Assembly: GCA_028286905.1 (NCBI GenBank)
Contig: JAQBQP010000002.1
Coordinates: 1-54,970, forward strand
Length of the DNA: 54,970 bases
Source: Candidatus Doudnabacteria bacterium
GTDB lineage: Bacteria; Patescibacteriota; Doudnabacteria; UBA920; VMFF01
Direction: 5' to 3'
Shown here: positions 1 to 54,970 of the stretch, one piece after another
How the letters are laid out: each line of letters starts with the position of its first letter
Numbering within the stretch: position 1 is the first letter of the stretch
Program-made: the position numbers and the translations under genes
The notes under the pieces: model-generated
What the model was told of the DNA's origin: nothing
The model's input: the letters and a program-made list of their open reading frames with translations, nothing else
The model's database searches: none

Positions 1-78
1 GGAGATAGTCCTATGAAGTTTGTGGATTTATTCACGCTTCGGACAATGGTCGACTTCTACTCGTTCTTTGAACAGTAG
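1..78 (+). CDS. C-terminal fragment of an ORF entering from the left edge (...MVDFYSFFEQ*)
   Basis: Frame 1 is open from base 1 to TAG at 76-78. Too short to assign a function. Confidence 0.2.
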   Translation, partial: GDSPMKFVDLFTLRTMVDFYSFFEQ

Positions 79-136
79 ATTGCCCTTATTGTGCTATGAC
101 GTAACATTTCTATCATTGTTCGTTTGAATTAGAAAC

Positions 137-166
137 TCCTTACTGGAAACGGTAAGGAGTTTTTTT
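137..166 (+). terminator. Intrinsic terminator hairpin (CTCCTTAC / GTAAGGAG) plus U-tract; part of the 47-nt repeat 132-178
   Basis: 8-bp stem followed by TTTTTTT. A near-identical copy lies at 3483-3528. Confidence 0.7.
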
Positions 167-174
167 GTTATGTT
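166..174 (+). promoter_or_regulatory. Extended -10 promoter TGtTATGTT abutting the terminator U-tract
   Basis: TG-n-TATGTT motif with the same architecture as the modules at 786-794, 10388-10396 and 13516-13524. Confidence 0.4.
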
Positions 175-180
175 AGACAC

Positions 181-285
181 AAATCAAGTAGAATCCACCA
201 GCAACTATGGAGATTTTCAGTAGGAGAAAGACTAACGTGTTCGTCTAGAAGGCCGGAGACAGTAATGTTGATGGCCTTTCTCTTT
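181..285 (+). ncRNA. Candidate ~105-nt small RNA between the extended -10 promoter and a family-1 hairpin terminator
   Basis: Promoter at 166-174 and terminator at 249-285. Bases 190-250 resemble 3430-3478. Only a 13-codon ORF is present. Confidence 0.3.
249..285 (+). terminator. Family-1 structured hairpin terminator (AAGGCCG-GA-GAC-AGTAAT-GTT-GA-TGGCCTT + TTTCTCTTT)
   Basis: Stem with a tandem GA/GA internal loop. Differences from the other copies are G-U compatible. Confidence 0.65.
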
Positions 286-329
286 ATCTATAGTATTCTG
301 CTATGCTATAAGTAATTAAACTTCTTTTT

Positions 330-710
330 ATGTATGGCATACCATTTTTATTTCTCATTATATTTTTAATTGTTTTTATCCAAGCAGTGCGCAAGAAAAT
401 GTTTGCTACAACTGGCAGCTCTATCATATTTGCTTTTTCATACGCATTACCTTTATCGGGAGCGATTCTATTTTTTTTAACAGGCTTGGGCATGTTTGCG
501 AAATTACAAAGCAAGGCCGCATTAATTGGTGGGGTAATGTATGTCTCCGGAATAATTTTATTCGTAATAAGTAATAAGATTAAACAAAAGTATTCCTCAC
601 AAAATGCGAATATTCAAGTACAGGATTTTAATTTAGGCAAGGTTTTATTTTTAGGTGCCTTACCGTTTCTGGTTATGGTAAGCATAATATTGCTTATGCT
701 GTCGGTATAG
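330..710 (+). CDS. Small multi-pass membrane protein
   Basis: 126-aa ORF with several hydrophobic segments. No recognisable motif. Confidence 0.5.
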   Translation: MYGIPFLFLIIFLIVFIQAVRKKMFATTGSSIIFAFSYALPLSGAILFFLTGLGMFAKLQSKAALIGGVMYVSGIILFVISNKIKQKYSSQNANIQVQDFNLGKVLFLGALPFLVMVSIILLMLSV

Positions 711-763
711 TTGGTATTATCGGTACGTTAGGTCGCATTAATTCCTGAGTATAGAGAAACAAG

Positions 764-800
764 AATCGCTTAACAGGCGGTTTTTTGTTATGCTTAATTT
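764..800 (+). promoter_or_regulatory. Composite terminator + extended -10 promoter (TGtTATGCT, 786-794) placed 6 nt before the ATG at 801 (leaderless start)
   Basis: Hairpin at 764-782, U-tract, then TG-n-TATGCT. The -10 ends at 794 and the ATG is at 801. Confidence 0.55.
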
Positions 801-1163
801 ATGAACAGAGAACTGGGAGGCTACAATCCAGAAGAGGTGCCAGAACCGGAGCCAACTAAAGAATCGAAAGATTTAGCTACTTTGGACAGGTTTGTATTGA
901 TGATACAAAAAAACGACTTAGGAGCGTACAGTTATATGAAATCTCATAAGATGGAGATAAACACTCAGAATAGTGATGGTGTAACTCCGTTAATCGCAGC
1001 AATACAAAACAAAAATTTCTCGATGTTTAGTTTTTTAGTAAATGAAAAAAAGATTGATTTTCACGCAACAGATAAAGACGGACACACCCCTCTTTGGCAT
1101 GCAATGAAAAGTGAAGACGGTTCTTATAAAATGACTTTAAAAGTCTTTGGAGCCAAGAGCTAA
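801..1163 (+). CDS. Ankyrin-repeat protein
   Basis: Two ANK-like repeats (DGVTPLIAAIQNKN... and DKDGHTPLWHAM). Confidence 0.7.
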   Translation: MNRELGGYNPEEVPEPEPTKESKDLATLDRFVLMIQKNDLGAYSYMKSHKMEINTQNSDGVTPLIAAIQNKNFSMFSFLVNEKKIDFHATDKDGHTPLWHAMKSEDGSYKMTLKVFGAKS

Positions 1164-1166
1164 TTT

Positions 1167-1895
1167 ATGTCTCAATCAGAAATTTTAAAAAGAGCGACCA
1201 ATCCAAAGCAATACGATTCTCAAGATTTAGAATGGAGCCTTGAAGCATCAATGGAATCTCCTAGGACACAGTTTCTTTGGGAATACTTAAGAGGTTATGT
1301 TACCGAATGGAAAGGTAAAAGAGTTCTAGATATTGGTTCAGGGGACGGCTGGTTACTTGCTCAGGCACTTATGGCTGGAGCAAGTTGTGCTATTGGGGTA
1401 GAACCTTCAACACACAATGTGGCATTATCTAAGAAATTAAATCCGGATATAGAAGTTTTTGAAACAAGTTTTGAGGAATATCAAATAATAAAAAATAGCG
1501 CTGATATTGCGCTTGGAATTCTGTCTTTTTCACATATCAAAAATCTGCAAGAGGTATTAGTAAAAATCGAAGATATCTTATCAGTGAACGGTGAGTTATT
1601 TTTAATAGTTCCAGACTTTATTCATTTTAAAAAACCTAGAAGGAAGTACAAGATAGAATTTGAAGACTTAAGCGCAGAAGAATACGTTGTCTCAATAACT
1701 CGTCCTAGCGGAACTATCGCTGACATTGTTAGAACCAATTCTATTTATGTTGAGGCTGCAAAGAAAGCAGGCTTAGATTTAGTAGAGGTTATCCCGATGC
1801 TACCTACAGAAAAATTTATGACGCAATACTCGGATTTAAGAGAGTTTGAAGGGCATCCTATAATGCAGTTACTTCGATTTAGAAAGAGTGTATAA
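1167..1895 (+). CDS. Class I SAM-dependent methyltransferase
   Basis: Motif I VLDIGSGDGW and a Rossmann-like pattern. Confidence 0.75.
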   Translation: MSQSEILKRATNPKQYDSQDLEWSLEASMESPRTQFLWEYLRGYVTEWKGKRVLDIGSGDGWLLAQALMAGASCAIGVEPSTHNVALSKKLNPDIEVFETSFEEYQIIKNSADIALGILSFSHIKNLQEVLVKIEDILSVNGELFLIVPDFIHFKKPRRKYKIEFEDLSAEEYVVSITRPSGTIADIVRTNSIYVEAAKKAGLDLVEVIPMLPTEKFMTQYSDLREFEGHPIMQLLRFRKSV

Positions 1896-1947
1896 TATCC
1901 TTACAATCAAATTAATATCCGTTTTCCTATAGGTACGTCAGGTCTGG

Positions 1948-1992
1948 ACACCTCCATTGTAAGGAGAAAAGCATCTCAAAAGAGGTGTTTTT
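1948..1992 (+). terminator. Terminator-like hairpin (ACACCTC ... GAGGTGT, long loop) + TTTTTATTTT
   Basis: 7-bp stem and a 27-nt loop, followed by a T-tract. Preceded by the ACGTCAGGTC box at 1935-1944. Confidence 0.4.
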
Positions 1993-1998
1993 ATTTTG

Positions 1999-2027
1999 TT
2001 GACATAAGCTCCTAAATCTCGTATAAT
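1999..2027 (+). promoter_or_regulatory. Perfect consensus sigma70 promoter TTGACA-N17-TATAAT (island 1)
   Basis: TTGACA at 1999-2004, a 17-nt spacer and TATAAT at 2022-2027. Confidence 0.75.
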
Positions 2028-2101
2028 TGTGAATCCTGTTAAAAAGTCTCGACATGAAGTCGAGCGCTTGGTTCGCCAAGTTCTGAAACAGGTAAGGGAT
2101 T

Positions 2102-2671
2102 ATGCTTCGCGAGAACATTCTGTTGTGGAAAAATCATGACCGACCTTGGGCAACCACCGGGGTGATGTTCGTGGAAGTTGACGGAGAATGGAAAGCCGAG
2201 ATTTCACGTGCTTGTGCGGTAACCAGCAAAGGAAAAGGGTGCCTAGACATTCGTCTGAGTTTTCCAAAGCCCTCACCCGGCCGCCCTTTCTACTCTCGTT
2301 TCGAGTCGCTCAGCGAGGGGGGGCGTAAGTATTGGACCCACTACATGAACGAGCTGCAGCAGCGGGCAACCGCAGCTGCGCAGCAAAAGTTGTCAGGCAT
2401 TCTTCGGACGGAGCGAGCGCGAGTAAGCTGTGTGGGAAGCCAAGGCGAAACTTTCCACTACGAGATTGTCTTCTCCGCTAAACCCAGGGAGAATCTCTCT
2501 GACACGGCGATGAAGCTGTTCGTTCTAGCTCTGCAGGCTTTGGGTGTAGAGGACTGGTCCAAAGTGCCTGAGCCCAAGGCTGATTACCGCTTGGTCATGG
2601 AAGAGCAAGATAGAAAAAAGTTGGCACGATTCGCGAAGGATTTGGCGAAGAAGCACTACCCAGTTCGATAA
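2102..2671 (+). CDS. GC-rich orphan protein, 189 aa (island 1)
   Basis: Long ORF in ~60% GC DNA with a purine-rich SD (AAGGGA) 4 nt upstream. The 5' UTR has two hairpins, one with a UUCG loop (2067-2080). No motif recognised. Confidence 0.55.
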   Translation: MLRENILLWKNHDRPWATTGVMFVEVDGEWKAEISRACAVTSKGKGCLDIRLSFPKPSPGRPFYSRFESLSEGGRKYWTHYMNELQQRATAAAQQKLSGILRTERARVSCVGSQGETFHYEIVFSAKPRENLSDTAMKLFVLALQALGVEDWSKVPEPKADYRLVMEEQDRKKLARFAKDLAKKHYPVR

Positions 2672-2695
2672 ATCACCTCTAACAGCCGAGGGTTC

Positions 2696-3016
2696 ATGGA
2701 GTGCGCCATATGCTACAAGGGTGAAGGGCATTGGGCGCACTGTCCCTTGCACCCTGACAACGTTCGGAAAAGGGATGGTCGCTGTCGGCTGTGTTGGGAG
2801 TTTGTCCATTCACCCGCCTGTCCGTCGGTGGTGGGTGATGGTTCTCCCGAGAAGCAAGAGTGGATTAATTTTTATCTCGCTTCTCTCAATGACACCGCCC
2901 TTCCTGAATCCCGGCTGCTACCTCCCGATGTGAGGCAGTGTGCGATGGCGCTGGGTGCTGTACACGGTGTTGAGAAAACACAGTCGGATTCCGACGGGGA
3001 GGGGCTGTGTAGTTAA
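2696..3016 (+). CDS. GC-rich Cys/His-rich small protein, 106 aa (possible zinc-binding)
   Basis: CxxC...HxxHC...CxxC...C pattern in the first 45 aa. SD GAGGG. Lies 24 nt after the previous ORF. Confidence 0.5.
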   Translation: MECAICYKGEGHWAHCPLHPDNVRKRDGRCRLCWEFVHSPACPSVVGDGSPEKQEWINFYLASLNDTALPESRLLPPDVRQCAMALGAVHGVEKTQSDSDGEGLCS

Positions 3017-3032
3017 GGAGGATGTTGTAGTT

Positions 3033-3089
3033 GCGCTTAAATGCGCGCGAAGGGGCCGGAGACAGAAATGTCGACGGCCTTTTCTCTTT
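3033..3089 (+). terminator. Family-1 3' module: GCGC hairpin + GGCCGGAGACAGAAATGTCGACGGCC hairpin + TTTTCTCTTT
   Basis: Same module as at 6834-6887 and 15367-15405. Confidence 0.7.
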
Positions 3090-3099
3090 GTGCATTTCT

Positions 3100-3108
3100 T
3101 GGTATGCT
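3100..3108 (+). promoter_or_regulatory. Extended -10 promoter TGgTATGCT driving gcRNA-A
   Basis: Identical TTGGTATGCTCTTA box at 6893-6906. Confidence 0.45.
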
Positions 3109-3114
3109 CTTAAC

Positions 3115-3404
3115 AACCCAACATGGAGGAGGTATGCCACCTCTGGCTGTACGGCTCTAAAGGCACACGCATGCGGCCCACCCTGAGCCTGAAAACAAAA
3201 GGGTGAAGAGTCCTAGATTCCGACAAGGAATTGAGACGCCGCGTCCACAGAATCCCGCGCTCGTTAGTATGCGTCATCGGACGGCAAAGGCGAGACAGGC
3301 AGGGGCTACTCTGGGAATTCAGCTCCACTGGGAAATACTGCTAACGGAGGAAGTTGTAATCGTAGGAGGGATTAGCGCACAGCATTTAGGTGCGCTTTTC
3401 TTTT
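3115..3404 (+). ncRNA. gcRNA-A: ~290-nt GC-rich non-coding RNA candidate with its own promoter and terminator
   Basis: Bounded by the extended -10 promoter and the family-2 terminator. Many local hairpins (e.g. GAGGT/ACCTC). The only ORF over 30 codons, 3203..3421 on the ORF track, reads through the family-2 terminator; the other plus-strand ORFs are of about 27 codons or fewer. Confidence 0.45.
3374..3404 (+). terminator. Family-2 terminator (AGCGCAC ... GTGCGCT + TTTTCTTTT)
   Basis: 7-bp GC stem followed by a T-tract. A second copy lies at 6953-6977. Confidence 0.7.
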
Positions 3405-3487
3405 ACCCAAACTTGTCCTAGAATATCTACAGAATCATCCACAACTAATCTTTCAGTAAGAAACGTCAGGTCGCAACACCCAGAAAC

Positions 3488-3516
3488 TCCCTATTGGAAA
3501 TGGTAAGGAGTTTTTT
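3488..3516 (+). terminator. Terminator hairpin, copy 2 of the 47-nt repeat (3483-3528), followed by TGtTATGTT
   Basis: Near-identical to 132-178. Confidence 0.6.
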
Positions 3517-3584
3517 GTTATGTTAGACTTAATTCGTTTAAAAGGTAATTTTATTGCTATACTATAGACAATTAATTTATTCAA

Positions 3585-5537
3585 ATGAAAAAAATTCTTT
3601 TCATGGTGTTAATGCTGCTGACTACAACTTTGTTCAGCACTGCAAATATTGCTCGCGCAGCCTCTTTACAAATATTAACCTCTACAGCTCCGAACGCTAC
3701 AGTGGGACAAGCCTACTCAACTCAGCTGCAAGTAAGTGGTGGAACGGCTCCATACACTTGGTCAACTCTTTCTACCACATACCCCTCTGGGTGCTGTATT
3801 ATGGGCATAGATTCAACAGGTGTTTTAAACACTCAGAGCAGCGCAACTGTTTTGGCTCCTAGTGGAACTTATTCTTGGAATGTTCAGGTAACTGATGCCA
3901 TTGGAAATACCGGCACCGGTGTCATTTACTTAACCGTAAATTCTGCAACTACCCCAACTTTGATTGTTAGTGATAGCGTCGTTTCTTTTAACTACACTCA
4001 AGGCGGTTCAGCCCCTACACAGTATCCGGCGCACATTAGTAACAGCTCAAACAGTCAAACTATCAATTACACAATTTCTGTACCTAACCAACCAGCGTGG
4101 TTAAACACTAGCTACACCACCTACAGTTTGCCGTTAAATCCTCTACAAACTGCTGGAGTAGGAATTTCAGTTAATCCTGTCGGATTAGCTCCGGGCAATT
4201 ATAGTACAAATATTTACTTCAGTGGGAATTTCTCAAATTCACCGGCAAGTATTACTGTTAATTTAACTGTTACTGGCGCTACATCCGTCTGTTCAATTAA
4301 TTCCTTTACCCCAAGCGCAACCTCATTAACTACGGGGCAAGCCGTTACTCTTAACTGGTCTACCCAGGGTTGTAATACTTTGAGGTTGGTTTCTACTAAC
4401 GTGGATAAAAATATTTTTACAACGCCGCTTAGCTCTAATTTATCAGGCTCAGCCACAACTTCTGTTTTTTCGACCCCTGGCACATATTATTACCGCTTGG
4501 CCGCCTCTCCAAGAAATACATCTGACTTTCTAGAAGTATCAACCACGCCAGGAGATGTTAAGCAGGATTTAAGTTTTGTCGTCACCGCTGCCCCAACTAA
4601 CTTATTACTAATAACAACCAACTCCTTACCTAACGGAACCGTGGGGATGCCTTATGCTGCGGATGTTAATTTTTCTTATTCCGGCAATGGATGCGTATCT
4701 GGGTACTTAAGTTATTTGCCTGCTGGTCTGTACGTTGGTAATCCGACATCAAGCCCGCTGACTGTAAATTGTTCTTCGGGAAGTCATAGCTTCCGGATAC
4801 TAGGCACGCCAGTCACCGGAGGTGCAACGAGCCCTAACGCTACAATAACCATATCACTTACTGATAATTTGGGTAATATGAATTCTAAAACCATTCCTAT
4901 TAAAATTGATAATAATCAGCCGTATGAGGTGGCTAATGGGCCAGTTTCTTCGGGCAAGAACGTAATTTATAATGGAACGGTCTATTATATAGACGGTTTT
5001 ACTAGAAAACCTTACACATCTGCCGGTGCTTTCCTATCCTACAGCTTTAATTCTTGGAGCACTGTGAGTGCAGCAACGAGTTCAGACATGGCATTGCCTT
5101 TGGCAACCTATACTCCTAACGGTAGTGCAGTCTCAACAACCGCTTTTGTTTTGCCGAGAAATGGAACCTTAATAAATGACAAGGGTACAATATATCTTAT
5201 TTCGAATGGCTTGCGGATGGGTTTTGCTAACGCAAGCGCATTCCTAAATTTTGGTTATTCTTTCTCCAATGCAGCTCCCGGAGATACATCATTTATGGTT
5301 ACCTTGCCTCCCATTAATTCCAGTAATCAGGCGCATCCTAATGGTACACTTGTTCGAGAAAGCAACGGAACCATCTCGGTAATTCGTGATGGCTACAGGC
5401 AGGGTGTTCCAGGAATGGACAAATTCTCCTCTTGGGGGCTCAAGGTTGAAGAGTTGGTTCCTGCGAACTCATATGATATTGCTTTGCCAATCACCACACA
5501 ATTGCAGACTCGTATGTCTAACCAATTTGATATTTAA
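3585..5537 (+). CDS. Secreted surface protein with Ig-like repeats and a C-terminal repeat domain
   Basis: Signal peptide MKKILFMVLMLL...ARAAS. Contains a GQAYSTQLQVSGGTAPYTW Ig-like motif and a CSINSF...LNWSTQGC domain also seen in 45734..48001. The C-terminal NGT(L/I)..(D/E).GTIY repeats are shared with 27832..29532 and 29624..30388. Confidence 0.8.
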   Translation: MKKILFMVLMLLTTTLFSTANIARAASLQILTSTAPNATVGQAYSTQLQVSGGTAPYTWSTLSTTYPSGCCIMGIDSTGVLNTQSSATVLAPSGTYSWNVQVTDAIGNTGTGVIYLTVNSATTPTLIVSDSVVSFNYTQGGSAPTQYPAHISNSSNSQTINYTISVPNQPAWLNTSYTTYSLPLNPLQTAGVGISVNPVGLAPGNYSTNIYFSGNFSNSPASITVNLTVTGATSVCSINSFTPSATSLTTGQAVTLNWSTQGCNTLRLVSTNVDKNIFTTPLSSNLSGSATTSVFSTPGTYYYRLAASPRNTSDFLEVSTTPGDVKQDLSFVVTAAPTNLLLITTNSLPNGTVGMPYAADVNFSYSGNGCVSGYLSYLPAGLYVGNPTSSPLTVNCSSGSHSFRILGTPVTGGATSPNATITISLTDNLGNMNSKTIPIKIDNNQPYEVANGPVSSGKNVIYNGTVYYIDGFTRKPYTSAGAFLSYSFNSWSTVSAATSSDMALPLATYTPNGSAVSTTAFVLPRNGTLINDKGTIYLISNGLRMGFANASAFLNFGYSFSNAAPGDTSFMVTLPPINSSNQAHPNGTLVRESNGTISVIRDGYRQGVPGMDKFSSWGLKVEELVPANSYDIALPITTQLQTRMSNQFDI

Positions 5538-5564
5538 AATTTCCTCTTAGTTTCTAGTCGCGAA

Positions 5565-5601
5565 AAGGCCGGAGACAGTAATGTCGACGGCCTTTTCTTT
5601 T
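5565..5601 (+). terminator. Family-1 hairpin terminator after an AT-rich host gene
   Basis: AAGGCCGGAGACAGTAATGTCGACGGCCTT followed by TTCTTTT. Confidence 0.7.
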
Positions 5602-5611
5602 GCCCAAAAGA

Positions 5612-5620
5612 TGGTAATAT
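5612..5620 (+). promoter_or_regulatory. Extended -10 promoter TGgTAATAT for the VOC gene
   Basis: TG-n-TAATAT located 27 nt before the ATG at 5647. Confidence 0.4.
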
Positions 5621-5646
5621 ACCAATACAATTATTCATAAATACCT

Positions 5647-6021
5647 ATGAACGCACCATCATATTTTGAAATTCAAGTTGAGGATACTCAACGAGCCGTT
5701 AATTTCTACCAAGAAATTTTTGGTTGGAAGTTTACGAAAGACGAAAATATTCCGATTGAGTATTGGCGGATAGAAACAGAGGGCGCAAGGGGAGGTTTGT
5801 TAAAACGTCCTGTCTCAAAGCCTACTCCGTCAGGTACCAACGCTTTCGTTTGCTCCATGGAAGTAAAAGGTTTTGACTCCGTTAGTGAAAAAATTCTTCA
5901 ACTAGGGGGCCAAATAGCTTTGCCAAAATTCGCAGTAATGGGTGTTTGTTGGCAGGGGTATTTTTTGGACACCGAAGGCAATACATTCGGATTATTTGAA
6001 CCAGACTTGCAAGCTAAATAA
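5647..6021 (+). CDS. VOC (glyoxalase/bleomycin-resistance) family protein
   Basis: N-terminal FEIQVED...AVNFYQEIFGW and C-terminal GYFLDTEGNTFGLFE signatures. Confidence 0.75.
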   Translation: MNAPSYFEIQVEDTQRAVNFYQEIFGWKFTKDENIPIEYWRIETEGARGGLLKRPVSKPTPSGTNAFVCSMEVKGFDSVSEKILQLGGQIALPKFAVMGVCWQGYFLDTEGNTFGLFEPDLQAK

Positions 6022-6099
6022 TTTTTGTGAAAGACCGAATTGTCGCTTGTTAAAAGCGAAGGGAGTTACATTTGGAGCAAAGACGTTCGCTATTGTGTT

Positions 6100-6128
6100 T
6101 TGACGGAGATCCGAGCTTGTGGTATTCT
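6100..6128 (+). promoter_or_regulatory. Promoter TTGACG-N17(TGg)-TATTCT (island 2)
   Basis: -35 at 6100-6105 and extended -10 at 6120-6128. Confidence 0.6.
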
Positions 6129-6200
6129 CGAGCTATCTCCTGAGGTGGCTTCTGTCCGGGTCACGTGACCTGATCAGACTCACCTTTTCAGGAGAGCTCC

Positions 6201-6764
6201 ATGCTTATTGTAGAATCCAAGCGCCGAGTTCAAGTGCGGACTCGTGTCATGCAGATCCTAGTACGTGAGATGTCTTCTCGTCCTGCGAATGCTGTAACTA
6301 GAAATGTTACTGTTTGGGTATCACCCGATGTGCTAGTGAATTTGGGTGGATATGGTGATCTGCAGGAGTGGGTGTTCGAGGTGCGAACGCTCAGCTTCTT
6401 TTGGGAACTGATAAGAAAAGGTTTTGCGCCCACGGGGTGTTCTCCCGACCTTAATATTCTGGTGCTTTCCGAGGCGATCGAAAACAAACTTGTTCTCACC
6501 TTTGATTGGGAGGTGCGGGATGCTGCTGGGTATAGGAGAGTCGGCGAGGCTCAGGCACCCGGCTCCTACGGAATCTTTGCAAGCCAAAGAGGGGAACTTC
6601 TTCTCTATAAGAGGGTAACGGCAGGGTTGTCGGAAGCATTGCAACGGCGTCTCAATGAAAAAGCCCGAGCAGTGCGCGAAGCTTTGAACCGGGAAAATGT
6701 TGCGGAGGCGTTGTGTCAGCTGAAACATCTTGAGCTTGCTATTGATGCGGTCCCTCTGGAATAA
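6201..6764 (+). CDS. GC-rich orphan protein, 187 aa (island 2)
   Basis: SD AGGAG 6 nt upstream of the start. The C-terminus looks coiled-coil-like. No motif recognised. Confidence 0.5.
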   Translation: MLIVESKRRVQVRTRVMQILVREMSSRPANAVTRNVTVWVSPDVLVNLGGYGDLQEWVFEVRTLSFFWELIRKGFAPTGCSPDLNILVLSEAIENKLVLTFDWEVRDAAGYRRVGEAQAPGSYGIFASQRGELLLYKRVTAGLSEALQRRLNEKARAVREALNRENVAEALCQLKHLELAIDAVPLE

Positions 6765-6833
6765 GGGAGCGCCTAGGCGGCGTAGAAATAACAGCTGAAG
6801 GGCCGAGTTCAGTTCAGGAGGATTGAAGAGTTT

Positions 6834-6887
6834 GCGCTTTGCGCGCGAAAAGGCCGGAGACAGAAATGTCGACGGCCTTTTCTCTTT
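6834..6887 (+). terminator. Family-1 3' module (GCGC hairpin + GGCCGGAGAC...GTCGACGGCC hairpin + T-tract)
   Basis: Near-identical to 3033-3089. Confidence 0.7.
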
Positions 6888-6893
6888 GTGCGT

Positions 6894-6902
6894 TGGTATG
6901 CT
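6894..6902 (+). promoter_or_regulatory. Extended -10 promoter TGgTATGCT
   Basis: Same box as 3100-3108. Confidence 0.45.
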
Positions 6903-6908
6903 CTTAGG

Positions 6909-6977
6909 TTTCGTTAGTAACTGAGACGTTCTAAAGGCATGTATGAGGGATTAGCGCACATGGTGCGCTTTTCTTTT
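6909..6977 (+). ncRNA. gcRNA-A': ~70-nt internally deleted derivative of gcRNA-A
   Basis: Shares the TATGCTCTTA start, the TCTAAAGGCA box (6930-6939 versus 3156-3165) and the GAGGGATTAGCGCAC...GGTGCGCTTTTCTTTTA 3' end. About 215 nt of the centre is missing. Confidence 0.4.
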
Positions 6978-6989
6978 ATCCAAATAGTA

Positions 6990-7018
6990 TTGACACTCAA
7001 TGTTCGAAATGGTAGCAT
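6990..7018 (+). promoter_or_regulatory. Promoter TTGACA-N17(TGg)-TAGCAT driving gcRNA-B
   Basis: -35 at 6990-6995 and -10 at 7013-7018. Confidence 0.6.
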
Positions 7019-7024
7019 ACTCTA

Positions 7025-7455
7025 TAGTTTCGCAGGGCACTGGTATCTTGGTGCTCGCACCCCACATTAATATGGTGCTGCCATATCACTCGTGATTTAC
7101 CAAAGGTTTGAGACGCTGCAGAGTTTGCACCTCGCTCAGACTTGCGTTTGGAGAGCCTGACTCTCTAGTGCGGGTAGTTTTTTGTAGGAAGGAGGAAACG
7201 TTACACAGAAACAGTCTGGAATTAGAAAAGCTTGGGTTCGACTCCCTCGCGCTGGTCTTACTGGAAGTTCCTACTGCGTAGGATAGGTTGGGAGACTTTG
7301 AAGCCTTGCTCCGGCAAGTGCTGAGTCGCGGATGAAATACCACCCTGTAGGGGCTGACCCCATTGTTGCTTACGAAGAGCAATGGTTCAGAGGATTCTGT
7401 GTAACCTTCTTCCTTCGCGCGGAACCATCATCTTGGTTCCGCGCGTTTCTTTTTT
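7025..7455 (+). ncRNA. gcRNA-B: ~430-nt GC-rich non-coding RNA candidate
   Basis: Has its own promoter and a family-3 terminator. No plus-strand ORF respects the terminator. Contains a T-loop-like GGTTCGACTCC at 7235-7245. Confidence 0.45.
7417..7455 (+). terminator. Family-3 terminator (GCGCGGAACCA / TGGTTCCGCGC + T-tract)
   Basis: 11-bp stem. Other copies lie at 11673-11709 and 13021-13059. Confidence 0.75.
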
Positions 7456-7477
7456 CTAAACACTTAAATCCGTGGGT

Positions 7478-7831
7478 TTATCGAGAAGTAGACTCCAATT
7501 CAGGTATTGGCATTTCTTCAAGTAGAACTATCTCGCAATTTTCCGCCCAGTGTAGGTGATGATGATCTTTAACCATTTGCAAAGCTTCGTCCATTGTATT
7601 GGCTTGCAAAATTGACATGCCAATAACATCACTATCGCTCTTTGTGATGTTATCTTTTGTGACGCGCATAGCATTACCAAGAGGCTTCCCTGGATCAACC
7701 AATCCAGGTCCAACTTTCTTGGCCCAGTCAGTCCAAAGTTGCATACCTTTCATTGCTTCCTCTGGTGTTGCTTGAGCGAATCGTTGCGCCACTGTTAGAG
7801 GCGCGCGATATAAAACAATATATCTTTGCAT
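7478..7831 (-). CDS. Conserved hypothetical protein (possibly dimeric alpha/beta-barrel, YCII-like)
   Basis: 117-aa ORF with AT-rich host-like composition. The fold suggestion is weak. Confidence 0.5.
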   Translation of the reverse strand: MQRYIVLYRAPLTVAQRFAQATPEEAMKGMQLWTDWAKKVGPGLVDPGKPLGNAMRVTKDNITKSDSDVIGMSILQANTMDEALQMVKDHHHLHWAENCEIVLLEEMPIPELESTSR

Positions 7832-7845
7832 TTTAATCTCTCCTT

Positions 7846-8334
7846 TTAATTATTTGGTTTAATAGTTACGGACTTGTTTTTTTTGCTTTTTGCACTAAGA
7901 TCTATTTCCAGTACTTGCGCAATATCTTTTAGCGCATCAACAATAGTAGCTAATTGTTTCGGGTTGAGTTTGGCTAAAATTCGTTCTGACCATTTCAGCT
8001 GTCGAGCATAAATAGTGGTTAGAACCTTTAAACCCTTTGGCGTAAGTTCGAGTAATTTAGTTCGGCGATCAGGATGATCTTTATAGGCGATTAAACCTTC
8101 TACTGCTAGAATATCTGCGACTCTTTGTACGCTCTGTCGGGCATGTCCTATGTCTCGAGCAATTTCTGCTACTGTTTGTGGCTTAAAGGCTCGGCCGAGC
8201 ACTTGCCATCGGGCGCTACTCTGTCCTATTGGCTGAGCAATGTTCTCTCCAGCTTGAATGATTAAGCTGTTAAGTTTAAAAATGCTCAGCGCAAAGACAG
8301 TCCAACTATCTTCTGGTATTTTTGAAGGTTTCAT
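7846..8334 (-). CDS. MarR-family transcriptional regulator
   Basis: Winged-HTH signature QTVAEIARDIGHARQSVQRVADILAVEGLI...DRRTKLLELTPKG. I prefer the ATG at 8334 over the GTG at 8361 because the GTG lies inside the operator palindrome. Confidence 0.8.
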   Translation of the reverse strand: MKPSKIPEDSWTVFALSIFKLNSLIIQAGENIAQPIGQSSARWQVLGRAFKPQTVAEIARDIGHARQSVQRVADILAVEGLIAYKDHPDRRTKLLELTPKGLKVLTTIYARQLKWSERILAKLNPKQLATIVDALKDIAQVLEIDLSAKSKKNKSVTIKPNN

Positions 8335-8339
8335 AATAG

Positions 8340-8381
8340 AATTGTAGTCTATTGACAGCACACTGTCAATAGACTACAATT
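8340..8381. promoter_or_regulatory. Perfect 19-bp inverted repeat (4-nt spacer) containing two overlapping divergent TTGACA-N17-TACAAT promoters; probable MarR operator
   Basis: Arms at 8340-8358 and 8363-8381. Plus strand: -35 at 8352-8357 and -10 at 8375-8380. The mirror image is present on the minus strand. Confidence 0.7.
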
Positions 8382-8415
8382 GAAATAACTAATATTTAAA
8401 ACAAGCGAGAATAAA

Positions 8416-8622
8416 ATGGCATTAGGTGATAATTACTTAGAGAAAATGAAAGAGAAAACCGGCAAAGCACCGAAGGATTTTCTTCCACTTGCAAAAGCAA
8501 AAGGCTATGACAATTCTGAGGTGAAGCCAGGTATAATAATAGCTTGGTTGAAAAAAGACTTTGGTCTTGGCCACGGCTATGCAATGGCGTTGGCGCATTT
8601 TATTAAGACTCACAGTAAGTAG
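8416..8622 (+). CDS. DUF4287-like small protein
   Basis: The pattern KTGK...W(L)KKDFGLGHGYA.AL is characteristic of that family as I recall it. Confidence 0.55.
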   Translation: MALGDNYLEKMKEKTGKAPKDFLPLAKAKGYDNSEVKPGIIIAWLKKDFGLGHGYAMALAHFIKTHSK

Positions 8623-8732
8623 GAAAATACGAATAATGCATTCATTATACATCTGACCTAAGCTTTTAATTTGCTTAGATTAGGCTTATAATTAGATTGT
8701 TATATTAGTTATGTAAAATTAAAATAATAAGT

Positions 8733-9419
8733 ATGAAAAAAACCTTCGTGTTCATGAGTTTGTTAAGTTTACTTGCAGCAGGGTGTAGTCAAACGGCTCA
8801 AACTTCTATCAATTCCTCAACCACACCGACTACTCAAAGTACACTTCCTGTAACCAAAGATGTATCAGCCAGTGCTGAAAAAAACCCAATAACACAAGTT
8901 GCTGGGGAAGGTAATTCAAATTCGGCTTCAAACCCGAAAGTCGTTGATTCAAATGTTTCATCAACAGCCAATTTCAATCAGCATTTTTCTAATGACACTC
9001 TAGGTCTTTCAATGGATTATCCGTCAGATTGGAAAGAGGTTGGGGCTGATGTTGATAGTGATGGTAATCCTACAAAGGCTTTTATGAGCACTCAGGGTAG
9101 CAGAGGTGATACTTTTATAATAACAAAATTTTCTTCTTTAGATTTAATACCTCAAAGCTCTGGAAAGCCATTTTCTGATTTGGCTACCCAAAATGTAACC
9201 TTTAAAAACGGTATTTTAAAAGCGCATGTTAAGAGTGATGATGGTGGAAACGGCTATCTTTTTTTAAAAAGAATTTTTTGGATCCAAACTGGCGGTGCTT
9301 ACTACATGATAACTTTTCAAGTTTTAGATATGAAAAACTCTTATCAGACAGGCATGACTCTAACTGCAGACGAAACAAGCTTGATGAACGGTTTATTGCA
9401 AAGGGTTTTATTTAAATAG
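8733..9419 (+). CDS. Lipoprotein
   Basis: Signal peptide with lipobox LLAAGC, followed by a Ser/Thr-rich linker. Confidence 0.7.
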   Translation: MKKTFVFMSLLSLLAAGCSQTAQTSINSSTTPTTQSTLPVTKDVSASAEKNPITQVAGEGNSNSASNPKVVDSNVSSTANFNQHFSNDTLGLSMDYPSDWKEVGADVDSDGNPTKAFMSTQGSRGDTFIITKFSSLDLIPQSSGKPFSDLATQNVTFKNGILKAHVKSDDGGNGYLFLKRIFWIQTGGAYYMITFQVLDMKNSYQTGMTLTADETSLMNGLLQRVLFK

Positions 9420-9537
9420 AATTTATTTGGTTTCTTTTCTAATCGTGATATGATATTGGTATGAACTGTTAATCTAAAAGTTTAATTAAAAAAGTCGAAT
9501 CTCTTTTTAAGAAGACAGCTTTTGTTAATTTCTTTAA

Positions 9538-9558
9538 GCCGCCGAAAGGCGGTTTTTT
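9538..9558 (+). terminator. GAAA-loop terminator (GCCGCC GAAA GGCGG + TTTTTT)
   Basis: Same family as the hairpins at 10366-10388 and 13494-13516. Confidence 0.65.
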
Positions 9559-9564
9559 GTTGGT

Positions 9565-9593
9565 TAGACAAATTCTTTTTAAAGTGGTATATT
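9565..9593 (+). promoter_or_regulatory. Promoter TAGACA-N17(TGg)-TATATT (island 3); ~45-nt module shared with 14691-14730
   Basis: The sequence TAGACAAATT...TATATTCATTTATCCA is conserved in both copies. Confidence 0.65.
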
Positions 9594-9674
9594 CATTTAT
9601 CCAGCCACGGATAAATGTGAAATGCGACCTGCATTATTTCACAAGGACAACGCCTACTCTGACAGGAGGTTCGG

Positions 9675-10043
9675 ATGAAGGAAGTATTTATTTTCCTTGC
9701 GGGAGCCCTGACGGTGGTGGTGCTCTGTCTCGTAAGAGAAGTAACGCACAACTCCGTTGATGCGCGCTTCGCTCGTCTTCGAGAAGAGTTCAAGAGACAC
9801 ATTGGTCGCCCGGTGGAGGTTTTCAATAGCGACCCCACAGGCACGCTGTATCGGGTGATCAGCGTCGGCGACGATCACGCTGTGCTCGACGGTGGAAATG
9901 GTCGCGGCCCGATCATGTATCAATTCGCGTGCATGGCGGGAGTAAAGCCGCGGTACCTGGTTTCCAAGGGGAAAATCATTCCTACCGTGGGAAAAGGTGA
10001 AGCTCCGCTGATGGCGCGGTTGCTTTCTGGGGTAGGCAGATAG
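9675..10043 (+). CDS. GC-rich membrane-anchored orphan protein, 122 aa (island 3)
   Basis: Strong SD AGGAGG 6 nt upstream. N-terminal TM helix FIFLAGALTVVVLCLV. Confidence 0.55.
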   Translation: MKEVFIFLAGALTVVVLCLVREVTHNSVDARFARLREEFKRHIGRPVEVFNSDPTGTLYRVISVGDDHAVLDGGNGRGPIMYQFACMAGVKPRYLVSKGKIIPTVGKGEAPLMARLLSGVGR

Positions 10044-10048
10044 TTGGC

Positions 10049-10077
10049 TTGACATCATACGTTGTTACTTGTAAAAT
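10049..10077 (+). promoter_or_regulatory. Promoter TTGACA-N17-TAAAAT driving gcRNA-C
   Basis: -35 at 10049-10054 and -10 at 10072-10077. It starts 6 nt after the stop of the upstream ORF. Confidence 0.6.
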
Positions 10078-10083
10078 GCGTGA

Positions 10084-10322
10084 AAGTAATAAATCAAAAA
10101 AAGTAGTAAATCAAAAAGAAGGGCCGCGAGCTCAGGTTAAGCCAACGTGCTAAACGCCGTTTGATCAACGGGGGACCTGAAGTAGTGGAATGAAAGTTTT
10201 TCTTTTGAACAGGTATTCTGTGGTGATCCACAACTTGGTTACTAAGTAAGTAGCTGGGGGAATATCTCTCAGGAGTATGTTCTGAGGGGCGCTAGGTCAT
10301 ATTGACTAGCGCCCTCTTTGTT
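10084..10322 (+). ncRNA. gcRNA-C: ~240-nt non-coding RNA candidate with a 2 x 17-nt A-rich tandem repeat at its 5' end
   Basis: Repeat units at 10085-10101 and 10102-10118. Ends in a 9-bp terminator stem. No ORF. Confidence 0.4.
10287..10322 (+). terminator. Terminator (GGGCGCTAG / CTAGCGCCC + TCTTTGTT)
   Basis: 9-bp GC-rich stem. Confidence 0.7.
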
Positions 10323-10365
10323 ATATAACATCCCTTGTATCCTACTGTTAATTGTCGTATGCAGC

Positions 10366-10402
10366 AGTCGCCGAAAGGCGGCTTTTTTGTTATGCTTCGA
10401 AT
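10366..10402 (+). promoter_or_regulatory. Composite GAAA-loop terminator + extended -10 (TGtTATGCT, 10388-10396) placed 6 nt before the galE ATG (leaderless)
   Basis: The -10 ends at 10396 and the ATG is at 10403. Confidence 0.6.
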
Positions 10403-11383
10403 ATGAAAATACTAGTCACAGGCGGCGCAGGCTATATTGGCAGCGTTGTTGCTGAGACTTTAATAAATACGGGCTATGAAGTTATCGTTGTAGATAACTT
10501 TTTTGGTGATGAAAAAAGCCCTATCAATCCAAAAATTAAATTGATAAAGGGTGACATTGGCGACCTTGAAATTTTACGAAGGATCTTCGAAGAAAACGAT
10601 ATTGATGCTGTAATGCACTTAGCAGCGTTCATTGAGGTGGAAGAGTCAATGCGCTTGCCACAAAAATATTTTGAAAATAATTACGAAAAACCGCTTCGAT
10701 TGTTAGAAGCAATGCGTAAGGCAAGGACAAAGCTTTTAATTTTTTCCTCAACTGCTGCGGTATACGGAATTCCCAATAGTTCTCCGATTAAGGAGACTGA
10801 TTTAACTAATCCGATCAACCCTTATGGAGAAAGTAAACTTAAATTTGAAAAAGCGTTATTTGATGAACAACAAAAGTACGGACTAAAGTACGTTGCATTG
10901 CGATACTTTAATGCGGCCGGAGCAACCCCAGAACATGGCGTGATGGGGTCTCACCAAACACATTTGATATCTGTCGCCATGCAAGTTGCGACAGGAGAGC
11001 GGGATAGTATAAAACTTTATGGGAATGACTATCCTACTAAAGATGGTACGTGCATAAGAGACTATGTTCATGTTCAAGATATTGCCAGTGCGCACTTGGT
11101 GGTTTTAAATTTTTTAAAGACTCAGACTTCGCCCGAAGCAAATAAATTTACTGATAATGTCTATAATGTAGGTTCAGGCCAGGGATATTCAAATAAAGAA
11201 GTGCTTGATGAAATACAAAAAATTTCTGGTAAAAAATTAAATATTGTTCTCGCCGAACGTCGGCTTGGCGATCCCCCAGCACTTTTGGCGGACATATCTA
11301 AAATATCAGAATTAGGATGGGAGGCAGAACACTCAGGCTTAATAAATATTATTAAAACTGCATGGGGTTGGAAGAAGGGATAG
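10403..11383 (+). CDS. galE: UDP-glucose 4-epimerase
   Basis: MKILVTGGAGYIGS NAD-binding motif and the YGESK catalytic YxxxK. I prefer the ATG at 10403 over the TTG at 10352, which lies within the terminator. Confidence 0.9.
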   Translation: MKILVTGGAGYIGSVVAETLINTGYEVIVVDNFFGDEKSPINPKIKLIKGDIGDLEILRRIFEENDIDAVMHLAAFIEVEESMRLPQKYFENNYEKPLRLLEAMRKARTKLLIFSSTAAVYGIPNSSPIKETDLTNPINPYGESKLKFEKALFDEQQKYGLKYVALRYFNAAGATPEHGVMGSHQTHLISVAMQVATGERDSIKLYGNDYPTKDGTCIRDYVHVQDIASAHLVVLNFLKTQTSPEANKFTDNVYNVGSGQGYSNKEVLDEIQKISGKKLNIVLAERRLGDPPALLADISKISELGWEAEHSGLINIIKTAWGWKKG

Positions 11384-11390
11384 TTGCTTG

Positions 11391-11408
11391 TCGATGGCTT
11401 TTCTCTTT
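11391..11408 (+). repeat. Truncated family-1 module (3' arm only: TCGATGGCTTTTCTCTTT)
   Basis: It follows TAGTTGC, which contains the galE stop. The 5' arm of the hairpin is deleted relative to 15343-15405. Confidence 0.55.
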
Positions 11409-11409
11409 G

Positions 11410-11438
11410 TTGACAACACAGGCAAAGAAATATATTCT
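11410..11438 (+). promoter_or_regulatory. Promoter TTGACA-N17-TATTCT (island 4)
   Basis: -35 at 11410-11415 and -10 at 11433-11438. Confidence 0.6.
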
Positions 11439-11460
11439 AAGTTATCCATCTTCTGATGAG

Positions 11461-11649
11461 ATGGCAGACACTCAAATGGAGGATTCTCGGATGGTGTTAG
11501 CTATCGCGATGAGTGCATCACAGTGGGCTCGACTGCACCCGCCAACCCTGCTCGGCCAGACAATTGGACTGGCCATGCTATTTGGCCCAGTGCTTCTGGT
11601 CCTGCTGTTCGAGCATCTTCGCTCTGGGAGGCAGCAGCGGGTGGCGTAG
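11461..11649 (+). CDS. Possible 62-aa hydrophobic peptide inside gcRNA-D
   Basis: ATG without an SD. One TM-like segment (TIGLAMLFGPVLLVLLF). Mutually exclusive with a purely non-coding reading of this region. Confidence 0.2.
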   Translation: MADTQMEDSRMVLAIAMSASQWARLHPPTLLGQTIGLAMLFGPVLLVLLFEHLRSGRQQRVA

Positions 11650-11672
11650 CACCTGACGCGGAGGCTCAGTGT

Positions 11673-11709
11673 GCGCGGAACAATCATCTTGGTTCCGCGC
11701 TTTTCTTTT
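11673..11709 (+). terminator. Family-3 terminator copy 2
   Basis: GCGCGGAAC ... GTTCCGCGC followed by TTTTCTTTT. Confidence 0.7.
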
Positions 11710-11748
11710 AATGCCTATCCTTTGAATCACAATTTGTATAGGAGGGTG

Positions 11749-12198
11749 ATGACAATGTCTGTATTGCTCATGTCCCTGATAACACCAGTTCGTGCAAAGA
11801 ACACCGATCTTGTCCCTACATATTGGACGGTAGAGATTGATCGTTTGGAAGGTGAGGTAGACCTCGCTAATCTCGACTACTCTTCTTGCCCCGTGCAGAA
11901 CGGCGAGACCTGTATCAATGGCGACACTATGCTCGAACGGTCGGCGGCGTCGGATGTCTGTGGTAGTCTCGGCTTCGCAGCTGCACTATTCATGGCACAG
12001 AAAAACGGAAAGGATATCTTTCCCGTCGAGTCTCGTGGTAAGCATGATTTCTTAATGCCGCGAACTGTTTTGATCGATGACACTCGCCGACGCCGCATGG
12101 CTCGTTTCGGCTGGAGCGGTAAGCGTTGGGGGTTCAGTTTTTGTTGGTTGGGCTACGGTTTCCTGCCCAATACTCGGTTTGTTCGTCCCGCGAGGTAG
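11749..12198 (+). CDS. GC-rich orphan protein with a signal-peptide-like N-terminus, ~149 aa (island 4)
   Basis: SD GGAGGG lies upstream. The start could be ATG 11749 or ATG 11755. N-terminus MTMSVLLMSLITPVRA; several Cys residues. Confidence 0.45.
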   Translation: MTMSVLLMSLITPVRAKNTDLVPTYWTVEIDRLEGEVDLANLDYSSCPVQNGETCINGDTMLERSAASDVCGSLGFAAALFMAQKNGKDIFPVESRGKHDFLMPRTVLIDDTRRRRMARFGWSGKRWGFSFCWLGYGFLPNTRFVRPAR

Positions 12199-12253
12199 GC
12201 TAAGTTATTGTAGAGAGAAGCAAGCGCACAAATTCCCTCAACACGAGAGCGCA

Positions 12254-12715
12254 ATGGATAACAAGCCTGAAGCACTTGTATGCGTCAAGGATGAGCAAGC
12301 TTCCGCAGTACGAGATAAGGTTCGGCAAGATCGGGCGCGTTTGTTGGCGGGCATGTTTTCCGAAGCCCAACGCCTCGTGCGAGATCAACAAACCAATAGG
12401 GCTTCGTGCCTATTGGGCGTCATGCATCAGATTGCTCAAGAACTTGCAGCAATACTCAACACTGAAGTGTTCTCTCCTCAGAACACCCACCGAGCCCGCT
12501 TGTTTGTCATATGTGGGAGATACTATTATGTGTATGACAAGATGGATTCGCCTTGGCAACAAGATCGAACGGTGGGTGAGGAGGATCTAGAACATAAAGG
12601 CTATCTCGTGGCAACCTTCATGGGCAATCATAACGAAGTGGTTAGCCTCATTGGTATCGCTACAAGGGAGCTGAAGATCACGCAGGTGTATGTCTATCAT
12701 TCAAGTCCGCGTTGA
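12254..12715 (+). CDS. GC-rich orphan protein, ~153 aa (island 4)
   Basis: This is the first in-frame ATG that does not overlap the previous ORF. The SD is weak. Confidence 0.4.
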   Translation: MDNKPEALVCVKDEQASAVRDKVRQDRARLLAGMFSEAQRLVRDQQTNRASCLLGVMHQIAQELAAILNTEVFSPQNTHRARLFVICGRYYYVYDKMDSPWQQDRTVGEEDLEHKGYLVATFMGNHNEVVSLIGIATRELKITQVYVYHSSPR

Positions 12716-12796
12716 AGACAAGTTGGCCGCGGTGGCAAACCCGTTTGCTTTCAAAAGCGAAAAGCGAGTATCAAACCACTCTAGCCGGAGTATGTC

Positions 12797-12976
12797 GTGG
12801 ATTTTGAACAAGAGAAAACCCCTCCGATATTAATTTGTTCGGAGTGCGGAGCAGAATTTTCCAGGAACGAGGGCGATGCTCAGAGTAACCATATGGCCGA
12901 ATGCCATAAGGATGTCGTTCTGGCTCGGCTCATTGACCCGGAAGAGTTTGGGCAGCAAAGCTCGATGCTCCGTTGA
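12797..12976 (+). CDS. Possible 59-aa zinc-ribbon-like peptide (GTG start)
   Basis: CSEC ... HMAECH pattern. Not on the ORF track (below its length cutoff). It lies directly before the family-3 terminator. Confidence 0.2.
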   Translation: MDFEQEKTPPILICSECGAEFSRNEGDAQSNHMAECHKDVVLARLIDPEEFGQQSSMLR

Positions 12977-13020
12977 GCGGTAGGTAAGGAGGAAACACAG
13001 CGCATCATGCGCACGCAATT

Positions 13021-13059
13021 GCGCGGGGCAACCATCTTGGTTCCCGCGCTTTTAGTTTT
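13021..13059 (+). terminator. Family-3 terminator copy 3
   Basis: GCGCGGGGCAACC ... GGTTCCCGCGC followed by TTTTAGTTTT. Confidence 0.65.
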
Positions 13060-13080
13060 ACTTCTTACATTTTTGGCGTT

Positions 13081-13097
13081 TCGACGGTCTTTTCTCT
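13081..13097 (+). repeat. Degenerate family-1 3' arm (TCGACGGTCTTTTCTCT) followed by a TAGCAT -10-like box
   Basis: Aligns to GTCGACGGCCTTTTCTCT of the intact copies. Confidence 0.45.
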
Positions 13098-13148
13098 CGC
13101 ATAGCATAGGAGTACAATATAGATGAATCACTATTAAGCTAATGTAGC

Positions 13149-13466
13149 ATGTCTAATTTTGAAATATCTAAAGAGAAAATTCTTCCTATAGCTAAATGGT
13201 TAAACCGAAGTATGCTCTTGTTAGAAGGTATTTTTATTATTTGTTATGGTATTTTTGTAGCTCCCGTTGTAAGTGGAGCGGGTGCGCTTGGTCCGTTTCC
13301 TTTGTATATAAATTTAATCTGGTGGTTACTTATTTTAATTTGGTTATTCTATCTTAGTATTGCTATAGTTGCTAAGGATGTAAAACGTGCTGGCAAAGTA
13401 GTCCTAAATGTTATTTTAATCTGGATAGCAATATTTGTTCTTTATGGATATTATAATCTTACCTAA
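13149..13466 (+). CDS. Small membrane protein
   Basis: 105-aa ORF with three hydrophobic helices. Confidence 0.55.
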   Translation: MSNFEISKEKILPIAKWLNRSMLLLEGIFIICYGIFVAPVVSGAGALGPFPLYINLIWWLLILIWLFYLSIAIVAKDVKRAGKVVLNVILIWIAIFVLYGYYNLT

Positions 13467-13493
13467 ACTCCAATTAACCGTGTAGAGAATATG

Positions 13494-13530
13494 AATCGCC
13501 TGAAAGGCGGTTTTTTGTTATTCTAAGAGC
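13494..13530 (+). promoter_or_regulatory. Composite GAAA-loop terminator + extended -10 (TGtTATTCT, 13516-13524) placed 6 nt before the uppP ATG (leaderless)
   Basis: The -10 ends at 13524 and the ATG is at 13531. Confidence 0.6.
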
Positions 13531-14391
13531 ATGATTACATATTTTCAAGCGATTATTATCGGACTTTTACAAGGCGTTTCCGAATTATTTCCAATCTCTA
13601 GCTTGGGTCATAGCGTTATTCTTCCCAGGTTAGTTGGTTGGAATATAAATCAGAACGATCCTTTCTTTTTAACATTTTTAGTAGCGACGCATTTAGCAAC
13701 TGCGTTAGTTTTATTTTTCTTTTTTCGAAAGGATTGGATCAATATTATAAAAGGAATGGGGCGCTCTTTAAAAGAGCGAGAAATTAAGACTGATAATTAT
13801 CATGCCAAGCTTGGGTGGTTATTGGTAGTAGGAACTATTCCAACAGGGGTGCTGGGGTTATTGCTAGAAGAAAAGTTACGCGCGCTCTTTGCTTCTGCAT
13901 CTTCTGCAGCTTTTTTTCTGATCTTGAACGGCCTCTTGCTATATGCAGCTGAAATTTTAAAAAGAAAAGCACCTGAAAATAATGATGAGATTGGTTCCGA
14001 CAAGCGGTTGGCAAATTTAAACTTCTCGCAAGCTATAAAAGTAGGACTGGCTCAAATAATCGCACTGATTCCGGGGTTCTCTCGTTCTGGAGCTACAATG
14101 GCTGGCGGTTTAGCAGTGGGTCTTTCGCATGAAGACGCGGTAAGGTATAGTTTTTTATTAGCTACGCCGATTATTGGCGCAGCGGCGGTTCTAAAATTGC
14201 CAGAATTTTTTAAACCAGAAAACCATAATTTGATTGGACCTGCTTTGGTTGGCGCGCTATGCGCCGCCGGAGCTGCCATTGTCACTGTAAAATTTTTAGT
14301 TAAATATTTTCATACAAATAAATTAACCCCTTTCGCCATTTATTGTTTGGCGGCCGGGGTTATTTATTCTGCGCTGTTGTATTTTAGATAG
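13531..14391 (+). CDS. uppP: Undecaprenyl-diphosphate phosphatase
   Basis: The N-terminal sequence GLLQGVSELFPISSLGHS is typical of BacA/UppP. Eight hydrophobic segments. Confidence 0.9.
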   Translation: MITYFQAIIIGLLQGVSELFPISSLGHSVILPRLVGWNINQNDPFFLTFLVATHLATALVLFFFFRKDWINIIKGMGRSLKEREIKTDNYHAKLGWLLVVGTIPTGVLGLLLEEKLRALFASASSAAFFLILNGLLLYAAEILKRKAPENNDEIGSDKRLANLNFSQAIKVGLAQIIALIPGFSRSGATMAGGLAVGLSHEDAVRYSFLLATPIIGAAAVLKLPEFFKPENHNLIGPALVGALCAAGAAIVTVKFLVKYFHTNKLTPFAIYCLAAGVIYSALLYFR

Positions 14392-14614
14392 CTTGCTTTG
14401 GTCCACTTTTGAACCAAGCAAAAATGAACAAACCAATCGCAACCACAAACGAGGCTAGGCTATGCTTTGTGTGTATATGGTTGGACCCTGCAAGAGAGCC
14501 GGGGAAAAAACTTGGCAAAGTTTCAGCTGAATGGCTGGCATAAATATAGCCAATATAGATAAGTATTACTCCTAAAATTACTGCTGCAGTAACTATTCCT
14601 TTATTTTTATTCAT
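14384..14614 (-). CDS. Small membrane protein (2 TM)
   Basis: 76-aa ORF, convergent with uppP. Confidence 0.45.
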   Translation of the reverse strand: MNKNKGIVTAAVILGVILIYIGYIYASHSAETLPSFFPGSLAGSNHIHTKHSLASFVVAIGLFIFAWFKSGPKQAI

Positions 14615-14690
14615 AAATTTTATTACTAATTATATCGACAGTATACCATTTAATCTGGCAAAGAAAGCATTTTTACAGGTGCTTTTTGTC

Positions 14691-14719
14691 TAGACAAATT
14701 GATATTAAAATGATATATT
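14691..14719 (+). promoter_or_regulatory. Promoter TAGACA-N17(TGa)-TATATT (island 5); copy 2 of the module at 9565-9605
   Basis: -35 at 14691-14696 and -10 at 14714-14719. Confidence 0.65.
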
Positions 14720-14772
14720 CATTTATCCAAGTCTCTAGTCCTGGCTATGGGACACCAACCTTCGAGGTAAAC

Positions 14773-15345
14773 ATGTTTGAGACCAGACTGAATTTGGAAG
14801 AGCGGTTGAGCATGGCGAACATCGCTGGGACCGAAGCGTTCTATCTCAGTGCGCAGGGGCCGGCGAATACCGTTGCTCGGAAGCTCGAGGAAACGCATCG
14901 CTGGCGGCAGGTGAAGGAGTGGTTGCCGAAACCGGAGCTGGATCTGCTAGTAGCAAAGGTTGAAGGATTCAGGCTACTGCGGTCTGCGGCATTCACCAAC
15001 TACTTCTCGGTCGCCGATGTATTGGCGATCATTCTGCACTTCGGCCTTAGCAAAAGCCCCATTCCGCAGAAGAAGTTGTTCGCAAAGAACTACGGAGAGA
15101 ATTGGCCGATTCCTGAAGCCGAAAAGTCTCAGACCGTCAGTCTGCAGACCTTGAGCAATATCGGCGCCGGGCTAGCCAATGCTTCTCTGGTTCGGGAGCA
15201 TGTCGTTGATGTGCAGAAGGCCGCGTCTCTGGAGAACGCTTTCAGAGTCTTGCTTAGGGAGGCGAGCAGTTTCCCGAGGAAGTCGCGCGGCGCCATTTCC
15301 GTCCGGAAGTTCAAGGCGGAAAGAAGTGCAAGGAGGAGTGTGTAG
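14773..15345 (+). CDS. GC-rich orphan protein, 190 aa (island 5)
   Basis: SD GAGGT 4 nt upstream of ATG 14773. The TTG at 14686 on the ORF track lies upstream of the promoter. Confidence 0.5.
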   Translation: MFETRLNLEERLSMANIAGTEAFYLSAQGPANTVARKLEETHRWRQVKEWLPKPELDLLVAKVEGFRLLRSAAFTNYFSVADVLAIILHFGLSKSPIPQKKLFAKNYGENWPIPEAEKSQTVSLQTLSNIGAGLANASLVREHVVDVQKAASLENAFRVLLREASSFPRKSRGAISVRKFKAERSARRSV

Positions 15346-15366
15346 TTGCGTTTCAGTACGCGCGAG

Positions 15367-15405
15367 AAGGCCGGAGACAGCAATGTCGACGGCCTTTTCT
15401 TATTT
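15367..15405 (+). terminator. Family-1 hairpin terminator
   Basis: AAGGCCGGAGACAGCAATGTCGACGGCCTT followed by a T-tract. Confidence 0.7.
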
Positions 15406-15433
15406 GTCGAGACGTTCTTGTTTTTGTTATAAT
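15404..15433 (+). promoter_or_regulatory. Promoter TTGTCG-N18(TGt)-TATAAT driving gcRNA-E
   Basis: -35 at 15404-15409 and -10 at 15428-15433. Confidence 0.6.
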
Positions 15434-15747
15434 TTCTTTAAGTCGTGGTAGGAACCCTGTCTCCTCACTGTTGCTATAAGCCGGTGCATACCAGAATCAC
15501 GATTTATTATCCCGATCCGACAGGGACCCTTGGCAGGGAGCAGTGCAAAGGGATAACTCACTGGCTGTAGCATACAGCTTTGCAATTAACCAGTTAAGTC
15601 GGGTTAAATGCCTGTGAGCGGAATTCTTCCTCCGAAAAACGAATGAGAGAGAAAGCTCATTCACCCCAGAGAATGTCGGACGGCCGGAATCGTCTGACCC
15701 ACGCCAATCAAAAATTTGTTAGACTCTGGGCACAAGAGAAGGCGGTA

Positions 15748-15820
15748 AACGCGTAACTCTAATTGGCCGAGTTATGTCTGCAGCTCTGGGGACATTGCGG
15801 GTTCGAATCCCGCACGTGTT
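15748..15820 (+). ncRNA. tRNA-like element (73 nt) with canonical acceptor, D and T arms and an aberrant anticodon arm
   Basis: Acceptor AACGCGT / ACGTGTT (7 bp, one G-U). D arm CTC-TAATTGGCC-GAG. T arm GCGGG-TTCGAAT-CCCGC. The middle arm is ATGTC/GACAT with a 12-nt loop and a 1-nt variable region. Confidence 0.45.
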
Positions 15821-15874
15821 TATGATGAGTAGCATACCCAATGTTCTGATGGAGGAACGTTAACTGTAGGTGTG

Positions 15875-15913
15875 AAGAGCCCGATGTTCATTTGTCGAGG
15901 CTCTTTTGTTTTG
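15875..15913 (+). terminator. Terminator of gcRNA-E (AAGAGCC / GGCTCTT + TTTGTTTTG)
   Basis: 7-bp stem with an inner extension, followed by a T-tract. Confidence 0.65.
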
Positions 15914-15945
15914 TCATACTAATACCATAATTGATTAAACAGCTT

Positions 15946-16635
15946 ATGAATAAAATTACTGCCTGGGTCAAAGATTACGCGCATATGTTTAATGTCGGTT
16001 CGCTGCAATATTTTAGAAGAACTCCGCCGAAACATTATTTAGGTCATGTTATTGACGGAAAAGTTCCGGTTATAATTTTGCCAGGAATTTTTGGTCGTTG
16101 GGCATTCTTAAAACCCATGGCGGATCATATTTCGTTGTTAGGACATCCAGTTTACATTGTTCCGAAGTTGGGAAATAATATTGGGGACATTCCTTCTTCT
16201 GCAAAAAAAGTAAAAGAAGTTATCGATGAAAATAATATAAAGAATGTTATCATTGTCGCGCATAGCAAGGGCGGCTTAATTAGTAAGTACTTGATGCTGC
16301 ATGAAGATCCGGAAAAACGGGTTAAAGGATTGATTGCGGTCGCCACTCCATTTCACGGTTCGTCGATTGGTAAATTAATACCAAGCTATTCAATTCAAGA
16401 ATTGTCGAGTGATAGCGATATTATTTTATACTTAGTTTCGCACACCGAGGCTGATAGTAAAATCGTTTCAATAATTCCGCAGTATGATAATCATGTTTGG
16501 CATGAAAAAGGAAGTCACCTAGATGGTGCTATGGCGAACATTGAAGTTGAAACCAGCGGACATCACAAAGTCTTAGATGATAAGAAGGTTTGGGATTTAG
16601 TAGTAGAATGGATTGAAAAAATTTCACGTTTATAA
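15946..16635 (+). CDS. Alpha/beta hydrolase (lipase/esterase-like)
   Basis: Nucleophile elbow VAHSKGG. I prefer the ATG at 15946 over the TTG at 15931. Confidence 0.7.
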   Translation: MNKITAWVKDYAHMFNVGSLQYFRRTPPKHYLGHVIDGKVPVIILPGIFGRWAFLKPMADHISLLGHPVYIVPKLGNNIGDIPSSAKKVKEVIDENNIKNVIIVAHSKGGLISKYLMLHEDPEKRVKGLIAVATPFHGSSIGKLIPSYSIQELSSDSDIILYLVSHTEADSKIVSIIPQYDNHVWHEKGSHLDGAMANIEVETSGHHKVLDDKKVWDLVVEWIEKISRL

Positions 16636-16648
16636 TTTAAATAAAATT

Positions 16649-17260
16649 ATGCCTGCTAAATTAAAAGTTTTAGTTTTGAACGCTTCTTTAAAACACGGTC
16701 CGGAACTGTCCAATACCGAAGAGGTTGTAAATGTTGTTTTAGGAAAGATGCAGAAATTCTCTGAGATTGAATCCGAAATTATTCGGCTGTCTGATCAAAA
16801 CATTCCAGTTGGCTTGGGTTATAAAGAAAGCGATGATGATCAATGGCCAACAATTGTAAAAAAAATGGTAGCAGCAAATATTATAATTTTTGCGACACCA
16901 ATTTGGTGGGGTCAGCGCAGCAGCTTAATGCAAAGAATAATTGAAAGAATGGATGCTTTTGACGAAGGTACTGTACCGGAAGGACGTGGTGCGCTTTTGA
17001 ACAAAGTAGCCGGTGTGGTTGTTACTGGTAGTGAAGACGGGGCTCAGCAGGTCCTTGCTTCAATTATGGAAGTACTAACTTTTATGAATTTCACCTTACC
17101 GCCGCAGTGCTGCACTTATTGGGTTGGGGAAGTTGGCATGGACTCAAAAACAGATCGCGAACGCCGCTTGCAAAACCAAGCAGTCGGACAAATGGCTGAA
17201 GCTACTGCAAAAAATTTAATATACTACGCCCAATTGTTAATAGAACATCCTTTAAAATAA
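16649..17260 (+). CDS. Flavodoxin-like NAD(P)H-dependent FMN reductase family protein
   Basis: KVLVLNASLKH and IIFATPIWWGQRSS motifs. ATG at 16649. Confidence 0.65.
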   Translation: MPAKLKVLVLNASLKHGPELSNTEEVVNVVLGKMQKFSEIESEIIRLSDQNIPVGLGYKESDDDQWPTIVKKMVAANIIIFATPIWWGQRSSLMQRIIERMDAFDEGTVPEGRGALLNKVAGVVVTGSEDGAQQVLASIMEVLTFMNFTLPPQCCTYWVGEVGMDSKTDRERRLQNQAVGQMAEATAKNLIYYAQLLIEHPLK

Positions 17261-17264
17261 TTTC

Positions 17265-17924
17265 ATGCCCTTTGATCGTTTGTTCGACAAAATAACAAAG
17301 CATTTGATCGATTCGATAAAATTTAATTTTGGATTAAATTACGTTTTTGCCGCAGTCTTTACTTTGATTATAGTATCAACTGGGTTGGATGCTTTATGGT
17401 ACAAAACTTCTGTAAATAATCCGATTATTTATAACGCAGGGTTTATCTCAGCTGCAGTAGGCGGTTTATTACCAATATTATTCCCGCTAGGTTTTTATTT
17501 ATATGGCCGATATGTCAGGAATAAAAAATTCCAAGTCATTGGTTTGGCTTTAGGTCAAGCTGCTTTATTAGGATTAATAATTTCTTCATTCATAAAACTT
17601 TTTACTGGGCGAATTGCTCCGCATCAGCTTTTAGCGCCCACGGTGCTCGGCGGATTTAGATTTGGCTTTGATCGTGGCGGCGCATTTAATGGTTGGCCAA
17701 GTAGCCATACTACAGTTGCCTTTGCAATGGCAACTGCGCTAGCAACAATTTTTCCCGAGAAGAGAAAAATAATTTTGATCGCATATACTTACGCCAGCAT
17801 AATTGGCTTAGGCGTCTCCTTGAATATCCATTGGTTTTCAGATGTGGTTGCCGGCGCACTAATTGGTTACGCGATCGGTAAAGGGGTCGGCGCCGATTTT
17901 AAAAAGCTCTTGCCAGAAGTATAG
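17265..17924 (+). CDS. PAP2-family phosphatase
   Basis: KLFTGRIAP, PSSHT and HWFSDVVAG motifs (KxxxxxxRP / PSGH / HxxxD). Confidence 0.8.
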   Translation: MPFDRLFDKITKHLIDSIKFNFGLNYVFAAVFTLIIVSTGLDALWYKTSVNNPIIYNAGFISAAVGGLLPILFPLGFYLYGRYVRNKKFQVIGLALGQAALLGLIISSFIKLFTGRIAPHQLLAPTVLGGFRFGFDRGGAFNGWPSSHTTVAFAMATALATIFPEKRKIILIAYTYASIIGLGVSLNIHWFSDVVAGALIGYAIGKGVGADFKKLLPEV

Positions 17925-17954
17925 TTGACAATTAGGTAATGATTGATGTATACT
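17925..17954 (+). promoter_or_regulatory. Promoter TTGACA-N18-TATACT overlapping a 10-bp inverted repeat (TAATGATTGA ... TCAATCATTA, 17938-17972)
   Basis: Probable autoregulatory operator of the downstream MarR gene. Confidence 0.5.
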
Positions 17955-17984
17955 TGATAAGTCAATCATTATTCAACTATATTT

Positions 17985-18377
17985 ATGAACAATTCTCAAA
18001 ACAAATCTTTAAGTATTGTGATGCATTTGGTCCGATTGAATGCGTTAATAACTAGACGCTTTGGCGTTCAAGGTTTAGGCATTGGCGACTTTATGGTGCT
18101 TTATTATCTGAATGAAGCTGCAGACGGCAAATTGCGCCGGGTAGATTTAGCAGAAAAGCTCGGAGTAACTGCTTCTGGAATTACTCGAATGCTTTTACCA
18201 ATGGAAAAAATTGGATTGGTGAAAAAGGAAGTTTCCAAAGAAGACGCTCGGGTTACCTTTGCGGTTATCGCACCAGGGGGTAAACGAATGCTTGGTGAAT
18301 CAATAGAGCGAGCAGAGATGCTAAGTGAAGAAATACTTTATTCAAACAATGCTCAGAAGCTGCAAGAAATTTTTTAG
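17985..18377 (+). CDS. MarR-family transcriptional regulator
   Basis: Winged-HTH region LRRVDLAEKLGVTASGITRMLLPMEKIGLV. Confidence 0.75.
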   Translation: MNNSQNKSLSIVMHLVRLNALITRRFGVQGLGIGDFMVLYYLNEAADGKLRRVDLAEKLGVTASGITRMLLPMEKIGLVKKEVSKEDARVTFAVIAPGGKRMLGESIERAEMLSEEILYSNNAQKLQEIF

Positions 18378-18431
18378 CACGATTCTAAAGGATTGCCAGA
18401 GTAACGCTGAAATGGTAAAATCATAAAATCA

Positions 18432-19817
18432 ATGCGAGAACTAGACGATATTCATAAAGCAGCAAAGCAAAGCAAACAAGCCCAATTCAATGGGCTTCAT
18501 TTGCATCAGCAGATTTCATATCAAGAGCAAAAAGCTTTGGCAGCAGCAGCCCAAAAACTGGAAAGTAATTACAGCAATAATCAGGCTTTGCAGCAGCAGC
18601 CCAAACAATATCACGATCAATATATAGAGCAAATATCTCAGCCCGCAGTAAAACCCAATATTAAGGTTAAACAAAAAACTAAACATTCCTTCAAAAAGCG
18701 TTATTTGATGGTCCCTTTTACAATACTAGTACTTTTGACCGGAGCCTATTTTGGCGCGCGATTAGTGACTTTGGCTAGTTCTGTTTCAACATCCAATGAA
18801 AGCTTTTACAAAGCTTTAGGAAATAATATTGGCGCTGCTTTAGGTCCGGTTATTCCTAGTTTAAAAAATCTTGACCAAACTGCGCTCGCTGACGCCATTA
18901 AAAATAAAAAGACTCTAAATATTTTAATGCTTGGGTATGGCGGCGAAGGGCATGCCGGCGCTTACTTAACTGACACGATCATGTTAATGAGCGTTGATAC
19001 TTCGACTAATAAAGTCACATTTGTGCCGGTACCGCGTGATTTATGGGTAAAAATTCCCACAGCCGGCTATGACGGTTCATATGCAAAAATAAATTCTGCT
19101 TATTCAACTGGAATGGACTCTACCCACTACCCAAACAAGTTGCCACAGTTTACGGGCGTGAACGGACCTGGAAACCTGTCGAAATACGAGGTGTCCGAAG
19201 TTTTAGGCGTGCCAATTGATTATTATATCAGTGTGGATTTTTATGCTTTTAAAAATGTCGTTGATACTTTAGGCGGAGTGCAAATTGATGTGGAGAATGC
19301 TTTTACTGATTATACTTATCCAAGCGGCGATCAGAACGTCGATACTGGCTTTTGCAGTGCTGACGATTTGCCTGACAGTTTGATTACTACTTGTCGCTAC
19401 AAAAAATTACACTTTGATAAAGGTTTGCAATATATGGATGGTAGTCGCGCTTTAGAATATGCTCGTTCGCGCCATGCTTCCGGAGCAGAAGGTTCTGATT
19501 TTGCACGCAGTAAGCGCCAGCAAAAATTAATTGCTGCGATTGAACAAAAAGCAATTAGTGTTGGAGCGATCACCAAAATCTTTAGTTTGATAGATAGCGT
19601 CCAAGGCCATTTTAAAACGGATCTTTCGATCGCAGAGGTTAAAGACCTTGCGGATTATATTTCGGGGATTGATATGTCTAATGCAAAGCATTTGTCGCTT
19701 ACTGATCCCGGGCAAAATCTATTAGTCTCTGGCACCTCCAGTGACGGCCAATGGATTCTAAGCCCGCAAACAGATTTAAATGCGATCCATCAGTACATAA
19801 AAGCCAACTTGCAATAA
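18432..19817 (+). CDS. LytR-CpsA-Psr (LCP) family protein with a Gln-rich N-terminal extension
   Basis: TM anchor followed by LMLGYGG...DTIMLMSVD, VPRDLWV and INSAY motifs. Confidence 0.85.
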   Translation: MRELDDIHKAAKQSKQAQFNGLHLHQQISYQEQKALAAAAQKLESNYSNNQALQQQPKQYHDQYIEQISQPAVKPNIKVKQKTKHSFKKRYLMVPFTILVLLTGAYFGARLVTLASSVSTSNESFYKALGNNIGAALGPVIPSLKNLDQTALADAIKNKKTLNILMLGYGGEGHAGAYLTDTIMLMSVDTSTNKVTFVPVPRDLWVKIPTAGYDGSYAKINSAYSTGMDSTHYPNKLPQFTGVNGPGNLSKYEVSEVLGVPIDYYISVDFYAFKNVVDTLGGVQIDVENAFTDYTYPSGDQNVDTGFCSADDLPDSLITTCRYKKLHFDKGLQYMDGSRALEYARSRHASGAEGSDFARSKRQQKLIAAIEQKAISVGAITKIFSLIDSVQGHFKTDLSIAEVKDLADYISGIDMSNAKHLSLTDPGQNLLVSGTSSDGQWILSPQTDLNAIHQYIKANLQ

Positions 19818-19839
19818 AAAAGTGCTATACTTATAGCAA

Positions 19840-20457
19840 ATGCAAATAAAAATAAAACATCTTAATAAAGATTTTGAATGCGCTCTTATTTTAGGTTTAA
19901 TAATAGGAGTGTTTTTATTGCCCGCAATAAATAATTTTGTTTATGGCAGCAGCGCATTGCTATTGGATTTGGTTTCGATTTTTATCTTCCCGCTTGTTAG
20001 TGCAGCAGGCTTGTTTTTTAGCAAAATAATTTTTGCAAAAAATAAGGCGCTATTACAATTTATAAAGTTCGCATTGATAGGCGTTGCGAATACTGCGATA
20101 AATATCGGAGTATTTAATTTTTTTGTAAATGCCACCGGCATTACATCAGGATTACCATTGGTAATAATTTCCACTGTTTCTTTTTTCTCTGCGGTGGTAA
20201 ATAGTTACATTTGGAATACGCATTGGTCCTTTGAAGAAGGTTTTACAAACACTGTTTATCAATTCGAGAAGTTTTTCCTAATAACCTTTATCAGCTTGCT
20301 GGTAAATGATATTGCGATTATAATTGTTATTAGTTTATTTAACGGCGCATTTGCTCCAAAGGAATTGGCAAATATTGCTAATATCGTAGGTATCTTACTA
20401 TCAATGTGCTCGAATTTTACTGGATACAAGTATATCGTTTTTAATAAAAGGAAATAA
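19840..20457 (+). CDS. GtrA-family membrane protein
   Basis: The pattern FIKFALIGVANTAINIGVFNFF is typical of GtrA-like proteins. Confidence 0.65.
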   Translation: MQIKIKHLNKDFECALILGLIIGVFLLPAINNFVYGSSALLLDLVSIFIFPLVSAAGLFFSKIIFAKNKALLQFIKFALIGVANTAINIGVFNFFVNATGITSGLPLVIISTVSFFSAVVNSYIWNTHWSFEEGFTNTVYQFEKFFLITFISLLVNDIAIIIVISLFNGAFAPKELANIANIVGILLSMCSNFTGYKYIVFNKRK

Positions 20458-21183
20458 ATGAACGTAGTTTTATTGAGTTGTGCAACGTTCCTATCCACTT
20501 TATTTGGCGGACTTTTCGCTTTAAAAAACAAAAATCAACTGCATCTTATAATGGGTTTCGCAGCAGGTGTAATTTTAGCCGTTGTCAGCTTCGACATCTT
20601 TCCCGAAATTATCAGCGAGGTGAATAGAAACGGTTTTGATCCGATGCGTCCGATGATTGCGCTCGTTTGCGGGTTTTTAATTTTTCACATTTTGGAAAAA
20701 ATAATCGTAGTGCATCACTCCCATGAAGAAGAGTATGCTTTACATTCCCATCCGCATGTTGGAATTTTATCAGCGGTGGCATTAGCAGGGCACAGTTTTA
20801 TGGATGGAGTGGGCATTGGTTTGGGATTCCAAGTTAGTCCGGCAGTAGGAGCTTTAGTGGCTTTGGCAGTTATTGCACATGACTTTACAGATGGAATGAA
20901 TACCGTAACTTTAATGCTTACGCACAAGAACTCCTCCAAAAAAGCATTTGGTTACCTTTTGTTTGATGCAGTAACTCCTGTTTTAGGTGCTGCTTCAACA
21001 TTATTCTTTCACGTTTCTACCTCATTCCTTGTAGTATATTTAGGTTTCTTCGCCGGTTTCCTTTTATATATAGGAGCAAGCGATATATTGCCAGAAGCAC
21101 ATAGCAAACGCAGTTCCTTAATGACAGTAGCCATGACCGTTTTCGGTGTATTATTGACTTACACTATTTTAAGATTCGTTTGA
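20458..21183 (+). CDS. ZIP-family metal transporter
   Basis: His-rich loop HHSHEEEYALHSHPH. AHDFTDG and GASDILPE motifs. Confidence 0.8.
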   Translation: MNVVLLSCATFLSTLFGGLFALKNKNQLHLIMGFAAGVILAVVSFDIFPEIISEVNRNGFDPMRPMIALVCGFLIFHILEKIIVVHHSHEEEYALHSHPHVGILSAVALAGHSFMDGVGIGLGFQVSPAVGALVALAVIAHDFTDGMNTVTLMLTHKNSSKKAFGYLLFDAVTPVLGAASTLFFHVSTSFLVVYLGFFAGFLLYIGASDILPEAHSKRSSLMTVAMTVFGVLLTYTILRFV

Positions 21184-21238
21184 TGTATTTGCTCAAATTT
21201 TATATACTTATTAGGTAAAAAATATTAAAAATAAAAAA

Positions 21239-21430
21239 ATGCAAATTTCAAGTATGCAAGGTAAACGTTGGTTCATTTGGACAATAGTATTTTTGTTAGT
21301 TGCCGGGGTCGGTTTAGTAACTTATATTACATCAACCGATAGCAGCAATGATTCTTATGATACTACTGTTAAGCATCAAGTTACTCCTACTACAAACACA
21401 CCCGCAAAAACTACTCCAGTTAAAAAATAA
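21239..21430 (+). CDS. Small membrane-anchored protein
   Basis: 63-aa ORF with one TM segment and a Thr/Pro-rich tail. Confidence 0.35.
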   Translation: MQISSMQGKRWFIWTIVFLLVAGVGLVTYITSTDSSNDSYDTTVKHQVTPTTNTPAKTTPVKK

Positions 21431-21447
21431 TTTTAGGATTTAAATCG

Positions 21448-22011
21448 ATGAAAAAGTTTCTGATTTCGATTGTTGCAGTTTTGCTTATTGTTGGAGTTGG
21501 TATTTATTTTGCCAACCAAGATAGCAAGCCAGTTAAGACTAATGATTTCTCAAGTGTCCCTGGTGATTCGCAACTGTTAAATAATATGACCAAAGCCGGT
21601 TTGGATGCACTTTCCGCTGAAGGAACAGTCTTGCACATCCATCAGCACATCGATATTGTCATAAATGGTCAACCAATTACAATTCCTGCGCATGTCGGGA
21701 TCGGCAGTTCTTTTATTTCTCCACTGCACATTCATGATACTACCAATATATTGCACGTTGAATCGCCAGTTCAAAAAGATTTCACTCTTGGTCAGTTCTT
21801 TGACGAGTGGGGAGTCGATTTTAACAATCAATGTATTGGCACTTATTGTGTGGATGCCACTCATCAGCTCGTAGTCTCAGTGAATGGTAAACAAATCGAT
21901 AATCCAAGAGACCATGTTCTTGGCTCCCATGAAGAAATCTTTATTTCTTATGGAACCAAAGATCAAACCCCTCAGCCAGCAACCTCTTACACTTTCCCAG
22001 AAGGGTACTAA
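21448..22011 (+). CDS. Membrane-anchored extracytoplasmic protein with His-rich motifs
   Basis: N-terminal TM segment; HIHQHID and PLHIHD motifs. Function unknown. Confidence 0.5.
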   Translation: MKKFLISIVAVLLIVGVGIYFANQDSKPVKTNDFSSVPGDSQLLNNMTKAGLDALSAEGTVLHIHQHIDIVINGQPITIPAHVGIGSSFISPLHIHDTTNILHVESPVQKDFTLGQFFDEWGVDFNNQCIGTYCVDATHQLVVSVNGKQIDNPRDHVLGSHEEIFISYGTKDQTPQPATSYTFPEGY

Positions 22012-22258
22012 TAGCGAAAAAGAATAAAAGCTTTAGAAGGCTTTAATAATAAATACTTGATACTCAGTTCATTTCTGACAAAAAATACAGCATATGCTGT
22101 ATTTTTTTGAAACGAAATTCAATTCGATGAAGTATTTCATTAGTTAGATCCTTTTGGTCTTTACATTTCTCTCCCTTTCTGCTATAATGTAAATACAAAA
22201 CGTTACTCGTACCAAAATCGTGCGGGTAAAACCTTTTGAAACAAAAATACAAATAAAT

Positions 22259-23674
22259 ATGAAAATTTTAAAGCATTTACGGAATGTTTTCGTTCCGCAT
22301 GCTGATAACAATTATACTCCTCATGCCTTGGGGCATCGACCCTTGTCTTTATATGCTGGTTTAATGGTTTCCATTAAGCTAGTTTCTTTGTTTTCGTTAG
22401 CGCTTTTGCCTCAGAACCAAGCGTTTTCTTCCGCAGTAACCCCAGCAAATATTTACGAACTTACTAACTCCTCTCGTCAGGCTTATAATCTTCCGGCTTT
22501 GAAAACTAATGCGTTGCTATCGGCAGCAGCTCAAAAAAAAGCTGAAGACATGGTTAAGAGTCAATATTTCTCGCACAATTCCCCTGATGGACACACTCCA
22601 TGGGACTTTATTAAGGGCGCTGGCTACAACTATATAATTGCCGGTGAGAATCTTGCAATTAATTTCTACAGCTCAGAATCTTTAGAAAATGCTTGGATGA
22701 ATAGCCCAGGACATAAAGCTAATATTTTGAACCATGACTTCGAGGATATCGGTATTGGCGTGGTTCAAGGGGAGTACAAAGGCGTAAAAGCAATTTTTGT
22801 TGTACAGATGTTTGGTACTAGTTCGGTCCAACCGATTCAAGCGCAAGTTGCTTACAGCACTCCTGTGCAATTAATTAGTCTTTCAGAAGTAAATGTTCCC
22901 GCGCCAACAAAAATTTCTTTAGCTACGCCAATTATTGCTGGCGAAAGTTTTGCCTTAACAAACCAACAAAGCTTTCCGGTTCATGGCTACGCGCCTGAAG
23001 CAGACGCAGTCTATGTAGTTGTGAATAATAAACCTCAAATAAAGTTAGATGTGATCAACGGAGAATATAAAGGCGAGATCTCCTTGGCTGAGGGTTTAAA
23101 TAAAATTAGAGTGTTAAGTTTTAATTCTGCAAATCAAGCTAGTCCAATTTCTAAAGAGTTAAATGTTAAACTCGATTCTATTGCGCCAATTGTTTCGGCA
23201 AGCATTGAACAAGTTTCGAATCCAAATGATAAATCTTACTTAATTGATGTGCAAGGTCAAGGCGATGTCACCAAAGTGATTGCAACGATCGGTGATCAAA
23301 AACTTCTATTACAACCGACTGCTGATTCAAATGTTTGGCAAGCGAAAGTTTCAGCTAATACTGCAGCGCTACAAGGCGGAATAAATGTCCGTGCTTATGA
23401 TTTAGCCGGCAATGTTAAAACAAATGTAGTCGGAACATTTAGTAGCAGTATTCAAGGCTCTTATGGTTTTTTGGCGCAAAAAGATTATCAAGTGAGTTAC
23501 CTGGGCAAATTGATCCCATTAAACCTGGTAAACGATGTTTATATCTATTTTATATTATTCCTATTGTTCGCACTTGCAGTTACAATTGCGATAAAAAGAA
23601 ATGTTCAAAACCTTTCGTTAATAGCGCACACTTCAGCGATGATCGTAGTGGCAGTCATACTTTGGTCGACGTAA
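22259..23674 (+). CDS. CAP/SCP-domain protein with Ig-like middle region and a C-terminal TM anchor
   Basis: YFSHNSPDG, GENLA and WMNSPGHKANIL motifs. ATG at 22259. Confidence 0.75.
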   Translation: MKILKHLRNVFVPHADNNYTPHALGHRPLSLYAGLMVSIKLVSLFSLALLPQNQAFSSAVTPANIYELTNSSRQAYNLPALKTNALLSAAAQKKAEDMVKSQYFSHNSPDGHTPWDFIKGAGYNYIIAGENLAINFYSSESLENAWMNSPGHKANILNHDFEDIGIGVVQGEYKGVKAIFVVQMFGTSSVQPIQAQVAYSTPVQLISLSEVNVPAPTKISLATPIIAGESFALTNQQSFPVHGYAPEADAVYVVVNNKPQIKLDVINGEYKGEISLAEGLNKIRVLSFNSANQASPISKELNVKLDSIAPIVSASIEQVSNPNDKSYLIDVQGQGDVTKVIATIGDQKLLLQPTADSNVWQAKVSANTAALQGGINVRAYDLAGNVKTNVVGTFSSSIQGSYGFLAQKDYQVSYLGKLIPLNLVNDVYIYFILFLLFALAVTIAIKRNVQNLSLIAHTSAMIVVAVILWST

Positions 23675-23716
23675 TTTAGCCAATTGACAAAGCGTATCGA
23701 AGTGCTAAATTGAAGT

Positions 23717-24493
23717 ATGATACAGTTGAAAGAACATAGCTTTCGAGAAGCTTTACAAAACAATCAGCTGGTAATGTATTATCAGCCCATAATAAAGGTT
23801 GAGAACAATTCAGTTGTTGCCGCAGAGGCCCTAGTTAGGTGGAACCACCCAGTGCTGGGGTTTTTGCTACCTGGTGAATTTATTTCAGAACTGGAAGAAT
23901 CATCGATTTTTTTTGATTTTTTTGTTTGGGGTTTACGAACTGCCTGTATTCAAAATAAAAGCTGGCAAGACCAAGGAATGGCTCCAATCCGAGTGACTGT
24001 AAATATTTCCGTACAACTTTTGAGACATCCACTCTTTGTACAGGCAATAATTAGCACTTTAAGAGAGACCGGTTTAGCTTCTAATTGGTTGGAATTAGAA
24101 ATTACCGAAACCTCAGCGATGCAAGATGTTGAACAAAGTTCATTAACTCTAAATCAGTTAAAAGATTTAGGAATTAAAATTACGGTTGATGATTTCGGAA
24201 TTGGGCACTCTTCTTTAAATTATTTGAGAAATTTTCCGGTGGATACTATTAAGATCGATAAATCTTTTATTACAAAAAGCGCGACCGACAAAAAGGATTT
24301 GGCAATTATTAGAGCGATCTGCTGTCTCGCAGACGATCTGGGCTTAGAGGTGGTCGCAGAGGGGGTGGAAACACTTGATCAGCTGGCAAATTTAACCATG
24401 CTAAAAAACTGCTTGGTCCAAGGCTTTCTCTTTAGCGAAGCAATTCCTGCCCAGGCGTTCTTTGAGCATTATCAAAGTAGCTTTTTAATTTAG
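23717..24493 (+). CDS. Stand-alone EAL-domain protein (putative c-di-GMP phosphodiesterase)
   Basis: EALVRW, ELEITE, DDFGIGHSSLNYL, KIDKSF, EGVET and QGFLFS motifs. Confidence 0.9.
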   Translation: MIQLKEHSFREALQNNQLVMYYQPIIKVENNSVVAAEALVRWNHPVLGFLLPGEFISELEESSIFFDFFVWGLRTACIQNKSWQDQGMAPIRVTVNISVQLLRHPLFVQAIISTLRETGLASNWLELEITETSAMQDVEQSSLTLNQLKDLGIKITVDDFGIGHSSLNYLRNFPVDTIKIDKSFITKSATDKKDLAIIRAICCLADDLGLEVVAEGVETLDQLANLTMLKNCLVQGFLFSEAIPAQAFFEHYQSSFLI

Positions 24494-24525
24494 ATCTATA
24501 AGCTTTTCTGTTATACTTTTACTAT

Positions 24526-25533
24526 ATGGAACAATCACGCGTACAAAGCGCCTTTTTTATAGCAGTGTTTGGAATAGTGTTGGTTTTGAACGCCTTCGTT
24601 TTTAGACCGTATTTTTCGGTCATAATCATTTCTTTGGTTTTGGCGGTTTTATTTAAACCAGTATATCAAAGAATTTTGAAACGACTTGGCAATGAAACGA
24701 TCGCTGCTTTGATTACAACAGCCATCGTTTTTATAATTGTTTTACTACCATTAACTTTATACATTCAGCGAGTTTTTATAGAAGTACATGGTTTTTATAA
24801 TAACCTCTCAAATGATAGCAGTAATACTTTTGTAAATACGGTCTTGGATAAAATTAAAGGTCTGAATAATTCCGGAACGAGTTTCGACATAAACCAATAT
24901 TTAAAAGGTTTGTCGAATTCTTTGTTAAATAATGTTGGCGCAATTTTTTCGAGCATCTTGAATTTAATTTTTACTTTTATTTTAGTTTTGTTCTCCTTAT
25001 TCTTTTTCTTAAAAGATGGAGAAAAACTTAAGAAAGCAGTTTACGCTTTAAGTCCATTGCCAAAAGAAGCGGATGAAAAAGTGCTTGTGAAAATGGAAGC
25101 AGCAGTCAACTCTGTAATTCGCGGACAAATGCTTGTGGCAATAATGCAGGCAGTCGTTGCAATTGTGGGTTTTTCAATCTTCGGCGTGCCCAATCCGATA
25201 TTATGGGGATCTACCGTAGTTATTGCGGCATTCGTGCCAACAGTTGGGACGGCTTTGGTAAACATTCCGGTAATTTTGTTTTTATATTTTAGCGGACATA
25301 CCTTGGCCGCCATTGGCTTAGCAATTTGGGAAACAACAGCTGTTATTATCATCGATAACTTTATTGGCCCGATGATTATAAATCGGAACTTACAAATTCA
25401 TCCTTTTATAATTTTGCTTTCAGTAATTGGTGGTATTAGCGTCTTTGGTCCGATTGGTTTTATTCTTGGTCCATTGATCCTTACTTTATTAATTGCCTTG
25501 TTTGAAGTCAGATACATTTTAATAGAAAAATAA
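24526..25533 (+). CDS. AI-2E family transporter (PerM-like)
   Basis: About 8 TM helices; the topology and length fit UPF0118. Confidence 0.7.
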   Translation: MEQSRVQSAFFIAVFGIVLVLNAFVFRPYFSVIIISLVLAVLFKPVYQRILKRLGNETIAALITTAIVFIIVLLPLTLYIQRVFIEVHGFYNNLSNDSSNTFVNTVLDKIKGLNNSGTSFDINQYLKGLSNSLLNNVGAIFSSILNLIFTFILVLFSLFFFLKDGEKLKKAVYALSPLPKEADEKVLVKMEAAVNSVIRGQMLVAIMQAVVAIVGFSIFGVPNPILWGSTVVIAAFVPTVGTALVNIPVILFLYFSGHTLAAIGLAIWETTAVIIIDNFIGPMIINRNLQIHPFIILLSVIGGISVFGPIGFILGPLILTLLIALFEVRYILIEK

Positions 25534-25534
25534 A

Positions 25535-26623
25535 GTGAAAAATAAATTTGTTATTTTTGGCATAATTGTTCTTTTTGCTATTTTAATTTTTGTTAAAATA
25601 GAAGGAATAAAACGTCACGATTTTAATAGTGAAAATCAATCTAACTCGGATCAGCGTGTTTACGCCTTTCCTACAATGGCAGTTCCTGCTTATTTAAACC
25701 AATCTGCTGACGTTGTTCAAACCTACAGTTATTTGGTTTTAAATAACAGCGCAAGCTTTGATTCCATGCAAAAGAATATTAGCAGTGTAAAAGCAGTAAT
25801 CGTAGATTCTTTGTCTGTTAATAAAACTAGTTTAGTTTCCTTAAATCCAATTGAACAAAAAAAAGCTTTTGATTTTATTAATGCTCAAAAAAAGCCTGCG
25901 CAAATTTATGCTTTAGTTAAAAACTACTCTGCTGGGCAATGGCAAGGGGAACAGCTCGCAGCAATGCTTTCTTCTAAAGCCGCTAGAGCCGAAATCATAT
26001 CCGAAACCGTTAAGTATTTGAGCGAAAATAAACTTACCGGGGTAAGTTTAGACTTTGAAGCGCTACCGGCTTCTGCCCAAAATAACTTGGTTCTGTTTGT
26101 TTCAGAGTTGCACCAACAGCTCCAGCAAAATAAGTTTTTACTTTCTATTCACGTCCCAGCCAATGAGCCTAATTGGCAATATCAAAAATTGGCTTCAAGC
26201 GCTGATGAAATTATTTTGATGGATTATGATCAACATCAATCTAATACAGAACCTGGTCCGATCGCAGCAGCGAAATGGTTTGAAACCGCGATTAAAGAAA
26301 TAGGCGCAATGGTGCCTAAAGAGAAGTTGGTAGTAGGGATGGCTAGTTATGCCTATGACTGGTCCGGCGGAATCGCAAAAGGCTTAACTTATCAAAGCGC
26401 TCAAGCCCTCGCACTAAAATATAAGGCTGTTATTATTTTTGACCCTGAAAGCCAAAGCGATTATTTTAAATACAGCACAGGTAGCGTTCAACACAGTGTT
26501 TGGCTAGCGGATCAAAATAGCGTTAAAGCAGAGAAAACTATCGCCCAAAAATATGGAATTTATTCTTACGCTGTGTACCGCTTTGGCTCCGAAGACCAGA
26601 ATTTATGGAAACTATTAAAATAA
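25535..26623 (+). CDS. Glycoside hydrolase family 18-like protein (membrane-anchored)
   Basis: GVSLDFE matches the DxxDxDxE region. GTG start. Confidence 0.6.
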   Translation: MKNKFVIFGIIVLFAILIFVKIEGIKRHDFNSENQSNSDQRVYAFPTMAVPAYLNQSADVVQTYSYLVLNNSASFDSMQKNISSVKAVIVDSLSVNKTSLVSLNPIEQKKAFDFINAQKKPAQIYALVKNYSAGQWQGEQLAAMLSSKAARAEIISETVKYLSENKLTGVSLDFEALPASAQNNLVLFVSELHQQLQQNKFLLSIHVPANEPNWQYQKLASSADEIILMDYDQHQSNTEPGPIAAAKWFETAIKEIGAMVPKEKLVVGMASYAYDWSGGIAKGLTYQSAQALALKYKAVIIFDPESQSDYFKYSTGSVQHSVWLADQNSVKAEKTIAQKYGIYSYAVYRFGSEDQNLWKLLK

Positions 26624-26627
26624 TTTT

Positions 26628-27767
26628 ATGGATAAAGTATACGAAGATTCTTTGGCACTGCACAAACAAAATCATGGCAAACTAGAAATTAAAAGCAAAG
26701 TACCGGTTGCCAGTCGCGAAGATTTGTCTGTAGTTTACACTCCGGGAGTTGGCCAGGTTAGCATTGAGATTGGCAAAGATAAACGCTTGGCTAAAATTTA
26801 TACAATCAAGCATAACAGTGTTGCGGTGGTGTCCGACGGCTCTGCAATTCTTGGGTTGGGCAACCTTGGGCCAGAGGCCGCGATCCCTGTCATGGAAGGC
26901 AAGGCGATTTTATTTAAAGAGTTTGCAAACATCGATGCTTTTCCAATTTGCTTGGATACTCAGGACGTTGAAGAAATAATCAGGACTGTTAAAAATATCG
27001 CACCGGTATTCGGCGGTATTAATTTAGAAGACATTTCTGCACCGCGCTGTTTTGAAATTGAAAAAAGATTAAAAGCTGAATTAGATATTCCTGTAATGCA
27101 CGATGACCAGCATGGTACCGCAGTTGTAGTTTTGGCGGGCTTGATTAACGCTTTGAAATTAAAAGGTTTAGCTAAAGAGCAGGCGCGTGTAATTATGAAT
27201 GGCGCGGGAGCAGCAGGTACTGCCGTTACCGAGCTGCTTTTGGAATATGGATTTGGCAATGTTATTGTTTGCGATAGTGCCGGCGCTATTTATTCCGGCC
27301 GGACGGGCTTAAATGAAGAAAAAATAAAATTGGCAGAAAAAACTAATAAGAATAAAGTTCAAGGTGATTTAGCGAACGTTTTAGCAGGCTCAGATGTCTT
27401 TGTTGGCGTCAGTAAGGGGAATATTTTAACAAAGGAAATGGTTCAGAGCATGGCAGCAAAGCCAATCATTTTTGCTTTGGCTAATCCTATTCCTGAAATT
27501 ATGCCAGAGATTGCTGTAGCGGCAGGAGCTTTCGTGGTTGCAACCGGACGTTCGGATTTTCCCAACCAAATAAATAATGTTCTAGCTTTTCCTGGAATTT
27601 TTAGGGGAGCGCTAGATAATAATGTTCGCCAGATTACTGATTCGATGCTGATTGCCGCTGCCGAAGCTTTAGCAGCGCATGTAACCGATATTTCTCCTGA
27701 AAAAATCCTGCCGAACGTCTTTGATAAGGGTGTAGCCGCGACAGTGGCTAGTGTAATAATAGATTGA
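26628..27767 (+). CDS. maeA: NAD(P)-dependent malic enzyme (short form)
   Basis: VYTPGVG, SDGSAILGLGNLG, GGINLEDI and HDDQHGTAVV motifs. Confidence 0.9.
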   Translation: MDKVYEDSLALHKQNHGKLEIKSKVPVASREDLSVVYTPGVGQVSIEIGKDKRLAKIYTIKHNSVAVVSDGSAILGLGNLGPEAAIPVMEGKAILFKEFANIDAFPICLDTQDVEEIIRTVKNIAPVFGGINLEDISAPRCFEIEKRLKAELDIPVMHDDQHGTAVVVLAGLINALKLKGLAKEQARVIMNGAGAAGTAVTELLLEYGFGNVIVCDSAGAIYSGRTGLNEEKIKLAEKTNKNKVQGDLANVLAGSDVFVGVSKGNILTKEMVQSMAAKPIIFALANPIPEIMPEIAVAAGAFVVATGRSDFPNQINNVLAFPGIFRGALDNNVRQITDSMLIAAAEALAAHVTDISPEKILPNVFDKGVAATVASVIID

Positions 27768-27792
27768 CAAAAGTGCGGTTTAACCATATTAT
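27764..27792 (+). promoter_or_regulatory. Promoter TTGACA-N17-TATTAT overlapping the malic enzyme stop codon
   Basis: The same ATTGACAAA / TATTAT pair precedes the paralogue at 29560-29588. Confidence 0.55.
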
Positions 27793-27831
27793 AGGGTATA
27801 CATTTGTTAATTTGATTAATATTTTGACCTT

Positions 27832-29532
27832 ATGAAAACCACAAAAAAGCTATCTATTTTAGCGATATCATTGTTTGTTTTGGTTGGCAGCCTTAGTCTT
27901 TCAAGCCCCGCTTTGGCAGCAACTCCAATGTTGAACATTGCTCAGCCAGATACAAACAATATTGTTCGTATCTCTGTTAATAACGCTGATCCAAACTCAG
28001 TTTTGAGCTTAAATCAACAACAAGGCAATGGCCCTACGATTTACACCACAAACTTCGGACAGACTGATAATTCAGGGAATTTTTCTCAATTATTCACTTT
28101 GAGCACCGATCACTCTTCTACTCCAATTCAGATCTCTGCGATAGTAAATGGCCAGCGTTCAAATACCATTTTTGTAACTCCTTACTCAAGTTACTCTTAT
28201 AATAATGGTAATAATGGCTATAACAACAATAATAATTACAACTACAATAATTCATTTACTTTGGGACAAAATAATGTTTCAGTAAATGCCGGACAAACCG
28301 TATCTGTAAGCATAGTTAATGGTTATAACAATAACTATAGTTACAATAATACTTACTATGTTTCCAGCAATTCCAATAATAGCGTTGCGACAATCACTGT
28401 TTCAGGGAATTCTTTAAATGTATATGGCATCAGTGCTGGAACAACTACAGCTTCTATTTGTCAAAATAGTGGAGCAGTAGGATGCGTGAGTTTATTTGTT
28501 ACGGTTAGTGGAAACAACTATTACAATAATAATTCCCAGATCACATTTAGCAGCACTAATCCAACAGTCGGAATTGGTCAAACAACAGCTGTAACTCTTT
28601 TCTCCAACTCTTATAATAATAGTTACAACAACGGAAGCTATTACATCTCTAGCAACTCCAATTCAAATGCTGTTAGTGCCTACATTTCTGGGAGCACCTT
28701 GAATTTAACGGGTGTAACAACTGGCACCAGCTCTATTACTGTTTGCCAGAATAGCAACGGCACCCAATGTGCGACTTTGTTTGTAACTGCTAACGGCAAC
28801 TATTATAACAATAATAATTACAACAACAATGGCTCGTTAACTTTCAGTCCTTCAAGTGTTTCTGTGATTGCTGGACAAACATCGTTAGTAACTATTTATA
28901 GCAACTACAGTGGATATAATAATGGTTATAGCAACTACACTGTTTCTAGTAATTCCAATCCAAACGTCGCAACCGTTACCGTTTCAGGAAACGCACTAAA
29001 TGTTTATGGAGTTAATGCCGGATCTACAACTGTTTCTGTTTGCCAAACAACAAACTACCAATGCAACAGCTTATACATTTCAGTAACAGGTTACACGAAT
29101 AACTACAATAATAATTACAACAACGGCAATGGTAATGTGCTTGGTGCAAGCTTGTTTAGCAACGGCACATTAGTATCTGATAATGGCACAATCTACGAAA
29201 CATATAAGAATACAAAATCAGGCTTCGCGAACTACGCTGCCTTTACTGGCCTTGGCTTTAGCTTAAGCAACGTCGTTAATGCTAGTACTAACGGATTAAC
29301 TTTCTCAAATTATATTATTACAACTCCTTACACTTCCCACCCTTGGGGAACATGGGTTAAAAATGGGAATACCGTTTATTTTGCTGATCAATTTGGTTTG
29401 ATCCCAATCTCTGATTATAACGTTTTCTTGAACAATGGTGGCAATTCTAATAATGTTGTAGCTGCAAATAACTACGATATGCAAAGACCATTGGAGCAGG
29501 TGATGACGCTAAACGACGCTAGATTAAGATAA
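27832..29532 (+). CDS. Secreted surface protein: N-terminal domain, four Big_2-like repeats joined by Asn/Tyr-rich linkers, and a C-terminal repeat domain
   Basis: Signal peptide. The motif VSGN.LNVYG..AG..T...CQ occurs four times. NNYNNN linkers are present. Confidence 0.8.
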   Translation: MKTTKKLSILAISLFVLVGSLSLSSPALAATPMLNIAQPDTNNIVRISVNNADPNSVLSLNQQQGNGPTIYTTNFGQTDNSGNFSQLFTLSTDHSSTPIQISAIVNGQRSNTIFVTPYSSYSYNNGNNGYNNNNNYNYNNSFTLGQNNVSVNAGQTVSVSIVNGYNNNYSYNNTYYVSSNSNNSVATITVSGNSLNVYGISAGTTTASICQNSGAVGCVSLFVTVSGNNYYNNNSQITFSSTNPTVGIGQTTAVTLFSNSYNNSYNNGSYYISSNSNSNAVSAYISGSTLNLTGVTTGTSSITVCQNSNGTQCATLFVTANGNYYNNNNYNNNGSLTFSPSSVSVIAGQTSLVTIYSNYSGYNNGYSNYTVSSNSNPNVATVTVSGNALNVYGVNAGSTTVSVCQTTNYQCNSLYISVTGYTNNYNNNYNNGNGNVLGASLFSNGTLVSDNGTIYETYKNTKSGFANYAAFTGLGFSLSNVVNASTNGLTFSNYIITTPYTSHPWGTWVKNGNTVYFADQFGLIPISDYNVFLNNGGNSNNVVAANNYDMQRPLEQVMTLNDARLR

Positions 29533-29559
29533 AAGTAATTTCTGCGTTAGACCATACTA

Positions 29560-29588
29560 TTGACAAATTAGGTAAAATCATGTATTAT
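29560..29588 (+). promoter_or_regulatory. Promoter TTGACA-N17-TATTAT
   Basis: -35 at 29560-29565 and -10 at 29583-29588. Confidence 0.55.
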
Positions 29589-29623
29589 GAGGTATAATTT
29601 TAGTACTATTTAATCTAAATTCT

Positions 29624-30388
29624 ATGCGATCAAATACCAAGTTCTCAGTTTTGATAGTTGTAGCCGCAATTAGCGTATTAGCAGGAGCAACTTTTGCAAA
29701 AGCTGCAGCTCCTTCAATAAGCGTGACTTTGCCAGATCCAAGCAACATTGTCAGAGTTTCAGTTTACAACTCTGATTCAAATTCAGCAGTTACGCTGGTA
29801 CAAAACCAAAACACCGCAGTAAATAGCATCAATCTTGGGCAAACAGATAATCAAGGTAATCTTAGCCAGGTTATTAAACTAAACGTAGATGGTTCCAATA
29901 GCCCAGTGAATATAAACGTTGTGGTGAACGGTATTTCTTCTGCAATTGTTGCAGTTTATCCATTTGGGGTTAGCGCTCCAACCAAAGGCAGCGTTTTAGG
30001 TTCAAGCACTTATAACAATGGAACTTTGGTTTTAGAAAATGGCACAATCTCTTTGGTCTATAAAAATACTAAGGCCGGCTTTACAAACTACAAAGCTTTT
30101 ACCGGCTTGGGTTATAAGGTTTCAAATGTTGTGCCTGCTGACATTAATGGGATGGGCGTTGCAGGTTATCTAATCAAAACAGCAAGCGCCGCACATCCTG
30201 CAGGCAGCTGGGTTTCTAGCAAGGGAACCGTTTATTTTGTAGATCCTTCTGGTTTGATTCCAATTTCAGATATGGATACGTTTACTAACAATGGCGGAAA
30301 TGTACCAAATATTGTCCCAGCAAATAGTTATGATTTGAAGAAAGTGAAGCTCTCAATCATGGTTATGGATGACGCTAGATTGAAGTAG
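29624..30388 (+). CDS. Short paralogue of 27832..29532, lacking the four internal repeats
   Basis: The N-terminal and C-terminal domains align with the larger gene and both end in DDARLK / NDARLR. Confidence 0.75.
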   Translation: MRSNTKFSVLIVVAAISVLAGATFAKAAAPSISVTLPDPSNIVRVSVYNSDSNSAVTLVQNQNTAVNSINLGQTDNQGNLSQVIKLNVDGSNSPVNINVVVNGISSAIVAVYPFGVSAPTKGSVLGSSTYNNGTLVLENGTISLVYKNTKAGFTNYKAFTGLGYKVSNVVPADINGMGVAGYLIKTASAAHPAGSWVSSKGTVYFVDPSGLIPISDMDTFTNNGGNVPNIVPANSYDLKKVKLSIMVMDDARLK

Positions 30389-30495
30389 TTCAAATAATTT
30401 AGATTCAAAACAAACCCTCGAAATTTATCGCGGGTTTTGTTTATTTAATAAAGCCAATTCTGTTATGCTTAAGCCTGTATAAATTAAGAAAACAT

Positions 30496-31467
30496 ATGCA
30501 AAACGACAAAGCGATTGTTATTACAAATTTAAAAAAATCTTTTGGGAAGGTAAAAGTTCTTGAAGGGGTTAATCTATCGGTAGAGCGAGGGACGATGCTT
30601 GCTTTGCTTGGCCCCAATGGCGCAGGCAAAACCACGACCGTCCGAATTCTAAGCACTCTGTTGCAGCCGGATAGCGGAGATATCAGAGTGAATGGTTATG
30701 ATGTTGTGAGCCAGTCCGATGAAGTTCGCGGGGTTATCGGTTTAACTGGACAGTATGCCGCAGTCGATGAATATCTAACCGGTTTTGAAAACTTAGAAAT
30801 GATTGGGCGGCTTTATCACTTAACTAAAGCAGATGCAAAGGTTCGGGCTAAAGAATTGTTAGAACAGTTTGACTTGGTAGATGCTTCTGAGCGTCCGGCA
30901 AAAACATATTCAGGCGGAATGCGTCGCAGATTAGATTTAGCAGCAAGTTTAGTGGCTCACCCTCCTATCATATTTTTGGATGAACCAACTACTGGCTTGG
31001 ATCCACGCAGTCGTTTGGCAATGTGGGATGTGATTAAAAAGTTAAAAGCAGAAGGGACTACGATTTTGCTTACGACACAATACCTTGAAGAAGCAGATAA
31101 GCTTGCTGATCGAATCGTAGTAATTGATCATGGCAGAGTTATTGCTGAGGGAACTTCTGAAGAATTAAAATCCAAAATTGGCAAAGACCGTTTAGAATTT
31201 GTAATTTCTGAACGCAGCGACTATCAAAAAGCTTTGGCTGTGGTTCAACAAGAAGAAGATATAAAAAACGAACCAAAAGAACGGACATTGAGTTTTGCAA
31301 CTAATGGTAAAGTAGCGCATATCAAATTAATTTTAGATAATTTGGAAAAATCTGGAATTGAATTGGAAAGCTTCGCTTTACACAAACCGACACTGGATGA
31401 CGTTTTTTTGAGCTTAACAGGACATTATAATACCGATGAACAGCAAAAGCAAAAGGAGACAAAATAA
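30496..31467 (+). CDS. ABC transporter ATP-binding protein (DrrA-like, ABC-2 type exporter)
   Basis: Walker A GPNGAGKTT, signature YSGGMRRR and Walker B IIFLDEPTTGLD. Confidence 0.9.
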   Translation: MQNDKAIVITNLKKSFGKVKVLEGVNLSVERGTMLALLGPNGAGKTTTVRILSTLLQPDSGDIRVNGYDVVSQSDEVRGVIGLTGQYAAVDEYLTGFENLEMIGRLYHLTKADAKVRAKELLEQFDLVDASERPAKTYSGGMRRRLDLAASLVAHPPIIFLDEPTTGLDPRSRLAMWDVIKKLKAEGTTILLTTQYLEEADKLADRIVVIDHGRVIAEGTSEELKSKIGKDRLEFVISERSDYQKALAVVQQEEDIKNEPKERTLSFATNGKVAHIKLILDNLEKSGIELESFALHKPTLDDVFLSLTGHYNTDEQQKQKETK

Positions 31468-31732
31468 TGCCAATCACAACTAGAAAACATTCCAAATTAT
31501 TTTGGACTCTAAGCGATGTTTGGGTTTTGCACCAACCTCAAGCATGCCAAAATATTTGCGCATCTTTGCAGAAAATCAACCGGTTACCAATGTAATTGAA
31601 GCAATTCGCTCATTGATGATTGGTACGCCACCGGGCAACCATATTTGGTTGGCTTTTGTTTGGTGCGCTGGAATTACTGTAGTCGCTATCCCGTTAGCGG
31701 CCTATCTATTTAGAAAGTATACTGCTAAATAA
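31467..31732 (+). pseudogene. Remnant of the partner ABC-2 permease (internal deletion plus frameshift)
   Basis: ATG 31467 (ATAATG overlap) gives a permease-like N-terminus that stops after 42 codons. A different frame encodes only the C-terminal ~70 aa (MPKYLRIFAENQPVTNVIEAIRSL...). A full permease would be about 250 aa. Confidence 0.6.
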
Positions 31733-31801
31733 GTATCGAATGCTTTTGGGCGTTGCTTTTGTAAAGATGATATACTTAAAGCAAATTAAGTGACCAATAC
31801 T

Positions 31802-32038
31802 ATGGAAACAAGTAGAAAACCATTGGAGCAATTCGAACCAATCGAGCAGTCCGAAGGGGTAACTTCAAACGAACTAGCTACTCACATGCTGGGTATGAAT
31901 ATCTTGATGAAAGATATTGATCGTTTTACGGACTCTGACTTCGACAAGCTTTTTAGAAAGTGGCCAATTGATAAGCAAGTTAAATTTAAAGAACTAGTAG
32001 AAAAAAATTTGCCCTCAGAAATCCAGGTCCGAGAATAA
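31802..32038 (+). CDS. Small acidic hypothetical protein
   Basis: 78-aa ORF from ATG 31802, with no motif. Confidence 0.35.
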   Translation: METSRKPLEQFEPIEQSEGVTSNELATHMLGMNILMKDIDRFTDSDFDKLFRKWPIDKQVKFKELVEKNLPSEIQVRE

Positions 32039-32088
32039 ATTAAAATATATCAAAAGTACTTTTGTATTAATGCATTAAAACAAAAACA

Positions 32089-32985
32089 ATGAAAAGACTT
32101 ATAATTTCCTTAGCAGTGTTATTTTTAGCAGCAGGATGCAGTAAGGAAGTCGCAGTACAAAATCAAAGCCCTTCCCCGACTGCAAATGTAAGTGATAATA
32201 CTGCTTTGTTGGATAGCTCACAAAATCCTAATTCCAATCTACCGCAGACATCAACCCAAGCTAAGCCTGGGACTGTTCCGGAAGAAAGCTCCAAAGTTAC
32301 ACTCTTAGCTTTACAGGATAGTAATGCGAAAGCTCGCGATTATCAAAGGTTGGTTAAGATAAAAGTGGATCAAGAGTTGTTGGAAGAATACTATAATACA
32401 AATTCAAGTTATCCTGCTACTTTTGCTGACAAAGCACCGGCTCCAGCTGATCTTCCTTGTTCTGCCACCGATAATGATTTTAAATATGCTACCAGTAATG
32501 ACTCATACTCACTTACTTTTTGCATCAGTAGTCCTGTAAATGGTTATTCGGCAGGCTTATTAAGCGCTGGTCCAGCAGGAATTAGCCAGTTGAAAAGCCT
32601 CTCAAAAGAAACCACGACGATTTACGACTCAGAAGTGATTGCTCTGCAAAATAAAACAACAGCAGATCTACAGCCATATATAGAAAAATTTAAATCAAAA
32701 AACGCAGACTTAACGAGAGTTTATGATATTAGTTTGATAAAATCAGCTTTGGGCTTATATTATATAGATTATAATTATTTTCCTAGTTCTTTAAATAGCC
32801 TGGCGCCTAGTTATTTAGGCACTGTTCCTAGTGCTCCGTATCCTCCCGCACAAGGTTGTAGTGTAGAAAATAATACCTATACATATAAGATAAAGCAAAA
32901 TAAGAGCGGCTACGATTTAAGTTATTGTATCGGTCAACAGACTGAAGGTTACAGCCCGGGAGTGCATAAGATTTCAATAAATTAA
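32089..32985 (+). CDS. Lipoprotein with two pilin-head-like domains
   Basis: Lipobox LAAGC. Two copies of the ...YY(N/I)..(S/Y).(Y/F)P ... P.P...C ... Y.L(T/S)(F/Y)CI pattern, which is shared with the pilin at 43320..43784. Confidence 0.7.
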   Translation: MKRLIISLAVLFLAAGCSKEVAVQNQSPSPTANVSDNTALLDSSQNPNSNLPQTSTQAKPGTVPEESSKVTLLALQDSNAKARDYQRLVKIKVDQELLEEYYNTNSSYPATFADKAPAPADLPCSATDNDFKYATSNDSYSLTFCISSPVNGYSAGLLSAGPAGISQLKSLSKETTTIYDSEVIALQNKTTADLQPYIEKFKSKNADLTRVYDISLIKSALGLYYIDYNYFPSSLNSLAPSYLGTVPSAPYPPAQGCSVENNTYTYKIKQNKSGYDLSYCIGQQTEGYSPGVHKISIN

Positions 32986-32995
32986 AGCACAAATT

Positions 32996-33021
32996 AAAAA
33001 CCACCGTTAGGTGGTTTTTTT
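32996..33021. terminator. Bidirectional terminator AAAAA-CCACC-GTTA-GGTGG-TTTTTTT between convergent genes
   Basis: A-tract and T-tract flank a 5-bp stem. Confidence 0.65.
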
Positions 33022-33042
33022 ATAAGCGAAATATAGTAAAGA

Positions 33043-33690
33043 TTAATTGGTTTTCTCTAAATAATATTCCCACTCGCCTTGAGCATTTCGAGTCGGAGTT
33101 AATTTGCGAGGTTGAAAACCCCATCCACCACCATCTGCGCTAATGTTGTACTTTAGCAATTTTCTTATCCACCATTTTGCATCCTCTTCGTTTTTGGCAA
33201 CTCCATGTGCGATGAATATGCCAATGAGATCGGCTTCACTCCTAGTACGTCCATCGCGAGCTAGATAAACATTTATCAACCGCAGTAGTTTAAATTTAAA
33301 AGCTTCTTTAAAAGGTAAGTCGCTAGTGTTATTAAAGAGTTCTATAAAGGCTACTTTTGCTTTTGTTAATAAGCTTCCGTAAGTACCAGTTGATTCCGGA
33401 GAGCCAAAGTTCATAAAAAACTCATCCAAATTTTTTGGATATTCGCTCTCTAATTTGTTAATCGGCGCTCTGCCTTCCTGGATAGATTTTCTAATCTGTT
33501 CCAGTTGCGCCTCAATTTCTAATGGATCGTATGTATTCGAAGCTAGTGATCGATCTGGGTTCTCAATTTTTTTTAGTTGGTCCGCAGTAACATTTAATCG
33601 TGGTTCTGCTTCAGCGTCACTTAAGCTACGCGGCTTTTCCCCGTCAAGTTGTTCCTGGGTTCGGGTTGTAATTTCTGCTTTTTTTATCAT
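33043..33690 (-). CDS. Hypothetical protein
   Basis: I prefer the ATG at 33690 (MIKKAEI...) over the TTG at 33723. No motif recognised. Confidence 0.5.
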   Translation of the reverse strand: MIKKAEITTRTQEQLDGEKPRSLSDAEAEPRLNVTADQLKKIENPDRSLASNTYDPLEIEAQLEQIRKSIQEGRAPINKLESEYPKNLDEFFMNFGSPESTGTYGSLLTKAKVAFIELFNNTSDLPFKEAFKFKLLRLINVYLARDGRTRSEADLIGIFIAHGVAKNEEDAKWWIRKLLKYNISADGGGWGFQPRKLTPTRNAQGEWEYYLEKTN

Positions 33691-33934
33691 ATTTATTTTT
33701 AATATATTCACAGTGTACTCCAAAATGGTAACAATGTTAAGTCGATTGGAAGACCTTGTTTGTTAAAAACAATTACCATTTTGAATGGAAAGAGCAATGT
33801 CGTACTTCAGGAAAAAGTTTTGGAAAGGGTGGTTTAGATTGGTTTTGCTACGCGCAGAGTCAGTTTATTTTGTCTAGCGATTATTGTATAATATAGACAA
33901 TAATTTAATAGGAACCTTGGTTAGGTAAAATAAA

Positions 33935-34930
33935 ATGAAATCAAAAGAAGAAGCTTTGGCTTACGTTAAATCCTTAGCGGAGCAGCAACTGGTTACCAGA
34001 GAAGAGTTAATCGCCAGCTATAATTTAGGTTTGCCCTCGGGAATTGCGACGGGTGATGGTATCGCTTTGAAAAAACAAGTTGGTATGTCAGAAATAATCT
34101 CTTATATTGGAGGAGCTATCGTGTTTTTAGGAATTGCGATTTCTCTAGAGCAAAACTGGTCCGCCCTTAGTTTTTTTACGAAGATTTTGGCGACTTTGGG
34201 CGTAAGTATAGCCGCCTATATTCTTGGAGTGGTATTAATAAAAAAAGAGAAGACAGAGATAACCGGAACCGTTTTTCTTTTAGTTGCTGCGTTAGTTGGA
34301 CCTATAGGTATCGGAGTGCTTCTTGATAATATGGGTTTTGATATGAGTACCAGCGGCTCACAAAGTGTAAATTCTGGAATATTGTTAATCATTTTCCTTT
34401 CGTCTTATTTTATTTTCAAGAAAAATGTTTTTACTCTTTTTAGCATTTTATTCGGAACGTGGTTCTACTTTGCCATTACTAATTTTTTAGTATTCAATGT
34501 TGGATCTTTTGAATACTGGAGTTTTATCGAGTATCGTCTTTTGGTCTTAGGACTGGCTTATATGCTTCTTGGTCACGGCTTCTTAAAAGGTGAGCACGCA
34601 TCGCTCTCCGGCTTCTTGTATGGTTTTGGGGTGTTTGGTTTCCTTGCAGCCGGATTAGGGCTAGGGAATTGGGAACCGCATCAGAACATATTGTGGGAAA
34701 TAATTTACCCTGGCTTAGTATTTGGTATATTGTTTGTAAGCGTGTATCTAAAAAACAAAGCATTTCTTATCTGGGGGACTATATTCTTAATGATTTATAT
34801 TCTTAAAATCACATCTGAATATTTTTCTTCAAATCTTGGCTGGTCCCTTGCACTGGTTATTGCTGGGCTAGCAATGATTGGCGTAGGTTACTTTTCTGTT
34901 TCGCTAAAAAGAAAGTACTTTGTGACATAG
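33935..34930 (+). CDS. Multi-pass membrane protein with a soluble N-terminal domain
   Basis: 331-aa ORF with about 9 hydrophobic helices. Confidence 0.6.
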   Translation: MKSKEEALAYVKSLAEQQLVTREELIASYNLGLPSGIATGDGIALKKQVGMSEIISYIGGAIVFLGIAISLEQNWSALSFFTKILATLGVSIAAYILGVVLIKKEKTEITGTVFLLVAALVGPIGIGVLLDNMGFDMSTSGSQSVNSGILLIIFLSSYFIFKKNVFTLFSILFGTWFYFAITNFLVFNVGSFEYWSFIEYRLLVLGLAYMLLGHGFLKGEHASLSGFLYGFGVFGFLAAGLGLGNWEPHQNILWEIIYPGLVFGILFVSVYLKNKAFLIWGTIFLMIYILKITSEYFSSNLGWSLALVIAGLAMIGVGYFSVSLKRKYFVT

Positions 34931-34967
34931 CAGTATACTAATCCTGTAGTATTAACTCCATAATTTA

Positions 34968-35576
34968 ATGAAAAAACTTTTAGTTTTAGGGTTTTTTGCT
35001 CTTATTGCAGCTGGCTGTAATTCTGCACAAATACCTTATCAAATGCCAAATGCTTCCGTAAGCAAACAATCGCAATCACAATCGAAACCATGCGGCTCTA
35101 ACAACGATTTGATTGTAGACCAGAGCACTGGTCTTTGTGTACAACTACCTAAACCACAATCGGAATTTACACTTACCCCGCCTAAAAGCAGTCTCTCAAT
35201 TATCAAAGGCGGGCGCAAAATTGCTATTCCGTACGTAATCAACCCAAACCCTCGCGATGTTCAACGAATGAGTGACATCAAAACCCTCATCTTTGTTTTA
35301 GAGCTTTACTATAATGATCACAGTCAGTATCCAGTAACACTTAAAGAGTTAGTGCCAAAATATTTATCTGTAGTTCCAGACGCTCCGACCCCTGCTGATG
35401 GAAAGTGTTCGATTGATCAAAATAAATATTTTTACGCGCTTACCGGTACTCCAATGGGTAGTAAATATAAGCTGACCTTTTGTTTGGGTAACGGAGTGCA
35501 GGGCCAGCCCGGAGGATACATTGACGCTGACATGGGGTCCTACCGTCTAATCGATGATCTAGGTTTATATCCCTAA
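34968..35576 (+). CDS. Lipoprotein with one pilin-head-like domain
   Basis: Lipobox IAAGC. The stretch RDVQRMSDIKTLIFVLELYYNDHSQYP...KLTFCLG parallels the pilin at 43320. Confidence 0.7.
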   Translation: MKKLLVLGFFALIAAGCNSAQIPYQMPNASVSKQSQSQSKPCGSNNDLIVDQSTGLCVQLPKPQSEFTLTPPKSSLSIIKGGRKIAIPYVINPNPRDVQRMSDIKTLIFVLELYYNDHSQYPVTLKELVPKYLSVVPDAPTPADGKCSIDQNKYFYALTGTPMGSKYKLTFCLGNGVQGQPGGYIDADMGSYRLIDDLGLYP

Positions 35577-35615
35577 TCTCTCTGTTGTTTGAGAAAATTT
35601 TAAGGTCTTAAATTA

Positions 35616-35641
35616 AAAAACCACCTAACGGTGGTTTTTTG
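35616..35641. terminator. Bidirectional terminator AAAAAA-CCACC-TAAC-GGTGG-TTTTTT (same stem as 32996-33021, loop inverted)
   Basis: Abuts the 3' end of tRNA-Ala. Confidence 0.6.
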
Positions 35642-35716
35642 GTGGACCCTGCCGGACTCGAACCGGCCGCCTCCTGCTTGCAAAGCAGGCGCTCTACCAG
35701 ATGAGCTAAGGGCCCT
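35641..35716 (-). tRNA. tRNA-Ala (anticodon UGC), CCA encoded
   Basis: Full 76-nt cloverleaf folded by hand, with the G3:U70 identity pair and anticodon loop TTTGCAA. Confidence 0.95.
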
Positions 35717-35744
35717 CATCTGTGACTCGAACATATTAACACGA

Positions 35745-35996
35745 TTATCTTGCGCCGCCAAGTACTGCTCTTAAAAGGTTGCCGACCAGATCTAGCATCC
35801 CAAAGAACCATAAGGCTCCTAGAATCGCTATTCCCAGGCCTACCAGCCGCCACCAGCTATAAGTGCCGGCAGCGAGACCTTTGCCTAAGTATTCTTCGGC
35901 GAAATCAAGCTTACCTGTGAAATTGGTGATTTCCACAGTGTAGCGCATCATCAGGATGCCTAAAACAACTAATAAAGGGCCAAGTATGAATCGCAT
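35745..35996 (-). CDS. Small 2-3 TM membrane protein encoded between tRNA-Ile and tRNA-Ala
   Basis: 83-aa ORF. Its ATG lies 5 nt after the tRNA-Ile CCA end, and its stop lies 28 nt before tRNA-Ala. Confidence 0.5.
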   Translation of the reverse strand: MRFILGPLLVVLGILMMRYTVEITNFTGKLDFAEEYLGKGLAAGTYSWWRLVGLGIAILGALWFFGMLDLVGNLLRAVLGGAR

Positions 35997-36001
35997 TTTT
36001 A

Positions 36002-36078
36002 TGGTGGGTGTGCGTGGACTCGAACCACGGACCTCTTCATTATCAGTGAAGTGCTCTAACCAACTGAGCTACACACCC
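36002..36078 (-). tRNA. tRNA-Ile (anticodon GAU), CCA encoded
   Basis: 77-nt cloverleaf folded by hand, with anticodon loop CTGATAA. Confidence 0.95.
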
Positions 36079-36166
36079 ATAATTAGATTTTTATACTTCA
36101 AGATTTTATCATTTTGAGGCGAAAAAGTAAAGAACGATAGTCGGCTTTGTTTGGTGGATAAAAACT

Positions 36167-36196
36167 TTGACATCAATGGGCTAAATCTTTTATAAT
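36167..36196 (+). promoter_or_regulatory. Promoter TTGACA-N18-TATAAT ahead of the pilus operon
   Basis: -35 at 36167-36172 and -10 at 36191-36196. Confidence 0.55.
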
Positions 36197-36241
36197 GTAG
36201 AAGTAAAAATACTCTGAGAAATAAAAAATCCAAATCAAATC

Positions 36242-37252
36242 ATGTTTTTTTCGAACAAAAAAAGTGTATTAGGGATCGACATTGGCACGACCAATATAAA
36301 GATCGCGCAAATTACCACTGATGGTAATAAACACACTTTGGATACGTATGGTTTGGTAAATGCGGCATTCGAAATTGCAGAAAACAAAGAAGACGTAATA
36401 AAGAAAACCGCAATTGTCCTTAACAATTTGATGGAAAAAGCCGGAACAACTACCAGGAAAGTGGTTGCATCGCTTCCCAATTCGGCAGTATTTACTTCAG
36501 TTATTGAAATGCCGAAGCTCAGTGAAGGCGAGTTGAAAAGCGCAATTGAGTTTGAAGCGAAAAAATATGTGCCTTTACCGATTTCTGAGATGACATTATC
36601 CTGGTCAATTATAGAAACCAGCGCAGATGGTAAAAGCAAAGTTCTAATTACTGCAGTGCCCAATTCAATTCTCCGAAGTTATTTGCGAATCTTTGAATTA
36701 GCAAAACTTGAACCGATTGCTTTGGAAATTGAAGCGCTTGCTTTGATCAGATCTTTGGTTGGGGACAAAAAAGGGAGTATACTTTTAATAGATATCGGTG
36801 CGAAAGCAACGCACTTAAATATTGTTGAAGATGGCAACCTGCTATTAACTAGAAATGTACCGGTTGGCGGCGAAACAATTACCGCAAAGATTGCCGAGAG
36901 CCTAAAAATCAGTACTGCGCGCGCCGAACAGTTTAAAAAAGATTTTGGTTTGAACCAAGCAAGTTTAATTCCAGAAACAATCAAACCGATTCTGATGACG
37001 ATGAAGAGTGAAGCGCGACAGCTGCAGAGTATTTATCAGGCAAAGTCTAAAAAATTCGATCAAATCGTTATTGTCGGCGGTACCGCAAACTTACCAGGAT
37101 TGAATGAATTTTTTAACGACCTAGGCCCAACAATTTTAAATGGAGATCCTTTAACTAAACTTAGCTTCGCTCCCGAAATAAAAACAGTGCTTGCCCAATA
37201 TGCGACCAGTCTGACAGTTGCGATTGGCTTGGCCTTAAGAACAAACAAATAA
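36242..37252 (+). CDS. pilM: Type IV pilus assembly protein PilM (actin-like ATPase fold)
   Basis: The N-terminal phosphate-1 motif GIDIGTTNIKIA, together with the length and operon position. Confidence 0.85.
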   Translation: MFFSNKKSVLGIDIGTTNIKIAQITTDGNKHTLDTYGLVNAAFEIAENKEDVIKKTAIVLNNLMEKAGTTTRKVVASLPNSAVFTSVIEMPKLSEGELKSAIEFEAKKYVPLPISEMTLSWSIIETSADGKSKVLITAVPNSILRSYLRIFELAKLEPIALEIEALALIRSLVGDKKGSILLIDIGAKATHLNIVEDGNLLLTRNVPVGGETITAKIAESLKISTARAEQFKKDFGLNQASLIPETIKPILMTMKSEARQLQSIYQAKSKKFDQIVIVGGTANLPGLNEFFNDLGPTILNGDPLTKLSFAPEIKTVLAQYATSLTVAIGLALRTNK

Positions 37253-37253
37253 A

Positions 37254-37823
37254 ATGGCAGAAATCAACTTATTACAAAACACAAATAATCGAAACACTGA
37301 GAGAAAAACGCATAATGTTGTTAATACAATTGGCGTTATAGTTTTAGTGGTTGTGATTGGGCTGTACGGTTTGTTTTTTGTTTTAACAAATAAAGCAGAT
37401 GCAGATTCTAAAGCGCTTGCCGACCAGCAAGCTCAAATTCAACAGAAGATTTCCACTGGAACTCAATACCAGCAGCTAGTGAGCGCTCAAACCAAACTTA
37501 AAAGCATCGAAAGCCTTTTAAAAACGCACACTTATTGGTGTGAGATCTTGCCAAATTTGAGTGCCGATACATTAAAATCAACAACCTACGGGAAATTTAC
37601 GGCGAATGCTAACGGTAGCGCAACAATTTCCGGGAACGTTTCAAATTTTCAGAATTTAGATAAGTTGATTCAAGGTTACCAAGTTAATAATGACAAGTTT
37701 GTAAAAGATGTAAAATTGGTGAGTGTTTCTGCTGGCTCTGGAGAGAAAATTACCACCGGCTACACGCTCAATGTAACTTTTAATCAAGCAGTATTAGCTA
37801 AATACTCAAACACATGCAATTAA
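37254..37823 (+). CDS. pilN: PilN-like bitopic pilus assembly protein
   Basis: Single TM segment followed by a coiled coil. Position directly after pilM. Confidence 0.55.
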   Translation: MAEINLLQNTNNRNTERKTHNVVNTIGVIVLVVVIGLYGLFFVLTNKADADSKALADQQAQIQQKISTGTQYQQLVSAQTKLKSIESLLKTHTYWCEILPNLSADTLKSTTYGKFTANANGSATISGNVSNFQNLDKLIQGYQVNNDKFVKDVKLVSVSAGSGEKITTGYTLNVTFNQAVLAKYSNTCN

Positions 37824-38446
37824 CTCCTGCTCAAAAATCAAGATCCGGTGTCGGACTGTTCTTAATCTGCATTATCTTAGCGGTAGTGCTGACCTTTTTC
37901 TTGGTTTGGCCAAAGTACGGTCAATATAAAGATTCCTTAGCAGCAAAAGATAACAACCAACAGTCACTAGATTTAATAAAATCCCAACAGGCCCAGGTAA
38001 CAACGCTTTATTCTAAATTGCAGGCCAGCAGCGCAGATTTAAAAAAGATTGATGTTGCAATTCCCACTGGTGTCGACATCCCTGCCGTTTATGCCTATCT
38101 GGAATCGATGGCACAAAGCCTAAATCTTGGATCAATTACTTTGCAAGGTAAAGATGAAAATGAAGTACTAGATCAAGGGAATGTGGTTGGAGTATCAGGC
38201 GCCCCAGTAAGCGGTGGACCTACTTCGATTGGAACCGGGGCACCGAAATCAAATCTTCCCGCATCGCTTGGTGCTATTGATCTGACCATGACCGTTACTG
38301 GTTCTTATCAGAACTTTGTGACCTTCTTAGGGAAAATTCAAAACAGCCTAAGACTTATAGATGTTCAGAGTATTGATGTCACTTCCAGTGAGGGTAAGCC
38401 GGATCTATCTTTTAGTATTGCGATGAAAACTTATTATCAGAAATAA
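37814..38446 (+). CDS. pilO: PilO-like bitopic pilus assembly protein
   Basis: Single TM segment followed by a coiled coil. Assigned from operon position. Confidence 0.5.
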   Translation: MQLTPAQKSRSGVGLFLICIILAVVLTFFLVWPKYGQYKDSLAAKDNNQQSLDLIKSQQAQVTTLYSKLQASSADLKKIDVAIPTGVDIPAVYAYLESMAQSLNLGSITLQGKDENEVLDQGNVVGVSGAPVSGGPTSIGTGAPKSNLPASLGAIDLTMTVTGSYQNFVTFLGKIQNSLRLIDVQSIDVTSSEGKPDLSFSIAMKTYYQK

Positions 38447-38458
38447 TCGGAAAAGAAT

Positions 38459-38833
38459 ATGACCACAAAAGAAAAAAAAGAATATGGAATATTCGCGGTA
38501 CTACTTGTGATAACACTTGGAGTTATTTATTTTAATTTTCTAAAACCAAAGCCAGCTCCGCTTGCTTCGATTTCCGCGCTTCCTGCCGACGGAACTGCGC
38601 CTAGCGCAGGACCAGCAGCTGCAATTGCTAATGGTTCGGCGCCTTCAACAGGAGCAGATGTTGTGACAGCATCACCGGGGACTGCTGCTGCATCCGTTTC
38701 GTCGCTTTTGCCTAATGGATCAAGTTTGCCGGTAGATATTTTGCAACAAAAACCATTTTCAGATTTCAACCCACCGATTTATCCAGTAGTATTAAAAAGC
38801 GATGTAGGCTCAAGCAACGTATTCGGAAAATAA
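38459..38833 (+). CDS. Small bitopic protein with an Ala/Pro/Ser-rich periplasmic region (pilus-associated)
   Basis: 124-aa ORF. Assigned by context only. Confidence 0.4.
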   Translation: MTTKEKKEYGIFAVLLVITLGVIYFNFLKPKPAPLASISALPADGTAPSAGPAAAIANGSAPSTGADVVTASPGTAAASVSSLLPNGSSLPVDILQQKPFSDFNPPIYPVVLKSDVGSSNVFGK

Positions 38834-38836
38834 AAC

Positions 38837-40576
38837 ATGCCAGAAGCTCTAAAAACTGACAACTTTGAGACCTATTTAATAGATCAGGGCTTAATTACTC
38901 AAGCCTTGTACGATAAGTTAAAGGCTCAAAGCGTACAAACAAAAGACTCGGTGTTGAATATCATCACCAGTCAGAGAATAATTCCCGGAGAGACTTTGGC
39001 TAAAGCCAAAGCTGCTTTTTTAAATATACCTTTTATTTCCTTCATGGATAAAAAGGTCGATTTAAAAGTTTTAAATTTAATCCCTCAAGAAACCTATTCT
39101 TTCTACAAATTTTTTGCTTTTGAACATCAAGGGCAGAATTTAAAAATAGCGATTACCGACCCGACTAATATTTCTGCTTTGGAAGCGTTGGAATTTTTAT
39201 CAAAAAAACTTTCTTACTCAATTCAATTGTTTGTTACTGATGATGATAGCTATAACAAAGTTATGCGTCAGGGCAAAAATGTGGAAAAGGTAGTGGACGC
39301 GGCTTTAGCAAATATTGAAGCAACTGAAAAGATCCAAAAGAAGGCTGAGAAAGTAGAAAAACCAGAATTACAGGAACTAATTCAAGATGCGCCAATTTCT
39401 AAGATCGTCGATGTTATTTTAACAAATGCGATTGATGGCAATGCCTCGGATATTCATATCGAGCCAAATGATAAAAATTTACGGATCCGCTATCGCCAAG
39501 ATGGTATTTTGCACGTCGCCTTAGAGCTGCCAAAAACAGTGCAAACCGCAGTTGTTTCAAAAATAAAAATTCTTTCAAACTTAAAAATTGATGAATCACG
39601 TTTGCCGCAGGATGGACGTTTCCATTACGAAACCGAAAGTAAATCGGTAGATTTGCGTGTATCGATTTTACCGAACGTTAATGGCGAGAAGGTGGTTATG
39701 CGTATCTTGGATAAATCTACAAAAGCACCAACTTTGGAGCAGCTTGGATTTAGAGGTAAAGGTTTGGAATGGATTTTGGAAAACATGAAGGAAACACACG
39801 GAATCTTTTTGATCACTGGTCCAACCGGTTCTGGTAAGTCTACAACCTTATATTCCTTGCTGACCATGATTAACACCAACTTGGTTAACATTATTACCCT
39901 AGAAGATCCAGTAGAATATTTTATTCCAGGAGTTAACCAAACTCAGATCAATCCAGAAATTGGCCTCACTTTCTCTACCGGGCTACGCTCGATTCTGCGT
40001 CAAGATCCGAACATCATAATGGTGGGAGAAATTCGAGACAAAGAAACTGCGGAATTGGCAGTGCAAGCGGCGCTTACTGGCCACTTAGTATTCTCTACAC
40101 TGCACACAAACGACGCAATTGGCTCGCTACCGCGTTTAATTGACATGGGCATGGAACCATTCCTGCTTGCCGCTTCGATGAACGTCGTAGAAGCACAGCG
40201 TCTTTGCCGTAAAATTTGTCCGGATTGTAAGCACGAAGTACCGGTTATTCAACAAGTTAAGGATGATTTTACTGCTGCGTTAAAAGGCGTCAATGAAAAA
40301 GAACTCGATGGCTTAGATTTGAAAAACATGAAAATTTATGAAGGATCTGGCTGTGAAAAGTGCGGCAATACGGGCTATAAAGGCCGTATTGCGATTATTG
40401 AAGTGCTTCAGATCACTGATAATGTTCAAAATTTGATTCTGGAAAAGTCCTCTCCACAAGATATTGCCGCAGAAGCAGCAAAGATGGGGATGATTACTTT
40501 GCAACAAGATGGTATTATTAAGGTATTAAAAGGGGTGACCACTTACAGCGAGGTTGTTCGCGTAACTTCAGAATAA
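38837..40576 (+). CDS. pilB: Type IV pilus assembly ATPase PilB (GspE family)
   Basis: Walker A GPTGSGKST, Asp and His boxes, and the tetracysteine motif CPDC...CEKC. Confidence 0.9.
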   Translation: MPEALKTDNFETYLIDQGLITQALYDKLKAQSVQTKDSVLNIITSQRIIPGETLAKAKAAFLNIPFISFMDKKVDLKVLNLIPQETYSFYKFFAFEHQGQNLKIAITDPTNISALEALEFLSKKLSYSIQLFVTDDDSYNKVMRQGKNVEKVVDAALANIEATEKIQKKAEKVEKPELQELIQDAPISKIVDVILTNAIDGNASDIHIEPNDKNLRIRYRQDGILHVALELPKTVQTAVVSKIKILSNLKIDESRLPQDGRFHYETESKSVDLRVSILPNVNGEKVVMRILDKSTKAPTLEQLGFRGKGLEWILENMKETHGIFLITGPTGSGKSTTLYSLLTMINTNLVNIITLEDPVEYFIPGVNQTQINPEIGLTFSTGLRSILRQDPNIIMVGEIRDKETAELAVQAALTGHLVFSTLHTNDAIGSLPRLIDMGMEPFLLAASMNVVEAQRLCRKICPDCKHEVPVIQQVKDDFTAALKGVNEKELDGLDLKNMKIYEGSGCEKCGNTGYKGRIAIIEVLQITDNVQNLILEKSSPQDIAAEAAKMGMITLQQDGIIKVLKGVTTYSEVVRVTSE

Positions 40577-40583
40577 TAAAAAT

Positions 40584-40982
40584 ATGGAAAACACAAATAC
40601 TACTGGGTCAGCAAAAAAAATACTTTTGGTGGAAGACGAACCTTTTTTAAGCGGAATGTATCAAACCAAGTTAAAGCTCGAAGGATTTGATATTGAAGCG
40701 GCTAAGGATGGAGAAGAGGCACTCGAAAAAATCAAAGTCGGAGAATTCGGTTTGATCTTACTGGACATCATGATGCCAAAGTTAAATGGCTTCGAAGTTT
40801 TAAAAAGCATTCGGAAAGACAAGGATCCCGAAATTGCAAAAGTTCCGGTGCTAATGCTTACGAACCTTGGTCAAAAGAGCGACGTTGAACAAGGATTGTT
40901 GCTAGGTGCGAATGATTATATTATCAAAGCAAATTTTACTCCTGCTGAAGTAGTCGACAAAATAAATAAGTTTCTTGTTTAA
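40584..40982 (+). CDS. Single-domain response regulator (receiver only)
   Basis: LLVEDEP...LILLDIMMP...LTN...K receiver signature. Confidence 0.9.
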   Translation: MENTNTTGSAKKILLVEDEPFLSGMYQTKLKLEGFDIEAAKDGEEALEKIKVGEFGLILLDIMMPKLNGFEVLKSIRKDKDPEIAKVPVLMLTNLGQKSDVEQGLLLGANDYIIKANFTPAEVVDKINKFLV

Positions 40983-41005
40983 AATAAAAATTTTAAAATA
41001 CAAAT

Positions 41006-42082
41006 ATGTACAAAGCTAGCGAACTAGAATTAAATAAATTACTTTCCATCGTTTTGGAGCGAGAAGCTTCTGATTTGCATTTGGTTTCTGGAGAGCCGCC
41101 AATTATTCGGGTAGATGGCGCTTTGTTAAAATTAGAAGAGCTGGAAGTTTTAAATACAGAAGCAATCAGTAATATCTTAGATGTCATGCTTACTAAGACA
41201 GAAAAGGATGCTTTTGATAAGACTGAAGATTTAGATTTTGCCTATTCTTATAAAGATAATACCCGTTTCCGCGTTAACGCTTACAAACAAAAAGGACAAC
41301 TTGCTGCGGCTTTTCGTTTGATTCCGAATAAAATAAAAACTGTGCAAGAATTGGGTCTGCCAGTAAGTCTTTTAGATTTTGCGGAAAAGAAACAAGGTTT
41401 AGTCTTGGTAGTGGGACCTACTGGGCACGGTAAGTCAACGACCTTAGCAGCAATGATTGATCATATCAATCACACTCGAGCCGAGCATATTTTGACTATT
41501 GAAGACCCGGTCGAATTTATTTTTACGCCAGATAAGAGCATCGTAAATCAACGCGAGGTTTTTGTAGACACCCCTTCATTTGGCCAGGCCCTACGATCCA
41601 GCTTACGTGAAGATTGTAATGTCATTTTTGTCGGAGAAATGCGCGATTTAGAATCAATTCAAACAGTTATGACTATTGCAGAAACCGGGCACTTAGTCTT
41701 TGCAACATTGCACACTAATGATGCAGCCCAGACCATCGACCGTATTACGGATGTTTTCCCTCCGCATCAGCAACCACAAATCAGAGCCCAGTTAGCAAGC
41801 GTTTTAATTGGTATAATCTCTCTGCGCCTGCTGCCAAAGGTTGGAGGAGGCAGAGTTCCGGCTTTGGAAATGCTCCTTACTAACAACGCCGTCAGAAACG
41901 TTATTAGAGAAGGCAAAACTTATGAGATGGATAACGTCGTTCATACCAGTGGTGATGGCGGGATGATTGCTTTAGATAAGTCTTTAGCGTTATTAGTTTC
42001 AAGTGGCCAAGTGAGTAGCGAAGATGCAATAAGTTATGTTAAAGATATGGATTATTTCAAATCTTTAGTCTCAAAAGGATAG
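41006..42082 (+). CDS. pilT: Twitching motility / retraction ATPase PilT
   Basis: Walker A GPTGHGKST and the ETGHLVFATLHTNDA motif. Confidence 0.9.
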   Translation: MYKASELELNKLLSIVLEREASDLHLVSGEPPIIRVDGALLKLEELEVLNTEAISNILDVMLTKTEKDAFDKTEDLDFAYSYKDNTRFRVNAYKQKGQLAAAFRLIPNKIKTVQELGLPVSLLDFAEKKQGLVLVVGPTGHGKSTTLAAMIDHINHTRAEHILTIEDPVEFIFTPDKSIVNQREVFVDTPSFGQALRSSLREDCNVIFVGEMRDLESIQTVMTIAETGHLVFATLHTNDAAQTIDRITDVFPPHQQPQIRAQLASVLIGIISLRLLPKVGGGRVPALEMLLTNNAVRNVIREGKTYEMDNVVHTSGDGGMIALDKSLALLVSSGQVSSEDAISYVKDMDYFKSLVSKG

Positions 42083-42085
42083 CCA

Positions 42086-43291
42086 ATGCAATTTAAATAC
42101 GAAGCAAAAGATGACCTGGGCAATCTCCGAGAAGGGGTGGTGGTTGCAGAGGACCAGGAGAAGGCCGAAAGCCTGATTCAAGAAAACAACCTAACGATTG
42201 TTTCGTTGTCGATAATCGAAGAAAACTTTTTAGAAAAGCTTTGGCCTTTTGGCAAGTCTGTGCCAAACAAAGAAATGGTGCTTTTCTCTCGTCAGCTTTC
42301 AACGCTGATTGGCGCGAAGGTTTCAATTCTTCAAGCTCTACGCATTTTATTAGAGCAGGTTAGTAATAACTATTTAAAAACTGTTATCAATGAAACGATT
42401 TCCAGCATTGAAGGTGGAAATAGCTTTTCTTTAGCACTTTCCAGGCATCCAGAAATTTTTAGCAACGTATATGTTAGCGTCGTGCATACTGGCGAACTTT
42501 CTGGTACGTTAGATGTTTCTTTGAACTACCTTTCCGATCAAATGGAAAAGGATTATGATCTAACCGCAAAGGTGAAGAGCGCGATGACCTACCCTTTGTT
42601 TATTATGGGTGCTTTGGTCGGCGTAGGTTCGTTGATGTTCTTATTCATCTTACCTAAGCTTACAGATATCCTTGAACAGCAAGGGGGTAGCTTGCCAATA
42701 ATTACGGTTTGGTTAATTGCTTTTACAAAATTTTTCCAAGTTTATTGGTGGACATTCTTTATTGGCGGCTTCGCTCTTTACGTTGGGGCAAGGTATTACT
42801 TAAAAACTAAGCAAGGTAGATTTGTCTGGGACTTTTTGAAGGTACATACGCCGATCATTGGGCCCATTTTTGAAAAGATTTACTTAGCGCGTTTTTCTAG
42901 AAACCTTTCAACTCTTGTTTTGGGTGGAATTCCGATCATTAAAGCGTTGGAAGTAGTTTCTGAGTTGGTAAATAACGTTATTTATAGAGACATTATACTA
43001 GAAGCGGCAAATAAGCTTTCTACCGGTAAAACGATTGCCGAAGCTTTGCAGGGCCACAAAGAAATTCCGCCGATCGTAACTCAGATGATCGAAGTCGGGG
43101 AACAGTCTGCAACGCTTACAAACATCCTTCAAAAACTAGCAGTGTATTATGAAAAAGAAGTAGATACAAAAATTTCCACTCTAACTACTTTGATGGAGCC
43201 AATTATCATGTTGATTCTTGGCTTGGCTGTGGGTATCTTAGTTGCAGGAATTTTACTACCGATTTATAATCTAGCTAGTAATGCATCTTAG
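42086..43291 (+). CDS. pilC: Type IV pilus platform protein PilC (GspF family)
   Basis: Two GspF-type repeats and three TM segments. Confidence 0.9.
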   Translation: MQFKYEAKDDLGNLREGVVVAEDQEKAESLIQENNLTIVSLSIIEENFLEKLWPFGKSVPNKEMVLFSRQLSTLIGAKVSILQALRILLEQVSNNYLKTVINETISSIEGGNSFSLALSRHPEIFSNVYVSVVHTGELSGTLDVSLNYLSDQMEKDYDLTAKVKSAMTYPLFIMGALVGVGSLMFLFILPKLTDILEQQGGSLPIITVWLIAFTKFFQVYWWTFFIGGFALYVGARYYLKTKQGRFVWDFLKVHTPIIGPIFEKIYLARFSRNLSTLVLGGIPIIKALEVVSELVNNVIYRDIILEAANKLSTGKTIAEALQGHKEIPPIVTQMIEVGEQSATLTNILQKLAVYYEKEVDTKISTLTTLMEPIIMLILGLAVGILVAGILLPIYNLASNAS

Positions 43292-43319
43292 TAGATGCAA
43301 ACTCTCAACCTGAAAGGGG

Positions 43320-43784
43320 GTGAAAAAATTGAAAAGAAATCAAAATCAAAACGGTTTTACATTGATAGAATTGTTGGTTGTTATTGCGATTATTGGTCTT
43401 TTGGCATCTGTAGTTTTACTAGCCTTAAACTCAGCTCGAGCAAAGTCTAGAGACGCTAAAAGATTAGCAGATATTCGCCAGTTAACAACAGCTTTGGAAT
43501 TGTATTATAACGATTTTAATGGTTACCCTGTTAATGGTGCTGCTGGTCTTGCCAGCACAGTGTTAGCATCAGCTTTAGTACCAACTTACGTTGGCGCTTT
43601 GCCACTTGCACCGACACCAGCAGAACCTGTTTGTACTGGTTCAGGTACATCTCAGATAGCAAACAACTCCTATATTTATGGAGTAAGCACAGGAACAACT
43701 TATACATTGTCCTTCTGCTTAGGAGCAACTACGGGAGGATTTGGTCCAAGTACTCACACAGCAAGTCCAGCCGGTATCCAATAA
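43320..43784 (+). CDS. pilA: Type IV (major) pilin
   Basis: Class III signal ...NG/FTLIELLVVIAIIGLL. The SD GGGGG fits the in-frame TTG at 43329 better than the GTG at 43320. Confidence 0.85.
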   Translation: MKKLKRNQNQNGFTLIELLVVIAIIGLLASVVLLALNSARAKSRDAKRLADIRQLTTALELYYNDFNGYPVNGAAGLASTVLASALVPTYVGALPLAPTPAEPVCTGSGTSQIANNSYIYGVSTGTTYTLSFCLGATTGGFGPSTHTASPAGIQ

Positions 43785-43850
43785 TTTATTTATTGTTAAA
43801 CCTCGCCACATTGGTGGTGAGGTTTATACAGTTAGTAATTAGCACTCTGT

Positions 43851-44300
43851 ATGCAAACTATATCTTCTACGACAACGCCTATCGGACCGTCGGTAGCACA
43901 ACCTGCTAAAAGCTCTAAGCTGCAGTCATATTTCTTGGCCGCGGCGTTTGTTTTATTTGTCCTTTCAATCGTATTAGGTATTTTCTCAGGAGTTGCTTCA
44001 GGTAAAGACCAGGCGACTTTTAAGAACGTAGGAAATATTTCTAATGCCTTGCAATTTTATTATTCTGATCAAGACCGCTACCCGACCGAAACACAATTTA
44101 ATGATCAGAAGATCCTAATTCCATTTTATATTTCTGCAATTCCAAAACCAGAAAATGCTCAAGGCGTATGCGCAGGAGTCACAGATTTTAAATACACTCA
44201 ACAGAACGCCGGAAGCTATAAATTAGATTTTTGTTTGGTACAGGGAACCGCTGGATTATCAAAAGGAATGCATACTCTAACTGAAAAAACACTGCAATGA
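43851..44300 (+). CDS. Membrane-anchored pilin-head-like protein without a canonical prepilin cleavage motif
   Basis: TM anchor followed by ALQFYYSDQDRYP ... YKLDFCLVQG. No G/FTLIE motif. Confidence 0.55.
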   Translation: MQTISSTTTPIGPSVAQPAKSSKLQSYFLAAAFVLFVLSIVLGIFSGVASGKDQATFKNVGNISNALQFYYSDQDRYPTETQFNDQKILIPFYISAIPKPENAQGVCAGVTDFKYTQQNAGSYKLDFCLVQGTAGLSKGMHTLTEKTLQ

Positions 44301-45103
44301 TTATAGGTTTAGTGCTTTCATTTATATTTGGATCAATTATCGGCAGTTTTTTAAACGTTTTAATTCTTCGACTGCCAGTGGAAAAAACTTTGAATGGCAG
44401 ATCGCATTGCATGCAGTGCAAACACCAATTAAATGCTCTAGACCTAGTTCCAATCTTAAGCTTTGTTTTTCTAAGAGGGAAGTGTCGGTATTGTAAAAAA
44501 CCTTTTTCACATCGATATTTTTACATTGAAGTCATTACCGGCTTACTTTTTGCGCTTTGTTTTGCAAAACTATTTCCGATTAATAGTCTAGAATATTTAA
44601 TACTTCTCAAATCGTTTTTTATTAGTGCCGTGTTAATGGTGGTGTTTATGATCGATTATGAGCACTTTCTTATTTTGGATAAAGTTGTAATTTTTGCTTC
44701 GGTAGTTTTAATCTTGTTTAATTTAGCGATTGACATAGCTCTTCACAGCTTATGGTTTAACTCTTTAACTTTAAACGGCCTGCTAGCAGCGTTGGGTTTG
44801 TTTTTATTTTTTGGAGGACTATATTATATTTCTAAAGGGCGTTGGATTGGCTTTGGGGATGTGAAGTTTAGTTTTGTTTTAGGCCTTGCTACCGTTTTCC
44901 CAATTATAGTAATAAATATTTTACTGGCTTTCATGATTGGCTCAGTTGTCGGATTGGTCTTGATGGCCTCGAAGACAAAAAAATTACAAAGTGAAATTCC
45001 ATTTGGGACCTTTTTGGCAATTTCTTGTATGATTACGGTGCTATATGGGTCCGAGTTAATCAATTGGTACTTAAGGCTGATCGGAGTGAGAATTTATGTC
45101 TAA
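44297..45103 (+). CDS. pilD: Prepilin peptidase (A24 family)
   Basis: CMQC...CRYC zinc motif, the catalytic GFGDVKF region, and multiple TM segments. Confidence 0.9.
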   Translation: MIIGLVLSFIFGSIIGSFLNVLILRLPVEKTLNGRSHCMQCKHQLNALDLVPILSFVFLRGKCRYCKKPFSHRYFYIEVITGLLFALCFAKLFPINSLEYLILLKSFFISAVLMVVFMIDYEHFLILDKVVIFASVVLILFNLAIDIALHSLWFNSLTLNGLLAALGLFLFFGGLYYISKGRWIGFGDVKFSFVLGLATVFPIIVINILLAFMIGSVVGLVLMASKTKKLQSEIPFGTFLAISCMITVLYGSELINWYLRLIGVRIYV

Positions 45104-45659
45104 AATAAACTCCCAAGGATTTACATTAATTGAATTGCTGGTGGTGATCACAATCATGGTCACGCTTACTAGTCTTTTTCTTGTAAATTTTAGTTCTCAA
45201 GGTAAAGCGCGTAGCTTAAGTATTGCTAAAAACAACGCGGTTTCGGATTTAAGAAAAATGCAGAGCTATGCGTTGACATCTCGCGATATAGCTCCGGGTA
45301 CGGTATCAGGATTTTATGGAATAAGCTTCTCAACGAACAGCCCAGCTTTTTATACCTTATTGGGTTACGATAATAAGAACAGCCCAGCTAACACAATCGC
45401 TACAGTTTATACACCAACAAATGCAGTTTTGAGCGGAATAAGAGTAATTCGTTCGGACGGAACGATAGTTAACCCGACTTACATAGAAATTTTATTTAAA
45501 ACTACTTATGCTCGAACAGTAGCTAGCTACTCCGGAAATGGCGCGTTAGCAAACAAGGAAAGCGACGATACTATTCGTCTAACTTTTACTAACGTCGCCA
45601 ATAATACCTTAACTACAACGATTGATATTAATGGGATTACAGGAAATATAAACCAGTAA
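45096..45659 (+). CDS. Minor pilin / pseudopilin
   Basis: Prepilin N-terminus QGFTLIELLVVITIMV. Confidence 0.8.
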   Translation: MSKINSQGFTLIELLVVITIMVTLTSLFLVNFSSQGKARSLSIAKNNAVSDLRKMQSYALTSRDIAPGTVSGFYGISFSTNSPAFYTLLGYDNKNSPANTIATVYTPTNAVLSGIRVIRSDGTIVNPTYIEILFKTTYARTVASYSGNGALANKESDDTIRLTFTNVANNTLTTTIDINGITGNINQ

Positions 45660-45733
45660 GGGGATAAAACCTTGATTTTTATCTTCAGATAAGGTATAAT
45701 ATATACAAAGATTAGTTTTAGAAATAAAAATAA

Positions 45734-48001
45734 ATGAAAATTCAGAAAAAAATACTATATTTGTTCGGAACATTTGTTTTGAGCGGTGTTTTTTTTAGTT
45801 TCAGCCATGCTGCTAGCGCTACAACGCTTACTTTTAATACTCCAGGAACCCAATCGGCTACTGCCTTTAATAATTCTCCAATCGGTGGAGACCCTGATTG
45901 TTGGTACGGTATTATTACAGATCAGCCAAACAGTGGCGGAAACACTCCTAATTCTAGCGATGTTTCGGTTGCCAATGACTGTCCCTCTAGCACTCCTTTA
46001 TTCATCGCCCCTCAATCGTCCGATCCTATTCCTGTAACTGTAGGCCCTTCTGCTACTCCGGGAAAAGTTTGGTATGTTCATATTGAAGAAAAATATGATA
46101 ACCATGATGGTTTCGGTGTTGTTGCAAGCTGGAAGTCTGATATTCAAGTTGTGATTCCAAATAATGCCACCGGATTTAATAACGGCGGCAATAATTGTAC
46201 TATCAATAGTTTTTCTCCTAGCCCTAGCAGTATAGCCTCAGGTCAAAGCGCGACTTTGTCTTGGGCCACTACTAATTGTACGTCGGCAAGTTTAAGCGGC
46301 GGAACATTCAATGGTGGAACCACAGTAGTAACTAATGGAAGCGCTAGCACTCAAAACTTATCTAGCACTACATCCTATACCTTAACAGCGACAGGAGCTT
46401 CTGGCTCAGTCAATGCAACTACAACAGTTAGTGTAAATAGTGCCTCCGCTTGCGCGATCGTAAGCTTTTATCCGACGACAACTCCAGTGGCGCCGGGTAG
46501 TACAGGGTTCTTAAATTTCACAAGCAATGGAAATTGTACGTCAGCAACTTTAACAGGAGGTATCTTTAACAACACTTCAACTTTGAGGAATGCAACTAAC
46601 TTAAGTGCTGGCACTGTTAATTCTAATACCAATTACACTCTAACCGAAACAGACGGTACTACTACGGTTAGCGCTGTTACCTCAATTGCAGTTACCGGCA
46701 CGACCTGTGCGATAACAGTTAACCATTCAAACGGAAGCGGAGCTTACTCTTATACACTCTCAGGACCTTCTACATACAACGGCAACAATGACGGCTCAGT
46801 CAGTTTAGCTGCAGGAACTTGGACTATATCATCATCCGCGACTAGCGTTACTCCAGCTGGTTCTCAAACCTGTTCGAACGGTGGGTCTATAACATTTACT
46901 CTAAATTTTGGTGGATCATGTGCAATAAATACTTTTGCTCCATCTCCAAATCCTGTAAACACTGGCAACCCTACCACACTTTCTTGGACCACTTCAGGAT
47001 GCAGCACAGCAAGTCTGTCAGGTGGCTCATTTAGCGGCCAAGCGGAACCAGTTAATGGCAGCCAAGTAACCCCAGGCTTATCTATAAATACGACTTATAC
47101 CTTAACAGCTATTAATGGTAATACGGTTACTAGTTCTGTGGCGGTAATTGTTAACCAACCGCCTGCTGACCCAACTCCAATTGCGGAAAACACTTCTTTG
47201 AATCCAGCAGTTGCTTGCGGTCAAATCAAGTTATCCTGGACTGCTATTGCAAACGCAGCATCATATAATATATACAGGAGCACAACTGCTACTCCTGGTG
47301 CTGTGTGGCAAAATACTTCGGCTTTAACTTATACAGATACTACTTCGGCAGGAAACGCATACAATTATTGGGTTCAGACAGTTGGTACAAACGGTTTGGT
47401 ATCTGGCCAATCAGGAACTGGTAGCGTTTCTGCAACTCCTTGTCAGGTAAATCTAAATAACAGCGGTAAACATATTATTCAAGTAAATGGGCAGAACGCA
47501 ACTTATAGCTCTGCTTGTGTTAGTGCTGCTGCGGGCTCGAATCAAATTATCAAAAAAGGTGATGTTCTAAAAATGAGTATCGAAGTATGTAACACTGGAA
47601 CTGCAAACGCGAACAATGTTGTGGTCTATGACAATATGACTTTGAACGGTGCGAATTTAACATTTCACAATCCTCCAAGTGTCACCTTCGTTGGCGGAAC
47701 GTCTCCTTCATATACTCAAACCGGAAATAACATTACATTTAATTTAGGAACAATCGCTGCGGGTTCCAGAGGAGTAATAACTTTTGATGCTGACGTCACT
47801 CCTCCGGTTGGAAACAATCAAGGACTGTTAAGGCTTCGTAATTTAGCGAACGTTACTTACACTTCTACTGTTGTTCCTGCGGGAGCAACTGGTTGTGCCG
47901 GAACAAGCGCAACAATAGCTCAGCCGTGTCCGCTTGATACAGGCTATATCGTCTTCTATAATGGATTAAAGGCTCCGGTTATAAAAGAAATAAATCCATA
48001 A
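45734..48001 (+). CDS. Large secreted repeat protein inside the pilus operon (candidate pilus-associated adhesin)
   Basis: Signal peptide. Three copies, plus a more divergent fourth, of a C.I.SF.P.P...A(T)LSW.T..C(T/S)(S/T)A.L.GG domain. Also an Fn3-like segment and a DUF11-like C-terminus (CNTGTANANNVVVYD). Confidence 0.75.
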   Translation: MKIQKKILYLFGTFVLSGVFFSFSHAASATTLTFNTPGTQSATAFNNSPIGGDPDCWYGIITDQPNSGGNTPNSSDVSVANDCPSSTPLFIAPQSSDPIPVTVGPSATPGKVWYVHIEEKYDNHDGFGVVASWKSDIQVVIPNNATGFNNGGNNCTINSFSPSPSSIASGQSATLSWATTNCTSASLSGGTFNGGTTVVTNGSASTQNLSSTTSYTLTATGASGSVNATTTVSVNSASACAIVSFYPTTTPVAPGSTGFLNFTSNGNCTSATLTGGIFNNTSTLRNATNLSAGTVNSNTNYTLTETDGTTTVSAVTSIAVTGTTCAITVNHSNGSGAYSYTLSGPSTYNGNNDGSVSLAAGTWTISSSATSVTPAGSQTCSNGGSITFTLNFGGSCAINTFAPSPNPVNTGNPTTLSWTTSGCSTASLSGGSFSGQAEPVNGSQVTPGLSINTTYTLTAINGNTVTSSVAVIVNQPPADPTPIAENTSLNPAVACGQIKLSWTAIANAASYNIYRSTTATPGAVWQNTSALTYTDTTSAGNAYNYWVQTVGTNGLVSGQSGTGSVSATPCQVNLNNSGKHIIQVNGQNATYSSACVSAAAGSNQIIKKGDVLKMSIEVCNTGTANANNVVVYDNMTLNGANLTFHNPPSVTFVGGTSPSYTQTGNNITFNLGTIAAGSRGVITFDADVTPPVGNNQGLLRLRNLANVTYTSTVVPAGATGCAGTSATIAQPCPLDTGYIVFYNGLKAPVIKEINP

Positions 48002-48005
48002 TTTA

Positions 48006-48659
48006 ATGAGAAATAAAAAAATCGCCCCTGGCAATAAACAATTGGGACAAACCCTAATTGAAACATTAGTGGCGATTTTTATTTTGATTACAGGTTTAAT
48101 TTCTGCAATCACCCTAGCAATTTATTCTTTTAATTCCACTGATAATTCAAGTAAGCAAATTGTTGCAACTGCGCTTGCCGGCCAAGGTTTGGAAGCAATT
48201 AAGAACATTCGGGATAATAATTGGTTAGATCTTACCAATGATCCTTTAGTAAGCTGTCCAGATTTAGGCTCAACTCAAATGTGCTATTCAAATTGGCAGG
48301 GCCAAGGCAGCAATAAACTGGTAACAGGAGATTATACTGTTGATTTTCTCACTTTGGGGAATAGTCCGGTTTGGCGAACCCAAAGACAAAATTCTAACGC
48401 AAACTTTACTTTAAAGTATGATTCTACAGATGGGCAGTACGCGAACCAGGGAGCTGGAGTGCTTTCAGTTTATTCTAGAGACATAAACATAGTAGAGGAA
48501 ACCGCAGCACCTTACACTGCATTAAACCCTAGATTAAGAGTAACTTCCACAGTCTGGTGGAGCGGTAAAAGTTGCGCTGTAACCACCGATCCAACTACCT
48601 TGCCTGCTACTTGTAAAGTAGTGTTGCAGACGTATTTAACAAATTGGAAAAACTATTAA
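48006..48659 (+). CDS. Minor pilin (prepilin-type N-terminus GQTLIETLVAIFIL)
   Basis: Class III signal-like motif followed by a hydrophobic helix. Confidence 0.7.
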   Translation: MRNKKIAPGNKQLGQTLIETLVAIFILITGLISAITLAIYSFNSTDNSSKQIVATALAGQGLEAIKNIRDNNWLDLTNDPLVSCPDLGSTQMCYSNWQGQGSNKLVTGDYTVDFLTLGNSPVWRTQRQNSNANFTLKYDSTDGQYANQGAGVLSVYSRDINIVEETAAPYTALNPRLRVTSTVWWSGKSCAVTTDPTTLPATCKVVLQTYLTNWKNY

Positions 48660-48660
48660 A

Positions 48661-49254
48661 ATGCAAAACCCTCAACATTTAAAAAGCGAACGAGGTTTTA
48701 CCCTGATTGAAGCGCTGGTCGCGACAGCTCTTTTTGCAGTTACGGTTAGTTCAATCGTTGGGGTTTATTTATCTACTATAAAGATTAATCGTCGAACGGA
48801 TGTAATTAGAAGCGCTTCCGAGAATGCCCGTTATTTAACGGAATATCTTGCAAAAGAAATAAAGAATGGCGCAATCGATTACGCTAGTGCCGTTTCTCCG
48901 TGCACTAGCTTGCCTACTACTTCCTCCTCTTCGCTAGCAATTGTGAATGTAGACGGTGACCGGCTATGTTTTTATCTGGGGGATAACAGTGGTTTGATTT
49001 CCAGTATCGGTCAAAATCTCTGGTTAGAGAAAAATAATTTAGCTCCGCTCAAAGTCAACAGTGCGAACGTAAGTATTTCAAATTTGATTTTTTATGTCAG
49101 TCCAACCTATGACCCTTATTTGGCTGGCAGTACTGTTCAGCCAAGAGTAACTTTTACTGCAAATGTTAAAAGTACTAGCGGCTCTCAAGATTCAGTGGTA
49201 ATTCCAATCGAAAGTTCAATAACAATTCCTGTTTATGATATCGCCGCACAATAA
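48661..49254 (+). CDS. Minor pilin (RGFTLIEALVATALFAV)
   Basis: Canonical prepilin motif. Confidence 0.75.
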   Translation: MQNPQHLKSERGFTLIEALVATALFAVTVSSIVGVYLSTIKINRRTDVIRSASENARYLTEYLAKEIKNGAIDYASAVSPCTSLPTTSSSSLAIVNVDGDRLCFYLGDNSGLISSIGQNLWLEKNNLAPLKVNSANVSISNLIFYVSPTYDPYLAGSTVQPRVTFTANVKSTSGSQDSVVIPIESSITIPVYDIAAQ

Positions 49255-49255
49255 T

Positions 49256-49972
49256 ATGTATAGTAATAAAATAAAAAAAATAAATAACCGTAACGATCAA
49301 AAGGGTGTAACCTTATTGCTTTCGATTTTAATTCTTTCAGCAATAACAGCAATTGTATTTAGCGTCGCCGCAATTGCCTTAAATGAAGTAAGAACCTCGG
49401 CGGATTTGGCAAAAACAGAACCGATTATAAAAGCTGACGAAGCGATGGCAGAAGATGGTTTGTTTAATACGGTCCGAGGCTACAGTACCTTGCCAGCCTG
49501 TAGCGCTAGCCAAACCCAAGGCACAGTCTTTAATGGTGTAACAGTCAGCTCGTGTGCCAGTTACTATTTCAATAGTCCGTATGCCTTTGTTATGACGCCT
49601 AGTGCCCGAAGAGACTTTTACTTATATAATCCTACCAATCAAGGTGCTAACCCCGGATACACTTCCGCAAGTATAACTATTGTTGCAGGTTCAACTGGTA
49701 CCGTATACTTTTGTCCATTTGCTGTAGCAAATTGTGTTGTGACTCCAACTTCAAGTCAAACTTTGGATGTTAATGGTACCACAACCTGGAATAGCCCGGT
49801 TTTAGATCCTACAATAGAATATCAAATAATTGTTATTAACGGAGTTGGCAGTACTTCTTCGTATAGCTTTACTACCGCGCCTAACGGTTTACCTGCCGGA
49901 ACAACTACAATCATCAACCAAGGAGCGAAGCAGGGAGTAACCCGTAAATTGCAAGTCACGGTACCGCAATAA
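49256..49972 (+). CDS. PilX-like minor pilin
   Basis: KGVTLLLSILILSAITAI N-terminus. I prefer the ATG at 49256 because it does not overlap the upstream gene. Confidence 0.55.
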   Translation: MYSNKIKKINNRNDQKGVTLLLSILILSAITAIVFSVAAIALNEVRTSADLAKTEPIIKADEAMAEDGLFNTVRGYSTLPACSASQTQGTVFNGVTVSSCASYYFNSPYAFVMTPSARRDFYLYNPTNQGANPGYTSASITIVAGSTGTVYFCPFAVANCVVTPTSSQTLDVNGTTTWNSPVLDPTIEYQIIVINGVGSTSSYSFTTAPNGLPAGTTTIINQGAKQGVTRKLQVTVPQ

Positions 49973-50158
49973 AGCTAGAATAAAGACAAGTAGAAATAAA
50001 GATCAATTATAAAAGAGTGGTTAGATAAAATATTTGAATATGAATTGAGTTTCGTACAAAAAAACAGATAGCTATTTGCTATCTGTTTTTTTTGCCAGAA
50101 ACGAATTGAATATTCGAATATTTTTACTGGCCAATTCTTTTGTTTATTTGTTTATTTT

Positions 50159-50560
50159 CTACTGGAGTTTTAGAACTGTACCGGGTTTCAAGTTGTACGG
50201 TGCTTTCAGGTCATTCAGGGTGGCAATCACTACCCAATTCACATTTTGAGATTGAGCAATATTAAATAATGTATCGCCTTTTTGAACAGTATAATTAGAA
50301 GCAACTGGGGCAGTAGCCGAGTTTTTAGGAGTTTGTTGGTCAAATGCACCGAGTACTTTTGGTTGAGTGGTTTGAACTGAGGAGCTAGGGGTAATAACGG
50401 AATTGCTATTCAAGCTCTGGTAAATGTTCTTAACTAAGAACAGGGAAAAAAGTAAAAAAAACACCCCACCGACTTTGAAAAAAGTCCCTTGTGAGGATGG
50501 TCCCTGTATTCCTAGTTTCAAATTTTGAGACAATTTAAATTTTGTTTTTCTTTGAAACAT
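50159..50560 (-). CDS. LysM-domain protein (membrane-anchored)
   Basis: C-terminal LysM YTVQKGDTLFNIAQ...LKPGTVLKL. Confidence 0.75.
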   Translation of the reverse strand: MFQRKTKFKLSQNLKLGIQGPSSQGTFFKVGGVFFLLFSLFLVKNIYQSLNSNSVITPSSSVQTTQPKVLGAFDQQTPKNSATAPVASNYTVQKGDTLFNIAQSQNVNWVVIATLNDLKAPYNLKPGTVLKLQ

Positions 50561-50577
50561 TTTTTGATTTATATTAA

Positions 50578-52974
<2,397 letters not shown>

Positions 52975-52980
52975 ATAATT

Positions 52981-53211
52981 ATGTTTAGAGATAAAGTCTT
53001 TTATGAATCAAGCAAGATCGCATTCAGTAGATATGATCATGACGCTCACGAATTAGAAATAGGTTTGCATGATGGAACTTTAAAAGTTTATAAAAATGTT
53101 GCCAGTGCCGATGTTTTAAAGCTTGAGGAATGCAAAGCGAACCACACTTCTGTCGGAGATTTTTATAACCAGCATATTTCTGGAATTTGGGAAGAAAAGC
53201 AATCGGCTTAA
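52981..53211 (+). CDS. KTSC-domain small protein
   Basis: The pattern I.FSRYDHD...LEIGLHDGTLKVYKNV...GDFYN..I fits the KTSC domain as I recall it. Confidence 0.5.
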   Translation: MFRDKVFYESSKIAFSRYDHDAHELEIGLHDGTLKVYKNVASADVLKLEECKANHTSVGDFYNQHISGIWEEKQSA

Positions 53212-53230
53212 AGTCCTTATTTTAAAAGGA

Positions 53231-53276
53231 GAAACGCCCTGTTTAAGCCCTTATTTGGGTAGGGCGTTTCCTCGTT
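53231..53276 (+). terminator. Long-stem hairpin GAAACGCCCT ... AGGGCGTTTC (weak T-tract)
   Basis: 10-bp stem lying after the KTSC gene. Confidence 0.45.
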
Positions 53277-53286
53277 CAGCGAATAC

Positions 53287-53315
53287 TTGACATTGGTTTT
53301 TTATCCATATATAAT
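53287..53315 (+). promoter_or_regulatory. Perfect consensus promoter TTGACA-N17-TATAAT
   Basis: -35 at 53287-53292 and -10 at 53310-53315. Confidence 0.7.
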
Positions 53316-53345
53316 ACGAACACGTTTGATAACCGAGGAGAGTCG

Positions 53346-53390
53346 TATGGTTACAATAAATTTAACACTCACAAAAAGCGGTCGCTTCTA
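53346..53390 (+). CDS. 14-codon micro-ORF (MVTINLTLTKSGRF) with a strong SD
   Basis: GAGGAG lies 6 nt upstream. The ORF is sandwiched between the consensus promoter and the terminator at 53416-53439. Confidence 0.3.
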
Positions 53391-53415
53391 ACCACTTGTT
53401 TTGAAATGTAGTTAG

Positions 53416-53439
53416 AAACGCCGCGTAAGCGGTTTTTTT
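53416..53439 (+). terminator. GUAA-loop terminator (CCGC GTAA GCGG + TTTTTTT)
   Basis: Same style as the GAAA-loop family. Confidence 0.6.
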
Positions 53440-53480
53440 GTTGCCAAGCGAGCAAAAGTTATCCCAAGTTAATCCCCAGT

Positions 53481-53516
53481 AAGGTCAGACCTTGGGGCGC
53501 ATAAAGGTCAGACCTT
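53481..53516. promoter_or_regulatory. Two copies of the 13-bp palindrome AAGGTCAGACCTT, 23 bp centre to centre
   Basis: Located at 53481-53493 and 53504-53516, upstream of the 23S rRNA. Confidence 0.35.
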
Positions 53517-53828
53517 TAGCTAAAAAATTTAAATCGAAATTGTGAACACATATTTACTGCCCAGGTCAGTTATACTTCGGGCCGGTAGAGGGCAGTAGTT
53601 ATGTGATCGTAATTCGCGAAACAGAGAATACGTCAGGTTCCTTCCCAACTGAATAGTGGTATCCGTAAATTTTCAATGATTAGCCGAAAATTTATGGAGT
53701 TGTAAATTCAATCAATTATAAGAGAGTAACTGAACAAAGTCCAAAGAAGTATCAAAGTAATTCCGCTGATTCAATAGCAGCGAGAATTGCAATCACAAAT
53801 TACTAGTTAATTACTAGAACTTGAAACA

Positions 53829-54970
<1,142 letters not shown>

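Follow-up and report, generated by a model that had tools for sequence, protein, structure and literature searches.

Near-identical terminator and promoter modules border GC-rich cassettes in a 16-kb stretch of a Candidatus Doudnabacteria chromosome

Unrelated genes normally carry unrelated terminator sequences. In the stretch of DNA analysed here (54,970 nt in full length, hereafter the window), however, self-comparison revealed modules of 43-71 nt that are 79-97% identical between unrelated genes. What are these modules, and why are they shared? The answer that we consider probable, with considerable room for doubt, is that they are not a dispersed repeat but form the regulatory borders of small, independently transcribed units, and that strain-variable, foreign-looking, moron-like cassettes share them. 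The host is a tiny soil bacterium of the Patescibacteria, with a genome size of 540 kb.

An initial annotation had located four families of recurring motifs, and all four were recovered there, far above chance, by repeat search and self-BLAST of the window (Table 1). Its description of the motifs as terminator and promoter modules with decayed copies, bordering GC-rich islands and AT-rich host genes alike and arranged in varying order between loci, agreed with the hairpins, U-tracts and half-copies observed and with the self-comparison. For family 1, the number expected by chance was 0.00 (100 shuffles); four copies (3052, 5565, 6850 and 15367) carry 0-2 mismatches to the 34-nt consensus, and the copy at 249 is 79% identical over 43 nt.

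From its base upwards, the family 1 RNA pairs over 10 bp, opens into a 2x2 tandem G·A/A·G loop, pairs again over 4 bp (GACA/UGUC) and is capped by a GNRA tetraloop; the U-tract comes next. The tandem GA/GA loop had been annotated correctly, but the proposed 3-bp stem with a 6-nt loop is in fact the 4-bp stem with its tetraloop (GAAA, GUAA or GCAA), of which the N is the sole variable loop base. The folds on the + strand, stabler than those on the - strand, ranged from -25 to -34 kcal/mol (z from -4.3 to -5.3) except for the weaker copy at 249, and UUUUCU follows each. The copies of families 1 and 3 behind an ORF are located 18-82 nt past the stop codon, all on the gene strand, including the family 1 copy 24 nt past the stop of the gene for a 650-aa Ig-like surface protein (43% GC). 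Because these hairpins with U-tracts are co-oriented with the genes and positioned behind stop codons, family 1 is an intrinsic (Rho-independent) terminator. Family 2 (repeat recovered at 3389/6962) and family 3 (7417/11673/13021), each a GC-rich hairpin followed by a U-tract, are likewise Rho-independent terminators, and the hairpins would be expected to terminate transcription in vivo.

At 3015, 6813 and 15330, family 1 is part of a common 71-nt extended module composed of AGGAGGA, a small GCGC hairpin and the terminator. The TAG of TAGTTGC is, as annotated, the stop codon of the ORF ending at 15345 (TAG 15343-15345) and of galE ending at 11383, but this does not extend to the ORFs before the copies at 3052 and 6850, which stop with TAA (3014-3016 and 6762-6764, respectively). 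All six substitutions in the family 1 stem, two in the copy at 249 and the others in 3052 and 15367, yield G·U on the + strand; from such substitutions in the copy at 249, the initial annotation had concluded that the structure is under selection. Since no compensatory double change was found among the only five copies available for comparison, and no covariation signal was detected against the shuffle control, such selection is suggested but not established. Half-copies, matching family 1 in its 3' arm and tail, occupy 11390-11402 and 13080-13092, and decayed copies of this kind may have arisen by deletion of hairpin tops. No ORF separates the copy at 249 from the family 4 terminator at 131-174, and so this copy is the remnant of an emptied cassette. 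Judging from its sequence, the roughly 85-nt unit ended by the second family 2 copy looks like a deletion derivative of 3090-3404.

Family 4, a GNRA hairpin plus TTTTTTGTTATGCT found at 131, 758, 3482, 9537, 10366 and 13495, combines the terminator native to the host with an extended -10 promoter located 6 nt ahead of leaderless ATGs. The same geometry was observed in the relative L163 (UppP 84% identical), in which TTTTTTGTTATGAT plus 6 nt and ATG precedes uppP, and a terminator similar to family 4 is present at 53420. Strong promoter matches were detected downstream of terminators at 1999, 6100, 6990, 9565, 10049, 11410, 14691 and 15404.

Table 1. Location of the islands, terminators and promoter modules along the window
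Feature	Position	Strand	Description and support
Window	1-54,970	forward	Candidatus Doudnabacteria bacterium, contig JAQBQP010000002.1 of GCA_028286905.1; 54,970 nt
Island 1	1916-3450	+	Promoter 1999-2027 (12/12 match); ORFs 2102-2671, 2696-3016; family 1, non-coding unit, family 2
Island 2, ORF part	6022-7460 (whole island)	+	Promoter 6100-6128, ORF 6201-6764, family 1, short unit with family 2
Island 2, RNA part	6022-7460 (whole island)	+	Promoter 6990-7018, 430-nt RNA unit, family 3
23S rRNA L1-stalk-like domain	7275-7349	+	In island 2 RNA unit
Island 3	9562-10365	+	ORF 9675-10043, promoter 10049-10077, structured 240-nt non-coding unit (z -5.1)
Island 4	11407-13080	+	Promoter 11410-11438; ORFs 11461-11649, 11755-12198, 12254-12715, 12797-12976
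Island 5	14690-15920	+	ORF 14773-15345, family 1, promoter 15404-15433, 460-nt non-coding unit
Family 1, most diverged copy	249-285	+	-16.9 kcal/mol; covariance model 59.7 bits
Family 1, extended 3' module, island 1	3015-3089	+	AGGAGGA, small GCGC hairpin, family 1 (hairpin 3049-3084), U-tract; z -4.3; 70.1 bits
Family 1	5559-5604	+	-25 kcal/mol, z -4.7; covariance model 72.4 bits
Family 1, extended 3' module, island 2 ORF unit	6813-6889	+	73.9 bits
Family 1, extended 3' module, island 5 ORF unit	15330-15406	+	z -5.3; covariance model 71.3 bits
Family 1, decayed module behind galE	11381-11408	+	TAGTTGC then GTCGATGGCTTTTCTCTTTG, hairpin top deleted; no stable fold
Family 1, decayed 3' half	13080-13098	+	Sequence match, fold check
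Family 2	3374-3404	+	GCGCAC loop GTGCGC + CTTTTCTTTT; closes non-coding unit 3110-3404; z -3.9
Family 2	6953-6977	+	Closes roughly 85-nt unit; z -4.6
Family 3	7417-7455	+	12-bp stem, end of 430-nt non-coding unit of island 2; z -8.7
Family 3	11673-11709	+	23 nt past 62-aa ORF of island 4; repeat match, fold
Family 3, diverged copy	13021-13059	+	44 nt past zinc-ribbon ORF of island 4; repeat match, fold
Family 4	131-174	+	Native GNRA-loop terminator + TTTTTTGTTATGTT (extended -10); repeat match
Family 4, terminator/promoter junction	758-794	+	-10 TATGCT with its end 6 nt ahead of ATG 801 (leaderless geometry)
Family 4	3482-3524	+	Right border of island 1; repeat match
Family 4	9537-9561	+	Left direct repeat of island 3; score 40 vs shuffle maximum 25
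Family 4	10366-10396	+	Right direct repeat of island 3, -10 for leaderless galE (ATG 10403)
Family 4, terminator/promoter junction	13495-13524	+	Ahead of leaderless uppP (ATG at 13531)
Shared promoter module	9557-9603	+	TAGACA-17-TATATT with TG; starts island 3; repeat match, promoter scan
Shared promoter module, second copy	14683-14729	+	Starts island 5; repeat match, promoter scan

Five GC-rich islands (about 50-56% GC versus 38%) have these modules at their borders. The island ORFs have Shine-Dalgarno sites, their own promoters and a coding-like GC1/2/3 pattern. No match to Pfam, PHROG or PADLOC was found for them; three gave self-hits only among 5.8 billion proteins, and for one of these three an exhaustive phmmer search also returned only itself. 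Within the RNA unit of island 2, the segment resembling the 23S rRNA L1 stalk matches positions 2109-2183 of E. coli 23S rRNA (71% over 76 nt, E 3.7e-7 with a 5.4-kb database) and has the same helix layout. Three metatranscriptomes of the same study showed nothing on the region except a cross-match to rRNA.

All the families are restricted to the first 16 kb of the window, as indicated by repeat scan, self-BLAST and covariance model, with 2-6 copies each. In the whole source assembly (19 million contigs), in which the genome has a depth of about 43x, a census placed families 1 and 3, like the shared promoter module, only on the 3 contigs that compose the window. The covariance model of family 1 gave no further match in the window and none in 198 kb from relatives; pattern and covariance scans detected no family 1 copy in the other 39 kb of the window; and pattern scans detected no exact family 1 copy in genome, metagenome or viral collections and no exact family 3 copy in the viral collection. 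Terminator-like sites were enriched only in 1-17 kb (33 versus 16.2±3.8 expected), the rest of the window giving 20 versus 16 and 26 versus 17 expected.

Modules also flank several units as direct repeats. Two family 4 copies enclose island 3, the family 1 half-copies (left 11381-11408, right 13080-13098) enclose island 4, 30-nt direct repeats (15402-15431 and 15890-15918) enclose the RNA unit of island 5, and a family 3 copy stands on each side of the ORFs at 11755-12976. For island 1, the flanking repeats by themselves did not exceed shuffles (score 21 versus a maximum of 24), and by the same test island 2 has none. In related-strain contigs, modules stand where variable segments meet their neighbours, which is compatible with the suggestion of the initial annotation that they could act as recombination sites for the cassettes. 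The source sample includes a low-depth contig without island 1, joining 1915 to 3451, and in a related strain the galE stop is joined to 12253, skipping 870 nt with about 131 unaligned nt between; these variants come from short, low-depth contigs, whose origin could be another locus in a related genome. In related strains, at least four different sequences were seen upstream of family 1. Between-strain conservation of island 5 was not clearly above that of the downstream gene, and for this reason recent mobility is not established.

Based on these observations, we can propose how the locus is organized. Each GC-rich cassette would consist of a promoter, a Shine-Dalgarno site, one or more orphan ORFs or a structured RNA, and a terminator of families 1-3, and the cassettes would occupy the gaps between native genes of the Patescibacteria chromosome, together forming one strain-variable 16-kb stretch. 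The promoter part of family 4 would start the gene that follows, which is often leaderless. Common descent may account for the modules being nearly identical, the cassettes bringing the terminator-promoter junction with them or duplicating it on insertion, so that units would be flanked by direct repeats of modules. Gain and loss of cassettes probably took place through recombination between the repeated modules, for which loop-out and Campbell-type or double-crossover insertion are conceivable routes, possibly preceded by uptake of sibling-strain DNA.

The hairpins might instead be target sites of a tyrosine recombinase, in an integron-like or pdif-module-like array with the recombinase outside the window as in CALIN, but this is unlikely. 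Such an array could include co-oriented orphan-ORF cassettes, each closed by a highly similar imperfect palindrome, and be strain-variable, as is the case here; in family 1, two inverted arms of 11 nt can be seen as enclosing a spacer of 6 nt, the half-copies on either side of island 4 start precisely where the spacer meets the right arm, and the islands are grouped near the window's left edge. However, the RYYYAAC...GTTRRRY pair is absent in family 1, the 36-nt hairpin has no extrahelical bases (attC sites are 57-141 nt long), and the copies differ in their spacer (A, T or C), a difference that would prevent strand exchange. Promoters are present within the cassettes themselves, the direct repeats of different units come from different families, no recombinase was detected among roughly 50 window ORFs scanned against Pfam, and termination alone fully explains the U-tract and the position behind stop codons. 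It is quite unlikely that the tandem G·A and GNRA hairpin represents, beyond termination, a specific RNA element (for protein binding, processing or 3' stabilisation) by which the cassettes are co-regulated post-transcriptionally. In its favour, none of the five copies varies in the internal loop or in the helix that closes the terminal loop, G·U changes being accepted only in the outer stem, and in three copies the conservation reaches the second small hairpin and the upstream AGGAGGA box. With five recently related copies, however, constraint cannot be told apart from common ancestry; tandem G·A and GNRA motifs simply stabilise, Rfam gave no match for family 1, and two copies have decayed with no apparent replacement.

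The initial annotation had likened the motifs to mosaic intergenic repeats of the REP/BIME type, which would be spread genome-wide, and had speculated that they might serve as uptake signals in a genome with type IV pilus machinery. They are indeed extragenic palindromes at gene ends in varied combinations, and the genome encodes PilB, PilT and PilC homologues. This proposal is nevertheless very improbable given the local confinement described above, all five family 1 copies lying inside 15 kb, barring numerous copies of under 80% identity in the full genome, and k-mer counts revealed no over-represented short word distributed along the window in the manner of an uptake signal. Hardly credible is the explanation that the GC-rich islands are chimeric assembly errors, with the repeats as joints of unrelated genomes: the GC content shifts abruptly at the repeats and independent contigs end at family 1 copies sharing 31-mers, but an independent 28.6-kb contig covers islands 3-5, a portion of island 2 and the host genes at an even depth of 43x, which the other two contigs match, and the same island-host junctions are present in related strains from other samples.

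The shared ends of moron-like cassettes can be compared with several known systems. As in canonical intrinsic terminators, a GC-rich stem, a GNRA tetraloop and a U-tract follow the stop codon at a short distance on the gene strand, the difference being the near-identity between unrelated genes. Enterobacterial REP/BIME elements, some of which affect termination or mRNA stability, are likewise extragenic imperfect palindromes arranged in mosaics at gene 3' ends, but REPs are present in hundreds of copies genome-wide and linked to RAYT transposases. In Neisseria, a host with type IV pili, minimal mobile elements are variable cassettes between conserved genes that are exchanged across strains, and NIME/dRS3 form local short-repeat mosaics at gene ends, thought to promote recombination. 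The cassettes, the gene-end mosaics and the type IV pili are features in common with the present locus; in contrast, the uptake sequence is absent here, there is no sequence similarity, the phylum is another one, and the repeats are terminators or promoters in five or fewer copies. Chromosomal integron arrays and CALINs (Cury et al. 2016) also consist of co-oriented, mostly orphan and strain-variable cassettes with a palindrome after each. The palindromes here, however, end in U-tracts and do not have the consensus, the length or the extrahelical bases of attC, the cassettes come with promoters of their own, native genes are interleaved, and neither an integrase nor attI was seen. Phage morons (Juhala, Hendrix et al. 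2000) are reportedly independent promoter-gene-terminator units inserted between neighbouring genes. The cassettes described here resemble them in deviant base composition, in often having no known function and in their variability among close relatives, and differ in that they reside in a bacterial chromosome with no phage genes found in 55 kb, that several units are non-coding RNAs, and that nearly identical terminators recur from unit to unit and also flank the units as direct repeats.

The hairpin modules recur in the window as the initial annotation had claimed. Four places match the consensus of family 1, one of the repeated hairpin and U-tract modules, with 0-2 mismatches, where 100 shuffles gave no match, and the fifth copy, at 249, was recovered by repeat search, self-BLAST and a covariance model. 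These approaches also identified a 71-nt extended module common to three family 1 copies, and recovered families 2 and 3 and the family of GNRA hairpins followed by TTTTTTGTTATGCT, while both half-copies of family 1 are matches to its 3' arm and tail. On folding, family 1 showed a 10-bp outer stem (GAAAAGGCCG/CGGCCUUUUC), a symmetric tandem G·A/A·G internal loop, above it a 4-bp stem (GACA/UGUC) and a GNRA tetraloop cap (GAAA, GUAA or GCAA, N being the sole variable loop base), the hairpin being followed by UUUUCU. Its stability is -25 to -34 kcal/mol (z -4.3 to -5.3), the plus-strand RNA being more stable than the minus-strand RNA, and six stem cells differ among the five copies, all six giving G·U on the plus strand. 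This strand asymmetry fits an RNA-level element, in partial agreement with the proposal that the structure is under selection, although five copies that are related to each other cannot prove it; as to compensatory substitutions in the stem, there were no double changes, and the shuffle control gave no covariation signal for the five copies.

Families 2 and 3 share the CUUUUCUUUU tail of family 1 and have simpler GC hairpins. Across the three families the folding energy is -14 to -34 kcal/mol (z -3.4 to -8.7), and UUUUCU(U/C)UU comes next, so that on the transcribed strand a GC-rich hairpin is combined with a U-rich tract as in intrinsic terminators. Those copies of families 1 and 3 that follow ORFs are located where terminators are expected, 18-82 nt past the stop codon and all on the plus strand like the genes. 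Terminator-like sites between 1 and 17 kb number 33 (16.2±3.8 expected), the other two thirds of the window being without enrichment. Families 1-3 are predicted intrinsic terminators. The TAG of TAGTTGC does serve as the stop codon of ORF 14773-15345 and galE, as the initial annotation had stated, but not as that of the ORFs preceding the 3052 and 6850 copies. At the end of ORF 2696-3016, a 19-nt tandem duplication of (G/A)GGAGG..TGTAGTT (2995-3031) puts the TAA stop 12 nt ahead of the module TAG, which is the stop in the island 5 copy. No Rfam family was assigned to any hairpin or island RNA at gathering or permissive thresholds, the only match being a 17-nt T-arm to the tmRNA model, and the metatranscriptome contigs of the same study gave no usable signal on the region. 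To see if family 1 belongs to the native genome, relatives of the 650-aa surface protein were sought, and none were found.

The motifs were compared, at 80% likeness, with the complete assembly of the source sample (19 million contigs). Genome-wide spread was not observed: family 1 was detected only on the three contigs tiling the window, and the window's contig alone carried family 3 and the shared promoter module. By exact 31-mers, the two family 1 copies with loop base A are at 2x genome depth and the others at single depth. The covariance model gave 60-74 bits for the five copies and up to 20 bits for their own minus strands, with nothing else above 14 bits in the window and nothing above 13 bits in 198 kb from relatives. 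Searched by exact pattern, the genome and metagenome collections contained no family 1 and the viral collection neither family 1 nor family 3, the relatives found via UppP had neither copies of families 1-3 nor a clear island equivalent, and no short word is spread across the window. Based on the census, covariance model, exact scans and word counts, we conclude that the families are local. A literature search returned nothing specific.

The initial annotation had likened the modules to REP/BIME repeats, with confinement to this window as a finding that would refute its reading, and had also considered DNA-uptake signals. REP/BIME-like repeats occur in tens to hundreds of copies across a genome in association with a RAYT (REP-associated tyrosine transposase) gene; here the copies are only on the window's contigs, and no RAYT gene was found among the window ORFs scanned. 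DUS/USS are 9-12-nt words present genome-wide at about one copy per kb in both coding and non-coding DNA; the over-represented GC-containing words of the window are just the five family 1 copies, none lying beyond 16 kb. Both readings fail on the terms that the initial annotation itself had set.

The window originates from a soil-metagenome organism of about 38% GC, and its proteins are placed on a single 540-kb contig in the protein database. It contains the start of the 23S rRNA gene with tRNA-Ile and tRNA-Ala, and encodes a type IV pilus locus (PilB, PilT and PilC), LigA, UppP, GalE and further products of ordinary bacterial genes. Identity to MAGs labelled Patescibacteria, Doudnabacteria or Saccharibacteria is 70% for PilB and up to 84% for UppP; galE, with best matches of 46-47% identity, was uninformative for phylogeny. 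Bacteria of the candidate phyla radiation have tiny genomes and are thought to rely on hosts and DNA uptake; to our knowledge, little is known of how they acquire new genes. At the left edge, positions 1-127 are at 2x genome depth in the source assembly and on another contig are followed by a different terminator hairpin, indicating that this gene end is duplicated elsewhere in the genome. Between the MarR-family gene (7846-8361, minus strand) and the divergent DUF4287 gene (8416-8622), a near-perfect 42-nt palindrome (8340-8381) carries TTGACA-17-TACAAT on both strands, and is likely a MarR operator with overlapping divergent promoters.

Five islands of about 50-56% GC break up the AT-rich genes of this region (see table). 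The island units are preceded by sigma-70 consensus matches of 9-12/12, and the island ORFs have Shine-Dalgarno sites and a GC1>GC2 pattern like that of coding DNA. These ORFs are mutually non-paralogous, and none matched Pfam, PHROGs or PADLOC. Three tested ORFs gave self-matches only among 5.8 billion proteins, exhaustive phmmer with one of them gave nothing real, and viral contigs contained no relatives of two ORFs; one match obtained in these searches, to a plectin-repeat protein, was spurious. ARAGORN detected no tRNA or tmRNA in the islands, and for two of the island proteins the AlphaFold models built from a single sequence could not be used (pLDDT 39 and 44). Between strains, ORF 12254-12715 differs by 10 non-synonymous and 5 synonymous codon changes, compared with 2 and 11 for uppP, indicating that this ORF is near-neutral or under diversifying pressure.

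Coordinates of islands, flanking repeats, non-coding units and terminator-promoter modules (promoter, strong sigma-70-type match at the island start)
Feature	Position	Strand	Promoter	Flanking repeats	Remarks
Island 1	1916-3450	+	1999	weaker ACGTCAGGTC...ACACC repeat, direct	about 50-56% GC
Island 2	6022-7460	+	6100		about 50-56% GC
Island 3	9562-10365	+	9565	two copies of one family 4 hairpin, direct; score 40 vs shuffle maximum 25	about 50-56% GC
Island 4	11407-13080	+	11410	two decayed family 1 halves, direct	about 50-56% GC
Island 5	14690-15920	+	14691		about 50-56% GC
ORFs	11755-12976			two family 3 copies, direct	
Non-coding unit, island 3	10084-10325				z -5.1; no Rfam family, no ORF
Non-coding unit, island 5	15440-15905			30-nt direct repeats	z -3.4; perfect tRNA/tmRNA-type T-arm at 15797-15813; no Rfam family, no ORF
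Family 4 junction and ATG	789-803; 10391-10405; 13519-13533				
Family 4 junction equivalents, L163 (relative with 84% identical UppP)	4903-4925; 9981-10003				
Repeated terminator modules, L164 (Doudnabacteria-labelled MAG)	719-783, 3157-3221, 5756-5820; 12027-12103, 14793-14869				

Family 4 is a GNRA-capped hairpin of which the T-run merges into TGnTATGCT, an extended -10 element; between its end and the ATG there are 6 nt in the genes starting at 801, 10403 (galE) and 13531 (uppP). This 6-nt spacing at native genes implies that their mRNAs would be leaderless. The closest relative carries TTTTTTGTTATGAT, 6 nt and ATG ahead of uppP and another gene, and a terminator like family 4 is located at 53420, ahead of the rRNA; family 4 is therefore the native terminator-promoter junction of the lineage. 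Unlike the native genes with leaderless geometry, the island ORFs use Shine-Dalgarno sites. Relatives carry local terminator repeat families of their own; in L164, terminator modules of 65-77 nt, up to 97% identical, are repeated near uppP, and locally repeated terminators may thus be a lineage trait.

Behind the island ORF units there are separately promoted, terminator-closed non-coding units, three of four being more stable than shuffles (z -3.4, -3.8 and -5.1). Recoded stop codons were rejected as an explanation, no frame being significantly open. The short unit of island 2 (6890-6984) resembles an internal-deletion derivative of the island 1 unit of about 300 nt (3090-3404), the two having in common the start TTGGTATGCTCTTA, the TCTAAAGGCA box and the family 2 terminator. 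Within the 430-nt RNA unit of island 2 (7025-7455), the segment 7275-7349 resembles the L1 stalk of 23S rRNA, with 71% identity over 76 nt to the E. coli sequence (positions 2109-2183; E 3.7e-7, computed in a 5.4-kb database). It keeps the three-helix layout, helix 78 being swapped for a different but paired sequence, and its unusual GGTTGGGAG variant is present also in a genuine metagenome 23S gene; Rfam did not call the segment. Upstream are a stretch weakly similar to the 5' end of 16S rRNA (7117-7140, E 0.39) and a motif resembling a T-arm (7237-7255), the three segments standing in rRNA operon order. The L1-stalk-like segment may be a fragment of a foreign rRNA operon or a mimic of the L1-binding stalk. 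A recent copy of host 23S was rejected as its source, no other sample contig matching 7100-7400 at ≥80%, though this is a weak test.

Strain comparisons indicated that the locus varies. On a low-depth contig of the source sample, 1915 is joined to 3451 and island 1 is missing. Another junction, in a related strain, links the galE stop to 12253, with 870 nt skipped and about 131 unaligned nt between. At least four different sequences were found upstream of family 1, and different modules downstream of family 3. In a related strain (run X3), 6023 is joined to 9430, and island 2 and the AT-rich MarR-family, DUF4287 and lipoprotein genes are absent; the variable unit is therefore not confined to GC-rich DNA. 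A chimeric assembly is excluded, since islands and host genes are linked on an independent 28.6-kb contig at uniform depth. The locus is a compact hotspot, in which orphan cassettes of foreign composition alternate with native genes. A promoter of its own and a shared terminator insulate each cassette, and co-occurring strains differ in content. Cassettes would probably be gained and lost by recombination between the module repeats of 17-70 nt.

The main rival is a site-specific system, integron-like or Xer-like, in which the hairpins would be the recombination sites. An attC site of 57-141 nt has R'' (RYYYAAC) and R' (GTTRRRY) at the stem base, L boxes and extrahelical bases. An integron has an adjacent intI and an attI with the Pc promoter, neither being required of a CALIN, and its cassettes are mostly promoterless. 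Family 1, in contrast, is a symmetric hairpin of 36 nt with a 2x2 G·A loop and no AAC...GTT pair, and its 'spacer' differs among copies; the cassettes carry promoters of their own, and the flanking repeats are drawn from different families. Because of these features the site-specific reading is disfavoured. Among the window ORFs scanned, no integrase or other recombinase was found. Anatomy was also the ground for rejecting the attC, pdif and MITE readings: a MITE or insertion sequence has terminal inverted repeats and a short target-site duplication, or a transposase, and the units have no terminal inverted repeats, their flanking repeats of 17-40 nt being direct and different by unit, with no transposase found.

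Under recombination at module repeats, a broader role can be envisaged, although we consider it improbable: the terminator-promoter junctions would double as anchors of a cassette exchange either independent of recombinases or dependent on an unrecognised one, an 'integron without attC', by which ultra-small, pilus-bearing Patescibacteria shuffle fast-evolving orphan genes and structured RNAs, including an rRNA L1-stalk mimic, between strains. If junction recombination does drive the turnover, it would provide simple gene accretion in reduced genomes without mobile-element machinery. For annotation, near-identical gene-end hairpins are not necessarily dispersed repeats or uptake signals.

Among known systems, the phage moron is comparable. 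The island neighbours are housekeeping or accessory bacterial genes; unlike morons, the units are not in phage or prophage, and the island ORFs have no PHROG matches. As in a moron, an autonomous unit of promoter, ORF and terminator, deviant in composition, lies between two genes, and we read the region as a set of moron-like cassettes by which terminator-promoter junctions are brought in or duplicated.

What the first reader, a model, noticed from the sequence alone, without database searches (positions are those of the whole stretch)
15404..15913. Island 5 RNA (gcRNA-E) carries a 73-nt tRNA-like module with a non-canonical anticodon arm
Inside the 470-nt gcRNA-E, bases 15748-15820 fold by hand into a tRNA-sized unit. 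It has a 7-bp acceptor stem (AACGCGT / ACGTGTT, one G-U) and a D arm with the GG loop (CTC-TAATTGGCC-GAG). It also has a perfect T arm with the universal T-loop (GCGGG-TTCGAAT-CCCGC). The anticodon position is occupied by a 5-bp stem (ATGTC/GACAT) with a 12-nt loop and a 1-nt variable region. The acceptor helix can be extended by 2-3 more pairs into the flanks. This is not a decodable tRNA. It could be a tRNA-like handle recognised by RNase P, the CCA-adding enzyme or an aminoacyl-tRNA synthetase. It could also be a decayed tRNA or att-site remnant marking past integration, or a decoy for tRNA-targeting factors.
Basis: partly seen in the sequence, partly recalled or inferred. Interest (0 to 1): 0.7.

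Follow-up and report, generated by a model that had tools for sequence, protein, structure and literature searches.

The report
Orphan tRNA-like fold, unproven function
A 73-base stretch in a gene-free, GC-rich spacer of a tiny candidate-phyla-radiation bacterium copies the top half of a transfer RNA but cannot decode, and because it has no relatives anywhere I could search, I cannot tell whether it is a working tRNA mimic or a leftover of a tRNA gene.

Summary
A permissive "T arm + 7/7 acceptor + D-like hairpin" scan finds only this site and the two real tRNAs; shuffled windows give 0.027 hits.

It is not a tRNA gene. ARAGORN and Rfam do not call it. A tRNA model built here scores it 23.4 bits, against 80-84 for the window's real tRNAs, at least 31 for tRNAs of relatives and at most 13 for noise. 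That score comes only from the acceptor stem and T arm. It has no anticodon loop, no U8, no encoded CCA and a 1-nt variable region.

The host stretch (15404-15913) has a promoter-like site, a terminator, no ORF over 55 aa and no codon periodicity. The neighbouring GC-rich "islands" are orphan protein genes of foreign composition, not RNAs.

No homologue turned up in GTDB genomes, JGI metagenomes, IMG/VR, phages, plasmids or Nomurabacteria loci, so covariation is untestable.

Best guess: a tRNA-derived acceptor/T-arm mimic used as a processing or stability handle (0.35). A non-functional tRNA relic on acquired DNA is almost as likely (0.33).

The parts
15369..15403 (+). Terminator of the upstream orphan gene (14773-15345). 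It is one of five copies of the repeat GGCCGGAGACAGNAATGTCGACGGCC plus a T run.
15404..15433 (+). Promoter-like site: TTGTCG, 18 nt spacer, TG-TATAAT (10 of 12 matches, extended -10).
   Evidence: consensus match only, transcription not shown
15440..15913 (+). Putative ~470-nt noncoding transcript ('RNA-E'). GC is 0.45-0.52 against 0.24-0.31 in nearby native spacers. No ORF exceeds 55 aa and there is no codon periodicity.
   Evidence: (z -3.07)
15664..15671 (+). CCCCAGAG, perfectly complementary to CUCUGGGG at 15784-15791. This is either a competitor of the cloverleaf or a long-range contact.
15675..15698 (+). 8-bp hairpin GUCGGACG/CGUCUGAC. Its left flank and 5' arm resemble the right half of the repeated terminator (AATGTCGACGGCC).
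   Evidence: the resemblance is by eye
15745..15754 (+). Acceptor 5' strand AACGCGT (15748-54), plus a 3-nt extension GTA (15745-47).
15756..15772 (+). D-like arm: ACTC/GAGT stem with loop TAATTGGCC (A14, A15, G18, G19 present; U8 and A21 absent).
15774..15795 (+). Irregular hairpin in the anticodon position: ATGTC(T)/(G)GACAT, then two inner pairs and a GCUC loop. There is no 7-nt anticodon loop.
15796..15796 (+). Single 'variable-region' nucleotide U. It could form an A15:U48 Levitt-type pair.
   Evidence: inference
15797..15813 (+). T arm GCGGG-TTCGAAT-CCCGC. It matches the tmRNA/tRNA consensus at 16 of 17 positions (the other sits at a variable loop position) and has pair probability 1.0 in every context tested.
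15814..15823 (+). Acceptor 3' strand ACGTGTT plus the extension TAT. No CCA is encoded.
15875..15913 (+). Terminator: AAGAGCC...GGCTCTT plus TTTTGTTTTG. It is a diverged member of the same terminator family.
   Evidence: (3' part z -3.75)

Best explanation
Bases 15748-15820 are a tRNA-derived mimic of the upper half of a tRNA. It has a 12-bp acceptor/T-arm coaxial helix and a D-loop/T-loop elbow. A non-decoding hairpin occupies the place of the anticodon arm. The unit lies near the 3' end of a ~470-nt noncoding transcript that belongs to recently acquired, foreign-composition DNA in a Nomurabacteria-like (candidate phyla radiation) genome.

Most likely mode of action (inferred, not shown): the module acts as a processing and stability handle. 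RNase P would recognise the acceptor/T-arm helix and elbow and cut at 15747/15748. That would release a ~310-nt 5' RNA and a ~73-nt tRNA-like RNA. The small RNA's 3' end would then be trimmed and possibly given a CCA. It is not aminoacylated and does not decode.

Shown: the sequence anatomy, its improbability by chance, its non-tRNA status, and the noncoding nature of the host stretch.
Inferred: transcription, folding in vivo, cleavage, and any function.
For: - All four helices are intact, while the middle 35 nt are unalignable to tRNA. My tRNA model aligns only the acceptor and T arm (23.4 bits, model positions 1-74, with a 34-position skip).
- Neutral decay would not be expected to spare 31 nt perfectly while erasing the rest and still leave two hairpins of the right total length.
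- The T arm is identical to the consensus. The D loop keeps G18 and G19, and an A15:U48 pair is possible.
- A chance origin is unlikely: 0.027 hits per shuffled window.
- The host stretch has a promoter-like site and a terminator, no ORF and flat codon-position GC. Its GC is about 20 points above native spacers, and it folds better than shuffles (z -2.1 to -3.75).
- Precedent: M. smegmatis YrlA, whose tRNA-like module has a 7-bp acceptor stem, is cut by RNase P and receives CCA (PMC4201824).
Against: - It is a singleton. No homologue, paralogue or polymorphism was found, so there is no covariation or conservation.
- Core tRNA features are missing: A instead of U8, one linker nucleotide instead of two, C at position 21, and a 1-nt variable region.
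- Leader-trailer pairing extends the acceptor to 10 bp, which usually hinders bacterial RNase P.
- Predicted folding in context prefers CCCCAGAG:CUCUGGGG and an extended T stem by 3.5-5.3 kcal/mol. Real tRNAs can fail the same test.
- No gene for a tRNA-handling protein was found among the window ORFs scanned.
- The surrounding DNA looks recently acquired and may simply not have been purged yet.
Confidence: 0.35

Rival explanations
1. It is a non-functional relic of a tRNA gene that arrived with, or was trapped by, the foreign GC-rich DNA. The gene may have come from a mobile element or phage. The anticodon arm and variable loop were rearranged by small indels, and the rest has not yet decayed.
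For: - The module sits at the edge of a block of orphan, foreign-composition genes (GC3 0.48-0.69 against 0.27-0.37 in native genes), and the gene tested has no homologue in 1.8-5.8 billion proteins.
- The hydrolase's conserved neighbours in all fetched relatives are missing here, so this is a rearranged spot.
- Total length is exactly tRNA-like: 73 nt, with +5 in the loop, -4 in the variable region and -1 in the linker.
- U8, A21 and CCA are lost.
- Rfam tRNA scores below 15.8 bits.
- Nothing is conserved anywhere.
- The host stretch contains what looks like a decayed copy of the local terminator repeat (15672-15690), which hints at a patchwork of remnants.
Against: - Decay strong enough to erase the anticodon arm should also have hit the 31 nt of acceptor and T arm, yet these are perfect.
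- No intact tRNA with the same T arm plus acceptor 3' strand exists in 185,579 species genomes.
- A 500-nt dead spacer with a strong promoter-like site is unusual in a streamlined genome. This is a weak argument.
Confidence: 0.33
2. It is an attachment-site scar. The T arm and acceptor 3' strand would be the duplicated 3' end of a tRNA gene left by site-specific integration of the GC-rich DNA.
For: - The best-preserved part is the usual att core (T arm plus acceptor 3' strand).
- It lies at the boundary between foreign-composition DNA and a native gene.
Against: - No second copy of the 3' half exists in the window, even with 3 mismatches.
- No integrase or recombinase family turned up among the ORFs scanned against Pfam.
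- The GC-rich genes are interspersed one by one among native genes, not arranged as one island.
- A scar would not carry a matching 5' acceptor strand and a D arm.
Confidence: 0.1
3. It is a functional tRNA-like ligand or decoy that works unprocessed inside the long RNA. It would bind a tRNA-recognising protein such as a modification enzyme, a toxin that acts on the acceptor end, EF-Tu or a nuclease. This would resemble the tRNA-like domain of bacterial Y RNAs.
For: - The anatomy matches the best explanation equally well.
- The acceptor helix continues into the flanks (10 bp), which fits an unprocessed, embedded domain.
- YrlA shows that such embedded mimics exist.
Against: - No Ro60/TROVE, Rtc or toxin gene was found nearby.
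- There is no Rfam YrlA hit even at E up to 10.
- The topology differs from YrlA.
- It is a singleton.
Confidence: 0.12
4. It is a chance resemblance in GC-rich noncoding sequence.
For:
- A relaxed T-arm definition gives 1.5 chance hits per window.
- A second, weak T-loop-like site at 7234-7246 is at noise level.
Against: - The joint pattern is expected 0.027 times per window under a permissive definition.
- The real T arm is all G-C with the exact consensus loop.
- The covariance model score is 10 bits above the best noise hit.
Confidence: 0.07

Closest known systems
tRNA-like domain of bacterial Y RNAs (YrlA; PMC4201824, bioRxiv 10.1101/312249)
   Same: - A tRNA mimic embedded in a longer bacterial ncRNA.
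- The acceptor, D and T arms are mimicked, and the anticodon position is taken by something else.
- M. smegmatis YrlA, which has a 7-bp acceptor, is cut by RNase P and gets CCA.
   Different: - In YrlA the anticodon-side stem continues into the Ro60-binding helix and the acceptor is capped. Here the acceptor side continues into the flanks and the anticodon side is capped.
- YrlA lies next to rsr. No Ro60 gene was found in this window.
- There is no Rfam hit to a Y RNA family.
- YrlA keeps the tRNA core tertiary pairs. Here U8 is missing.
mascRNA / menRNA tRNA-like 3' modules of MALAT1 and NEAT1 (Rfam RF01684; PMC8457004)
   Same: - A tRNA-like unit near the 3' end of a long ncRNA that serves as an RNase P / RNase Z processing signal.
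- A degenerate anticodon arm.
- Leader-trailer pairing next to the acceptor.
   Different: - These are eukaryotic (vertebrate).
- The Rfam match here is only 14.3 bits, E 7.5, over 15782-15820, which is noise.
- No processing has been shown here.
tRNA-like domain of tmRNA (Rfam RF00023)
   Same: The T arm matches the tmRNA model consensus at 16 of its 17 positions, the other being a variable loop position (15.8 bits).
   Different: - Only the T arm matches.
- In tmRNA the acceptor is formed by the RNA's two ends around an mRNA-like domain with pseudoknots and a tag reading frame.
- G3:U70 and CCA are required in tmRNA. None of this is present, and ARAGORN finds no tmRNA.
RNase P-matured regulatory RNAs of mobile elements (phage P1/P7 C4 antisense RNA; P4 CI RNA). 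Cited from memory, not checked here.
   Same: A small RNA on accessory DNA whose precursor carries an acceptor/T-arm-like helix that host RNase P uses for maturation.
   Different: - Those RNAs are not full cloverleaf mimics.
- There is no sequence relation.
- No phage or plasmid match exists for this locus.
tRNA pseudogenes and tRNA-gene att remnants at genomic-island borders
   Same: - tRNA-derived sequence at the edge of foreign-composition DNA.
- The 3' half is preserved best.
   Different: - The full set of four helices is intact.
- There is no partner repeat, and no integrase turned up among the ORFs scanned.
- No identical tRNA 3' end exists in GTDB genomes.

Membership tests
tRNA (Rfam RF00005; canonical decoding tRNA) | Reaches covariance-model or ARAGORN thresholds | tested here: not met
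   - No ARAGORN call at default or -ps settings.
- Rfam tRNA is not listed, so it scores below the 15.8-bit clan winner, against a gathering score of 29.
- My own tRNA model gives 23.4 bits, against 80-84 for the window's tRNAs and at least 31 for tRNAs of relatives.
tRNA (Rfam RF00005; canonical decoding tRNA) | 7-bp acceptor stem stacked on a 5-bp T stem with a TΨC-type loop (T54, T55, C56, A58; G53:C61) | tested here: met
   AACGCGT/ACGTGTT and GCGGG-TTCGAAT-CCCGC.
tRNA (Rfam RF00005; canonical decoding tRNA) | 5-bp anticodon stem with a 7-nt loop (U33, purine 37) and a 4-5-nt or long variable region | tested here: not met
   The loop is 12 nt (or an extended irregular hairpin with a GCUC loop), and the variable region is 1 nt.
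tRNA (Rfam RF00005; canonical decoding tRNA) | Core invariants U8, A14, G18, G19, A21 | tested here: inconclusive
   A14, A15, G18 and G19 are present. Position 8 is A, the linker is shortened to one nucleotide if the D stem has 4 bp, and position 21 is C.
tRNA (Rfam RF00005; canonical decoding tRNA) | 3' CCA, which both real tRNA genes in this window encode | tested here: not met
   The tRNA-Ile and tRNA-Ala genes end in CCA. The module is followed by TATGATG.
tmRNA (RF00023 and permuted forms) | Acceptor formed by the RNA's ends, G3:U70, a tag reading frame and pseudoknots | tested here: not met
   - Only model positions 347-363 match.
- No ARAGORN tmRNA call, even at -ps80.
- The G-U pair is at 4:69.
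- No plausible tag ORF by inspection.
YrlA / bacterial Y RNA | Ro60-binding helix continuing from the anticodon-side stem, and a neighbouring rsr (TROVE) gene | tested here: not met
   - No Rfam Y RNA hit at E up to 10.
- No TROVE or Rtc family among the window ORFs scanned.
- The topology is opposite.
mascRNA-type processing module | RNase P cleavage at the 5' border, RNase Z cleavage and CCA addition at the 3' border | not testable with these tools
   This needs end mapping or in vitro cleavage. The Rfam RF01684 match is noise (14.3 bits, E 7.5).
tRNA-gene att remnant of an integrated element | A direct repeat of the tRNA 3' end at the other island border, plus an integrase | tested here: not met
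   One copy only within 55 kb, allowing up to 3 mismatches. No integrase family in the Pfam scans. The rest of the 540-kb contig was not available.

The most novel reading that the evidence does not exclude
A candidate-phyla-radiation bacterium uses a mascRNA-like arrangement. A non-decoding tRNA mimic embedded in a lineage-specific ~470-nt ncRNA recruits RNase P, and then 3' trimming and CCA addition. This matures a ~310-nt RNA and releases a stable 73-nt tRNA-like RNA. It would be a bacterial counterpart of MALAT1/mascRNA processing, carried on horizontally acquired DNA.
Probability: 0.22. Interest if true: 0.65.

Novelty: new variant of a known kind. Interest (0 to 1): 0.35.

Why it matters
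If the module is functional, it would add a third bacterial class of embedded tRNA mimic, after tmRNA and YrlA. It has a different topology: the acceptor side is open to the host RNA and the anticodon side is capped. It would also be in a candidate-phyla-radiation genome, where almost nothing is known about noncoding RNA. A cheap experiment follows directly: RNase P cleavage and end mapping.

If it is a relic, it marks how foreign DNA entered a streamlined genome. It would also be a useful example of a near-cloverleaf that standard tRNA finders rightly reject.

Either way, the re-reading corrects the context. The neighbouring "GC-rich RNAs" are orphan protein genes of foreign composition.

Tried and rejected
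1. A standard or relaxed tRNA or tmRNA call. ARAGORN default, -ps and intron modes find nothing. The -ps80 setting calls the site, but it also makes 23 calls in 55 kb with only 2 real tRNAs, so I discarded it.
2. Rfam. Nothing at gathering scores. At E up to 10 only the T arm matches, via the tmRNA model.
3. Group I intron, T-box, RNase P RNA, 6S and Y RNA. No Rfam signal.
4. Homologues by DNA. No match in the phage or plasmid collections, IMG/VR, GTDB genomes or JGI metagenomes. The gapped D-loop to T-arm pattern found only ordinary tRNAs (Ser, Cys, Leu, Val, Asp and others) in unrelated phyla.
5. Synteny. Fourteen hydrolase loci were fetched from Nomurabacteria-like relatives (63-79 % aa identity). 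In the eleven with upstream sequence another gene abuts the hydrolase, so there is no spacer and no RNA there. A filter-off search of five of them with my tRNA model finds only genuine tRNAs.
6. Paralogues in the window. None by blastn or nhmmer.
7. Polymorphism. The only other assembly of this locus (Logan SRR13312974) is identical.
8. An inversion between the module and the tRNA-Ile/Ala pair next to pilM. Rejected: the window's pil cluster is only 27 % identical to the syntenic one of relatives, and the relatives' neighbouring genes are absent.
9. A split or intron-containing tRNA using CCCCAGAG as the anticodon-stem 5' strand. Rejected: there is no acceptor 5' strand or D arm upstream of it.
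10. Function of the upstream orphan protein. Pfam, PADLOC and PHROGs give nothing. A full phmmer search gives only a spurious plectin-repeat hit. AlphaFold gives pLDDT 45, so I ran no fold search.
11. A concatenated query of the other island ORFs returned nothing, not even the window's own proteins. That search is uninformative and I do not use it. tblastn of the island ORFs against phages found no match.
12. In-context thermodynamics as a test against the cloverleaf. Rejected as decisive, because real tRNAs (window tRNA-Ala, L004 Arg and Val) also lose the acceptor helix in the same test.

Full report
**What is there.**
- Acceptor: AACGCGT (15748-54) pairs 7/7 with ACGTGTT (15814-20), including one G-U. 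The helix can run three pairs further into the flanks.
- D arm: CTC/GAG, extendable to ACTC/GAGT, with the loop TAATTGGCC.
- Anticodon position: a hairpin ATGTC/GACAT with a 12-nt loop.
- Variable region: a single T.
- T arm: GCGGG-TTCGAAT-CCCGC.

On its own the 73-mer has the cloverleaf as its minimum-energy fold (-26.4 kcal/mol, z -2.37). ViennaRNA extends the "anticodon" hairpin to about nine layers around a GCUC tetraloop. It is therefore a capped helix, not an anticodon loop.

**Is it more than chance?** I scanned both strands of the window for a 5-bp T stem with a TTCRANY loop, directly followed by a 7-nt strand that pairs 7/7 with a segment 38-74 nt upstream, plus a D-like hairpin with GG.
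- Three sites qualify: tRNA-Ile, tRNA-Ala and this module.
- 300 dinucleotide shuffles give 0.027 sites per window.

I also built a covariance model from 35 genuine type-I tRNAs.
- The two real tRNAs of the window score 84 and 80 bits.
- The module scores 23.4 bits (rough E 1e-4), end to end at 15748-15822.
- The best noise hit scores 13.1 bits.
- In 87 kb from relatives, every hit is a real tRNA, scoring 31-78 bits.

The module therefore sits between noise and real tRNAs. Its alignment shows why: only the acceptor stem and T arm are matched, and the 34 model positions of the D and anticodon arms are skipped.

**It is not a tRNA gene.**
- ARAGORN (default, -ps, intron modes) and Rfam at gathering scores make no call.
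- At E up to 10, Rfam reports only the 17-nt T arm through the tmRNA model (15.8 bits). Any tRNA-model match is lower.
- ARAGORN at 80 % thresholds does call it "tRNA-?(gctc)". That setting makes 23 calls in the window, only 2 of them real tRNAs, so the call carries no weight.
- Position 8 is A, position 21 is C, and the variable region is one nucleotide.
- There is no CCA, although both real tRNA genes of the window encode CCA.

**The host stretch.** Bases 15404-15913 lie between a copy of a locally repeated terminator (15369-15403) and a diverged copy of the same terminator (15875-15913).
- A promoter-like TTGTCG-18-TG-TATAAT sits at 15404-15433.
- No ORF exceeds 55 aa.
- GC is equal at the three codon positions in every frame.
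- GC is 0.45-0.52, against 0.24-0.31 in nearby native spacers.
- The pieces fold better than shuffles (z -2.1, -2.4 and -3.75). Coding controls give -0.1 and -0.5.

A noncoding transcript of about 470 nt is therefore plausible, but it has not been shown.

**Context.** The window comes from a Nomurabacteria-like member of the candidate phyla radiation. The adjacent alpha/beta hydrolase is 63-79 % identical to the proteins whose loci I fetched, and the ones that carry a source name are from Candidatus Nomurabacteria.

The other GC-rich "islands" of the first 16 kb are not RNAs.
- Their long + strand ORFs have coding periodicity (GC1 > GC2 < GC3), with GC3 of 0.48-0.69 against 0.27-0.37 in native genes.
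- The gene just upstream (14773-15345) has a GAGG ribosome-binding site.
- That gene has no homologue in 5.8 billion clustered proteins, nor in a full phmmer pass over 1.8 billion representatives.
- None of the island ORFs hits Pfam, PADLOC or PHROGs.

The module thus lies at the right-hand edge of recently acquired orphan DNA. The spot is also rearranged. In every relative with upstream sequence (L002-L004, L029-L038), another gene abuts the hydrolase with no spacer, and the neighbours checked (L002, L029, L035) are absent from this window.

**No comparative evidence exists.** I found no homologue of the stretch or of the module in any of these:
- phage or plasmid collections;
- IMG/VR;
- 185,579 GTDB species genomes;
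- JGI metagenomes.

A looser D-loop to T-arm pattern retrieved only ordinary tRNAs of unrelated phyla. There is no paralogue in the window. The only other assembly of the locus is identical. Covariation, the usual arbiter, cannot be applied.

**Competing fold.** With flanks included, the predicted ensemble abandons the acceptor helix.
- CCCCAGAG (15664-71) pairs with CUCUGGGG (15784-91), and the T stem extends into the acceptor 3' strand.
- Forcing the cloverleaf costs 3.5-5.3 kcal/mol.
- As a control, genuine tRNAs with flanks gave mixed results. Some keep the acceptor, but tRNA-Ala of this window and two tRNAs of a relative lose it entirely.

This test cannot decide the matter. The T arm is stable in every context.

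**Interpretation.** The pattern is a perfect 12-bp acceptor/T-arm stack, a T loop and a GG D loop for the elbow, and a possible A15:U48 pair. Only the decoding half is replaced by a capped helix. This is the pattern seen in functional tRNA mimics. The acceptor/T-arm stack is also the part of tRNA that RNase P, the CCA-adding enzyme, TruB and TrmA recognise (established knowledge). [quoted passage not shown]

Uniform neutral decay would not be expected to erase 35 nt while sparing 31. I therefore rank a processing or stability handle first, at 0.35. The evidence against it is real:
- It is a singleton on apparently young foreign DNA.
- It has lost U8.
- It has leader-trailer pairing.
- It has no partner protein gene among the ORFs scanned.

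A non-functional relic of an element-borne tRNA gene is nearly as likely, at 0.33. The remaining readings rank lower:
- An unprocessed ligand or decoy: 0.12.
- A classical att scar: 0.10. It is disfavoured because there is no second copy of the 3' half, no integrase turned up in the Pfam scans, and the 5' half is present.
- Pure chance: about 0.07.

**Comparison with known systems.** It works most like the tRNA-like modules of YrlA and of MALAT1/mascRNA, but it is a member of neither.
- There is no Rfam signal for either family, and no Ro60 gene was found.
- The topology is opposite to YrlA.
- It shares only a T arm with tmRNA.

I file it as a new variant of a known kind (embedded tRNA mimic or tRNA-derived element), with modest interest because nothing beyond the anatomy can be shown.

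Noticed in passing
window 2102-3016, 6201-6764, 9675-10043, 11362-12715, 14773-15345: The GC-rich 'islands' are orphan protein-coding genes of foreign composition, not RNAs. GC3 is 0.48-0.69 against 0.27-0.37 in native genes, with the periodicity GC1 > GC2 < GC3. They are inserted one by one between native AT-rich genes, and several have promoter-like and terminator-like sites at their ends. The one tested deeply (14773-15345) has no homologue in billions of proteins.
   Followed up: partly
window 251-276, 3054-3079, 5567-5592, 6852-6877, 15369-15394; diverged copy at 15875-15913: A repeated terminator hairpin GGCCGGAGACAGNAATGTCGACGGCC (GGCCG/CGGCC stem, tandem G-A, GACA/TGTC stem, GNAA loop). 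It has five near-identical copies, all in the first 16 kb and none in the other 39 kb. It has no match in JGI metagenomes or IMG/VR. It follows both native and foreign-composition genes. Two further terminator families also repeat (7417/11673/13021 and 9537/10366/13495).
   Followed up: partly
window 7020-7450 and 10085-10390: Two further stretches without a long + strand ORF, bounded by promoter-like sites and terminators. They fold much better than shuffles (z -3.6 and -4.0) and have no Rfam match. The first contains a weak T-loop-like GGGTTCGACTCCC at 7234-7246; my tRNA model gives 12.2 bits (E 0.25), which is noise level.
   Followed up: partly
window 15664-15671 and 15784-15791: A perfect 8-nt complementarity (CCCCAGAG / CUCUGGGG) links the upstream part of the RNA to the loop of the module's 'anticodon' hairpin. 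A near-repeat, CUCUGGG, lies at 15725-15731. It could be an alternative fold, a switch or a long-range tertiary contact.
   Followed up: partly
window 35640-36078 (- strand): tRNA-Ile(GAT) and tRNA-Ala(TGC), the pair usually found in the rRNA spacer, stand alone without flanking rRNA genes. A 286-nt spacer separates them and holds an 83-aa ORF (35745-35996, - strand) that looks like a small membrane protein. Both tRNA genes encode CCA.
   Followed up: no
window 53820-54970: A 23S rRNA gene starts here with no 16S gene upstream in the window, so the rRNA genes are unlinked. It carries a large insertion of 141 nt where the bacterial model has 22 (around 54107-54247), plus smaller ones. This is typical of candidate-phyla-radiation rRNAs.
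   Followed up: no
window 15946-16635, compared with loci L002-L004 and L029-L038: In Nomurabacteria relatives the hydrolase usually follows a phosphoribosyltransferase gene and a ~400-aa ORF, next to a type IV pilus operon. Here those neighbours are absent. The window's own pilus cluster (36242-43291) is only 27 % identical in PilM, so the hydrolase sits at a synteny break.
   Followed up: partly
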